Below, in pieces: positions 1 to 64,000 of a stretch of DNA of 64,000 nucleotides. The position numbers were made by a program, and so were the translations under genes. Under the pieces are notes generated by a model. That model had not been told where the DNA came from and searched no databases. It saw nothing but the letters and a program-made list of their open reading frames with translations. Numbering within the stretch: position 1 is the stretch's first letter; each line of letters begins with the position of its first letter. The DNA is from Epiperipatus broadwayi (Eukaryota; Animalia; Onychophora). Where the stretch lies: NCBI GenBank assembly GCA_028023455.1, contig JAQFVV010000005.1, forward strand, positions 11,594,001 through 11,658,000, given 5' to 3'.

Positions 1-827
1 CTGAATCCATCCAATGCAAAATTATACTTCTGGTTTCTTTTTTTTTGTAACCTAAAAAGAAATGAAGATTTTTTAAAGTTATTAATTTAATTTATTTGAT
101 AGATGCAAATTAATATTTCTAGATCCTTCTTTATTGTAAATTGCAGTAAACTTCAAATAATCAACACTCAATGACAAAGAGTCAAGTACAAATTAAAAAT
201 ACTTGTAGTTTAACATGATTGTGAATTTTTTATTGACGATAAATGGTACTTAAAAAATCATTTGGTTTGTCTTTAAAATAGTACATAAATTTATTTAAAA
301 AATTCACATGGAAACAGTATCTCTATTAAATTATTAAAAAGTTATTTGTTAGGAGGACATAATATAGTTTTAAAAAAATGTCTAAAGTATTTGATAGTTG
401 TTTTTGAACAACAAAATATCAAGACAAAATATTTCATGAAAAAGAGAAAATGTTGGTAATGTTCGAGGAATTAAGCATGTACTCATTAATTGCCTCTCAG
501 AAGTTGATCATGCTAGGCTGAGAATAAAAACAGTCATATAATTAAAAGTTAAAGACAAGTTTTATCATAATTGTAAATCTCATTGAATCATCAATATACA
601 CATTTTCATTACTTGCTAATTCTTTATTTTGTTAATTATACACAAGGAAAAAAATCTAATAGATCTTTATGAGGAGAAGATGGCCTTAAAATATATCAAT
701 TAATAAATTTGTCAATTAAAAGTAGGTATTATTTACTTTTTAATGTTTCTTTAAATGAATAAAATATTTATCCAATTCAAAAAATATATGAATTCAAAGC
801 TGTGGAAACAAATTAAAATTTCGTAAA

Positions 828-2162
828 ATGATTTTCTCTGAAGAAAACAGTTTCCAATGTAGGCTATGTAATTACAAGGCAGACATAAAATCTCAATTAG
901 AGATTCATGGAAGAATACATAAAGATGAAAAACCATTTCAGTGGCTCTTCTGTGATTACAAGTCTGGGGTAAAACATAGGTTAAATGAGCATGAAAAAAC
1001 CCATACTGAAGAAAAATCTTTACCCTCTGTTTTCTGTGATTACAAGGCTGTCACAAAAAGTAACCTAAATATACATTTAAAAGCACATACTGAAGAAAAG
1101 CCGTTCCATTGCAAGTTATGTGATTATAAAACTGTGTGCAAATTTAGTTTAAAAGTACATGAGAGACTTCATACAGGTGAAAAACCTTTTCATTGTAGTA
1201 TGTGTGGTTATAAAAGTGCCACAAAAACTTACTTAAAAATACATGAGAAAAGTCACAGACAAGAAAATTTTTTTAATTGTACTTTATGTATGTACAAGAC
1301 TACTATAAAAAGTAGTATACTCAGGCATGAAAAAACACATACTGGTAAAAGACCATTCCATTGCAACTTTTGCAATTATAAAAGTGGGCAGAAAGGTAAA
1401 TTAAAATTGCATCAAAGATTACATACAGGAGCGAAACCTTTCCAGTGTTCTATATGTGATTATAGGACTGCTACAAAAAGATGTCTTAATAGGCATGAAA
1501 TATTACATATTGGAGGAAAGCCTTTCCTCTGTAGTTTATGCAATTTTCAAACTGCTGTGAAAAGTAGATTAAAAATACATGAATCTAAACATACAGGAGA
1601 AAAACCTTTTCAGTGCAATTTTTGTGATTACAAGGCTGCTGTTAAAAGCAGGTTAAATGTTCATGAAAAAACGCATACTACTAAAAAATATTTTCAATAC
1701 AGAGTAACTGTTCAAGATTCTTATAGACATAAGCTTTTTTCTTGCAGCTTCTGTGATTACAAGAATGCAACAAAACGTTATTTAAAAGTTCATGAAAAAA
1801 TACATTCACAGGAAAATTTTTTCCATTGTAATTTATGTAACTACAAAACTGTTATCAGAGGTAATTTTAAGAAGCATGAAGGAACACATATTGGCCTGGA
1901 AGCTTTCCAGTGTAGTATGTGTGATTATAAAGCAACTTGTCGAAGTAGTTTAGTAAATCACCAAAAATATTCACATCTGAAAAATTCTCTGATATTTTAT
2001 CAAAATAAGGAAAAAAACTATATTCTGAACATGCTTTATAATATTGAAATTTTTAAATGTCATTTGTGTGATTACAAAAGCTCAGATAAAACTTTTTGGG
2101 AAAGTCATGAAGCAAGTCATTTTATAGATTTTGTTACAATTGAGATTCTTGTTCAATTATAA
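828..2162 (+). CDS. Poly-C2H2 zinc-finger protein, 444 aa, 14 fingers (fingers 2 and 3 have lost the first Cys)
   Basis: Repeated F-x-C-x2-C-D/N-Y-K...L-x2-H-x3-H with TGEKPF linkers. No effector domain is visible in the ORF, so an upstream exon cannot be excluded. Confidence 0.9.
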   Translation: MIFSEENSFQCRLCNYKADIKSQLEIHGRIHKDEKPFQWLFCDYKSGVKHRLNEHEKTHTEEKSLPSVFCDYKAVTKSNLNIHLKAHTEEKPFHCKLCDYKTVCKFSLKVHERLHTGEKPFHCSMCGYKSATKTYLKIHEKSHRQENFFNCTLCMYKTTIKSSILRHEKTHTGKRPFHCNFCNYKSGQKGKLKLHQRLHTGAKPFQCSICDYRTATKRCLNRHEILHIGGKPFLCSLCNFQTAVKSRLKIHESKHTGEKPFQCNFCDYKAAVKSRLNVHEKTHTTKKYFQYRVTVQDSYRHKLFSCSFCDYKNATKRYLKVHEKIHSQENFFHCNLCNYKTVIRGNFKKHEGTHIGLEAFQCSMCDYKATCRSSLVNHQKYSHLKNSLIFYQNKEKNYILNMLYNIEIFKCHLCDYKSSDKTFWESHEASHFIDFVTIEILVQL

Positions 2163-2975
2163 TTTGTTTTATTTTTATGCAAAATTCTTCAGTTTTATAG
2201 AATTTTGCATCACTTGAGATTTAATATGTAAGTGTATCTACTGATTGATTGAAAAGCAATTTTGATGGATGGTTTTAATTTTTATGATAGAATATAATTG
2301 TTAAGATACATATGTGAGAAATAAATGATACTTTTTATATAGAAATTATTGGTGTTACTCAAATTTATTAAATTTGGATTTATAAAAAGGCACTTGTGTT
2401 TTTATAGAATGTTCTTTGTAAGGTGAGAAGATTTGCCTACTTTTATTGAAAATTATACAGTTGTTGCAAATTACAATTCATTTCTTAAAGAGATAACATG
2501 AAATCACTTTAAAATAAAAGGCACATTCATATTTGACATAATAAATGGAAAAGAAGATATGTCTAAAGGGAGATTTTTAATAGTTTCTGAAATTTTTTTT
2601 AACGTCTTGATGAAATGATAATTCAAACTAAGCTTTTCTGACATTTATTAAGATTAAACAATTACTAAAAAAATATTAACTTCTATATACTGCATAAAGT
2701 ATGGAATTTGAATCTTTATTCTTTCTTGTTATTGTGCATAATGAAAATGCTTTATATAATTGTAAATTATACGTTTTTATGTATGTATAAATATTAGGAA
2801 AAAAATAAAACTGTTTCAGTTATGTTTGATAACTATTATGTTTGAATTATTTAATAATAAAGTTTATGTATTGATTTTGATTGATTGAAAAGCAATTTTG
2901 ATGAATGATTTTAATGATTCAATATAATTGTTAAGATGCTTATGTGGGAAATAAATGATATTTTTTATAATAAAG

Positions 2976-5900
2976 TGTACCGGTCAAAACATGTTTATCC
3001 ATCTAACATGAGCTGGAACTCACAAAATGTACTTCAAACCCAGTCAAGCTTAGGTCAGGGACCAGCCTGAATTCGAACCCACTCTCTAAGCCCCAGATCA
3101 AACACCTAATGAATAACATAATAGTGATGGCACATGAGAATTAATCTTAATCCGGCCGAATAGGAGAACAGAGAAGACAATGAGACATCAATTGACTATG
3201 ACTAAACTAACATATATATCAACTAGGCTGTACATTTGGAAGTAAAGAAAAAGAAGGAATTCAAACTACTCAAATAAGTTAGACAATAAAATATTTTAAT
3301 ATACTGACAAATTATTATACATTGATAAATTAATGATATACATTAGTGTGTCCGTGAATGAGCAAGCGATTACATAGTGTCATTCACGCTATTAGTTCTC
3401 ATATGCTCTTTATTAGCTAAATAATATATTACAAATAAACACATCTTTGGTGGGTCCAATATTAAAATGCCAATCGAATATTAGAAAGAATTATGATAAT
3501 ACTGCCATTCACGCTTTGGATTACGGTTCTGAAACATGGTGACTAAACATTATTTAGGGAAGCGTTCTGAGATTCATTATGCATATAAGATAAATTATTT
3601 TCACGCCATTACGGTTGTGAAACTCAATAAAATACATTTGAAAACATTTGATTATATTTGAATCTATGACAAAATATTTAATGACAAATTATTTTAATAA
3701 TAGTAAGACGAACGCTTTATTTTTCCCAAGGCATAAAGATATTCTTAAATAGATATATAAATTATGACGGTGAGATTGTATATGATTGAAATAATCTTAA
3801 TTAATAAAATAGAAGTAGTTGGCATTTATTTATATTTTAAGCAAAGCTTAATTTTAATATTAGAGCATTAAAACTGGGCCATGAAGCAAAAGAAATAATA
3901 ATAATACGAAGAAGTTTGCGGTGCTGACATAATAGTCTAAAAATAACTAAGAGGAAAAGGTCATGCTTCTGGATGAAAAATGAAATGGATGGGCATAGCG
4001 TGTGCCAAACTTAGGGGATCACCGCCAGTGGCCTTTTTATACGAAGAAATGGATGGGCATAGCGTGTGCCAGACTTATGGGATCACCACCAGTGGCCTTT
4101 TTATACGAAGAAAGAATATGCATAGCGTGTGCCAGACTTAGGGGAACACCGCCAGAGGCATTTTTATACGAAGACTTGAGAAGAAATCTATGGGTTTGAA
4201 TTTGTTGTAACCCCCAGATTAAGAAGCACATATATATAATCACGAAGATCGGCTATATGTCAGGAACGCAGTACAAATGATAAATGTCTCTAACAATATT
4301 GAATAAATTTTTATAGCTTTGACCCTTGTTTGAATACTATAATACGCCATGCAATTATAATATATATATATAGAAAGAATATTTCATTTAATAAAATATA
4401 CGTTAAGATTTGATTTAGTAACAGAAACATTAAGATTCACCCCCATCCCTTTTCTGATATTTAAAATAAAACAATCCCATCTTCGTTGATTTTACAATAA
4501 CTGAAATATTTAAATGCAAGATTTGAAATTTTAAGAGTATGAAAAATAAAGTAAGATTAGCAGTTATATAGAAAACAAATTATAAGTCACTCTTTCAGAA
4601 TTTAATAAATAATTATAAAATAAATGTTCCAGAGCGTTAATTAGCTTGAGTTCTGGATTTTTACTGGGTAGAAAATACAGAGTTAAACAAATATATATAT
4701 ATTTTTATATTAGAAACGAACCTAAAATGTTGATTCATAAAACAATCTGGCAAACGTATTAATTTACAATGCATTATATATGTATATTTAAAGGGGACAT
4801 TAATAAACTTGATTCATGAAGGCTTATTTAAAAAGAAGAAAGAATTTTTAGAAAATTCAATTCGTCAGATTGTTTTAGATTGACATATTAATAAGCAAGC
4901 AGATATATAAATCAAATAATAAATATATATAAATAAATGACCGCACCAAAATTAAAAAATTAAGAGCATATGAGATAGGATTAGATATAAAGAAATTATT
5001 TGAGAGCAAAATTACATTCACAGATATATATATAAAGGCAAAGTTAAAGAATACATGATAAGAAATCTTGATAGATTATTTAGACTAAATTGACTATTAG
5101 GTGGTGGCTTGGAAATTTACCTTGCAATTTTAAGAATCCATTTTAAAGTATGGTACGTGCACGGCGAATTGAGGATCCAAAATGAAGTCTCCTTGGTGAC
5201 AGCAAACTTTTATTAGCATTCTAAAGTTCTTTTAGACCTCTTCATTTCAGGGCAGCAGGATAATATGGTAGCGGCAGAGGCCGCTGAAGAATGGTGGATT
5301 TACTGCTACATCATTTTAAGTTTCAATCAAAACGAAATATGTTTATAATACCTCTCTCTAAATGTAGCTCCTCCTCTGTGATTCAAAATTCAGTCATTTT
5401 ATACTTTTTCTTTTATCAGTTGTTTTTGAAGATGCAATTGTAAGATAATGTCCAAAAATAAATTCAAATCTATTTTCAGATTAGAAATAGATTTGACAAC
5501 ATGTTTTTAACACAAGTAAATCTTTAATCTACTTAATCCCATTTATTTTAAGTAAAACTTTAATTAAAAAATACCTACTTTAGATTAAAACAATAGTGCT
5601 TCCAGCCCCTAATTATTTTTAGACAATTAATAACACTTGCATCTTCCATATTGGATTTTATAAAAATATATAGTTTAATAGAAAAACAAGCAATTTAAAA
5701 AGAAAAAGTTAAAAATGACATATAAGAAATATTTAAAACATCAATATTTTGTTAGTAAGTTTTGCTCCTATGTATATATTTGAGCCGTATCTATAATACT
5801 TTAATAAAAAAGAACTAATAATTAATAAAAAGAATTAATAATAATTTTAAAACATGTTATTGAAACATTAAATTTTATAATTTAGGCGCACATCTCAAAC

Positions 5901-6015
5901 ATATACATTAAAATATATACATGACAAAAAGGAGCGGGATGGGAAATAGGGGTTTGGACACGGGTTAGTAGGTAGAAACATGAAGCACAATCTTAAGCTA
6001 AGATTAACTGCTTCA
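2976..6015. mobile_element. 3040-bp insertion with TG...CA ends and 4-bp TSD (AAAG); LTR-derived or solo-LTR-like
   Basis: AAAG at 2972-2975 and 6016-6019. The paralogous empty site at ~43875 reads TAAT-GAAG-ATTATTATGAT. No internal LTR pair or pol ORF seen. Confidence 0.6.
3982..4173. repeat. Three tandem copies of a 63-64 bp GC-richer unit
   Basis: Unit starts at 3982, 4046 and 4110; each contains GCATAGCGTGTGCC...CACC(G/A)CCAG...TTTTTATACGAAG. Confidence 0.9.
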
Positions 6016-9000
6016 AAAGATTATTATGATTTTCAAACTTATTAAATTTGGATTTATAAAAAACACATCTTGTAATGTAAGATTTTCATACTTTTATTGA
6101 AAATTATACAGATGTTGCAAATTGCAATTAATTACTTAAGAACATGGCTGCAAAAATAGCAACTTGAAATCATTTTGAAATAAAAGATACATTCCTTTTA
6201 TATTACATAATTGATGGGAAAAACTATATATGAAGGAAAATTTTTAAGAGTTTCTGATTTTTTTTTTAATGTCTTAATGTTGAGTCCACTTACATTTAAT
6301 AAGATTAAACAATTACAAAAAATAACTTTCATGCGCATTCATAATACTGTATAAATTACGAAATTTGAATCTCTTTTTGTTTTTCAATAAAATGAAATTA
6401 TTTTATTTCTTACATTTGAAAATTTATATAATTGTAAATCTATAATTTTGTATGAATAGATAAATATTAGGAAAAAAAATAAAACTGAATTTCATTTAGG
6501 TTTAATGTAGTCATAATAAGAATTATTACATCTGAATCATTTCAGATTCTGTTGGATCTATTTTTTTTTATTTTCTTTTTTACACACAAGCAGGTGTGCA
6601 CATATGTATGCATGAATGTAAATAGAACTTTGATTGTTCAAGTATTGTTGTGCACTTATTATTAATACATAACAATATTTGAACAATCTATGTTCTACTT
6701 ATATGTGCGCATGCATATATGTACACAAATACATCTATATTTTATCTTAATGAATACCATATCACTATTTACAACTTATTTATAGTTATCTTTCATTCTC
6801 TTTTAGATATTTTAATTTTGTTTAATATTTCTATTGAAAGGAAACAACAAATTAAATGACTTTTTAAAATAAATAAATCAATCTGATTTTTTATAAAAAT
6901 CTAATGATATTATGACATTCCAAGGGCATGATAAATAAAAATATCACAAATAAGTTTTTGCATCTGTACTATGATATTTTGATGATTTGGTTAAATATAA
7001 ATAAGAATTCCATTAGATTATATAAAAAACAAGTTCATTGATTTGGTCTACTCATCATAATATTTTTAAAAATATATATTTCATTGTTTTTTTGGTTATT
7101 ATAATTTCAGTCTCACATCCTTGCAGATCTATTGTGTGTGTGTTTGTGTATATAATGCAAAATCTTTATTTTTAAATAAATAGTCCACTATAGGACAAAA
7201 GTGAAAATGTTCTGGAGGAACTAAAAGATTTGCCAGTGTATAATAATTATCTTCTGTATATAAATTGCTGGATATCTTTTATTGATCACTGTTGGATGAT
7301 AATATGGTTTGATCATGAATCATCTACCTAGAAAATACTTATTCATGAAAAAATTCTAGCTCACATTTAAATCCTATGTCAGATATAGCAGATGGGATCA
7401 TTTCATCTGTTCTTAGGCCTTATTAATGTGCATCAAAATATTAACATATTTTAACATAATTAAGAAGCATGATTTTAATTGTACTGAAAATTTTTTTTAT
7501 CAGTAGCCTCCCATATGAAGAGAGTCCTTTAAGTTATGTTTTCTCACCCGCATACCCGTTGCAAATAAGAATTTTAGTGATGCCAACACTTTGGAATTTT
7601 TGTTCTGTAAAACCTTTTTTTATTTATATTGTATTAATTTTATTTAAAAAATAAATACAATAATTTAAAAATGGAATATATGAAATTATTAGAAAAAGAT
7701 TCAAGGAACAAAAATCATGTATTTGTTTGCCATGCCTATGACCTGAATTCAAATTTAGTTTGGATTGAGCACAGTATTTTTTCCATTTGTAATCACACAA
7801 TTTGCTTTCAGATAGCTGGATCAAAATTATTGCAGCTATTCATCCAATATTGGTCCCTAATTGAAAAACTGTTTTTTTTTTTCATTGTCACTCTATAAGA
7901 TTTTAGTAGATAGACTGTGGTTTTGTTGTGAACTATTTAACATCCCCAATGAAAAATAGAACTGGAGTTAATATTATTTTAAAAATACTTTGAGGACATT
8001 TTTGTCTTCATTGGATTTTTTTATTAAAAAATATTCAAAGAATATCATCTTTCTATCAATAATTTTATTAAAAATATTATTCTATAAAGTCATGCATAAT
8101 ACCAACTATGTCTTTATTTTGCTCTTGATATTATCAAAGTAGTCTGGGGATTTTGTTGCTGCTGATGTGAAAAAACCATGAGAATATTCTATATTTAAAC
8201 TTATATAATTGCTTTATACTGGCTTATACATTCTCTCCAGATTCAAGGGTATATATTGTTGATAATATTTATTTCTCATTACATTGAATACTTTTCATAC
8301 TTACGTCATATTGGAAAGAAATCCAGAGTAATAAAATACATGTGAGAGCTTTCGTGTATTCATAGTTAATAATATGTTTTCTTTCTGAATTTAAATTTAT
8401 TATTTAAATATGTGATAATGGTATTGTTTTAATCATATTAAAATTATAATCAAATATAATTGTTATGCTTTGTTGTATCAATAAAATCTTTGATTAATAA
8501 ATGTAGGCTTTGTAGCTATATCATCATCTGCATTATCAGAAAATATAAATTACTTAAATGTTACATTGTTTAAAATATAAGAGTACAATAATACTTAGAA
8601 TTACTTCATAAAAGTTTGTTATTTGTTGATAAAGTAACACCCATTGTTAAGATTATTTTAGTTTGCACTATTAGAGATCCTTTGCTATGATATAAGACTT
8701 TATTCATCGCATTAAGAGTGTGATTCTAAATTGTCGAAAAGATTAATCATGTTGAATATAAGAATCTCATTATTAGAAAATTGGATATCTCATTTTTCAC
8801 TGGGATACATTCACTTATATGATAGGAATTTGAGATGAGAGTATAATTAGATTTATTTGTGAAGCTTTAGTAATAACCTGAGATTTGTGTGATCTTGCTG
8901 AACAAATTTATTTAGCACTAGTTATCATATGGTTACAATATATATATATATATTAAAGAATAAATAAAGATGTGGGTAGAAGCTTCTAATGTTGATATAC

Positions 9001-9308
9001 TAGAATACTGCAGGAATAGAATGCAGAAAAACTTTTTTATTGGAAATTGCATCGGCTCATTTGCATGTAAAGTTCATTTTATGCAAATTGGCAAAGCTGA
9101 TAAAGTCTTCAGAAGAATTAAATTGGGAAGAACTAGTGAAAAGATAAAATAATGAAAATGAAGTTGTTCTGGAAAGTTAGTAAAAGCATCAAATCATCAC
9201 ATGATGACTATTTCATATGCTTACACAGATTTAATAACAATAGTAAACTCTCCGTAATCAATGAATGCAAGAAGGTTTGTGAGTAAAATCCCTATTTAGT
9301 GGCTACTC

Positions 9309-9367
9309 ATCCAATATCACCAAACTAGTTTCTAGCTTACGACTTTCATCAGTGAGAAATCTTGGAT
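9309..9367 (-). ncRNA. Type I hammerhead motif, family 1 (core intact, UU cleavage site)
   Basis: Minus strand: AUCCAA-GAU-UUCUCA-CUGAUGA-AAGU-CGUAA-GCUA-GAAA-CUAG-UU-UGGUGA-UA-UUGGAU. Confidence 0.65.
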
Positions 9368-9442
9368 TTGAGAGCACTGCAACTAGATCTTGGACTATAA
9401 CGCAACCCTCCAGAAGCTGACTTTTAGGTGCAATTCTCTCAA

Positions 9443-9500
9443 ATCCAAGGCTTCTCACTGATAAAAGCCACAAGCTAAAAACTTGTCTGGTAATATTGGG
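9443..9500 (+). ncRNA. Type I hammerhead motif, family 1, core mutated (CUGAUAA, AAAA)
   Basis: Aligns to the family consensus. G8>A and G12>A predict inactivity. Confidence 0.55.
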
Positions 9501-9871
9501 TGGGTAGGTAGTAGATAGAGATTTTATGCACAAATTTTCTTGCAACCATTGATTATGAAGGCTTGCATTTAGTGGTATTACTAATACACACAAAAAGTTG
9601 GCTACTACTATTAATAGCCTGTAAGCATATGAAATGATGATCCTGTGATGTTTTGATGGTTTTATACCTAACCTGCCCATGGAATAAAAGGGACTGGATT
9701 TTGGAAAACTAAAGACACCAAAATGCATAAATGGTGAATTGAATTCAGATCTATATGCCTGTACAAGCAAATGAGCTTGGATTGAAAACCATTTTTGTGT
9801 TTTCATCATGGGCTCCTAGCTTCATAGTTAAGATTGCAGCAGATCTTAAGATTTATGTGCAGTGCTCTCAA

Positions 9872-9930
9872 ATCCAAGGCTTCTCACTGATGAAAAGTAC
9901 AAGCTAGAAATTAGTCTGAGAATATTGGAT
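9872..9930 (+). ncRNA. Type I hammerhead motif, family 1 (best-preserved copy; predicted cut after C9916)
   Basis: AUCCAA-GGC-UUCUCA-CUGAUGA-AAAGUACAAGCUA-GAAA-UUAG-UC-UGAGAA-UA-UUGGAU. Two perfect 6-bp stem I segments (9881-86/9917-22 and 9872-77/9925-30). Confidence 0.75.
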
Positions 9931-10011
9931 GAGTAGGCAATAGATAGGGATTTTATGCACATACATTCATCCATTGATTACTCAAAGTCTTGCACTTGGT
10001 AGCAATACTGT

Positions 10012-11196
10012 TGTACCATTTATTTATACGGTACAAATATATTAGCATCCGGTAAGATATTTAAAAGCTAAAAAAAAAAGTAAATTTAGCGATCTTTTAA
10101 AAGAAAAACATTTTTCGATTTTTTCTGATTAGTATAATTTATTTTTTAAAAAAATAACGTACAATGAAAGTTAAAATTGTCGTTCGTATTTTTTTTATGT
10201 AATTAAAAATAAAAGTTAAATTGGAAAGAATAAATGACATACAGATTACTGATCCAGATAAAGTAAAAAAATTCCAAAAGTAAAAAGATTACAATTAGAA
10301 AAATCTTTTTAATAATTAAAGATGGCAGAATTATGGTTAAAAAAAATAATAACTTTGTAACTTAAATTTAAGAGAAAGTGTAGAAGATTATTATCCTATA
10401 TGCTGATAAAAGAACGAACAAAAGATATGCGCAGAAGTTTCAAAACTAGATCGGGGTATAAAAGGAGGAGGACAACCTCGATCTAGGTCTGCTCTATACC
10501 TTCTAGTTACGTGTCTGAAAGCTGGAGGTTTCCGCGAGCATACCTGTGGCAGTAATAGACGTCCGCACAGGTATGCCACTTGCAATACCTAGTCGTCAAG
10601 CAAGCAATGGAGACGGGCCTTGTGAAGACCGCTTTTCGCGATAAAAGGGTCACGACAACCATGCCTTTTCTCCGCGAGCATAACCTGTGGCAGGAATATA
10701 CGTCTACACAGGTACGCCACTTGCAGTACCCAGTCGTCAAGCAAGCAATGGAAACGGGCCCTGTGAAGACCGCTTTTTGCAATAAAAGGGTCACGACAGC
10801 CATGCCTTTTCTCCGGTTATAGAACGGAACAATAATGGAAGATGCCGGCAGGAGAGACCGATGGAAATTTTTAGGAGCTCAGAATCCCAAAAACACACAC
10901 CAACTTACCGGTAAGTTAAGAGTAACTTTTCCTAATTGTGACAATGTTTGCAAACAATTATAAAAATTGATATCAAAATAATCCCGATCAAGACTTCAAA
11001 ATTTATTCTTCAAGAGACTCTTGTGTACCTAAGAACTACAATCATTGAACTGTTTTATTATTATTAATTAATTCATATCTAGATTAGTGTGTGTGTCATC
11101 TTTCCAATTAATTAAATCATAATGTTTTTTGTTTTTTTTATTATTTATATTTTAATTTGTTAAAATAAAAATCTTGATTTCTAATACCCCTATTCA
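10012..11196 (+). mobile_element. LTR-like insertion (solo LTR candidate)
   Basis: Starts TGTACC, interrupting the family-1 repeat. TATAAAA at ~10457, AATAAA at ~11164, possible CA end at 11196. CTGT/TTGT near-TSD. The right boundary is uncertain because family-1 sequence does not resume. Confidence 0.4.
10531..10815. repeat. Two tandem 140-141 bp units inside the LTR-like insert
   Basis: TCCGCGAGCA at 10531 and 10671; TCCG at 10812. Confidence 0.9.
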
Positions 11197-12689
11197 TTGT
11201 GCGTTATTAATGATTATTAATAAATTTATTAAAGTTAATTATGATTTTGAAAATATAATTTACCTTGCCAATGCTGTATCGAAACTCAATTTTCCAGAGT
11301 TTCTAGATAATTTCGTCGTAGCTAAATAAATAAAAAAGGGATGTTTGCCAGTGGATTCTAATATAGAATTCTGGCGCCTTTCAAATAAATTAAAAGCTGG
11401 CTTACTTTATCCCATTATTTTAGTAGCTACATTAGTTAAAAGAGTGTTGTGTGACCAGGAAAAATTACTGAATTGTATGACGAAACAAATTTAATAGATA
11501 GGACGTAATTTGGTCACCGAGTACGAGTAGTTAACTCGTTTAAAACACTAAATAAGTAGTTGACATTACACTGTATTAAGAGTTTCTACAGCTAAAGTTA
11601 GTATAGAAGAGCTCTAGCCAAAAATCTAATTCAACTATCTCACAATAAGGTGTTTACTAATTTTCAGAATTAAAGAGACTTTATAGATATTAAATCTCTA
11701 AGGAGTTAAGATATCTTTATGATCTTGTTCTTATCTGGCAAATTTACTTATTTCTGCTAATAATATTATTATTTAGTGTAAATAAACTTTTGAAATTCAT
11801 ATAAACTTTGGTTGTTTTCTCTTATTTATAAAAAATATAATTATCCAATTGCCAACTGATTGCTTGGTTTCTGAATATATAGCACAAATATTTTTGCCAT
11901 TGCCTGGCTATGATGTTTAACGTTACTTCTACTTTATACTAGAGGGCGGTAATGATTTAATTTTTGTGTAAGAGAAAATAACACAAAAACATATTTTCCT
12001 TAAATACCTTTCGATCACCTCGAACTAAATCAAAGCTCTATACAATGTAATTCCTTTTTCTGGGATTTAGGTAAGATTCTATTAATTGACTTATTCTTGG
12101 TATATATTTTTGACTTATGCTTTCAGAAAATGTTTAATATGGCTGCTGACAACATAACGTTGATAATAAAATTATTTTCTAAGCCTAAAATATATTTACT
12201 ATTAATTGGTACATTTTATTTTATTAATTAAAACTTATGAGGATTGCGTGTTGTGAAAAGATGATAATGTTAAATCAAAATGTAAGCTCGAGAAATAAAA
12301 TTTTAAAGGTTTTTTATTTTAACATTGCATTTTACTATTCAATACTAAGTAAAATATCCTTTTTCATCCATTAATACGTTATCAGAATAGTATGAGAATA
12401 GATATTATTTTTATTTTCTATTATATTTTCATCGTTATTTATGTGATCTTCCCAAGATCGATTCCGTTAAAGATTAATGATAATAAACATCCTCGCAAAA
12501 ATTAGAATGATTATTTCAACTTCAAAAAAAGAGGAGGTGGGGGGAGACACTATTCTAAAAATAAGTTTTACACTGACTATACAACTCGATCTGTTAATCA
12601 GAAATATGTCCACATATAGAATAAACTGGATCATTTTTCTGTTTACTTGATATTTTACGATATCTAGTTTTCTCAGCACAAACCTTTTT

Positions 12690-13264
12690 TAAAAAAAGGC
12701 TCACTATATATATATTGCCACACATAGCAAGCTAGAGTAACCAATGGATACCAGAAGGCTTGGGCATAAAATTCCCATCTACCTACTCAACCAATATCCC
12801 CAGACTATTTTCTGGATTATGGCCTTCGTCAGTGAGGAGCCTTGGATGTGAGAGCACTGCACCTAATGCAACCCTCCAGCAACCTTTTATCTCCATTTAA
12901 CTACAAAACTATGAGTCTTAAACTGAATACACTTTAATGTTTTCAATCCAAGCCCATTAGCTTATATAGTCAAATGGGTCTGAACCCAGTTCAGTACCCA
13001 TATATTTTGGGGTCTTTGATTCTTTAATAAGCATAGCCACCACTATCCTATTAGGCAGGATTGGTTTTAAGCCAATAAACATCACATGACCACCACCTCT
13101 TATGCTTGTATATAACTTGTTAAAACAGGCAAAACTCATATATATATTGTCTCCATTGATTACTCTAGCTTGCTGTGTGTGGCAGTATATATATATAGAG
13201 TTTTGCCTGTTTTAACAACAATTATACACAAGCATAAGAGGTGGTGGTCATGTGATGTTTTTTG
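12690..13264. mobile_element. Retrozyme-like family 1 insertion (one minus-strand monomer head-to-head with a short plus arm), 14-bp TSD
   Basis: GCACAAACCTTTTT at 12676-12689 and 13265-13278. Arms meet near 13150. Confidence 0.8.
12789..12847 (-). ncRNA. Type I hammerhead motif, family 1 (CUGACGA core)
   Basis: Minus strand: AUCCAA-GGC-UCCUCA-CUGACGA-AGGC-CAUAA-UCCA-GAAA-AUAG-UC-UGGGGA-UA-UUGGUU. A-U to G-C covariation in stem II relative to other copies. Confidence 0.65.
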
Positions 13265-13289
13265 GCACAAACCTTTTTCTTACTGAAAT

Positions 13290-13870
13290 ACTTAAACGAC
13301 TTGTTTAATTGAAGTCTCTTATAATGCTTTCTATTCTCTGATATATCTTCCCAATGGAAACAATTGACATTCTTTTTGAGATAATCTTATAACATAGTCA
13401 GGTTATACCTCTCTTACAAATCACATGTTCAAGTTCACTATAAAACATCAATTTGTTTTACATATCCAATCAACAAAGCTGTGATTTTACAATAATAGAC
13501 TCGATAATATTACATCCAACAAAGTGAACAACGTGATTTGTTTTACAATCTTGTCATTATATTATTAAAAGTTTATGTAGCTTCTTAAATGAAACTTTTT
13601 ATTGCCTTTATTGCTCTTATAGGATTTCCAATTTTTACAACCATACAGTAAATTAGGTAAAATAACAGCTTTATATTTAATTGCAGTAGTTATTTTTCTA
13701 TGATGAAATAATCTTTTGTAAATCATTAAAAGCAGCAGTAGTCCAATAAGAATCTGTTTAATTTCAACATCTAACTCCTTTCTCAAATTGATAAACATCC
13801 AAATTAAAAACTGCTGAGAATTTTTTTTCCCATCGATGGTTGATGAAGAAACTAAACTTTATAAGTTATA
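13290..13870 (-). mobile_element. Decayed 3' fragment of a LINE (RTE-like) RT C-terminus
   Basis: Translation contains YKAVILPNLLYGCKNW and LFYSELEHVICKRG, resembling the conserved post-RT LINE motifs. Stops and frameshifts present. Confidence 0.55.
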
Positions 13871-16800
13871 TTCAAAACATGAACATTTTGTAAATCATCT
13901 TTTGAACTGGCAAAAATAGCATAGTTATGAGCATACTGTAAATCCAGAATCCAGAAAGATAAATTTTTATATTTGCTTTTAACCAAGTTTTAATTTGAAT
14001 TGATTTTAAATTTTAAAAATCCAGCATTTCTCAACACTTTTGCACTGTGTCCCAACAAATTTGTATTGGTATTGTAACTCAATATTATAAAAATGTAATA
14101 TTTCACAATATAACAAATTAGAATTAAAATGTAAAAGAAATGTGCTGTTGTTTCCATGGTAATAATATGCCTAAATAATTACATTAATCAGGTAAAACTG
14201 ACCATTCATAAAATAAGAATCACTAAAATTTTTATGAATTATATTAATTTCAATCTCTTGTGAAAAAAAAGAAAAATTAACAAAATAAAAATTATAATTT
14301 TATCAAAAAATAAAAACAACTAAGAAATAAAATTAATGATATTTGATAACTCCGTTTTTTAATATTTGATCCATCAAAGACAAATACTAACTACTAGTGT
14401 TTATATAATTTTATTATCATTTTATGATGCCTAAAAATTTTATAAATGCTGATATAGCCCATGCTAAATTATTTTTGTAATATTTTGGCTTTCTAAAAAA
14501 TTATCATCATGCACAGGTATAAGCACTTTCTATTAGTCTTTAATGCTTGGTGTTTTATCATTGTAACAATAAATTTCCAAACAAATTTTAATTAATCTTT
14601 TTGAAATAAACTATATATAGATAAAGAAGCCAATGTACTTATTAAGGCATTTAAAAAAATATGTATAAATAAAACAAAAAACTTATAATGTTTAGAATTA
14701 AATCGAGAGTGGGCAAAGAAAGTTAAATAAAAATATGTATGCTATTTTAATAGATTAAAAGAAGTATTCTTATTTAAGAAAGTGAGTAAAAAAACAATTA
14801 GATTAAAATTTATTAGCTTTTTTGTCTATTGTCACTTATAAATTATGGGTATTATTGCTTAAATCTCTTGCATAAAATTAATACAAACACCAGTTAAATT
14901 GATAGAAATAGAGCTAACAGACCCTGAAATAAGAAGAACGTTCTCAATTAAGTCTTGTTATAGATGTAAAAGGATTTATTTTGTAATAGTTTTATTATGA
15001 TAATTTACAAACTTTCAAGTAAGCAGTTTGTAATATTTATAATGTAATTTTGATAATAGTTGAGTTTATGTTTTATTCATTTCTGAAGCTTTGTAATCAA
15101 GTTTTAAATTTTTCATGAAAAATCAAACGAAAAAAGATCAGGAATGTAATATAATTTATTTACAAAACAAATATGAAAAAAATTTATTTAACAAAACAAT
15201 GTGATTTAAAAACAAAAAAAAAATTTAATATGTTTGACCAATGCAAACAATTGTAAGGAATTAATGATTAGTGAAATGCATTTCCAGAATAAATTAAATG
15301 ACCAATTGATTGTGTGATTTGAATATATATAAGAATTTAACAGGCACACCAATACAAAAAGTAAGCCCGTAATCTATAAGAAAAAAGTTAATAGCAATAC
15401 ATCCATAAGAAAGCGAAATCCTAAAGGTATCAGAATTCATTTAATGTAGATGTTATAAATAGTAGCTACATTTAGATCAAAAACTGTATAAAATTACTAA
15501 ACAGTTTGATCAGTGAGGACAAATTCAAATCATAAATCTAAAAAATTGTGACAGTTTGTACATACTGTACAGTTTTTATGACTTTCAAATATATCAGAAA
15601 TTTTTTCACAACTTTGTAATATTTTTAAAAGTATGTTAAAAACTGTTTATATGCATTTTATTTTTAATAGAATGTCTTCTCTCCCATGTATGATGTTGAC
15701 ACATTAATAAAAATTTTAATTTGATTGCACTGTTTAAGAAACATTGCTTTAAAAATCATTATTCTTTAACATTTTACATTTTTTTAGTAATGCACATATG
15801 TTTTTGTTTTATTTTGTGTAGGTTGGAAGAAATTCACTCGTGATGCAGTGATTGTTTTTTTTTTTTTACAAAAAAAATTGAAGCTCATGCTGTATAATTA
15901 TATCCTAATTGAATAATTAATTGGGTTTGTTGTAAAAAAGATCACTCACAAGTTGTTAGCTGAATATATTAGCCATCGTATTGATCATTCTTTACAAAAT
16001 AAAACAAACATTATGTAAATATACCACTTACTTGATAATCCTTATGAATTATATAATTGCCATTATATGGAAGTGTATTTGTTTGATGATATATAACCTA
16101 TGTCATTAGCAAAGGCTTTATTAGTAAAATAATTGTAATTATTATTCAGAGATAATATTGATTTATTTTTGAGGAAAAAGAAAATTGTAAACTAAGAATT
16201 TAGTGAGATATTATTTCTCAATGTAAGAAGAATCACTAGCAAATTTAATTTAAAGTTTCATTATGCAGAACATTATTAATATACAGAATTGATAATATAA
16301 TAAGAATCACAGAATTAATATAAAGTTCTACCACAGAGAACTGTTATTTCTAAGAAATCTAACATTGAAAATACTAAATACTAATATAATTTAATTTTAA
16401 AATCTGAAATAATATACAATTTTTATGACTGAAATATGCTTGTTTCCAAATGTATATTTGATAATTCCTAAAGTGATTAAATTATCATAAATATGGAAAT
16501 TTTATTTAATTGAAAGTTAATTATTTTTTGTTAAGTATAAGTGATATGGTAAAAGAGTTGAAAATAATTTTTTTATTAGGCATTATTTTGAGACTACTAT
16601 ATAATATATTAATATTGCTCTTACATGTTTTGCTTTTCCAATCTGAAAGTATTACATAAAAAAGGTTTTAATTGCAAGATAATATTTATTTCTGGTTGTT
16701 TATTTTTTGTAACTTATTAAAAAGAAAACTAAAGGATTTATGCTCTTAATTATAATTTATTTGATAAATATAGATTAACAATTAACATTTTTATTCAATA

Positions 16801-17488
16801 TAAATGACAGTAAAATAATCAACAGCAATGACAATGAAATAATCATGAATTAAAAGCATTTTAAAATTTTATTGATGAAATTGACATTGAAGATAAATAT
16901 TAGTTAAGAATTCATTTAGTTTATAAACAAATCTTGGATTTAAAATGTATATAAATTCATAAAAATCAAAAGTTACATTGAAACAATCTCGAAGAAATTA
17001 ATTGAAAGTTATTAGTTAGGATGATAAAATACAATTTAAATTTTTTTTTGCAATTTATTTGACTTTTTTTTTTTGAAAAAGAAGATGTCAAGACATGGGG
17101 GGGGGGGTTGATTGATTGAATGTGTATTCATTAGTTGCCTATCAGGAGATAATCATTCTAACTAGTGAATAAAAAAGTATAATCATTCTAACTAGAAAAT
17201 AAAAAAGTAGACATGCAACAAGAAATTGATTATCACGACTACAAATAAGGATTTGAGTCATAATTATATAGACATTTATTATTTGCTATGCAAAAAAAAA
17301 ACTCTTAATACATCATTTGTGAAGAGAGATTGCCTTGAAATATTGCAGATGAGTTGATGAACAAATTTATGAAGGAGAAAGTGGGAATTATTTACTTTTT
17401 TAATATTTTTGAAAATGAATAAAATGTTTATCTAAATCAAAACAGTGATCAATCGAAAGTGTTACAAACAAATTAAAAATTTTATAAA

Positions 17489-19082
17489 ATGATTTACTGA
17501 GAAGAAAATGATTTCCAATGCAAGTTTTGAATTACGACATGGGCATAAAATTTCAAATGGAAATTTATCAAGAAACATATAAAAGTGAAAAGACATTCCA
17601 GTGCACATTTTGTGATTACAAGACTGGTTTTAAAAGTAGTATAAATAGATGAAAAACACATATTGAATAAAACCCATTCTTCTGTAGTCTCTGCAATTTT
17701 ATAACTGCTTTGAAAGTACATACAGCAAACAAGACGTACAGGAGAAAAATATTTTCAATATATCATATTAAGACTGCTTCAAAAAATGCATTAACTATGC
17801 ATTTAGTGACTTATATTGAGGAAAACAATTCCATTGTAAATTGTGTGATTACACAGCTGCATAAAAATTTAGTTTAAAAGTATATGAAACACTTTACACA
17901 GGAAAAAAACTTTTTTAATTGCAATGTGTGTGACTATTAGAATGCCACAAATCATTATTTAAAATTATATGAAAAAATTCATACTCAAGAAAAAATTTTT
18001 CATTATACTTTATATAGTTGCATGATTGTATAAAGTTTGATATAAATAATCATGAGAAAACACATACTGGAGAAAAGTCTTTTCAATATACATTATGTTA
18101 TTATAAGACTGGTTTAAAAGTAATTTAAATAGTCGTAAAAAACATCTACTTGAGCAAAACGTTTTCACTGCACTTTATGGGATTACAAGACTGCTGAAGT
18201 AAGTTAATTTTCATGTAAAATCACATATGGAGAAAAACATTTTAAATGCAGATTGTGCAATTAAGTCTTATGTAAAAATACATGAATCAAGGCATACAGA
18301 AAAAAATCATTTTTATTGCAGTATATGTGATTACATAAGTGCCAAAAAATATTTTAAAGAACATGAAAAAATATATAAAGAAAAGAATTTCCATTTCAAT
18401 TTATGCAATTACAAGACAGCAGTAAAAAATAAACTTTCATATTCATGGAAAAATGCACACTGTAGAAAAATCTTCCCATTGCAATCTCTGCTGTTTCAAA
18501 ACTGCTTAGAAAAGTAAAATATATCAGACAATACATACAGGACTGGACCATTTTCAGTACACTTTACATGATTACGAGACTTGTTAGAAATAGGTTACAT
18601 ATTCATGAAAAAACACATAATAGAAAAAGTGTTTTCATTGTAGAATAATTGCTCAAGATAGTAATATAAGTAGCAAACTTTTTCTTGCAGTTGTGTGATT
18701 AAATGCCACAAAAAAGTATTTTAAAATACATGAAAGAATGCATTCACAGAAAAAATTTTTACATTGTACTTATATGTGTTTATAAAACTATTATAAAAAA
18801 TAATTTTAAGAGATATGAAAGAACATATATCGGAAAGAAAGCTTTTTAATGTGATTTTAAAACAGCTTGTGGAAATGCTTTAATAAATCATAAGAAATAT
18901 ATGCATCTGAAACATTCTGTGATGTTTGATCAAAATAAACAAAACTGTATTCCAAAAATGTTTCATAGTACTGAAATTTTTAAATGTTATTTGTGTGATT
19001 ACAAAAGCACAGAAAACATTCTGAAAGCCAAGATGGCAGTCATTTCATAGATTGTGTTACAACTGGGATTCTTCGATTATAA
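17489..19082 (+). pseudogene. C2H2 zinc-finger pseudogene, paralog of 828-2162 and 40440-42359 (about 17 fingers by length)
   Basis: Same start context (ATAAAATGATTT...GAAGAAAA) and end (...ATTATAATTTGTTT), recognisable TGTGATTACAAG finger codons, many stops and frameshifts. Confidence 0.9.
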
Positions 19083-19467
19083 TTTGTTTCATTTTTATAT
19101 AAAATTTTTCAGTTTTATGGATTTTTGCATCACTTGAGATTGAATATTAAAGTTTATCTATTGATTAATTGAAAAGCAATTTTGATGAATGATTTTTTTT
19201 TATGATTGAATGTAATTGTTAAGATGCATATGTGAAATAAATCATTTTTTATGTAAAAATTATTGTGTTGTTCAAACTTTTTAAATTTAGATTTATAAAA
19301 AAGGCACTCATGTTTTTACAGAATGTTCTTTGTATTGTGAGAAAATTTGCATAATTTTATTGAAAATTATATAATTGTTACAAATTGCAATTCGTTTCTT
19401 AATGATATGGCTACAAAAATAGTAACTTGAAATTATTTTGAAATAAAAGACACATTCTTATATTAAT

Positions 19468-21193
19468 TGGTAATAGTATAAATACTGAACCCTACCGTTT
19501 GATGGCACTCTTTTTCGCCCCATGCACTTCAGTATACCGATTCACGGGCTGATGGTTTCTTTACAGAATACTACAGTACAAAAAAATTTTTTTTTTCACT
19601 TTCTATACATAAAACAAGAATGTTTTTTTTTTTTTTTTTGCATTTTTAATAATCAAACACTTTGTTTTTATATGGTGTAGAGGGCGGGGGGTGTTTTAAA
19701 TTATCAACTTTTTTTTTTTGATTTTGAGGTTTTTTTTATTATTATTATTTTGAATTATCGTTTTCTTTACATAATACTAGTAAAAAAATTTTTGGTTCAC
19801 CTTTTTCTATACATAAAACTCATTCAGTTTTTTTTTTTTTTTTGCCTTTTTAATAAATACCACTTTGTTTTCAGAGGGTAGGGGGGGGGGCATTGGTTTG
19901 CTTTTAAATTATTGGGTTTTTTTTTGGATTTTGAGCTTTTTTAAAACCTTAAACAATTCAGTTTTAATTAATAAACCGACATTTGGTTTTTAGAGGATGG
20001 AAGGGGTTGGTTTGAATTTTAATTCTTGTCTTTTAGTATCTTTTGCTGATGTACTATTTTAAATGTGTTGGAATGTAGAATACATATAAAGAGATAGATT
20101 AACAAAACATGAATTATTGGAGGGGGGTTGGTTTGCTTTTAAATTATCGACGTTTTCCTTGTCGACTTTTTATTAATTTTGAGCTTTTTTTTTTGTTGGA
20201 AAGCCTTATTATTCAATTCATTTTTAATAAACCAACAGTTGGTTTTTAGTGGGTGGAGGGGGGTTGGTTTGATTTTTAATTATCGTCTTTTATTTTCTTA
20301 TTATGAGGTGTTTTTTTTTAAAAAAATATTTACGCTACCGAAACCTTTATATGATAGCGAAAAGTTCTTCCTTTATTTTTTGCCTTTTTCAAAAAGCCTT
20401 AAAAAAAAACTTTTTTTTTTAGAAAGAGGGCAGGGAGTTATGGTTTGTTTGACTCCAACAGGAGATGAACCTCAAAGCTGTAAGTAACGGGATTTTGGAG
20501 CCATCCAACCAACTTCCCTTACACAGACCCCCAGGTATGCTTGCAGGAGTGGCAATGGAATTCCCCAGATCCTGTAGTTGACTAAAACCATGCTCCTCCC
20601 ACAAATGCATAGCTTCCTATCTGGCAGGATGTTTGTTCTCTTTCTGGAAAACACAACAACATCAACTTCTGTGGCCAGCAATTCACTCCTCTTCAAACAA
20701 TTTTGAACACTTGCCGTGCTGACATTTTTCTGTTCTCGCATGGATTCATGCGTAAACGTGCATTTGTGCGTGAACTCGGCAGAACTCTGCTGAAAACCCT
20801 AACCTTTTCAGGTTGGGTGCAGTTCAAAATCATCTTGAAGCGTGCGTGATGGCCTGACAATTCTTAATATGTAATATTAAATCCACTACGCTTTCTCAAA
20901 ATTTTTCCACAATGAATTTTTTGATAGTTTCGTATCTTTCAAATATGGCCGCCATCAAATCAGACCGTAGTGAGAGTTGAATTGCGCTCACTTGAGGAAT
21001 ACTGTCGCAAGTCAATGTAGTAGTATTTTGTTACATTATTGTAGGATACATTGCCCTCTAGGTGGCTTGTTATGGCTCTAAACAACACTGTTGTAGTGTT
21101 AGCCTTAAGTTAGGCCGCTAAAATGGTATATTGATATGTGTTGTGTGAAAAACGTCATCAAGTGGGTAGGGTTCAGTATTCATACTATTACCC
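19468..21193. mobile_element. Non-autonomous DNA transposon with ~29-36 bp TIRs and probable 2-bp AT TSD (ISL2EU / PIF-Harbinger-like, tentative)
   Basis: Left (T)GGTAATAGTATAAATACTGAACCCTACC vs right GGTAGGGTTCAGTATTCATACTATTACCC. AT on both sides. Absent from the paralogous site at ~6200. Confidence 0.75.
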
Positions 21194-22834
21194 ATTAATT
21201 GTTGAAAAAAAACTGTCTGAAGGAAGATTTTTAAGAGTTTCTGAAATTTTTTTTTGTCTTAATGAAATGATAGTTTATACTATGTTCCACTTACATTTAG
21301 GAAGATTAAATAATTAACAAAAAAAAATATTAATTTTTATGCACATTCATAATACTCTATAAACTATGGGAGTTAAATCTTTCTTCTTATTATTCAGTAA
21401 AATGAAACTATTTTACTGCATACATTTAAGAACTTGGTGTAACTGTGAATTTATAATTTTGTACGTATGGATAAATATTAAAGGAAAAAATAAAAGTAAG
21501 TTTCAATTAGGTTTAATCTTTTTGTTAGGAACTATTATGTCTGGATCATTTTCAGATTGTGCTGGATCTATGTTTTTATATTTCCTCATTATGTAGAAAC
21601 TGGTGTGCACTTATATATGTACACACTTATAAATAAAACTATGATTGTCCAAGTATTATTATGCATGTGTTTAGATGTCACTTTATTGCACCTTAATGGA
21701 TATCAGGTCTCCATTTACAACTTCTTATATACTTTTGTCTTTCATTCTTTTATTTCATATTTTACTTTTTAATATTTCTATTGAAATGAAATAACAAGAA
21801 TTAAATTACTTTTTTTTAAAAATCAAATTTGATTATGTAATTTTTTTCTTTCAATTTTAACCATAATCTTATGACACCCCAAAATTCAAAAATAGTTTTT
21901 TGTATTTGTACTATGATCATTTGATAATTTAATAAAAAATAAATAAGAATTGCATTGTTGATGTGATTTAATGTTAGCATAATTTTTTTATGTATATATT
22001 CTACTATTTATTTTTGTTTATCCCATTTTCACATCCCGACTAATAATTGCAAAACTATGATGTGTGTTTGTGCCTGTATATATAATGTTAAGCAATCTTT
22101 CTATAAGTAGCCCACTGTAGGACAAGTGTAACAATCTTATCTGGAGTTATCTGAAGAAAAGGGCAGAAATTAACAGGATTGCCAGATTGCTTGGTAATTG
22201 TTTGAATGGTTTTTCATTCTTTTATGAGTTTCTGTTTACAAATTGGTAGATATTTATTTATTGATTACTATTGGATGGCAGTCTGGGTTGGCTATGGGCT
22301 ATATATCTGAAAAAAATGAAAACTTTTTGAAAAAAGTTTCAAATATTCACATTTATACCTAAGTCAGCGATTGCAGGTTGGGACATTTCATCTGCACTTA
22401 GGCCTTATTATTAATGTGCAACAGTAATTAAAGACATTTTAATGTGATACACTTGATTTTAATCCTTCAGGAATTTTTTTGTATCAATTTTATTCCTTAT
22501 GAAGAATTGTGAAAAGTATGTTTTGTCATTCACGTATTTCTTAGAAATAAGGATCTTAGCAATGTCAACACTGTTTTTTGTTTAAATGGCTTTTATTTAA
22601 GTTACCAAATTGTTTGTTGGTTTGGTTATTTCATAAATATTTTGAAATTCAGATTAAATACATTTATATTAAATACAATTTGTTCAAATTCTGTACATTT
22701 GTTATAAATCATTGTTACTGCAATATGACACTAAAATATGTTTGTGTAAATGGCTTTTATTTAAAGTACAAATTGTTTGTTGTCTTCGTTATTTATTAAA
22801 TATTTTGAAATTGAGATTAAATACATATATATAA

Positions 22835-23583
22835 CCCTTTGGAGGATCCTTACGAGATGACTCGCAGCCGCTTCAAGTCGCTTGAATCCCATCATTTTTA
22901 ACGCTATGATAAGGATTTTACCGTCATTTGAAAAGTTATAAAAAGTTCCGTAAGATGCCCTCTCTTGAATTATTTTACAAGTAAAAAATCAATAAAACTG
23001 ACGTCAAAGTATAACAAAACAAGTAGGCAGGACGTTCTTCATTTTGATTGGCTGTACCCATCAAGTTCAAAGAGAACCGCTTGTCAAAACCACTCATCAA
23101 AATGAAACTTCTAAGATTTCTTTTCTAACATTTTGAAAGTGATAAACGAATGTTTTAGACCAGTTTAAAAGTATTTTTTCACGTATTTTTTGACATATAA
23201 ATTATTTTGATAAAATATGCTAAAAATAAAATTATTTTAGAAAAATAGTTAAAACTTTAGCAAAATTATTTACTTATCCACACAATGTAAAATTGACCAA
23301 GAAATCACTGACATCTCAAAGCTATTTTGTTGGTCAGTAATATTTGTTTTAAATTTGCCGCCGTTATCGAATATGTTTAAATTATAAATGAAAATTTATT
23401 TTTGAAAAAACTTTCGTTCATTTTCATAACCTGACAAATTATTAATATACTTTTTACAAACAAACTAAAGTGAATATAATATTAAAAGATGAATATATTT
23501 TGACAGTTGAATTTGTGACTTGACCAATTAAAAGTTTACACTTTTACCTCACTTGGCCAATAAAATACAAGTCGCTACAAAGG
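22835..23583. mobile_element. piggyBac-type non-autonomous element at a TTAA site
   Basis: ATAA|CCCTTTGGAG ... CTACAAAGG|TTAA. The adjacent tandem duplicate (~22655-22740) shows the empty site TATA-TTAA-ATACAATTTG. Confidence 0.7.
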
Positions 23584-25458
23584 TTAAATACAATTTGTTC
23601 AAATTTTTTACATTTGGTATAAATCATTGTCAATACAATATGACACAAAAATATTTTACATAGGTCCCCTATATTTGAGATCAAATTTCAAAAGCATTTA
23701 TGTTACTTCAATAAGTTTTCAGTAATGCATGTGAAACATAGGTATATGATATACTGATCAGACTGAGGGTCTTATATGTCCTTATTCCATATATACTAGC
23801 TTAGCTGTGTGATCAAATGTACCATATAAATTCTTACTTTTACTACAGAATATAATTTTAACAAGAGCTCAACTATATTTTTACTCTAATTCTGGTGATG
23901 GTTAGCCAATGGATTACATGGTGATGAAATATTTGTAATTAATGAGCACTAGCCATTTTTACTACCATGGCATTTCACAGCATATGATAAACTAACTCTT
24001 CTTATTAGCACTTTTTTTAAGACTAGTATTTCCCATAATTGCTAGCTTTGTAATCTCTGTTTTGATAATTATTTTTTTATACATCACACACACTCACCAG
24101 CTTATAAGTTTTAATTACTTTGGAATGCTGCCAGGAATAAGTATATAGACATTTTAATAAAATTTAACCATTTAATAATAGTAATAATTAAATTTAAATT
24201 ACAAAAACATTTTCAAATATCACCATTTAACTTCTAGAAGTAGCTAGCATTTTAACATATCCCCTTTAACTTCTAGAAATAAAGCATATTTTCTCTGACA
24301 GATTTTCCCAGTCATTAACAAATAACAAAAAAAAAAAAATCAGTAAACAAAATATATTCTCACCCCTGATTTTAGAGCTTATTAATGTTCATAATTTTAA
24401 GTATGTACTCTTTTGATTCTTTATTATATGTGTACATATTTTAGGTTCCTTTTCTGAAATATTACAATTAATGCTTCTGTGGTTTAATAGCTGATGCTTG
24501 ATTTCTCTAATAGGACAGTCCATTTTCTTGCTTGACTGATTTTTTCTTTCCGATTATTTACCATACATATATGTGAAATAACATATTTGTTTCTTGCTCT
24601 ATTCTCTTGAAAAGCATTGGCTATGAGAATTCATTTTTTTATGGGTTTTTCATTTTTCTTTCTCTGTTCTACAATATATTATTTAAACAAACTTTTATCA
24701 GGCAAAGACATTCTGGAAGCAGGCCCATCATCTCTGGCAGTTAGCACTTATTAAAGGGAAGGGATTATTTATTTATAATAGCTATTCCTCTATAGACATT
24801 ATTAGATTCCATTTTTCTGTTGGAGTCTTAGCTACTTTTCACTTGCAATTATGAACAATGGTGTTAAACCACCACTTGCACATTATTATATTTTTCTTCT
24901 TGGGAGTTAGATTCCTTCCCTGGAGTTTTACTGCAGACAGAAAAGAGAGAGAACAATGAAAAAAACTTTTTTATAGCCCAAAATCTTTTCATTATGTGAT
25001 AGAGTCATGCAGACAAACTAACAAAAATTTTACTTTAAATTTGTTTTATTTATCTCTTTTGCTTCTAATTAATTAATATGATTTTTTATCTTACAACAGA
25101 GTTCAACAAGTTAATTTTCTTACAGATCTATTTATAACAAAAGAGATAAGTTTAACATACAAAATAGAAAGACTTAATTAAAATTTACTTTTTTATCTTT
25201 TAGAAAAAAAATATTAGAAGTTATTTTTTCTTTTTGTTTTCTCACAAAGTTTAATAAACTTGAATACTTTTACTTTAATATCTAACCAAGCAGGGTTTTG
25301 CACATGTAAATCTACTATTTAACACAATTAATTAAATACAATAAATAAAAAAAATACAATTTGAAATTTTCTTTCTCTTTTTTTTAAAAAAGAAAATGCC
25401 CCTTTTATTTTTAATGAAATGAAAATTAAAGGGTTTGAGCCTAGCAATATATATATAT

Positions 25459-25863
25459 TGTAACCTCTCTCTCTACAACGCACCGGGCCCTTAAAGTTGG
25501 GCCACGACAATCTGCCCTCTCACACGAGCCCACCACGTTACGCCACAATCTACCCTCTCACCCTACATGTATTTACGTGTACATGTGTACTCCACTTCTC
25601 CCAAAATAATAATATAATATAGTGAAATCGCCTCACCGGGTTCTAGCTCTAATAATTAATGAGATATTCAATTAAATACTTTACTAGCTCAGGTTTCTTA
25701 AATTACCTTAGGTTCTGTTTTAGACTAACTCAAATAACTATTCTATAATTCATAAGACTAGAAGTGGAAATAAAGTGACACAGTAGATTGCATTGAGATA
25801 ATATCCCATAGGATACCACCTCAATGGCATAAGAACACTATCCCCCCTTATACTACTGTTACA
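25459..25863. mobile_element. Probable solo LTR (405 bp)
   Basis: TGTAAC...GTTACA termini; flanks TATAT / TATAA (4 of 5 match); CpG-richer than the surroundings. Confidence 0.5.
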
Positions 25864-28800
25864 TATAATAACTACATAGTATTCTTATGACTTCTGCAAC
25901 TTTTAATCACTAAACTCATTTAACAATTAAAGTATTAATCTTTTATCTATCATAACAATAATAGTAATTATCTAGCTCAGAAAAAATAATCTCAGGTTCT
26001 TAAATTTATTCAAGGTTAAATTAAAATAAAGTAGCAAAATATGATAAGGGATTTTGTGTCATAATTTACTACTCTAAAGTTAGATTAATAATAAAACAAT
26101 AAGAATAATAATCACAATCTTCATTGTTTAATCTAACTAGTACGGCTTTTCTTTTATCGCAAATTTATAACCGTAATAAATTAGTTAATAATTCAATATC
26201 CTCCCTTCGTTTATCCTTTTCCTTACATAATGAAATAAATTAGTAAGTGGCAGTGTTTAGATAATCTGATAAATGAAGCAAGTGGCAACTAATAGCATAT
26301 AATTTAGCAAAATTATTATGACAATGGATTTATGACCAGTAACGTAATGCAATTTCATACTTATTCAATTACAAAAACATCAATAAACATTTAAGATTAA
26401 ATATACTTCTCTATTTATATTTTGTGCAAACAATTATATACTTAGTTTAATGACTGTAAATATACCCTGTGAACTCATGTAATGATGTAGAGAAAACAAA
26501 ACTCAGACACAAGTTTTAATAAACAAATTTTAGAATTTTATTAACAACAATCAAAATTAAGATAAAACAAACAAATCTATTTACATTTATTTACAAGGGA
26601 TATCCTCCTTTCTTTTAACACTACAAAAGTTAAATTATACATTTTGAGATTTCTTTTACAGTTGATTAAGATTATTATACCTTTTATAATTTATTTATTT
26701 ATTTCTAATTAGGTTTATTATATTACTTAGTTTAAATATTATATGGGTAATACTATTCTTTACCTTTTAATATTAAAAATTACAGTATTCTAAGTTATAT
26801 ATGTGGGTAAACCTCATTTATAAACATTATAAATTTATAATCAATATGGTTTTTCCTCTAAAAAAAATTACATTCTTTTGTAACTCTATATAAGTCACTT
26901 TGCATCTTGTTCAAATATTATTACTACCTATTACGTTTGTTATCTAATGCTCGTAAACTCTAATACATTTTTTTCATAGGCCATACTCATGTCTAATGCC
27001 ATAACACGAGTTTAATTATCACCTGTTTTAGTTTCACATATAATATAATTATCGAATGTTATTATATTCTTTAAATATGCAATACTTATATTTTTAAATA
27101 CAAACAATAACAAGAAAACGTTAAATCATTTTTTTTTATATTTTTGTATATTTCTATTTGGGTATATTTTTATAAAATTATAGTTCATTTCTTAAACGCA
27201 AAAATAATTCTCTGACTCCTTCCTTTCTTAGGATATCTGCATCTCTCTTTCAATGATCATAATCTACTCTTTGTTAATACTTAACTATTCTTATTTCAAA
27301 TAACAGCATGACATACATTCTAAAATATCTATTGTTTCTTTTCAAAAGACTTATCAAATAACGATGTAGCTGCAAGAAATACAGATAAAGATAGCGAAAG
27401 ATGTATAGGATATTGGGAAGACAGATAGATAACTTATCAAAATATATACTTCAAAATGTATGGAACAGTGTGAAGAGGGCCGACATTCCTTGTCTGATAA
27501 CCCTGACAATAAGCATGATGTGGCAGCTATTTATTCAGCTTTACCAAACATCTAATAAGATTCACAAGAAAGATAAAATAACACTGTCCATGACAACATG
27601 TGTAACAGTCGTAGGGCTCTGTTAACTACGCTGATTACCATCTAAAACTACTTATTAATTCATTCCCTGTAGCATCCTAGTTTTTAATACATCATCTTGG
27701 TTTCCGAATCTCCACGTACTACCAAGTCACTACCCAAACTATCTCTCAAGATTTTTACTGTATCCAACATCGATAAAACTAACTACCTTTTAAAACAATA
27801 AACAAAATTCACTAATATAAAACATTCCCCTATTCTATAAGAACAATTTGTCTTGCTTTATTACACTGTAGAATCGACATCTACGTTTTATTAAAATATC
27901 ACTTAAATATCCTAATCAGAAAATTTAACAGAAAATACGACATAACCATTGGTTATATTGAACTATATTAATCACATATTAAATGATTGTCGTATGCATA
28001 TTTTTAAAAAATCTAATCACATCTCATAATGTTTTAGAGTGTTGTTTTTCAAAATGCGTTTTACAATAATTATAACAATAAAATTTTTGCATTACATTCA
28101 TTCGATTCACAGCTGATCTAAATAAATAAAAAACATACATTATATCATTAATAACCATAAAATGTACCAAAATAATCTTTACCTTCCTATTAGAGTTCGT
28201 AGTAGGTTTCTTTCTCCTCGAGCATCGCAAACATACAAAATTTCCATACACATACAATTTTATTTGAACATTCAAAATCAAAAAAAAAAACATATTATTT
28301 TATATAATGTTATTGCGAATTAATGTATTTGTTTCCCTATCGCTATCTAAACTTAATGTTTAACTTAAATTAATAAAGAAAATAATTTAAACCATAATCA
28401 CATATTTTTCTGTCGGTAAATCTTGGTTAGTCCAATAATATTTATTATTTCTTCTTTTTCCGAATGTTCTTCTTTCTGATTATTAGAGTTTTAAAATAAA
28501 TTAGGTCATTTAGTTAACTGTTTAGACGATCTTTAGTTTCAATGTTTAATTCAAAATTATAAAAAAAATATTTATTTAGTTATCCCACGAAGTTTTTTAA
28601 TGTTAGGGCGAATATTACCTCGGCACGTTGATGCATCTTTATTTCTAGCAGAACTACAAGTATTTATATCATTACGGTACCAATTGCGTTTTTTCCATGG
28701 ATTCAATATTTTATATTTATTTCTCTGTAAACTATTTTTTTTTTCTTCTTCTTCTTCAGGCAAGTACTTTCCTTGGTAATTTCACTTTTATTCATTATTA

Positions 28801-29507
28801 TTTTATATACGACATTTTTGATCTTTAACTATTTCTAGAGTAATTGCTCAGGTCATCTTAAAGAAAGTAATTCATAAAAATTCTTTTTGTCCATTTATTC
28901 TTACACGAATAATATTGATTTTTATTTTTCATTATATTCATTAACTTTGCGCACAATGCCCTTTCATTAATTTTACACGCATGAAAGCAGTTTTCATAGT
29001 TATACGCTGTACGAACTATATCAATGAACAACATTAACATTTTTGAAATATTACAAAATTTATAACTTGTTTTAAAGAATCCATCCATTTTTTATTGAAA
29101 ATTCAGATTATATTTTAATAGAATCCACTGGCAGGTAGCTGTGGAGTTAGTGAAACATTATTATGAGAACTTTTTTAAAATTTTATTCTTAGATTCGCTT
29201 TGAAAGATTTTAAAATGTCAGTTAGTTTCTTTCAAAGATATTTCTTAAAAATTCCAATAAAATTGACTAATAATTGAAGAAAGAAAGAAATTTTAAAGAG
29301 CTTAAAATTTTACCTCTGCTCTGGAGTCAACACATTTTTGTTCTCCTCGTTTATATAATTAGTTGTAAAAAGAAATTATTAAACTCAGGTGCTTATTATA
29401 CATGTATATAATTTTAATGCGCAAATACGCGCACAACAACCAAGCTTCATCAGGATTAAATAAAAATATATTATAAACTCAAAATAATTATAATATCTAA
29501 AGAATAA

Positions 29508-29552
29508 TGCCCGAGCGCTTTCAAGAGAACTTAGCTCTCATAATCATGGGCA
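29508..29552 (-). ncRNA. Variant minimal type I hammerhead (A3-U8 core) in Penelope 3' UTR
   Basis: UGCCC-AUGAUUAU-GAGAG-CUAAGUU-CUCUU-GAAA-GCGC-UC-GGGCA. Confidence 0.8.
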
Positions 29553-29632
29553 ACAAAGAATAAGCATAGCGTGTTGGTATATGCTAAAATATGCTGATAT
29601 ATGTAAATTAGTTGAAAATAAATGCGTCAGCT

Positions 29633-30397
29633 CTAAATGATCCACTTCTTAGAGATTTTGTAACACGCATCTTTCCTATTCATAGCCTTATCATCAATAG
29701 CAATAAAACATGCTTCTTTAACTTTTCTCTTAATGTCATTTCTCTCCCTGCAAACTATTCTTGCATTTTTAGGTTCACATGCATGACCAGCTGATTTCTG
29801 ATGTATAGCAAATATTGAGTTGCAATTTGGGTCTACTTGGGCCTTATTGTAAGAATATCTGTGCTGGGATAGTCTTGTAGAAAGAGTTGCTTTCGTTTCC
29901 CCATAGTATGATGCCATGCAGTTATTTTCTGGACATGAAATATTATATACGGCCTGAGAGGTGTTGTTGGGTGTTATAATGTCTTTGGTGTTATTAATAA
30001 TTCTATTTGTATTAGGGGGTGTATGAAAGCTTAATTGAAATTCTTTATTAAACACTGAGTAAAATTTTCGATGGGTAGTTGCAATATATGGTAACAAAAT
30101 TCTATTTTTCTGCTGCTTAATAACATTGCTGTTTAATTTACTATAAAATTGTCTAATCTTCCTATCAATTGTGTAATGCTTGAAGCCGAAATCTAATAAA
30201 TCGTTTCTATATAAGATTAAGTTTGCTCTTTTGTCCGATTCAAATCTGCAAAGTTGCTCATTCCTATGCAAGAAAGACGCTAAACCAGCTAATTTATGAA
30301 TAGAAGGCGTGTTTGAAGTGGGTTGAATATTGCCTCTTTTTTCTATTGGTTTTATAATCATTGTATAATTTAGTCTTTCAACCCACTTCAAACACAC
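29633..30397 (-). pseudogene. Penelope ORF C-terminal part (RT thumb/linker plus GIY-YIG endonuclease), 5'-truncated
   Basis: AVYNISCPENNCMASYYGETKATLSTRLSQH (GIY-YIG) and KRKVKEACFI (catalytic Glu region). RT core absent. Confidence 0.85.
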
Positions 30398-31071
30398 CTT
30401 CTATTCATAAATTAGCTGGTTTAGCGTCTTTCTTGCATAGGAATGAGCAACTTTGCAGATTTGAATCGGACAAAAGAGCAAACTTAATCTTATATAGAAA
30501 CGATTTATTAGATTTCGGCTTCAAGCATTACACAATTGATAGGAAGATTAGACAATTTTATAGTAAATTAAACAGCAATGTTATTAAGCAGCAGAAAAAT
30601 AGAATTTTGTTACCATATATTGCAACTACCCATCGAAAATTTTACTCAGTGTTTAATAAAGAATTTCAATTAAGCTTTTATACACCCCCTAATACAAATA
30701 GAATTATTAATAACACCAAAGACATTATAACACCCAACAACACCTCTCAGGCCGTATATAATATTTCATGTCCAGAAAATAACTGCATGGCATCATACTA
30801 TGGGGAAACGAAAGCAACTCTTTCTACAAGACTATCCCAGCACAGATATTCTTACAATAAGGCCCAAGTAGACCCAAATTGCAACTCAATATTTGCTATA
30901 CATCAGAAATCAGCTGGTCATGCATATGAACCTAAAAATGCAAGAATAGTTTGCAGAGAGAGAAATGACATTAAGAGAAAAGTTAAAGAAGCATGTTTTA
31001 TTGCTATTGATGATAAGGCTATGAATAGGAAAGATGTGTGTTACAAAATCTCTAAGAAGTGGATCATTTAG
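30377..31071 (+). pseudogene. Penelope ORF C-terminal part, inverted second copy
   Basis: Same peptide as the minus arm with H/Y, C/Y and A/V differences. Confidence 0.85.
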
Positions 31072-31151
31072 AGCTGACGCATTTATTTTCAACTAATTTA
31101 CATATATCAGCATATTTTAGCATATACCAACACGCTATGCTTATTCTTTGT

Positions 31152-31196
31152 TGCCCATGATTATGAGAGCTAAGTTCTCTTGAAAGCACTCGGGCA
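31152..31196 (+). ncRNA. Variant minimal type I hammerhead (A3-U8 core); loop III GCAC instead of GCGC
   Basis: Mirror copy of 29508-29552; G>A at 31188 breaks the palindromic loop III. Confidence 0.75.
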
Positions 31197-34100
31197 TTAT
31201 TCTTTAGATATTATAATTATTTTGAGTTTATAATATATTTTTATTTAATCCTGATGAAGCTCGGTTGTTGTGCGCGTATTTGCGCATTAAAATTATATAA
31301 TTAGTTGGCGCGATTTTTATTGTATGCCAAAATCTATCTTTTTATTGGTCAATTCCTACTTGGATTCTATAAACAATTTCTAAAGTTTAAAAATTGTGAC
31401 GTAATAGACTTAAATATTAACCTATTATTATTTTTAAATTAATTATTATCTATCACTATTTAATTACTTTTAAAATAATTTTGAAACAATAATTAATAAA
31501 GATGTATAATCTTATTTTTTTATTATAATGTGTGGCAATTCCATCCAGTTCCATAATATACTATTTAAATATTTTAATTATTTGTATTAATTTAAACTGG
31601 TGCTTATACATAAAATATTCCAGACAGTCACGTAGACATTTCCGGTGTTTAGTCTATTTTTATCTGTCTTAATAAATTTGCTACTTATATTATTTAAAAT
31701 GATTATATAAAATTTTGAAAAATAATTTAGAAAAATATAGAACTAGATGCAATCCCCACCATCACAATACTTATTATTAAATATATTACATTAACCCTTT
31801 ATTGCCTAACCATAGTTTATAATTTTAAATACTATATAATATTAATTTTAAAATTTTTTAGTAAATGACCATTTATAATCATAATTGACCTATAGAAAAG
31901 GGCACAATATATATTTAAAGAAAAGCTTACACTAAAAATATTTTTAATCTTAATTTTAAAATCGAGATTTAATATATTTGTTTTCAATAGGATGTGCTGA
32001 AGTTTTGAACATGAGTTATAAATTATTTACAATGCAAGATAACAAAATAGATTAGGTAGGTTATTAATTTCTTTACTATAAAGGGATTGGTGGTAGATCA
32101 TTTTTCAAATTTGTAACAAATTTCAAATAAGTTGCTGTCAGCATAATATTTTCAATAATGTGCATGAGATTCCTATGTACATATATATATACTTTAAAAA
32201 ATGAAGCTTACATTAAAAAGATTTTTAAAAGTTTATTAAAATTTAAATAAAAAGAAATCTTGATTTTTTTAAGTTTCCTCATTTAATGTAAAAAAAAATT
32301 TTCTTTTGTTTGCAAAACTTGATTTTGTTTTTCATGTAAACAAAAATATATTGTAAAGGACTTTTAATTACTTGATCTTATATTGAAATATTAAGCTGAC
32401 TTCAAATAACTGTACAAATACTGAAAATTAAAAAATAATATATATATATGTTTATAATTAATGCTTTTATTTACTGAATACTAAAAACTTTAAAAGTAAT
32501 TATTTCTTCAAACTTTGTTTAACTTGAAATAAAAGCATGGGGAAAATTAATTTAATCCCAATATTTTCTAACAAGAGATTGTTACATTTTCATTTACCAT
32601 TGTCAAACTTTCTCCACTCACAACTTTTGACGCCATCCATTTCAGATAAATACACTAATGATTATTACTAATCATTTTCGAAACTAGAGATTATCTCTAG
32701 CACAGATATAAACTTTAAACCTCAGTTAAAGATTAATATATCTGATTTTTTAAATTTACACACATGGAGTTATTCACCTTTCTCTGTCCCATATGTAATA
32801 TCTTTATAGAATATAACGAGATTGAAATACTTAATTTCTTAACACTCAGCTCCTATGCTTTTATTTCAAGTTAAATATAAAAAAAGCCAATTATTGTTGA
32901 AGAAAGAATTATTTTTAAAGTTTTTAATCCAGTAAATAAAATGTTTGTGATTAAAAAACTGATATTCATTTCTTGATCACTTATTAATTTCAGTAAATAA
33001 TCTATAACTGAACCCTCTTTTATTTTAGATTTTAGCTTTCTGTTTTATTAAAACCTTCTGCCTTTTTCTAAAGGTTGAAGTAATTACTTTATATAAAGCT
33101 ATATTGAATGTAAAAACATGAAGCATCTTTTTAAAATCTAATTTTAAAAGGCTATGAAATAAATCTTTTTGTTTGAAGTTTAGTAAATCATGTTTATGAG
33201 ATACAATATTCTTCTCACCATATGTCTTCTTTGTGCATAGTTAAAACTATGAAACAAATCTACCTATCTTTTATCATTATAACAATGCCTATTTTATTTT
33301 ATACTCCATCAATCTGACAGTTTTCATCTCACCACCATTCTTCTTCGGATCTAAAATAAATCAATAAATGTACATGAATTTATATATAAAAATAGTTGAT
33401 CTAAACAATAAAACCAACACTGAATAAATATATCCCAGTATAAATTGAATCCTTTTTATATCTTATGCTAAAGATAGTATGTCCTTCCAATTTTAATATA
33501 ATTTATTTTTTCTTATATTTGGTAAATATTTATGATATAATATAAAAAGGATTCCATTTATAAAGGAACTCGACATTTATTTAACATTGTTTATATTGAT
33601 TAGATAAACTATTCTTTATATATTCATGTATACTTATATATGTAATAAAAATAAAATGTTCATTGTTATTATATATATTAGTTCTGAAAATGAATGAATG
33701 CTGGTTAGTTGAAACTGTCAGATTGACTGATTGTAAAATAAAATGTCTTGTTAAAGTGATAAAAGATTATTAAATTACTTTTATTAGATTGACAATACAA
33801 TATTTTAAATAATACATCTCTGGTGTCTTTAAGTTTAATTAATTGTTACAATTTACACTGTTATCTTTATTTTCATGAGTCACTTTTTTTATTCATTAAT
33901 TTAACTATATGCTTTAACAAGAAGTATCATTTCAAGAGTTAAGACCCTCATCCCAATTAACACTTGTTACTCTCATTGCTCACACATCATAGGACATTTC
34001 CCTTGATGAATCGAATCAGTCACTTGAAAAAAAACAACTACAGTTCTTCACATAATTATAAACTATTGCATGACCTCTCTTAATTAAGTGAACTAATTTA

Positions 34101-36224
34101 CACAATTTGATAACATTTTATGTATAAATAGATTTTTTTACATCATTGTTTATTGAAATATACGTGGGAGAAATTTTCTATCTAAAAGTGATATTAATTG
34201 ATATTCTTTTGAATGAATGATATTCAAATGTTTAAAGTTGTTTTACTAAGTTTTGTTAAAGGTACAAATTGATAATATATTCCATACTAAATTATTGCTT
34301 ATAATTTGTCATTTTGAAAAATTCTCATCATGCATAAGTAAAAGTGCCTTGTATTAGCTTTTAAAGCCAGATGGTTTTATCAGTGTACAGTAAATTTTTA
34401 TTGAAAGAATTTTAATATTTTGGACATGAATTACATACAGATAAAGAAATACATCTACTAATAAATTAAGATATTAAAAAAATTATGTATAAATAAAAGA
34501 AAAATTAAGCGTTTACAATTAAACAAAGTGTAGTAATCAATGTTAAATAAAAATATGAGTTATTTTAGTAGATAGAAAAATATGAAAAATATTTTTATTT
34601 AAAAATAGCTAAAGGAAAAAAAAAACTGGATCGAAATTAATTAACTGTTTTTATCTTTGGATTAAATTATCAGTTTGAAATTATAGGTATGATTGCTTAA
34701 ATCTCATGCCTAAAATTAATACACAAATGACAGCTAAATTGATAAAGTTACACAGACACAGAAAGATGATGCTTTCAGTACGTTTATAGATATGAAAGGG
34801 TTAATATATTTTATAATAGTTTGGATTTGTTTTATTATGATATTTGTATACTTTCAAATGACCTGATCCTAAAAATATTTTAATCATTTAATACAAAATT
34901 ATATATTGAAACAGACACATTTCACATGTACAGTTTTGAAGTCCCCCCTCCCAATTTAAAAACTGTTGAGATTAAAAAAGTTCAAAAAATAAATAAGTAA
35001 GTGACAGCAATTTAGAATAAAATTTCATGTACATTATAAAACCCAAAATGGTTAAAAATTAAAAAGAAAAATCAATATTTTAAAATACTAAAATTACCAT
35101 TTTAAATGTAGTATTTTGTAAAAGTTTAATGTTTTCAGATTAAAAATAAGAAGGCTATAATTGACAATTAATTAAAAAGGATTGCTGTAGGCATGAAAGT
35201 TAATAGATATTTTTTGAAAACATGTCAGATGAAAGTTATCAGGATCTGTTCCCAACTAGTCAACAGCCAATAAGTAGTTGAATGAAGACATGGGCCTCAG
35301 AGAAAGATCATCTTCACCAATAGAATTAGTGCTAGATCAATCTGAAGAATAATTAATAAAAGCATTAGACAATAAATAAGGGAGTAGATACTGTTTAAGG
35401 CGATTCAATAATATATTGTTTGGAAGTGTCAAGACTATTACTAGTGGACTAACCATCATTAGTACTGCATAATGAAATGCAGTATATATGAATACTGGCC
35501 CAACGAAGCTTCGAGTTCTGTGACCATTAAGCAAAGAAGGAACTTATAACTACTAAAAAATGAAGAAACAAAGTATTAAAATGGAATCTTTTCAAATGTC
35601 TGGCTAAAAAGAAAACAGCTTTTCTCTCTCCTCTGTCACCTGGATTAGCAATGGAAGTAAGATGAAAATAAGATCTGTTAACTGATCATTGACTCCTAGC
35701 TCTCAAAAACTCTATTAGTTCGAAGATTTATGGAGAACCTCTAACAGATGAAGGTTCAGGTAAGGAAATTTATATGCATTTATAATATTAGAAAAGATTT
35801 TGTAAAAATGTTTATGGAAATAATGAAATGAATATAAAATGATACAAAATGAAAATATATTTATTCTAAACAGCTAATTTATAAACGGAACACACTGGAG
35901 TAATAGGAGAATATGAGTGTTATTAAAAGATAAAAGTGAAGATGCCAAAAACGATTTTGTTGATTTGAAAAAATAATTCTATAATAAACTTCATACTTGT
36001 AAGTGTCTACATAAAATGAAATTATTAATTATAAAGTGATATTTATTACTTTATAAAATGCTGTGATAGAGTGAATTAACATGAATCTACACACACATAA
36101 ATTAAAGAAATGTTTGTAACATGAATTAAGAAATTATAGAGTAAAAATTGATATATTATATACATGAATAATAATGAATATGTACCTATATATCTGAATA
36201 CATAATAGATGTGAATTAAGTTGT

Positions 36225-36836
36225 AAAGTAAATACTTCTAAATAAGTAATTTAAACTCATGTCTGGATAATATGATAAATAAGAATAAAATATTCCCATA
36301 TAAGTGACTCAAAACTGCATCTATATAATGTGTAAAATGAAATACTTCTAAATAAGGGGTTCAAACCCACATCTGGATAATATGTTAAATAAAAATAAAA
36401 TACTCCTATATAAGTGACTCAAAACCGCATCTATATAATATGTAAAATGAAATAGTCCTAAATAAGTGATTTAAACCCACATCTGTATAATATGTGGATT
36501 AAAATTAAATGCTTCTGTATACCTGGATGAAATCAAATGTTTCTATGACCATGGATTAAAATTAAATGTTCTTATATACCTTGATGAAATCAAATGCTTG
36601 TATGACTACAGATTAAAATTAAATGCTTGTTTACACCTGGATGAAATCAAATGCTTCTATAACCATGGATTAAAATTAAATGCTTTACATACCTGGATGA
36701 AATGAAATGCTTCTATGATCCTGGATTAAAATTAAATGCTTGTATATACCTGAATGAAATCAAATGCTTCTATGACCATGGATTAAAATTAAATGCTTCT
36801 ACATACCTGGATGAAATCAAATGCTTCTATACACAT
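36225..36836. repeat. Compound minisatellite: ~2.5 x 110-bp units followed by 6 x 57-bp units
   Basis: AATACTTCTA/AATAGTCCTA at 36231, 36341, 36451. 57-mer starts at 36496, 36553, 36610, 36667, 36723 (56 bp after the previous) and 36780. Confidence 0.9.
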
Positions 36837-37721
36837 GGATATATATCTACACGCATAATGAAACTTCAATCAAGAAGGATAACTCCCAATCATGGAGGAT
36901 CAAAGAGGAGAACTGTGATATAGATACAGATAGGATGGCAGCCAGGGTAGAGACTGTCAATAAACTTTTTCTTATTCTTTTTAAGAACTTAGTACCCAAA
37001 TATCATTATTGTTAAATAAATTATGGTTACAAAAAGCTAATACCTCAAGTCCATTTCAATTTGCATCACTCATCAATTAGGGCACTAGTTCATAAGAATC
37101 TCATGTCACCTGAGCTGTGTCTGGAATAACTCAATGTGGGTAAGTAAGGTTGTGGTGAGATGGAACTTTAATGGTGCTGTTTGGGAAACCAAACACATAA
37201 ATTTCTAGATGTTTCCAGTATCTATGGCACTACATCTTCTGATGAGCAGGAACTATTGTTGTAGGGGGATGACATCAGCATTGGGGAATGCCAATTGATA
37301 GTTTCTGCAATATGCTTATCAGGAAATAAAATCAACCAAGAGAGAGAGGGGTTGGTTGGCCATCAGGTTACAATATATATATATATATATTAATGTTTGT
37401 AATATGTATATAATAATTTTGAGAACAGTTGTGTGTAGGGTTTATTCATTCGTGGTGCTCTCATTCTAATTTTTAAGTTTCATACTTTTTATTAAAAAAT
37501 CAAAAAAAAATAGCAAAACATGAAAATAACATGTTTACAAAAGAAACTTGAAAAAAAAAAAAAAAGCAAAACAATCAGTGATTAAAAAAAAAAAGAATTT
37601 TAATATGTTTGATCATTGCAAACAATTGTAAGAAATTAATGAGGAAAGTAAATGTATTTCCAAAATAAGAATAGAATCGATGTGTAATTTGAGTATAAGT
37701 AATGATGGACAACCTAACTAT

Positions 37722-38074
37722 ATATCACATGATCACCGTTTCCTATACTTACACAAGCTGTTAAAACAATAACAAACTCTCCATACAGTAGATGACTATA
37801 CAAGTGAATTAGCTTGGATTGACAACATTATCATGTTTTAATTTGGACTTGTAGCTTTATAGTTAACTAAAAGGATAAAAGATGGCTAGTGGAGGCTTGC
37901 ATTAGATCTTAGGATCTAGGTGTTCAGATCCAAGGCGCTTCATGATGAAAGCCATAAGCTAGAAACTTGTCTGGGGATAATGGATGAGTAGGCACTAGAT
38001 AGGGATTTTATGCATAAATCTTGCATCCATTGATTACTAAGGCTTGCACTGGATAGCATCACTGTATGGAGAGT
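37722..38074. mobile_element. Retrozyme-like family 1 insertion (short minus arm plus longer plus arm) with a degenerate hammerhead at 37928-37985
   Basis: Aligns to 9760-10010. Hammerhead lacks C3: UGAUGA-AAGC-CAUAA-GCUA-GAAA-CUUG-UC-UGGGGA. Confidence 0.75.
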
Positions 38075-40439
38075 CTAACCATTAGTCCATAAGAAAATAC
38101 TTGATGACAATATATTTTTTAAGAAAATAAAATCCAAAAGGTATTAGAATCATTGTAGATATCATAAGTAGCACACATAGGTGAAAATCACATTTAGATC
38201 AAAACATGTATGAAGTTGCTGATGAGGACAAATTCATAAATTAAAAAAAAAAAACTATGAAAATTTGTACATATTGTTAGTTTTTTCTGACTTTCGAATA
38301 TGTGGATTTTTTTCAAAACTCTTAACATTTCTTATATTAAAAACTGTTTGCATGCATATTATTTTTCTGTTCATCAGAATGTATTCTCTTCCATATAGGA
38401 TATTGACACAGTTCACAATAATTTAAGTTTGATTGAAGTGTTTAAAAGAAACATTGCTTTAAAAATCATTATTCTTTAACATTTTCAATTTTTTAGCAAT
38501 GCTTATATGCTTTTCTTTTATTTTATTTAGGTTGGAAATAATTCACTCTTGATCACTGGTGACTATTTTTTTAAAGAAAGTGAAGCTCATGCTGTATTAT
38601 AATGCCCTAATTAAATCGCTAATTGTGATTGTTATAAATAAAGTCATTCACAAATTGTCAACTAAAGATATTAACCATATTTAGATCATACTTTACAAAA
38701 TAAAACTGACAAAAACATGAATATACTATTGACTTGGTAATCCTTATGGATTACATAATCACCATTATATGGAGAAAGTGTATTTTTTTAATGTTAATTA
38801 ATTGAAATGATTAGCAAAAGTATTACATCTAAATTAATAAAGTTAGTTGTAATTCAGAGATAATTTTGATTTTTTTGAAAAAAAACAACAACAAAATCAT
38901 AAACTTCTCTGAGATATTATTTTTCAATATAATAACAATTACTCTCAAAATCAATATAAAGTGCTACCACACAGAAATTGGCAATATAAAGTTTCTCCTC
39001 GGAACTGATAATATAATAATCACAGTGTTAATATAATGTTCTATCACAAAGAAGTGTTATATTTTATTTCTACAAAAAATTAACATTGAAAATAATAAAT
39101 ATAATTTGAATGTAAATTCTTAAATGGTATACAACTTTAATGAATGAGATATAGTTGTTGGGAGAAATGGTTGATGATTCATTATGTGACTGTCAATTGT
39201 TATAAATTACATATGTACAATAAGGAGAGTTAACTGGAAGTTAAGTATTTTTTGTTCAGTAATAAGTGATATAGTAAAGGAAGTAAACAAATAAGCTCTA
39301 TTATATGTACATAATAAGGATTTTTGAAGTTTTAATCCATCCATGTAAATGACAAGATTAAAAGGTATCATTGGAGAAATGGAATAAAAAGCAACAATTC
39401 CTACAAGAAGACAATGAATAAGCTTATAACAATCATGGAAGTCTGGATTAGCTATTATTGTAATTTTATTGAAGTCTTACTGCCACTTGTCACTATTATC
39501 TATTGACTGAAAATTTAGAATATTGATCTTATGTCTTACATGGTTTGCACTTTCTGTAAATAATAGGATTATTTTTCTTTTTGCATTGAATGGTTTAATT
39601 TCTGAGAATCCATCCAATGCAAAAGTATTACATAAAAACACTTAATAATTACTAGATAATATTTACTTCCGATTGTTTTATTTTTTGTAACCTAAAAAGA
39701 AATGATTTTTTAAAGTTATTACTTTAATTTATTTGATAAATGTAAATTTAATATTTCTAGATCCTTCTTCATTGTAAATGGCAGTAAACTTTAAATAATC
39801 AACATTCAATGACAAAGAGTCAATTATAAATTAAAAATACTTTTAGTTAACATGATAGTGAATTTTTTATTGAAGGTAAATATTACTTAAAAAGTCATTT
39901 GGTTTGTCTTTAGACAAATCGTAGGTTTAAAGAAATACATAAATTTATTTAAAAAATTTGCATGGAAACAGTGTCTCTATTAAATTATTTAAAAATTATT
40001 AGTTAGGACGAGGACATAATATAGTTTTAAAAAATGTACAAATATCAAGTCAAAATATTGTATGAAAAAGAGAAAATGCTGGTAATGCTTGAAGAATTAA
40101 TTGCCTCTCTGAAGATGATCATGCTAGGCTGAGAATAAAAACCGTCATACAATTAAAAGTTAAAGGCAGGTTTAATCATGATTATGAATCTCATTAAATC
40201 ATAAATATACACATTTTCATCATTTACTAATTATTTTTTTAATTATACACAAGGAAAAAATCCAATAGATCTTTATAAGGAGAAGAAGGTTGCCTTAAAA
40301 TATTTCATCAATTAATAAATTTGTCAATTAAAAGTAGGGATTATTTACTTTTTAATGTTTCTTTAAATGAATAAAATATTTATCCAAATCAAAAAATATA
40401 TGAATTTAAAGCTGTGGAAACAAATTAAAATTTCATAAA

Positions 40440-42359
40440 ATGATTTTCTCTGAAGAAAACAGTTTCAAATGTAGATTATGTAATTACAAAACAGAAATAA
40501 AATCTCAATTAAAGTTTCATGGAAGAGTACATAAAGATGATAAACCATTTCAGTGTTCCTTATGTGATTACAAGACTGCTGTGAAACATCAGTTAAATGA
40601 TCATGAAAAAATCCACACAGGAGAAAAACCTTTCCAGTGTACTTTATGTGATTACAAGACTGCCACAAAAAGTAACCTAAATATGCATTTAAAAGCACAT
40701 ACTGAAGAAAAACCATTTCATTGTAAGTTATGTGATTACAAAACTGTTCACAAATTTAGTTTAAAAGTACATGAAACCCTTCATACAGGTGACAAACCTT
40801 TCTATTGTCGTATATGTGATTATAAGAGTGCCACAAAAACTTATTTAAAAATACACGAAAAAACACATAGACAAGAAAATTTTTTTAATTGTACTTCATG
40901 TAATTACAAGACTACTATAAAAAGTAGTATACTCAGACATGAAAAAATACACACTGGAGAAAAACCATTCCATTGCAGCTTTTGCAATTATAAAAGTGCT
41001 GAGAAAGGTACATTAAAAGTACATCAAAGATTACATACAGGAGAGAAACCTTTCCAGTGTTCCATATGTGATTATAAGACTGCTACAAAAAGTTGTATTA
41101 ATAGACATGAAATAGCACATACTGGAGAAAAGCCTTTCCTCTGTAATTTATGTAATTTTCAAACTGCTGAGAAAAGTAGACTAAAAGTACATCTATCTAA
41201 ACATACAGGAGAAAAACCTTTTCATTGTAAATTATGTGATTACAAGACTGCAATGAAAAGTACTTTAAAAAGACATGAAAAAACTCACATTGGAGTAAAA
41301 CCTTTCCACTGCAGCCTCTGCAGTTTTAAAACTGCTGAGAAAAGTAGATTAATTATTCATCAAACAAGGCATACAGGAGAAAAATGTTTTCAATGTATCT
41401 TATGCAATTATAAGACTGCTCTTAAAAGTAGATTAAATTTTCATGTAAAAACACATACTGGTGAAAATTTTTTAAAATGTAGTTTATGTGATTATAAAAC
41501 TGCCCAAAAATCTAATTTAAAAGTGCATGAATCAATGCATACAGAAGAAGAACCATTTCATTGCAACATATGTGATTACAAAAGCGCCTCAAAGTATTAT
41601 CTAAAAAGGCATGAAGCAATACATAAAGAAAAGTATTTGCAATGTATCTTATGTAATTATAAAACTGCAGTTAAAAGTAGATTACATAGTCATGAAAAAA
41701 TACATAGTGGAGAAAAACCTTTCCATTGCAATCTCTGCAGTTTTAAAACTGCTGAGGAAAGGAGATTAAAAATTCATCAAACAATACATACAGGAGAAAA
41801 ACCTTTTCAGTGCTCTTTATGTGATTACAAGACTGCTGTTAAGAGCAGGTTAAATTTTCATGAAAAAACACATACTACAAAAAAATATTTTCAATACAGA
41901 GTAACTGCTCGAGATTGTTATAAAGATAAACTTTTTTCTTGCAGCTTATGTGATTACAAGAATGCAACAAAAAAGTATTTAAAAGTTCATGAAAAAATGC
42001 ATTCACGGGAAAATTTTTTTCATTGTAATTTATGTAACTACAAAACTGTTATCAGAAGTAATTTTAAGAGGCATGAAGGAACACATATTGGCAAGAAAGC
42101 TTTCCAGTGCAGTATGTGTGATTATAAATCAGCTTCTCGAAGTAATTTAGTAAATCACCAAAAATATTCACATTTGAAAAATTCTCTGATATTTTATCAA
42201 AATAAGGAAAAAAACTATATTCTGAACCTGCCTTATAATATTGAAATTTTTAAATGTCATTTGTGTGATTACAAAAGCTCAGATAAAACTTTTTGGGAAA
42301 GTCATGAAGCAAGTCATTTTATAGATCTTGTTACAATTGAGATTCTTGTTCAATTATAA
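40440..42359 (+). CDS. Poly-C2H2 zinc-finger protein, 639 aa, 21 fingers
   Basis: 17 tandem fingers, a spacer, 3 fingers and one C-terminal finger; all Cys/His ligands intact; TGEKPF linkers. Confidence 0.95.
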   Translation: MIFSEENSFKCRLCNYKTEIKSQLKFHGRVHKDDKPFQCSLCDYKTAVKHQLNDHEKIHTGEKPFQCTLCDYKTATKSNLNMHLKAHTEEKPFHCKLCDYKTVHKFSLKVHETLHTGDKPFYCRICDYKSATKTYLKIHEKTHRQENFFNCTSCNYKTTIKSSILRHEKIHTGEKPFHCSFCNYKSAEKGTLKVHQRLHTGEKPFQCSICDYKTATKSCINRHEIAHTGEKPFLCNLCNFQTAEKSRLKVHLSKHTGEKPFHCKLCDYKTAMKSTLKRHEKTHIGVKPFHCSLCSFKTAEKSRLIIHQTRHTGEKCFQCILCNYKTALKSRLNFHVKTHTGENFLKCSLCDYKTAQKSNLKVHESMHTEEEPFHCNICDYKSASKYYLKRHEAIHKEKYLQCILCNYKTAVKSRLHSHEKIHSGEKPFHCNLCSFKTAEERRLKIHQTIHTGEKPFQCSLCDYKTAVKSRLNFHEKTHTTKKYFQYRVTARDCYKDKLFSCSLCDYKNATKKYLKVHEKMHSRENFFHCNLCNYKTVIRSNFKRHEGTHIGKKAFQCSMCDYKSASRSNLVNHQKYSHLKNSLIFYQNKEKNYILNLPYNIEIFKCHLCDYKSSDKTFWESHEASHFIDLVTIEILVQL

Positions 42360-42971
42360 TTTGTTTTATTTTTATGCAAAATTCTTCAGTTTTATAGAAT
42401 TTTGCATCACTTGAGATTTAATATGTAAGTGTATCTACTGATTGATTGAAAAGCAATTTTGATGGATGGTTTTAATTTTTATGATGGAATACAATTGTTA
42501 AGATACATATGTGAGAAATAAATGATACTTTTTATATGGAAATTATTGGTGTTACTCAAATTTATTAAATTTGGATTTATAAAAAAGGCACTTGTTTTTT
42601 TACAGAATGTTGTTTGTAAGGTGAGAAAATTTGCGTACTTTTAATGAAAATTATACAGTTGTTGCAAATTACAATTCATTTCTTAAAGATATGGCAGCAA
42701 AGTAGTAACATGAAATCACTTTAAAATAAAAGGCACATTCATATTTGACATAATAGAAAAGAAAATATGTCTAAAGGGAGATTTTTAATAGTTTCTGAAA
42801 TTTTTTTTAATGTCTTAATGAAATGATAATTCAAACTAAGTCCTTCTTACATTTATTAAGATTAAACAATTACTAAAAAAATATTAACTTTTATATACTG
42901 CATAAAGTATGGAATTTGAATCTTTATTCTTGTTATTCTGTATAATGAAAATGCTTTATATAATTATAAAT

Positions 42972-43657
42972 ATGCGACTTTTTTTGTTTGCATTAAATAG
43001 TGAAGTTAGAATTTTACACTATTTTATAATAGGTTTGCTTAGCGCTTTCGAGATTTCATGTTCGAATCTCATACTCATAGCTTTGTAAATAAAGATTGTT
43101 ATGATTTATGCAAATGCGTTTGAATTTTTAATTAATCCATTGTTTAGAGAGAGCAAAACATGTCTCTCTTCTATTAATGACATTGATGTCATTTGCTATA
43201 TATAAAGCTTCCTTAACTTTTCTTTTGGCATCATTTTTTTCTGTACAAATTATTTGGGCAGAACTAGATTCAAATACATGGCCCGTAGCTGCTTGGTGGT
43301 CCCAGAATACTGAAGACCCTTCATTTTTATTTTTAACCCTATTGTAGATGTACCTATGTTGGTAAATTCTTGTGTTCAGGTTAGCTTGAGTCTCACATAG
43401 TATGATGCATGGCAGCCTAATTGAGGGCATGCCATTTTATAGACCACATGAGGGGCTTGATCTTTTTCTGTTTTATCTTTTAAATTATTTATCAGTCGGT
43501 TAGTATTGGGAGGTGTTCTGAAGCTAAATTTAAAATTGTTAGACAATGTTTTTGCAATATTTGGTGTTACATTAGACATAAAAGGAATTGTTAGGTATTT
43601 CATATTGTCTTTAAGCAATATTTATAATTACAATTTTATTAGTGAAGAGAAAAATAA
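42972..43657 (-). mobile_element. 5'-truncated Penelope-like element (second family), frameshifted GIY-YIG, 17-bp TSD
   Basis: VVYKMACPQLGCHASYY / ETQANLNTRIYQH split by a 1-nt deletion near 43397. TTTATATAATT(A/G)TAAAT at 42955-42971 and 43658-43674; empty site at 2751-2767. Confidence 0.9.
43037..43081 (-). ncRNA. Variant minimal type I hammerhead (A3-U8 core) in Penelope 3' UTR
   Basis: GCU-AUGAGUAU-GAGAUU-CGAACAUGA-AAUCUC-GAAA-GCGC-UA-AGC. Confidence 0.8.
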
Positions 43658-46569
43658 TTTATATAATTGTAAATTATACGTTTTTATGTATGGATAAATA
43701 TTAGGAAAAAAATAAAACTGTTTCAGTTATGTTTGATAACTATTATGTTTGAATTATTTAATAATAAAGTTTATATATTGATTTTGATTGATTGAAAAGC
43801 AATTTTGATGAATGATTTTAATGATTCAATATAATTGTTAAGATACATATGTGGGAAATAAATGATATTTTTTATAATGAAGATTATTATGATTCTCAAA
43901 CTTATTAAATTTGGATTTATAAAAAAACACTTCTTGTAAGATTTTCATACTTTTATTGAAAATTATACAGATGTTGCAAATTGCAATTTATTACTTAAGA
44001 ACATGGCTGCAAAAATAGCAATTTGAAATGTAATCCTAATAAGAACTATTACATCTGAATTATTTTCATATTCTGCTGGATCTTTTTTTTATTTTCTTTT
44101 TACATAGAGGCAGGTATGCACAAAAGTAAATAGAACTTTGATTGTTCAAGTATTGTTAGTGCATAGCAATATTAGAACAATCTATGTTCTACTTATATGT
44201 GTGCATACATATATGTACACATATACATGTATATTTTATCTTAATGAATACCATATCATTATTTACAACCTATTTATAGTTGTCTTTCATTCTCTTTTAG
44301 ATATTTTAATTTTGTTTAATATTTCTATTGAAATGAAACAACAAAATTAAATGACTTCTTTAAAAAAATAAATCGATTTGATTTTATAAAAATCTAATGA
44401 TCTTATGACATTCCAAGGTCATGATACATAAAAATATCACAAATAAGTTTTTACATCTGTACTATGATATTTTGATGATTTAGTAAAAAATAAATAAGAA
44501 TTGCATTAGGTTATATAAAAAATAAGTTAGTTGATCTGGTCTACTGTTAGCATAATATTTTTAAAAAAAATATATTTTATTAGTATTTTTTTTTTTTGGT
44601 TATTAATTATAATTCCAGTCTCACATCCTTGCAGATCTATTGTGTGTATGTTTGCGTATAAAATGCACACTTTTTTTTATTTTTCATAAATAGTCCACTA
44701 TAGGACAAAAATGAAAATATTTTGGAGGAACTAAAAGGTTTGCCAGGTTATAATAATTATCTTCTGTTTTTAAATTACTAGATATCTTTTATTGATCACT
44801 GTTGGATGACAATATGGCATGATCATAATCATCTACTTAAAAAAAGACTGATAAGATTCATGAAAAATTTCTAGCCCACATTTAAATCCTATGACAGATA
44901 TAGCAGACAGGGTCATTTCATCTGCACTTAATGTGCATCAAAGTATTAACTTATTTTAAAGTAATTAATAAGTATGATTTTAATTCTACTGAAATTTTTT
45001 TTTATCAGTCGCATCCCATCTGGAAATTACATTTTCTTACCCACACACACATTGGAAATAAAGATTTTACTGATGCCAACACCCTGGGGTTTTTGTTCTG
45101 TAAGACCTTTTTTATTTATATTGTATCAATTTTATTTTAAAAAAATAAATATAATAATTTAATAATGAAATATATGAAATTATTAGAGATTCAAGGCACA
45201 AAAATGATGTATTTGTCTGCCATACCTATGACCTGAGTTCAAGTTTAGTTAGGATTGAACACAATATTTTTTTCACTTGTAATCACACAATTTGCTTTCA
45301 GTTAGCTGGATCAAAATTATTGCAGCTATCCATCCAATATTGGTCCCTAATTGAAAAACTGTTCTTTTTTATGAAAAATAAGACAAGTTAATATTATTTT
45401 AGAAATAGTTTGAGGACATTTTTGTTTTCAATGATTTTTTTTTATTAAAATATTGTTGAAATAATGTCATCTTTCTATCAATAATTTTTATTAAAAATAT
45501 AAAAATATTATTCTATAATTTCTTTGCCAGTAAAGAGATCTCACCAAGTTATGTGATCCTAATGATTATACTTATGTGTAAATTATTTTTGATAAAAATA
45601 ATTTTCAAATGTTATTTTTTACCCAAAGATTTCTTTTGTATCTGATATTCTTCTTGAAAAGTAAATTATGTATTTAATAATATATTAAAAATGTAGAACA
45701 TAGTAAATTTAATTTTTTTGCATTTCCAGTTTATTTGTAAACTATGGCAAAGTTTATCAACAATTGATGTTAATATAAGTAGTGAAAAGTCAATAACTAT
45801 ATAGTTCAGTTGAAGATTAGAATATTAATCATACATTCTTTTTAATGGTATAAATTATATATTTCTTCCTATGTATTATAAAATAATTCAAACTTTGTGT
45901 ATTTTTTTTTTGTAATAAGTTATTTTAAAATTTGTATATTTTCATTGTGCTCATATATATTGTAAAATTTTGGTTTTGCCAGTGATGCTAGACTCAGCTA
46001 TTTAATCTGTTTAAGTAACCAAAAATAAAATAAAGGAAAAAAAAATCATTAACTTAATTTTATTGCCAGTTAACTTTATTAAAGCTTTATAATTAGATGA
46101 TAATTCTTATAAATTATTTCAAGTACTTTTATAAGTCCTGAACCATATTAAAATTTATTTAATATTTTATTGTACAAATTTAAACTTGTTTGTGGTTGAA
46201 GTAGTTTTCAAGTGTGATTTGTCTATTTAATAAATAAATGTTTATTCTTTTTCAATTTGATATATTTAAATATATGATAAAGGGGGAAAAGTCAGGAAAT
46301 GAATTAATTATTATTGATATTTTTAAATGCCAGTGAAGAAATAAAACAATAATTGTCAAAATTATATAACAAATATTTAAATAATAAATATGTACTAAAT
46401 GATTGGAAGAAAGCAATAGCAATATATATATTAAGAAAGACAATAAAGAAAATATTACACATGTACCAGTGCTATACAAAACTTCACTAATATACTTACA
46501 ATTCATCTATTGCAAACATTGGATTTTAACCAACCAAAATAATAAACAGATTTAAAAGTGGTTTTAGTA

Positions 46570-47470
46570 GAATGGATCACATCCAGATATCAAGAGAAGT
46601 TGTAGAAAGAATCAATGAATATGAGTTGCCATTATGCTATGGCTTTATGGATTACAAAAAGGAATTTGGTTCTATATTCATTTTTTCAGTGGTTAAAGCT
46701 TTTAGATGATAAAGGTATAGACTCAGAATATTTAACAAAATGCAATAGAAGTAATTATACTACATAATGGAACTAGAAAAATTAATAATGGAGGTGATTC
46801 CTTATCTCTAAATCTTTCTACAACAGTTTCACTAGAAAATATTTTATAGATTATTTAAGTCATGTAGATTTTATTGATGATTTGCAAATAATGTTTTAGA
46901 GCTTCAGAAAATGTCACAAGAAATAGCAGATGAAAGAAAAAAAGGCTAAAGATAAATATCAAAATGACTAAAATAATACTCAATGGATTTTCTTAGAAGA
47001 TAAAATGAAGATTGATAATCATGAATTAGATGAGATTAACACTTACAAATAATGTGGTTAGGTTATTAAAACATGTAGAAACAAAATGAATTATATAAAT
47101 CACAAAATTAAACATAACTGAAGGTTTTTAATATATGTGTTTTATCAGCTTTTACTTTGGATCAAATATTTGGATACATTATAAAAGAGCAATATAGAGA
47201 TGGAGAAATATATACTGAGTGTAACAAAATAATTATGACTGACATCATTGAAAAAAATTAAGAGGCTGAAATAGAGTTCAGCTGAATATATTGTTAGAAG
47301 AGATGATAATAGTTGGATATATAAAGTTTTAAATTGGATCACAAGGCACTGTAAGAGATCTAGAAAGAGATGATGTGAGATAAATGGATGATATAAAGAA
47401 GTTTTCTGGCATAAAGTGGAGAAGAGAGGGCATGCAGTGGAGAAACTGGATTAAACTTGAAGATGTCTAG
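46570..47470 (+). mobile_element. Decayed RTE-clade LINE 3' fragment, same family as 50413-53300
   Basis: Shares AATATGAGTTGCCATTATGCT with ~52264 and stays colinear through the RT and 3' region. Confidence 0.75.
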
Positions 47471-48900
47471 TTTGACTACAGCTATTTAGTTTTCAAATCT
47501 ATATAACAAAGAACAAAAACAATTGTATTGAGTTAAAGATTGATCAGTTTTAGACATTGAATACCATTTAACAATGTTAATTTATGCTACCAAAACAATA
47601 ATATTTTCTCACAACTGATATATATTCTAGAGTATATTTTGTAGATATTTTCCTTGACTTCAAGATCATTTGCATACTATATTAATAATATCAATTAAGG
47701 ATAATTTAATCATTGACTAATATCTCAAATCCATAATATAATCTATTTTGGTGTGTGTATACATGGGATAGATAAGCAATATTCATAAGTATATTCAACT
47801 AAATATTGTAGCACATGTCCTCCAATATTCTCAGAAATATATAAACTGTTCAAACTATTATCATAGACAAATTTATTATTGTGGTATAAATTATTCTAAA
47901 TAGGATCCAAAATATGTTTTTCTTTTACTCATTCTGTTCATTTTACTCCAATGCTGCCATTTATTGCAAATTTGAATAATTAAAAGATAAATCTACAGTG
48001 AGTGCTATCCTATTCACATTGGCAGACTAACTACTGACTTACTGTATTAATTAATGAGAAGTTTAAATATGGATCTAGTGCACCTAGATCTTTTATACAA
48101 AACATCTTTTTCATAGCAAGAATTTGTTACTATTTTTAATTATTAAATTACCAGCCTAAAATTTGAAAACCATATTAAATCCAAACATATTTGGATAATC
48201 ATACAACTATATGATTAGTTAGATAGCATTTGGATTCCTCAATTTTATAATACCTAAAGATACCATTATCTTTTGACTAGGGTAAACATAAAACCAAAAC
48301 ATCACATAACACAATGTACACATGCCTTTGAAAAGCAATTATGCTAATTCATTCTACTTCAATACCTGATTTATTGTAAGCTTGAGAAATCAATAAATAC
48401 TAGATATTAGATCTGTTTATTTATGCAAGAAATTTGCTTGAAATTCAAAAGAATAAAAGGTTTTGAATTGGAGAGTGCTAGCTTGAAAATAAAATCTAGA
48501 TTGAAGATAAAAAGTATATTAGGCCTAAAAGGTTCAGTGTAGTTGATCAAAATCTTAGTCTGAGAATATGGATAATATAACACATTATCTTATAAGTGCC
48601 AGTATTTATTGATTACGTAAACTTATAATACACTATAATAATGGGGTTGAAGGAATCACTATTTTCTTAAAAAGTATACGAATGTGGTAATCATGATTTT
48701 TAGTTTTTAATTCACTTCTTTTAATAATCTAACTTAATAATTTATTTTATTTACTAATACATTTCATCTGTAAATTTTTAATCAGCATCATTACTAAAAA
48801 TAAATAAACACTGGGTATACAATATTTCTCCCATATTTGTAAGCTATTTAAATTTCAGTTTCAATCATTTGCAATTCAAAAAAATTGAAATTAATAAAAC

Positions 48901-49043
48901 AAAGACAAAACTCTTCATACAGTAGTGCCACGCAGTCCAAGCCAGAATAATCAATGGATGACACTAACCTGTGGAGAATTTTGCTCTGTTTTAACAGCTT
49001 GTGTAAGCATAGAGAATGGTGATCATGTGATGTTTAATAGTTC
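48901..49043. mobile_element. Short retrozyme-like family 1 insertion (two head-to-head fragments, no hammerhead), 12-bp TSD
   Basis: AATTAATAAAAC at 48889-48900 and 49044-49055. Confidence 0.75.
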
Positions 49044-50412
49044 AATTAATAAAACGTTTTAATTTTGTATACACTATATATATTTATACAGGTTGTGCGC
49101 ACATCTATATATGTGTTTGTTTTTCAGATTTCAACATGTATATATTGTAACTGTACAAAATGTACAGCTGACTCGCAAATCACCCAAGGGCAATTTACAT
49201 GGATCTCCACATTTTTGCTAAGATCAGGATACATGAGATTCTCTATCATTAATTGCAAAATGACAAATGCTAAAAATAAAGAGACACCACAATTTATTCA
49301 CGTATATACAATTTTACAATACATACATGATAGCATAAATTCACTGCCCTATCAATTTTTAAAACAATTTGATATGATTAAGGACTGATTAACTTTATGC
49401 ACAGATAATATAGTATAATACATTCTTAATTGTTACTGAACAGAGATGAACTTGCTGCATGGACAAATGATTACAACTAATTATTTAAGATTTAATAAAT
49501 GTACAGTTTGAAAATACATTGAATTTATTAGCTATTTAAAGAATCAGACTACTATGAATACTTTCAGGCTATAAACAACACTATATGTGCAAATATAAAA
49601 TGCAAGAAAACAACATCTGCGTTACATTAGCTAGGAATACGCTATAAGATAGCAATTGACCAGGAGTCTTAAATGCTATCCGAGACCAGTACAAAAAAAA
49701 CAAAGCAGATAGCATATGGTAGGAATGTTCATCTATGGAACACCACTGCTCTAAGTAAGATAATGACTACAAATGAACAGCAACGATTTATGAATAATTG
49801 TAACATATACAAACGAATCTTATATATAAATAAGCCAGTCCAAAATAAAGTTACAGCAGTTCATTTACATCAATACGCCTTCAGATTATCCTTTCTCAAA
49901 CCTGGAGGATATTTTGCTTAAAACTGTAAACCATTAAAAGATAATAAAAAAAACCAATTTTAATTTATTCTATCTACACAGCCTCTTTAATTTTTGGAAG
50001 GTTGGAATTACTGGTTTTAAAATATGAGTATGGCCGGAGATTGCGATAATAAACTAATTACTCTATCAAAATTTACTCTTATGTTATACACTGATTGAAT
50101 TGTGATATTATTAAATAAGATAACAGGACAATTTATTGTCATACTAGTTGATAAGCAGATTTATAAAATCCATAATATGGTAAGGAACTTGCTGTTAACT
50201 GAAAAGAGAGCCTTTGATTTTTCTTGGAGGCCTTAAAGAAACCAAGCAGGGCAAACTAAAGTCCACTCCTTAGGTTATTGTCATTGCAGCTGTTATTACT
50301 ATGTGATTATTCATATAGTATACAAAGATAGAGGCTGCTTTCCAACATGCATTAACCAGTGTGGTGAGTTTATTGACAGAATAAATGTATTTTGAATAAA
50401 AAATTTCTAATA

Positions 50413-53300
50413 TACAATCATGACAAACATATATCATGGCACTATTCCCATGTAGTTGTAAAGTCACCAGGCAAGGCAGCGATTGGTGGCCAAGGGCTAC
50501 CATAAAGAAGATTGCAAGAATTGGAAGGACTGTTTTATTAAATGAGACATTGTGAAGTTAGAAGGTGAAGAGACAATTGATTTAGAAAATGGACATGGAC
50601 TCTACTATAAAGGCACAAATATTGGAAGTACAAGTGGAGTTAATGGCCATGTACTCTACTATAAAGGCACAAATATTGGAAGTACAAGTGGAGTAGGATT
50701 TATTATAAATAAAAAGTGGAAGAAAAACATTGTGAAGATTGATGGTGTATTGGACAGAGTGGAAAGATTAGTTATTCATCTTAATAGCAGATACCAAATG
50801 CAGATAATTCAGGTTTATGCCCCAACAAGTTCTCATAGAGATGAAGTAGTAGAAGATTTTTATATTGATGTACAAAAGGTTTTTGATCAGACTAAACAAC
50901 ATTTTAAAATTGTTATGGTAGACGTTAATGCTAGAATTGGTAAACAAATGAAAGATGGATATGCTGTAGGTAAATTTGGTTATGGTAATAGAAATGAGAG
51001 AGGACATAGACTTGTGAAGTTTGCAGAAAAAGAAAAAAACTATATTATGAATTCTTTTTTGAGAAAATTGTTAATAGGGGAAATGGACATGGAAGCATCC
51101 AAATGAAGGTACAACAGAATTTTATATTTTGATTAACAGAAAATACATATTTCAAGATTGTAATCTCCTTAATAAATTTAACACAGGAAGTGATTATGTG
51201 TTAATGCAAAACTAGAGACAAAAATTATTAAGAAAAACAATATTTATAGTTGATGCAACTAATTTTCAGAAATATTCTAATGAATTCAAAACAGGAAGTG
51301 ATCATTGATTAGTAACATGTAAGATATGTGTTAATGCAAAACTAGAGAGACAAAAATTATTAAGAAAAACAATATACAACTAATTTTCAGAAACATTCTA
51401 ATAAATTTAAATTAGAACTTGCAAATCATTTTCAAGTATTAGTAGATTTTGAACATGATTCAGATATGAATGAAATTAATAGGAAAATAAATAATACAAT
51501 TTTTTAAAAACTGCAACAAAGATAACTGGTAGAAAAAAGCAATTAATCAATAAAAAACAGACTAGAGAATTTATGAAGAAAAAAAATATATAAAAATGAT
51601 GCATTAAAAAGAATTGAATATCTTGAATTTTGTAAAGTTGTACAAAAAAGAGTTGATAATGATATAAAAATTATAATTGCTGAATGAACAAAGAAATGTG
51701 TTGTGAAGAGCATAAAAATATCAAAGGTGTAAAACAACATTTTGGTATTGATAAGAAAATTGGATCTCCAATAAGAAAAAAAGATGGAACCATTACTAAA
51801 AAGGAAATGGGTAGAAGAGTTCTATCAAGAATTATATAGTAATAAAGAACAAGTACCTCCTACATCTATTATATCTTCTGAATTGCCCAGGATTTCAAAT
51901 GAAGTGAGACATGAAATTAAATTTATGAAGAAAGGGAAAGCTTCAGGTAAAGGTGGAATTATAATTGATATACTAAAAGAAGCAAGTAAGGAAATAGAAT
52001 TTTTTTTGGCAAAGTTATATACTAAATGTCTTAATAATAAAGATGTACCAGACTACTAGAAGAATGCAATATTAATATTTAAAAAAGAGTGATAAATAAG
52101 ATATTAGAAATTACAAACCTATCAGTTTTATACAAAATTTTTACCAAGATAATTACAACTCATCACAGAGAAAATTGGATTTCAACCAACCAAAAGAAAC
52201 AGGCTGGATTTAAAAATGGTTTTATACCATAGATCATATCCTAGTATTTAGAAAGGACCAATAAATATGAGTTGCCATTATGCTTTGGACTTGTAGATTA
52301 TGATAAGGCATTTGAGTCTATAAGAATTTCTTCAATGATTAAAGCATTGGATCATCAGGTACAGATAGACACAGGATATTGTAATATTCTGAAGAATATT
52401 TATAAAAATGCAATAGCAACAATTGGATTACATAATGATACCAAGAAGGTTAATATTGAGAAAGTTATAAGACAGTGTGACTCCTATCTCCAAAACTTTT
52501 TAAAGCAGTGCTGCAAGAATTATTTTGTGGATTAAAATGGGAAGCTAAAGGAGTAAAAGTAAATGGAGATTATTTAAGTCATTTAAATTTTACAAATGAT
52601 GTAGTTGTTGTTGCAAATAATGCTTCAGAGTTTCAAAAAACAAGAGTTATCAGATGAAATTAGGATGAAAGGTAAATGTTAAAAAGCTAAAGTAATGTTC
52701 AATGGATTTTCTCTAAAGATGAAAATAAAGATTGATTATTGTGAGTTAGAAGAAGTTAACAACTACAAATGCCTTGATCAGATTATTACTATAGGTGGAA
52801 ATGTAATTGGATGAAATTAATCATAGAATTAAACATGGTTTGGTAGAACTTAAGAGTAAAAGGAAATATGTCTTTGTGTTTGAAAAGGCAGGTTTTTAAT
52901 AAATGTGTTTTACTAGATCTTACTCATGGATATGAGACTTAGACAATTAATAGAGAGTAATGCAGAGACCTCAGACCACTCAAAGAAGTATGGGAGAGAT
53001 GCATGTTATGAATAACAAGAAGAAATCTATGGGTAAAAGAACAAACTAATGGTTACTGACATCATCAAAAGAAAAGACAAGTGGGGTTGGTCTGGACATG
53101 TTCCTAGAAGAGATGATCATAGATGGACAATTGCAATATTAAACTGTATTCCAAGAGATTATAAAAGACCCAGAAAGAGATCACATGAGTCAAATAGATA
53201 AAATAAAGTGTGCAGGGATGATGTGGAGAAGAGAGGCTAGAGATCAAAGAAAATGGATTGAACTTGACTTTCATCCTGCAGTGGACTGATAATGGTTGAC
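50413..53300 (+). mobile_element. Near full-length decayed RTE-clade LINE (APE endonuclease plus RT)
   Basis: GVGFIINK, IIQVYAPTS and MVDVNARIG (APE); LVDYDKAFESI and HLNFTNDVV (RT motifs, degenerate YADD). Many stops and frameshifts. Confidence 0.85.
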
Positions 53301-53322
53301 AATGATTATAATAGTATGTACA

Positions 53323-54830
53323 CTTAAGATAGATGTAATTAGAGGGGATTTGAACCCAGACATTCAAGCTCTCTTCAATTATCTATTCTATCTTATACAA
53401 TCGATGCACATGGCCACATTTATTTGAAAAAGTTAAATGACATCCAGTATAAATATTTTGTGCTGAACCAGAACTCATCAGTTAGTCCAGATCATCTCCC
53501 ACACATATGTATAATCAGTGCTCAGTTCATATTAAGATAGGAAATCTTCAAACTTTAATGAACAGGCTTCAATCCTCTCCATTTTTCAGCCATCCATATC
53601 ATTGAAAACCTGATGATGGCATGTTCAAATCCCTTGTTTTTCCAGCTTTGATGTCATATATGTCGATCAGAAGTCAATATGACCCCTCCCATGTAGGACC
53701 TTAAGACCATTTTAAATACACAAGAGATGGGCAGCATATAGGCTGCATTTATAATATTTAAATCCAAGTCTAGGATATATTCTTAAGATAGATGTAATTT
53801 GAATCCAGACTTTCAAGCTTCCTTCTGCTGTCCATTCTATCTTATACAACCAATACACATACCTTATACAATATATGTTTTTCATGCTGAATTAGCATTC
53901 ATCCATTGGTCAGGATCATCATCATCCACATATATGTAACCATATTTAGATAGGTAAATCTCAAACTTTAATTGACAGGCTTCTATCTTTTCCACTCTCA
54001 AACTCTTCAGCCATCCATATCATTGAAAATCTGATGCTGCATGTGAAGGGTCAAATTGACTTACTGTGAACATGGGTATAAAGTTGGTAAAACAAGGGAT
54101 TTGAACATGCTGTCAGCAGATTTTCAATGACATGGATGGCTGAAAAGTGTAGAAGATTGAAACTTGTCCATTTGAAGATTTGCTGACTTAATATAAACTG
54201 AGCACTGATTATATATATATATGGGAGATGATCTCAATACCAACTGATGAGTGCAGGTTCAGCATGAAAAATATATATAGGTCATTTATCTTTTACAAAT
54301 GTATGTAGTCATGTATATTGGTTTTATAAGATAGAGTGGATGACAGAAGGGAGCTTGAAAGTCTATGTTCAAATCCCCTCTATTAACATCTATCTTAAGA
54401 ATATATACTAGTATTTAAATATTTACAAATTCAGCCTATATGTTGCCCATCCTTTTTCGGTGGGTTTAAAATGGTCTTAAGGCCCTGCATGTGAGTGATC
54501 AGATTGACCTACAGTCATCATGGGTATGACAACAAAGTTGGCAAAACAAGGGATTTGAACATCAGATTTTCAATGATATGGATGGTTGAAGAGTTATAGA
54601 GTGGAGAAGATTGAAGTTGTCCATTAAAGTTTGAATTTTTATCTTAATGTAAACCAAGCATTGATTATATATGTGTATGGGAGATGAAGATCTGGACCAA
54701 CTGATGAGCACTGGTTGAGCATGAAATTTCATATAATGGAGATCATCTTTTTCAAATGTATGTGTATCAGTTAAAAGATGAAATAGATGACTGAAGGGGC
54801 TTAAAAGCCTGGGTTCAAATTTTGTCTAAG
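53323..54830. mobile_element. Retrozyme-like family 2: ~1.6 minus-sense monomers head-to-head with ~1.7 plus-sense monomers (monomer ~425-460 nt)
   Basis: CTTAAGATAGATGTAATT at 53323 and 53782. Inverted units start at 54039 and 54487. One hammerhead core per monomer at 53475-81 (-), 53899-905 (-), 54244-50 (+) and 54701-07 (+). Confidence 0.75.
54222..54290 (+). ncRNA. Type I hammerhead motif, family 2 (best-preserved copy)
   Basis: ACCAA-CUGAUGA-GUGC-AGGUUCA-GCAU-GAAA-AAUAUA-UA-UAGGU. Core complete; stem I has one mismatch. Confidence 0.65.
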
Positions 54831-55243
54831 ATCAATAATAATTCATAAAGAATTTTCAGTATAATGAAGATAAATATGTAATGTTAGTAATTGAATAATA
54901 TTTTTTAAAGTCCATACCCATTCCCTTTCATCACTAAGAGTTCAAGCTCGGATGTCAGGTATTGGTATACTTTGATTAGACTTTGTCCAACAATATCTAT
55001 AGTGGTAGTAGGCTTTAATCAGAATGGTCTGAACTCAACTGGCAGAACTGGACAGTAGTTTATTAAATAGGAGCTGATTTCTCCCAATGACAGTAAACAC
55101 TTGAAGTTTAGATATATAATGGACAAATGCTGTTTCTACATTTGCTGACAGTTCCTGCCAACTGGCAAGATTAAAGTAGATTATGGCTTTTTTATTCTTC
55201 CATTGTAATTTTCAATACCAAACATAATAAGTACATTGAAGGC

Positions 55244-55343
55244 GTCAAGCGCTGGTGGCCGAGTGATCAACACAGCTGTCTTACAGGCAGCTGTCCTGGG
55301 TTTTCAGGTTTGCTTCACTGCCGATGCTTTGACATATGAAAAA
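55244..55343 (+). mobile_element. 100-bp tRNA-derived mini-SINE or retroposed tRNA-like sequence with A-tail and 15-bp TSD
   Basis: A-box-like TGGCCGAGTGA, anticodon-arm-like GCTG...CAGC, degenerate B-box GGGTT, A5 tail. AAGTACATTGAAGGC at 55229-55243 and 55344-55358. Confidence 0.7.
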
Positions 55344-58300
55344 AAGTACATTGAAGGCACAATCTAGAACTAAAAAACAGCAGTAATGATTCAGCAATAT
55401 CTTTTAGCAATAAGCAATAAAAGTAAATTGAGCACAATGATTTATAATCCCCATTTATAGTTCCTGGAGATAAGTTAGCTTTTCAGAAAAAGTGTTCATC
55501 AGCTGTCACTTCAATTCTTTGTTCTATTGGTAGTAGATAATTCTTCAACTTTGTTTAGTCCATGGCTTATTTATCCAATCAAGATACAAAATTTTATCAT
55601 TGAAACATCAAATATTTATCTCATTTAATCGATCTGTTTATGAGAATTTTAATTACATTTGGTAAGATAATGCCATTTCCACTTTATAATTATAAATCTG
55701 TGTATATAAATTGTATATATAATTTTTATTTATTAAAATTGTTGAAAATATTTACTTTTAAAATCAACTTCTAATTTTTAAATTATAGACATGAAGCACT
55801 TCAATATTTATATGCACACATCTAAAATAAAAATGTGTAAAAATGCATTTTACAGTGTAATCAGTTGTCCATTTATAATCTATACTGCAATTTGAAAACA
55901 AATGTCTTGATAAACTATTGCATTCCTATTATTAGATGTTGTTAAGTAGACAAACTGTAATAAAGATATAAATAGAATTTTGCATTAATCATAAAATTTT
56001 AAACATATAAGAATAATTTTTCTTATTCAGTTGGAAATAATGGCACTGTGTTAATCTATTATTGACAACATTCTATGTCAACATTGATCAATATTCATAT
56101 TAATAATAGGGCAATTAATAGAATAGACAAAACATATAGAATAAATCGAGGTGAAATAAAAAGCAACAAATGTAAAAACAGATGCAAACCTTTCTTGAGA
56201 TTTTTTTAAGATGAAAATATGAGATTCTATGTATTTCAATGTAAAACTGAAGTTGTTTTCAATATGTAAGAAAGAATACACATCCTTATGGCATTTCACT
56301 TTCCCAAATTGTTACTTTTGAATTAATATCTCACAAAATATTCTGTATGTATTATATAATGAAATAATACATTATTTTTTAATTTATTCCATTGTAATTA
56401 TTTCATTTTGTGTCGGACTTATTTCTGAAAATTATTTTTCAATATGTTACTGCTTTTCATCCTCAACTACTATTTAAAATGTGGAACATGAGACTTCTAA
56501 TTTTCAATGAAGTAGGTAATTTTATTATTATGTCCAAACACATTGTTTCTATAAAAGGCATATTTTCAAGATGGCTAAGCAGTTTATTTAATTAAACAAA
56601 GAAAAAAAAATTATAATTCTGACAGTAATTTAATATGAAGTTGTTTCCAGAAAAATATAGAATAAAATAAAAATGTGTTACCAACTTTGTATTAACATCA
56701 ACCCTCAGTAGCTCAAAAATATACATATAATAAACTTAGGTGAACTAGAGCTGCATGAATAATCTTTAATGAAGCAGTATATTACTAGTATCATGACTTT
56801 TTCTAGTTCTTCATCTCTCTTGATTTTTTTTTCTTCTTTTAAAATGTTACTTTTTTAATTTCTTACTCTCTGGAGTATTAAATTGATATCAAATTAATGT
56901 ATATCAATTTTATGAATTGCCATATTATTTAATTCTCTGCTTTTTAAAAATAATTTGATCATTAAGTACTGTCTTGTTTTCTAATGATAGTTTAATTAAT
57001 ATGATTTTTTTCTAATGTAACTAATAATAATATTTAGTTTATAGCAATCTTCTCCACTACTGCAAAAGATTAGAAATTCCTTTTTTCATTCATTTAAACA
57101 AATTATTTACATTATTGTGATCTTCTAAATCTTCTACTCTTCATTATTTCTTTTGCCTAGCTTTTTAGATGCTTGTTATCTTCTAGTCTGTTTCTGTCTC
57201 CTCTTTTTCAATTTTTATTAATTCTTTTTTTTTTGGGGGGGGGGATATCTCTTGCCTAGTGGACTCTATAAGCTGAATTTTTGTTTTGATTTTTTTCTCT
57301 TTTGCCTTCTACATAAACTTGTCCAATTTCATCTAGTGCATCATTTTCTATTTGTGAGTTTAATGTTATTTCATTGATTTCATTTATGATTTCTATGCTT
57401 TCAGTATCTACAATTATCTTCTGTCTATATGGCAAACAGTTGTCTGTTACAGATTACCACTAATCAGTCTTTTACATGTTTTCTTGTATATCACCACTAA
57501 GTGCAATAATTTTTTTAAACATCACTTTGATTTAAACTATGTTGTGTTAGTATTGTTATATAAAGTTTCATGTATTACATACAGTTTCATTGGCATCTAC
57601 CGCACTAGATTTTTTTAAATATTTTATTTAAAGCATTTGATTTCCCTTTCTTCTAGTTCAATCGATTCTGTATAGTATGATGGATACTTTGAAACAATTT
57701 TTAATCAATCATTTTTGAAATACTGTAATAAATAAAAATTTCTCTGTTTTAAGACTTTTAATGTGACCTGGCAGGTCTTATTATTTTGTATTCTATAAAA
57801 TATGAATACAAATCATCATCTAAATGTTATTCTTTGCTATGATTTTGATCTTTTAACTATAAACTACTATTTTAGATACATTATTGTTACTTTGACTATT
57901 CTCATATTTTTTATTATATCTTTGGTTAACACCTATTTTACCACATAAAAGCACTATCCAAAATAAGTATATGTCAATTCTAAAATCCTATTTAATTTTA
58001 TTGTTTCAATGACTCTATCATTTATTATTATATATCCTTTAGCATAAATTTTCTTTCCATTGCTTAAAAAAAATGCAATTTTTTTTAGATATTTAGAAAA
58101 CCAAAACACTTCAGATCCATTCTATAATTGTCGATAGTCTTACTTTTTTTTTATTTATATAACCAATATAATTTCTCTTCAGGGCACAGCTCTAAACTGA
58201 AAGCATTTGCCAAAAAGATATTGCATGTAATATTTTACTTCTGTTTTCATACTTGAATTCCATAAATATATTCTGATAAAATACTGTGCTAAGTAGTTTA

Positions 58301-61136
58301 TGATTAATGTGTTCTAGAATCGACTTGGATGATTCCAGTTATGACTAATAAAGGTGTATGATCTATAATAGTGTATAGATGAAATATATTCTGAATATTA
58401 TAGTCACAGTTTCATTTCCAATTGGCTAGTTTTGTTTGAACTATGGTAACGACTTTGAAGCATAGACTTATTTTTTGTACTCAGATGGAAATTGTCTCAG
58501 AACTACTCCTAATCTGTATCGCAAAGCCTCTCTTTTGCTATATAGTTAATACAATTTTTTATGGCAGATCTGTTATTTACATTATTGTACATATTTCTAA
58601 AAATATCCGCTAAAGTAATATTTTTACACTAGAGGTCGCGTTATATTTTGATTCTATGGAATGGAAAAAAAAGCTTCGCTTAATTAATTAAACAGCTCTC
58701 AAATTGCTCAAAATAAATCAAAAGTACTATATAGAGTAAATATCTTTTAGAATTTAGGTAAGATTCTACTTCCTATCTTTTTTATACTGGTATGTACATA
58801 TCTTTACTTCTTGCACAAATAATGTGATATATTTGCTGGTAATATAGTACGTTGATATTGTATAATTTTAAATGTATTATTAATTGGAGGACATTGCTTT
58901 ATTTAATACATATAATACTAAACTAAGTTAACGTTTGTGATTTATATTGCATGAAAAACTGATGTTGTCGATAAAAATTCTCAGCCTACATAAATAAAAA
59001 ATACTGTGTTAGTTTTTAAATCAGCTTGGTTTATCAATGTATCAGTAAACTTTTCAAAATGATTTTAGTCTAAGCCTATTGATGTGTGATAAATATACAG
59101 TAAATACTTTATAAGTAAATAAAACATTTAATGTGATAAGTATAATAAGTAAAGTTTTTTTTTTTCTTAAAAAAAAAAAAGCTTATCTGTGACACACGAA
59201 AAAATAAAACTTACAATGTGTTTAAAAAATAAATAAAATTTAGTTTTTTAAAAAGTCTATTTTATTGCATAAAATAAAAGAATATTGATATTTAAATGAA
59301 AAAAGAAAATCAATTGGCTTCAAAGTAATTAACTATTTCTGTATTTTGATTAAATTGTGGCTGTTGTTATGTGATTTGATTATTTTATAGCTATTCAAAT
59401 AAAACATTAACTATAATGGGACTATTGATAGAAATATTATACTGCCATGGAAAGAAAAATGAAGGAAACTATTAAAGTCTTGTCAAAGATAGTGTTAAAT
59501 GATTAATATAATTTTTTTGGTAGATCGGATTGGCTTTATTATGATTTTGCAGACTTTTGAGGAAATTTCTAAAATAATTATAATAACATTAATAGAAAAT
59601 TAAAAGTATATGTTAATTATTTATGTTTGTAATATTTATATTATAATTTTTTTAAAAAACAATAAATATAGTCAAGCTCATGTATACCTTCCTTATTTAT
59701 TTCTAGAAAAAAATATAATGAATAGTAAATATAGAACAATAATACTATGCAGTTATATAGCAGGAAATAAAACTCATGCAGTTGAGAAAATCAGAATAAT
59801 AATTCTAATATTGAGACATTACATAATAGGCGTCACTCAATCTAGAGAAACGAAACTTAAGCAAGAAAACATTAAGTCAAACAAATACTTCAGAATTTAA
59901 TAATATGAATAAGGTCAGAGAATTTCTGATTTATAGATGACATGTAAAGAAGAAAAAAAGGACAAGTAAAGGGTAGTGGCATATCTTTGTTTAGCTAGAA
60001 TTTTAAAGGTTATAAATAATATTTTCATCACATCTCTATGCAACCATAGAGATATGAAGAAAAAAAATGTTACTGAATTAGCAATGAGTAAGCCAGAGTC
60101 ATATGATACAAATAAAATGTATGGTCCACATAGTCCCCAGGAGTGTTCATATGAGGAAATAATATAAATCAAACAATTATTTTAGTTATTTACTATAATA
60201 TATAATACACTGAATTTGAGATACAGGTGGCAAAACAAAAAAATAATTGGATTGAAACCATGTACTCTGTGGTTTATCTAAGTAATGCTTTACCAAAATT
60301 TTCTAGAAAATGTATATATAAATCAGATATTAGTAGAAATAATAGAGTGAACTCTGACAGCAGTTCTTAGTTAAATATAATGTGATGCATAAAAAATATA
60401 ATATAATGTATAAAGGGATCAGCTTACATGTTAGTGGTGGACCGCACCAAGAAGTTTCAAGCAAATTTTTCAGAAAATTCATGACAGTCAAAGAAATGTG
60501 GAAAATTAGAATATATATGTATATAAAGTTATTTTGTTGTGAAAAATTAAGAGCATGTTGCTTATAAATGTAAATAGATGAACTTTATCTGTTACAGTTA
60601 TAATTATAAGAACATTAAGAGAAAGCCTATAAAGAGATGAGATCTATATAATTTAGAAATATCAAAAATGATAGATAAAAATATCAAATTATTAGATACA
60701 GAATGATTTGAAGTTAAGTGAGCATTTTCTAGTTTTTTTATATACACAGTATATGGGAAATTAAAACTAGGCATGAACTAATTAACAGTTCTAGTATCAA
60801 GAAAAAGTAGAGATGGACTACATATAAAGAATATAAAATTATTAGCTAAAGGTGGAAACCGAACAAACTACACATATCAAAGATTGTTAGGATATAGCCA
60901 AGCTAAACAATAAAAATAGATATGTTTAATAAACACTCATTTCATTTCAATATTAGAAAGATAATGGTTTACAAATGTAAGCCTCAAATTCAGGAATAAC
61001 TAAAAATTGGTAAAGAATGAAATACTAGAGAAATTTGTCAATTTATTCAAAGGATTTAGGAGTGATAAATATAAAAACCAAGATAAAGGTGGCAAAATTG
61101 ATCATTTGTAAGCTCTCCATTTACATACAATAAAAG

Positions 61137-61542
61137 GTACAGAGGCAAAACTCTCCATACAGCAGCTTCACTCAATGCAATCCAGAGTAATTCATGGATG
61201 CAGGAAGGTTTTGCATAAAATCCCTATCTAGGGCCTACTCATCCAATATACTCAGACTAGTTTCTAGCTTATGGATTTCATCATTGAAGAGCTTTGGATC
61301 TGACAGAATTGTATCTAAATCTTAGGCTTTAATGCAACCCTCCACTGATGAAAGCCATAATCTATAAACTAGTCTGGGGATTTTGGATGAGTAGGCACTA
61401 GATAGGAAATTATGCGCAAACTTTTCCTGCATCCATTGATTACTCTGGCTTGCACTGACTGGTGTTGCTGTATGGAGAGTTTTGCCCCTGTGTTAACAAT
61501 TTGTGTAGACATAAAGAATGATGATCATATGATGTTTAATGG
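61137..61542. mobile_element. Retrozyme-like family 1 insertion (head-to-head) with two degenerate hammerheads at 61241-61299 (-) and 61342-61388 (+), 11-bp TSD
   Basis: TACAATAAAAG at 61126-61136 and 61543-61553. Removing the insert restores Gypsy ...HTIKDVVKQ. Confidence 0.8.
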
Positions 61543-61934
61543 TACAATAAAAGATGTGGTGAAACAGACTGTATGAATAATGGTAAAAGATAAAATATTC
61601 TCTCTGACAGAAAATATCAGGTTATATTGGTGATTCCTAAATCAGATAGTGAGATGTGTTTATGTGATGACTATAAATTAGTAAATTGAAATATTAAGAA
61701 CTATTTTAATTTTGTTGCAAACATAAAAGTAGTTTTGACTTTGTTAGAAAATTATTCCTTTTTTTTTTATTAAAGTAGATGTAAAAATTGCTTTTCTTCA
61801 AATTTCAGTGAATGAGAAAATGACAACTTAGGCAAGAGACTTTAGAAAGTCCCTAATCTTTTTCAGAGCAAGATGGACACACTATTGAGAGAAATGTCAG
61901 CATAAGTTTTTTATTACAACACCATATTAATTAC

Positions 61935-62253
61935 AGCTATTTAGAAAATGGTATAAATCAAAAAATAATCTAAAAACATTAATATACAAATTAAAAAGCA
62001 TGTGAAGCGCTTGAACGAGAAGCTATAAAGATTCAACAAATTATTATACGTTAAGCGCTTTCGAGGCCATTTGCCTCATATTCATAGTGGTAATGCGAGG
62101 TGCAGAACAGGGTAATAAGGCAAGGAAATAAAAGAGTTATGCAAAACATATGCAAATGAATTAGATAGTCCAACGTTTTGAAATGTCAGAACAGGTGTCT
62201 CGTCTAGATAAATTGAATGGGATTAAGATGTATATCCAAAACTCAGGAAATAC
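61935..62253 (-). mobile_element. Short 3' fragment of a third Penelope-like family inserted in the Gypsy RT
   Basis: Minus-strand NLSRRDTCSDISKRWTI* matches the INRRETCFALSKQWIN and MNRKDACYKISKKWII* ends of the other two families. AATTAC at 61929-34 and 62254-59. Confidence 0.75.
62050..62088 (-). ncRNA. Variant hammerhead (A3-U8 core), stem I degraded
   Basis: ACU-AUGAAUAU-GAGGC-AAAUG-GCCUC-GAAA-GCGC-UU-AAC. Confidence 0.65.
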
Positions 62254-64000
62254 AATTACTGGAGAATCATCAAAATAAAGGTAAATACTTTCATTTAAAA
62301 AAATAAAAACAGTTTTGAATGCAACCAATATTAAATGCAATAAAACAATTACAGAATTTTAAAAGAAGTAATTAACTTTTTTGATAGTCTTCTAAGAAGA
62401 TGAGTATGTAGAACAAGTGCTTATTAACCAGTTTAGAAAGATACAAAAGTGAATATTGATAAGGGATTAAGAAGAGGCATTTAAATTTTAAAATTTCTTG
62501 CTGTCCATAATAGTTGCGCAATAGAATTGCCATAATTATATTCCATACCATTCATAAAGATAAGAGGCCAATATGTTATGCATCACAGCATAAAAAATTG
62601 TAGGCAGGAAAAATTGTAGGCTTCTATGTAAGAAAATCTTGGCAAAAGATTATGCATTAAGGATGTTCCATAAATTTTCATATAAGAGAATAGAAACACT
62701 ACAAATCTTTATTTGGAATACCAGTTCCAAATACATCTGTACCACATCATAAATGATCAGATGGATAATTGATTATCAGCTTTTGATTTAAGCAGGGACA
62801 AAGTGTCCATGTATTGAACAGAATGAGTGATTCGATAGAAAAATTCACTAAAATTTTCAAAAGCTTTAATTAAAATTCAATTTAAAAAAGTTACTTTCAA
62901 TTTTTTTCACCAACAGTTGAATTGTTTTTATATACACAAAGAATGAATTTGACTAATGCATTGTCAGTTGATTATAAGAAGTTCAAACAATGCTAAGATC
63001 TAATTTACAGTTAAAACTTTTAAAAATGTTAAAAGGATTTGGAAGATAAAAATATATTGATAGTATATTCTCTGATTTACAGATAAGAGAGTTTCAGATT
63101 TTTCTAGATGTGTGTAATATATATATATATTAGACACTATTACATAAAAATTGTTGTGGCAAGGAAAATAAAAACAGAAGAGTGTTTCCATTCCTAAAAA
63201 AGTCACGCTTCATCACTGATTTATAGATAGTGTCAAATACAGTGGATATCTTTTTAAAATTTCCCAATGAGCAAGAAAATTATTAAAATATGATAGTTAT
63301 AACACTATATTGATATAATCTGGAATATTAAATAATTGGATTGAATCAGAAAGTGATGTGGTATATCAAATTTTATAGAAATGTTAACCTCCTAAATGCC
63401 CAAAAATATTACATAAAGCTTTTTGGAATGCTAAAGATGAAATTTTATCATTAGGGGGATGTATCCTGATGATGCATAAAATAGTCATGCCAAAAGAAAG
63501 GAAAAAATATTTTTCAAATTTGATGGTCAGAAGTATAATTATATTAAGAATTGTGAACTTTTTCAGGAAGGGCTAGATCTTGTAAAAAAAACTACAGGAA
63601 TATAACATATGGATTATGCAGGTCTATACAAAGTTATTATTCCTGCTTGCAATAGATATGTATTCAAGTTGGATAACTTATAGATTAATTTAAAGTATTA
63701 GTTTTTTCCAACCAGAAGTATTTATTTCTGGAACTGCTTTTATTTCTAGTAAGTTCAAAAAAACAATGAATTGGGGTATGTCATACAAGTTGATGCCACT
63801 CTATCATCATGAATTTAATAAATTAGCTGGGAGAACAATGCAGTATAATGATTAAAAGTAAAATAAATGATGAAGCATAAAACTATATATGATTTATTGT
63901 TTATCAGTATTTACTTCATGAAATAATGAAAAAAAAATCCATCAGAATTATTAATGATGATAGAAAACATCAAATGAGTTATTTCTATTATTCCAACTAA

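Follow-up and report, generated by a model that had tools for sequence, protein, structure and literature searches.

The window, by which we mean the whole 64-kb stretch of DNA that was analysed, comes from a very AT-rich genome (27% G+C) and carries four copies of a hammerhead-like motif, each located 47–85 nt downstream of the stop codon of a 5′-truncated Penelope-like element (PLE) ORF of the RT/GIY-YIG type. The ORF ends upstream of the motifs align with PLE proteins, and the homologues have RVT_1 and a weak GIY-YIG match. With the 254-aa ORF of copy 1 as query, a word-indexed protein search returned no match, and an exhaustive protein search returned only PLE relatives, at 27–30% identity to copy 1. 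The elements and motifs are located as follows.

29405..30327, minus strand: arm 1, the 3′ end of a 5′-truncated PLE in a head-to-head double insertion, with an 81-nt UTR, the hammerhead motif and a tail of ~104 nt
29633-30397, minus strand: ORF of arm 1, 254 aa, thumb/linker and GIY-YIG endonuclease
30377..31299, plus strand: arm 2, the other half of the inverted repeat, complementary to arm 1 at 99%, with an ORF at 30361-31071
43128..43618, minus strand: PLE ORF remnant of copy 3, GIY-YIG C-terminus in two frames (43128-43430 and 43376-43618)
62161..62217, minus strand: ORF tail of copy 4, ~18 codons (ending ..NLSRRDTCSDISKRWTI*), which can be aligned to the ends of the ORFs in copies 1 and 3
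29509..29551, minus strand: copy 1, minimal hammerhead motif, stem I GCCC/GGGC (5 bp with the flanking U-A), predicted cut 3′ of C29513
31153..31195, plus strand: copy 2, hammerhead motif, inverted duplicate of copy 1, helix III segment AGCACU (a broken palindrome)
43037..43081, minus strand: copy 3, hammerhead motif, stem I GCU/AGC, core AUGAGUA+U, predicted cut 3′ of A43040
62052..62086, minus strand: copy 4, hammerhead core, AUGAAUA+U, stem II GAGGC/GCCUC, AGCGCU, H17 = U, stem I of 1 bp

A preliminary description of this DNA had spoken of four Penelope copies. Four motifs are indeed present, but copies 1 and 2 are the arms of a 923-nt inverted repeat and are 99% identical, so that the independent instances number three. 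Copy 4 is probably a decayed copy because its stem I is only 1 bp long; upstream of its ORF tail no recognisable remainder of the element was found, and it consists of that tail and the UTR. The distances from the ORF stops were as first reported, and each end of the interval given for copy 1 (29552-29508) was off by one base.

The anatomy of the motifs was obtained from a scripted structural parse, as MAFFT misaligned copy 4, and the three independent instances read as follows.

Copy 1: UGCCC AUGAUUA U GAGAG CUAAGUU CUCUU GAA AGCGCU C GGGCA
Copy 3: GCU AUGAGUA U GAGAUU CGAACAUGA AAUCUC GAA AGCGCU A AGC
Copy 4: U AUGAAUA U GAGGC AAAUG GCCUC GAA AGCGCU U A

All four copies have U4 G5 A6, A9, G12 A13 A14, the A15.1-U16.1 pair and a non-G H17. 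Positions 3 and 8 are A and U throughout, the consensus C3 and G8 of CUGANGA being absent, and the 3-8 Watson–Crick pair is intact as A-U in every copy. Because the only two deviating core positions pair with each other and have changed complementarily, we counted them in favour of the hammerhead reading, and the core parse supports the original proposal of a Penelope-type minimal type I hammerhead with an A-U pair at 3-8. Variation in the core is confined to N7 (U/G/A) and H17 (C/A/U). An unpaired U stands between A9 and G10.1 in each copy, and the 10.1-11.1 pair is G-C in copies 3 and 4 and G-U in copies 1 and 2. Helix II, of 5–6 bp, pairs in all copies despite its differing sequence, as the preliminary description held, with both sides changed at pair 4 (A-U, A-U and G-C in copies 1, 3 and 4) and pair 5 (G-C, U-A and C-G). 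Double-sided changes are also seen in stem I, which measures 5 bp in copies 1 and 2, 3 bp in copy 3 and 1 bp in copy 4. The helix III segment was said to be palindromic, which holds for AGCGCU in copies 1, 3 and 4; copy 2 has AGCACU, which breaks the palindrome. RNAcofold predicted a double hammerhead as the minimum-energy dimer for copy 1 (−37.1 versus 2 × −13.9 kcal/mol), and likewise for copy 3 when flanks were included.

We searched the window with a composite descriptor, ATGANTAT-N(10-40)-GAAAGCRCT, run as ATGANTATN{10,40}GAAAGCRCT, and used 100 dinucleotide shuffles as the null. The four matches (29514-29547, 43041-43078 and 62054-62085 on the minus strand, and 31157-31190 on the plus strand), where 0.00 were expected, confirmed the hammerhead-like motif reported behind the PLE ORFs. 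The octamer ATGANTAT alone occurred 41 times in the window versus 37.8 expected and was thus not enriched, hence the signal resides in the composite motif. A descriptor blind to the identity of the 3-8 pair gave, at strict settings, two matches versus 0.13 in shuffles, all of them A-U motifs. A metagenome scan for the variant pattern gave one chance match, inside a bacterial ORF and with an unpaired ‘stem II’, which was discarded, and none was found in the viral contigs scanned. CUGANGA-based searches miss the A3-U8 motifs of the window, as had been anticipated. The Rfam hammerhead families (type I, II and III, HH9 and HH10) gave no match either, at the gathering threshold or at E ≤ 10, over the whole window and a 101-nt stretch; since a canonical PLE minimal hammerhead, that of the relative L001, was likewise blank at E ≤ 10, this result is uninformative about the core variant, and no Rfam model covers PLE minimal hammerhead motifs.

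The motif is conserved beyond its surroundings. Invariant columns make up 23 of 47 in the motif versus 57 of 205 in the flanks (p = 0.0085), and the variable motif columns all fall in stem I, distal stem II, loop II, N7 and H17. At the core, stem-base and helix III positions, 21 of 22 are identical across families whose UTRs are barely alignable. The endonucleases of copies 1 and 3 are 48% identical in amino acids over 87 aa, so conservation over diverged PLE families, as first claimed, stands, and the A3-U8 motif, as judged from these alignments, appears to have been kept across diverged PLE lineages. Covariation at 3-8 is absent within the set because all three independent instances in the window share one ancestral A-U state. 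Public RNA-labelled runs were compared as assembled Logan contigs. Contigs of diverged copies could be aligned over 29508-29551, with the alignment breaking at 29507/8 and 29550/1; the contig depth of run X8 was 24–30 across the motif, compared with 0 in the adjoining UTR, and in run X7 five contigs carried an A9-to-G change (29541 T>C). That such contigs have unrelated flanks and the motif alone in common was rejected, as one flank or more turned out to be a diverged version of this UTR. What the contigs support is that the motif is alignable where its flanks are not.

These observations point to a genuine PLE minimal hammerhead with a modestly new core. We think it probable that the motifs are pLTR/3′-UTR minimal hammerheads of one PLE lineage, in which C3-G8 was replaced by A3-U8 and the new state was retained while the families diverged. 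Such a ribozyme would presumably act in the processing of PLE transcripts. Two motifs, supplied by tandem pLTRs of a single transcript or by two separate transcripts, would pair through the palindrome AGCGCU into a 6-bp helix III, after which stem I could form in trans to give a double hammerhead. The A3-U8 pair would position the ribose of residue 8, whose 2′-OH would be the general acid, with G12 as the general base, and the chain would be cut 3′ of H17, at C29513 in copy 1 and A43040 in copy 3. Activity would probably be weak alone and assisted by the protein of the element, like other PLE hammerheads. Several points weigh against this reading: published PLE minimal hammerheads cleave poorly in vitro (PMC4209133); in Anolis PAc, cleavage required protein, and insertion in vitro could do without it (PMC11167929); and the window motifs include the G10.1-U11.1 of copy 1, the broken palindrome of copy 2, the near-absent stem I of copy 4 and the A9-to-G contigs of run X7.

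It is unlikely, but deserves serious weight, that the motif is a hammerhead-derived and catalytically dead RNA element with another PLE job, such as dimerisation through AGCGCU, recognition by RT/EN, or a promoter or structural role of the pLTR at the DNA level. Cleavage by a PLE hammerhead was unnecessary for target-primed reverse transcription in vitro, no Anolis RNA-seq ends were found at the cut site (PMC11167929), and the Naiad and Chlamys PLEs multiply without hammerheads (PMC8557442); moreover, in the present motifs the catalytic residues are no more invariant than the palindrome and the stem II base. However, the invariant G5, A6, G12, A13 and A14 and the non-G17 are important to catalysis, whereas a plain hairpin or kissing palindrome would not need them, and the changes at the two core positions complement each other exactly, as selection on the catalytic fold predicts. 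We find it quite improbable that the motifs are decaying relics, in which two neutral substitutions, in copies already dead and in an AT-rich genome, would have produced A-U and the apparent conservation would reflect recent shared ancestry. All window copies are 5′-truncated, copies 3 and 4 are degraded, the G+C content is low and the independent instances are only three, but the families differ by ~50% in protein and keep 21 of 22 positions identical between barely alignable UTRs, and the best stems are found in the youngest copy, with its 99% identical arms and open 254-aa frame. AT pressure is expected to give C-to-T and G-to-A changes, whereas C-to-A and G-to-U are transversions. A wrong register (for example ..UUAUGA as positions 4–9) or another RNA class is very improbable, for although AUGANUAUGAG includes AUGAG, the final five bases of CUGAUGAG, and Rfam shows no hammerhead match (as for the canonical control), the shifted register is rejected because it needs G5-to-U, to our knowledge lethal in all hammerheads, and would leave AUG unexplained and stem I detached, while the A3-U8 register requires the paired swap as its sole violation.

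The minimal hammerhead reading gains from PLE relatives, three of which have recognisable motifs.

L001:1650-1691: minimal hammerhead of a PLE relative, C3-G8
L012:229-267: minimal hammerhead of a PLE relative, C3-G8 (as in L012/L013)
L008:902-942: minimal hammerhead of a PLE relative, G3-C8

Part by part, their architecture is otherwise that of the window motifs, including a palindromic helix III (AUAU, ACGU), so PLE hammerheads covary at 3-8, the six motifs compared including C-G, G-C and A-U pairs. The UGA that stops the ORF in L001 and L008 is itself U4-G5-A6, unlike in the window, where the motifs lie behind the stop. The relatives L004/L005, L006/L007, L009, L010 and L011 had no recognisable hammerhead in the short 3′ flanks available. 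The descriptors behind hammerhead censuses and PLE annotation have C3 and G8 fixed, or admit U3-A8 at most; a whole A3-U8 PLE lineage is invisible to them and to Rfam, and its elements would be recorded as having no hammerhead. Conservation of a purine-3/pyrimidine-8 core would offer a natural test of whether the 3-8 pair serves only to position the residue-8 2′-OH. If A3-U8 and G3-C8 are active, only the geometry of the pair and the residue-8 ribose would matter, base identity would not, and the descriptors CUGANGA and UUGANAA would undercount hammerheads in PLE-rich genomes. The gain is incremental, as the ribozyme class, dimer mode, PLE association, extra nucleotide after A9 and 3-8 covariation have all been published already.

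Minimal, helix-III-less, dimer-type type I hammerheads occur in PLEs (Cervera & De la Peña 2014, PMC4209133), with a helix I of ~4–5 bp, a helix II of 5–8 bp with G10.1-C11.1 and no stable helix III. The window motifs share with them the location in a PLE terminal repeat/UTR, the long stem II, the unpaired nucleotide between A9 and G10.1, the palindromic 15.x-16.x segment, the NUH cleavage site and the predicted double-hammerhead dimer; stem I is of the published length in copies 1 and 2 and shorter in copies 3 and 4; G10.1-C11.1 recurs in copies 3 and 4, whereas copy 1 has G10.1-U11.1, and the core 3-8 pair is C-G in the published set and A-U in the window. Lünse, Weinberg & Breaker, in 2017, are said to be a further source on PLE hammerheads of this minimal, dimer-type kind. 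The extra U after A9, which the preliminary description took for non-canonical, is a conserved trait of metazoan PLE hammerheads in the form of an unpaired nucleotide between 9 and 10.1 (PMC4209133), and among the relatives this base is U in L012 and A in L001 and L008. As far as De la Peña & Flores 2001 is relayed in PMC4209133, viroid and satellite hammerheads likewise have one base left unpaired at the 5′ side of the foot of stem II; these are however type III and belong to plant circular RNAs and not to a retrotransposon. Caution over known 3-8 variants had rightly been urged, since natural U3-A8 cores are published: in Cercyon PLE hammerheads of Schistosoma mansoni, with ~1,300 matches (PMC4209133), and in several hammerheads of Perreault et al. 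2011 (PMC3088659), where 3-8 covariants were described as active in vitro; moreover, a C3G/G8C double mutant partially restored a PLE hammerhead (PMC11167929). A search of the open-access literature turned up no natural A3-U8. According to Przybilski & Hammann, in 2007, the purine-3/pyrimidine-8 orientation is reportedly less favoured in at least one ribozyme context. The U3-A8 covariants are likewise natural compensatory replacements of C3-G8 in an otherwise standard core that CUGANGA descriptors miss, and those of Cercyon share the PLE context. However, U3-A8 retains pyrimidine-3/purine-8 and takes two transitions, whereas A3-U8 flips the orientation to purine-3/pyrimidine-8 and takes two transversions. 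We tentatively suggest that PLE minimal hammerheads may naturally sample all four Watson–Crick pairs at 3-8, namely the published C-G and U-A, A-U in this genome and G-C in L008, in which case A3-U8 and G3-C8 would be the first natural purine-3/pyrimidine-8 cores.

The composite pattern ATGANTAT-N(10-40)-GAAAGCRCT had four matches in the 64-kb window and none in 100 dinucleotide shuffles, and the ATGANTAT octamer by itself was present at a chance-level count. All four matches lie in Penelope-like elements (PLEs) that tblastn showed to be 5'-truncated 3' ends. Motif parts were assigned by reading the sequences and by structural parsing; the preliminary description had read and parsed them accurately, with the coordinates of copy 1 one base off.

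Pattern matches and their parts (hammerhead numbering)
Copy 1, 29514-29547, minus strand: stem I 5' UGCCC; core 3-9 AUGAUUA; extra U; stem II GAGAG; loop II CUAAGUU; stem II 3' CUCUU; 12-14 GAA; helix III AGCGCU; H17 C; stem I 3' GGGCA
Copy 2, 31157-31190, plus strand: identical to copy 1, save helix III AGCACU
Copy 3, 43041-43078, minus strand: stem I 5' GCU; core 3-9 AUGAGUA; extra U; stem II GAGAUU; loop II CGAACAUGA; stem II 3' AAUCUC; 12-14 GAA; helix III AGCGCU; H17 A; stem I 3' AGC
Copy 4, 62054-62085, minus strand: stem I 5' U; core 3-9 AUGAAUA; extra U; stem II GAGGC; loop II AAAUG; stem II 3' GCCUC; 12-14 GAA; helix III AGCGCU; H17 U; stem I 3' A

A reading frame with a GIY...YIG endonuclease signature in its product ends 5' of each motif. 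An exhaustive HMMER search with the copy 1 product matched 1,161 proteins at E<=0.001, and the best matches (27-30% identical, fragments or full-length, with RVT_1 and a weak GIY-YIG hit) can be assigned by sequence to PLEs. Copies 1 and 2 form the two arms of an inverted repeat (923 nt, 99% identical, 49-nt spacer), a head-to-head footprint known from PLEs (PMC8557442), and were thus counted as a single observation, which reduces the four separate copies claimed earlier to three independent instances. Copy 3 keeps ~160 codons spread over two frames, with 48% identity to copy 1 across 87 aa, and copy 4 keeps an ORF tail of only ~18 codons. The evidence thus derives from three lineages, independent and well diverged, each with A-U at 3-8.

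Cervera & De la Peña 2014 (PMC4209133) defined the minimal hammerhead of metazoan PLEs by a short helix I, core CUGANGA, GAAA, one conserved, unpaired base separating 9 from 10.1, a long helix II closed by G10.1-C11.1, and no real helix III, a palindromic 15.x-16.x segment instead allowing two motifs to form a double hammerhead. Apart from helix I, whose length is 5 bp in copies 1 and 2, 3 bp in copy 3 and 1 bp in copy 4, all these features were found in the window motifs (with G10.1-U11.1 in copies 1 and 2); in the core they depart only at positions 3 and 8, partners in the active structure that have both changed, to a complementary A and U. The U added after A9, previously called non-canonical, is part of this consensus, since the latter includes the unpaired 9/10.1 nucleotide. 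By anatomy and context, we take the window motifs to be bona fide PLE minimal hammerheads. Their sole distinctive trait is the A3-U8 core pair, kept across three diverged families within a single PLE lineage, an apparently new core sequence in a hammerhead class already known as such.

In a MAFFT alignment of copies 1, 3 and 4 with 100-150 nt of flank on either side, 23/47 motif columns were invariant versus 57/205 in the flanks (Fisher p = 0.0085), and motif variability was confined to helix I, distal helix II, loop II, N7 and H17, which are positions where hammerheads tolerate change. Both sides of helix II change at pair 4 (A-U/A-U/G-C) and pair 5 (G-C/U-A/C-G) in copies 1/3/4, and helix I of copies 1 and 3 differs wholly in sequence with pairing retained. 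With 3 and 8 left free, a descriptor at strict settings recovered A-U motifs only (2 matches versus 0.13 per shuffle). The lowest-energy dimer that RNAcofold predicted for copy 1 was the double hammerhead (-37.1 versus 2 x -13.9 kcal/mol), with helix I in trans and helix III AGCGCU/AGCGCU, and copy 3 gave this topology when folded with its flanks.

Public runs were mapped as Logan contigs, which are assembled and carry no read ends. Several runs, under two or more organism labels, contained the PLE family, and two of these were RNA-labelled runs. Diverged copies were alignable over 29508-29551, with alignments breaking at 29507/8 and 29550/1, and in run X8 depth was 24-30 on the motif and 0 in the adjoining UTR. 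This pattern is consistent with the motif being more strongly constrained than its flanks, and bears on constraint, not cleavage. In run X7 (RNA-labelled, second organism label), five contigs had T>C (plus strand) at 29541, equivalent to A9-to-G in the core, and several further T>C/A>G differences lay close by; diverged copies could account for them, with editing as another possibility, and contigs cannot separate the two.

Natural 3-8 variants were already known, as the preliminary description had anticipated: U3-A8 covariation is reported as natural, and 3-8 covariants are stated to have been shown active in vitro before (Perreault et al. 2011, PMC3088659), and U3-A8 occurs in ~1,300 Schistosoma Cercyon-PLE motifs (PMC4209133). 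The general acid is proposed to be the 2'-OH of residue 8 and the general base G12 (PMC6155905). Frangieh et al. 2024 (PMC11167929) partly restored a PLE hammerhead by C3G/G8C; that ribozyme depends on the element's protein, and insertion in vitro was possible without hammerhead cleavage. The main rival, that the window motifs are retained for a non-catalytic role, appears rather unlikely to us. Catalytic activity of the A3-U8 motifs is the most likely reading, and a fairly probable one. A full-text search of the open-access literature returned no paper on an A3-U8 or G8U/C3A hammerhead. The window motifs had no Rfam hammerhead match at any threshold and neither had a canonical PLE control; Rfam 15 has no model capturing helix-III-less PLE hammerheads. 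The moderate interest of the variant lies in its reversed purine/pyrimidine order at 3-8 and in its escape from standard descriptors.

Several other features were observed in the window. Between stop codon and hammerhead, the octamer ATTTGCAT lies inside (C)GCATTTGCATA in copy 3 (43108-43115, minus strand) and copy 4 (62150-62157, minus strand), and copy 1 has GCATTTAT and ATTTACAT in its place (29560-29630, minus strand); the terminal repeat may thus hold a conserved box that acts as a promoter or binds protein. At 29417-29434 (mirror near 31270-31287), ~80 nt 3' of the hammerhead, where the insertion nears its 3' end, the sense strand is able to fold into a hairpin, GUGCGC-GUAUUU-GCGCAU, which recalls the Anolis PLE stem-loop where reverse transcription starts (PMC11167929). 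An intact ORF of 639 aa (40440-42359, plus strand) is made up of C2H2 zinc fingers in tandem (16 double-domain matches) and lies ~700 nt from copy 3 on the opposite strand. Long near-perfect hairpins at 61212-61416 (plus strand) and 6598-6722 (both strands) matched plant miRNA-precursor models (MIR7533, E = 2e-10; mir-5014) well below gathering, and are most likely foldback/MITE-type repeats rather than miRNA genes. CUGAUGA/CUGACGA ... GAAA motifs, likewise unscored by Rfam, have ACUAGU-like palindromes and lie within non-coding repeats of retrozyme-like families, so that canonical C3-G8 hammerheads coexist in the window with the A3-U8 PLE lineage:

9322-9352, minus strand
9887-9916, plus strand
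12803-12832, minus strand
54244-54279, plus strand
54701-54735, plus strand

The extra unpaired nucleotide after A9 likewise occurs in three fetched PLE relatives:

L001: CUGAGGA plus A; helix II 8 bp; AUAU
L012/L013, from the 5' repeat of an intact PLE (879 aa): CUGAAGA plus U; helix II 6 bp; ACGU
L008, marine metagenome contig, 902-942, plus strand: GUGAUCA plus A; helix II 7 bp; AUAU; helix I 4 bp

The ORF stop codon UGA doubles as U4-G5-A6 in L008, and likewise at L001:1653. A UUGAGGA ... GAAAUC motif, with U3 opposite G8 and a wobble-rich stem II, occurs three times in a scaffold of GCA_000715545.1 (9033, minus; 20391, plus; 20498, minus), adjoined by a PLE-like gene model, and could represent a core that has decayed or that pairs by wobble. 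The L008 hammerhead (GAGA GUGAUCA A GAUGGCG GGU CGUCAUC GAA AUAU U UCUU) has G3-C8, apparently a purine-3/pyrimidine-8 core that occurs naturally in a different organism. With L008 included, the 3-8 pair is thus C-G, G-C or A-U in the small sample compared, and U-A at these positions is published.
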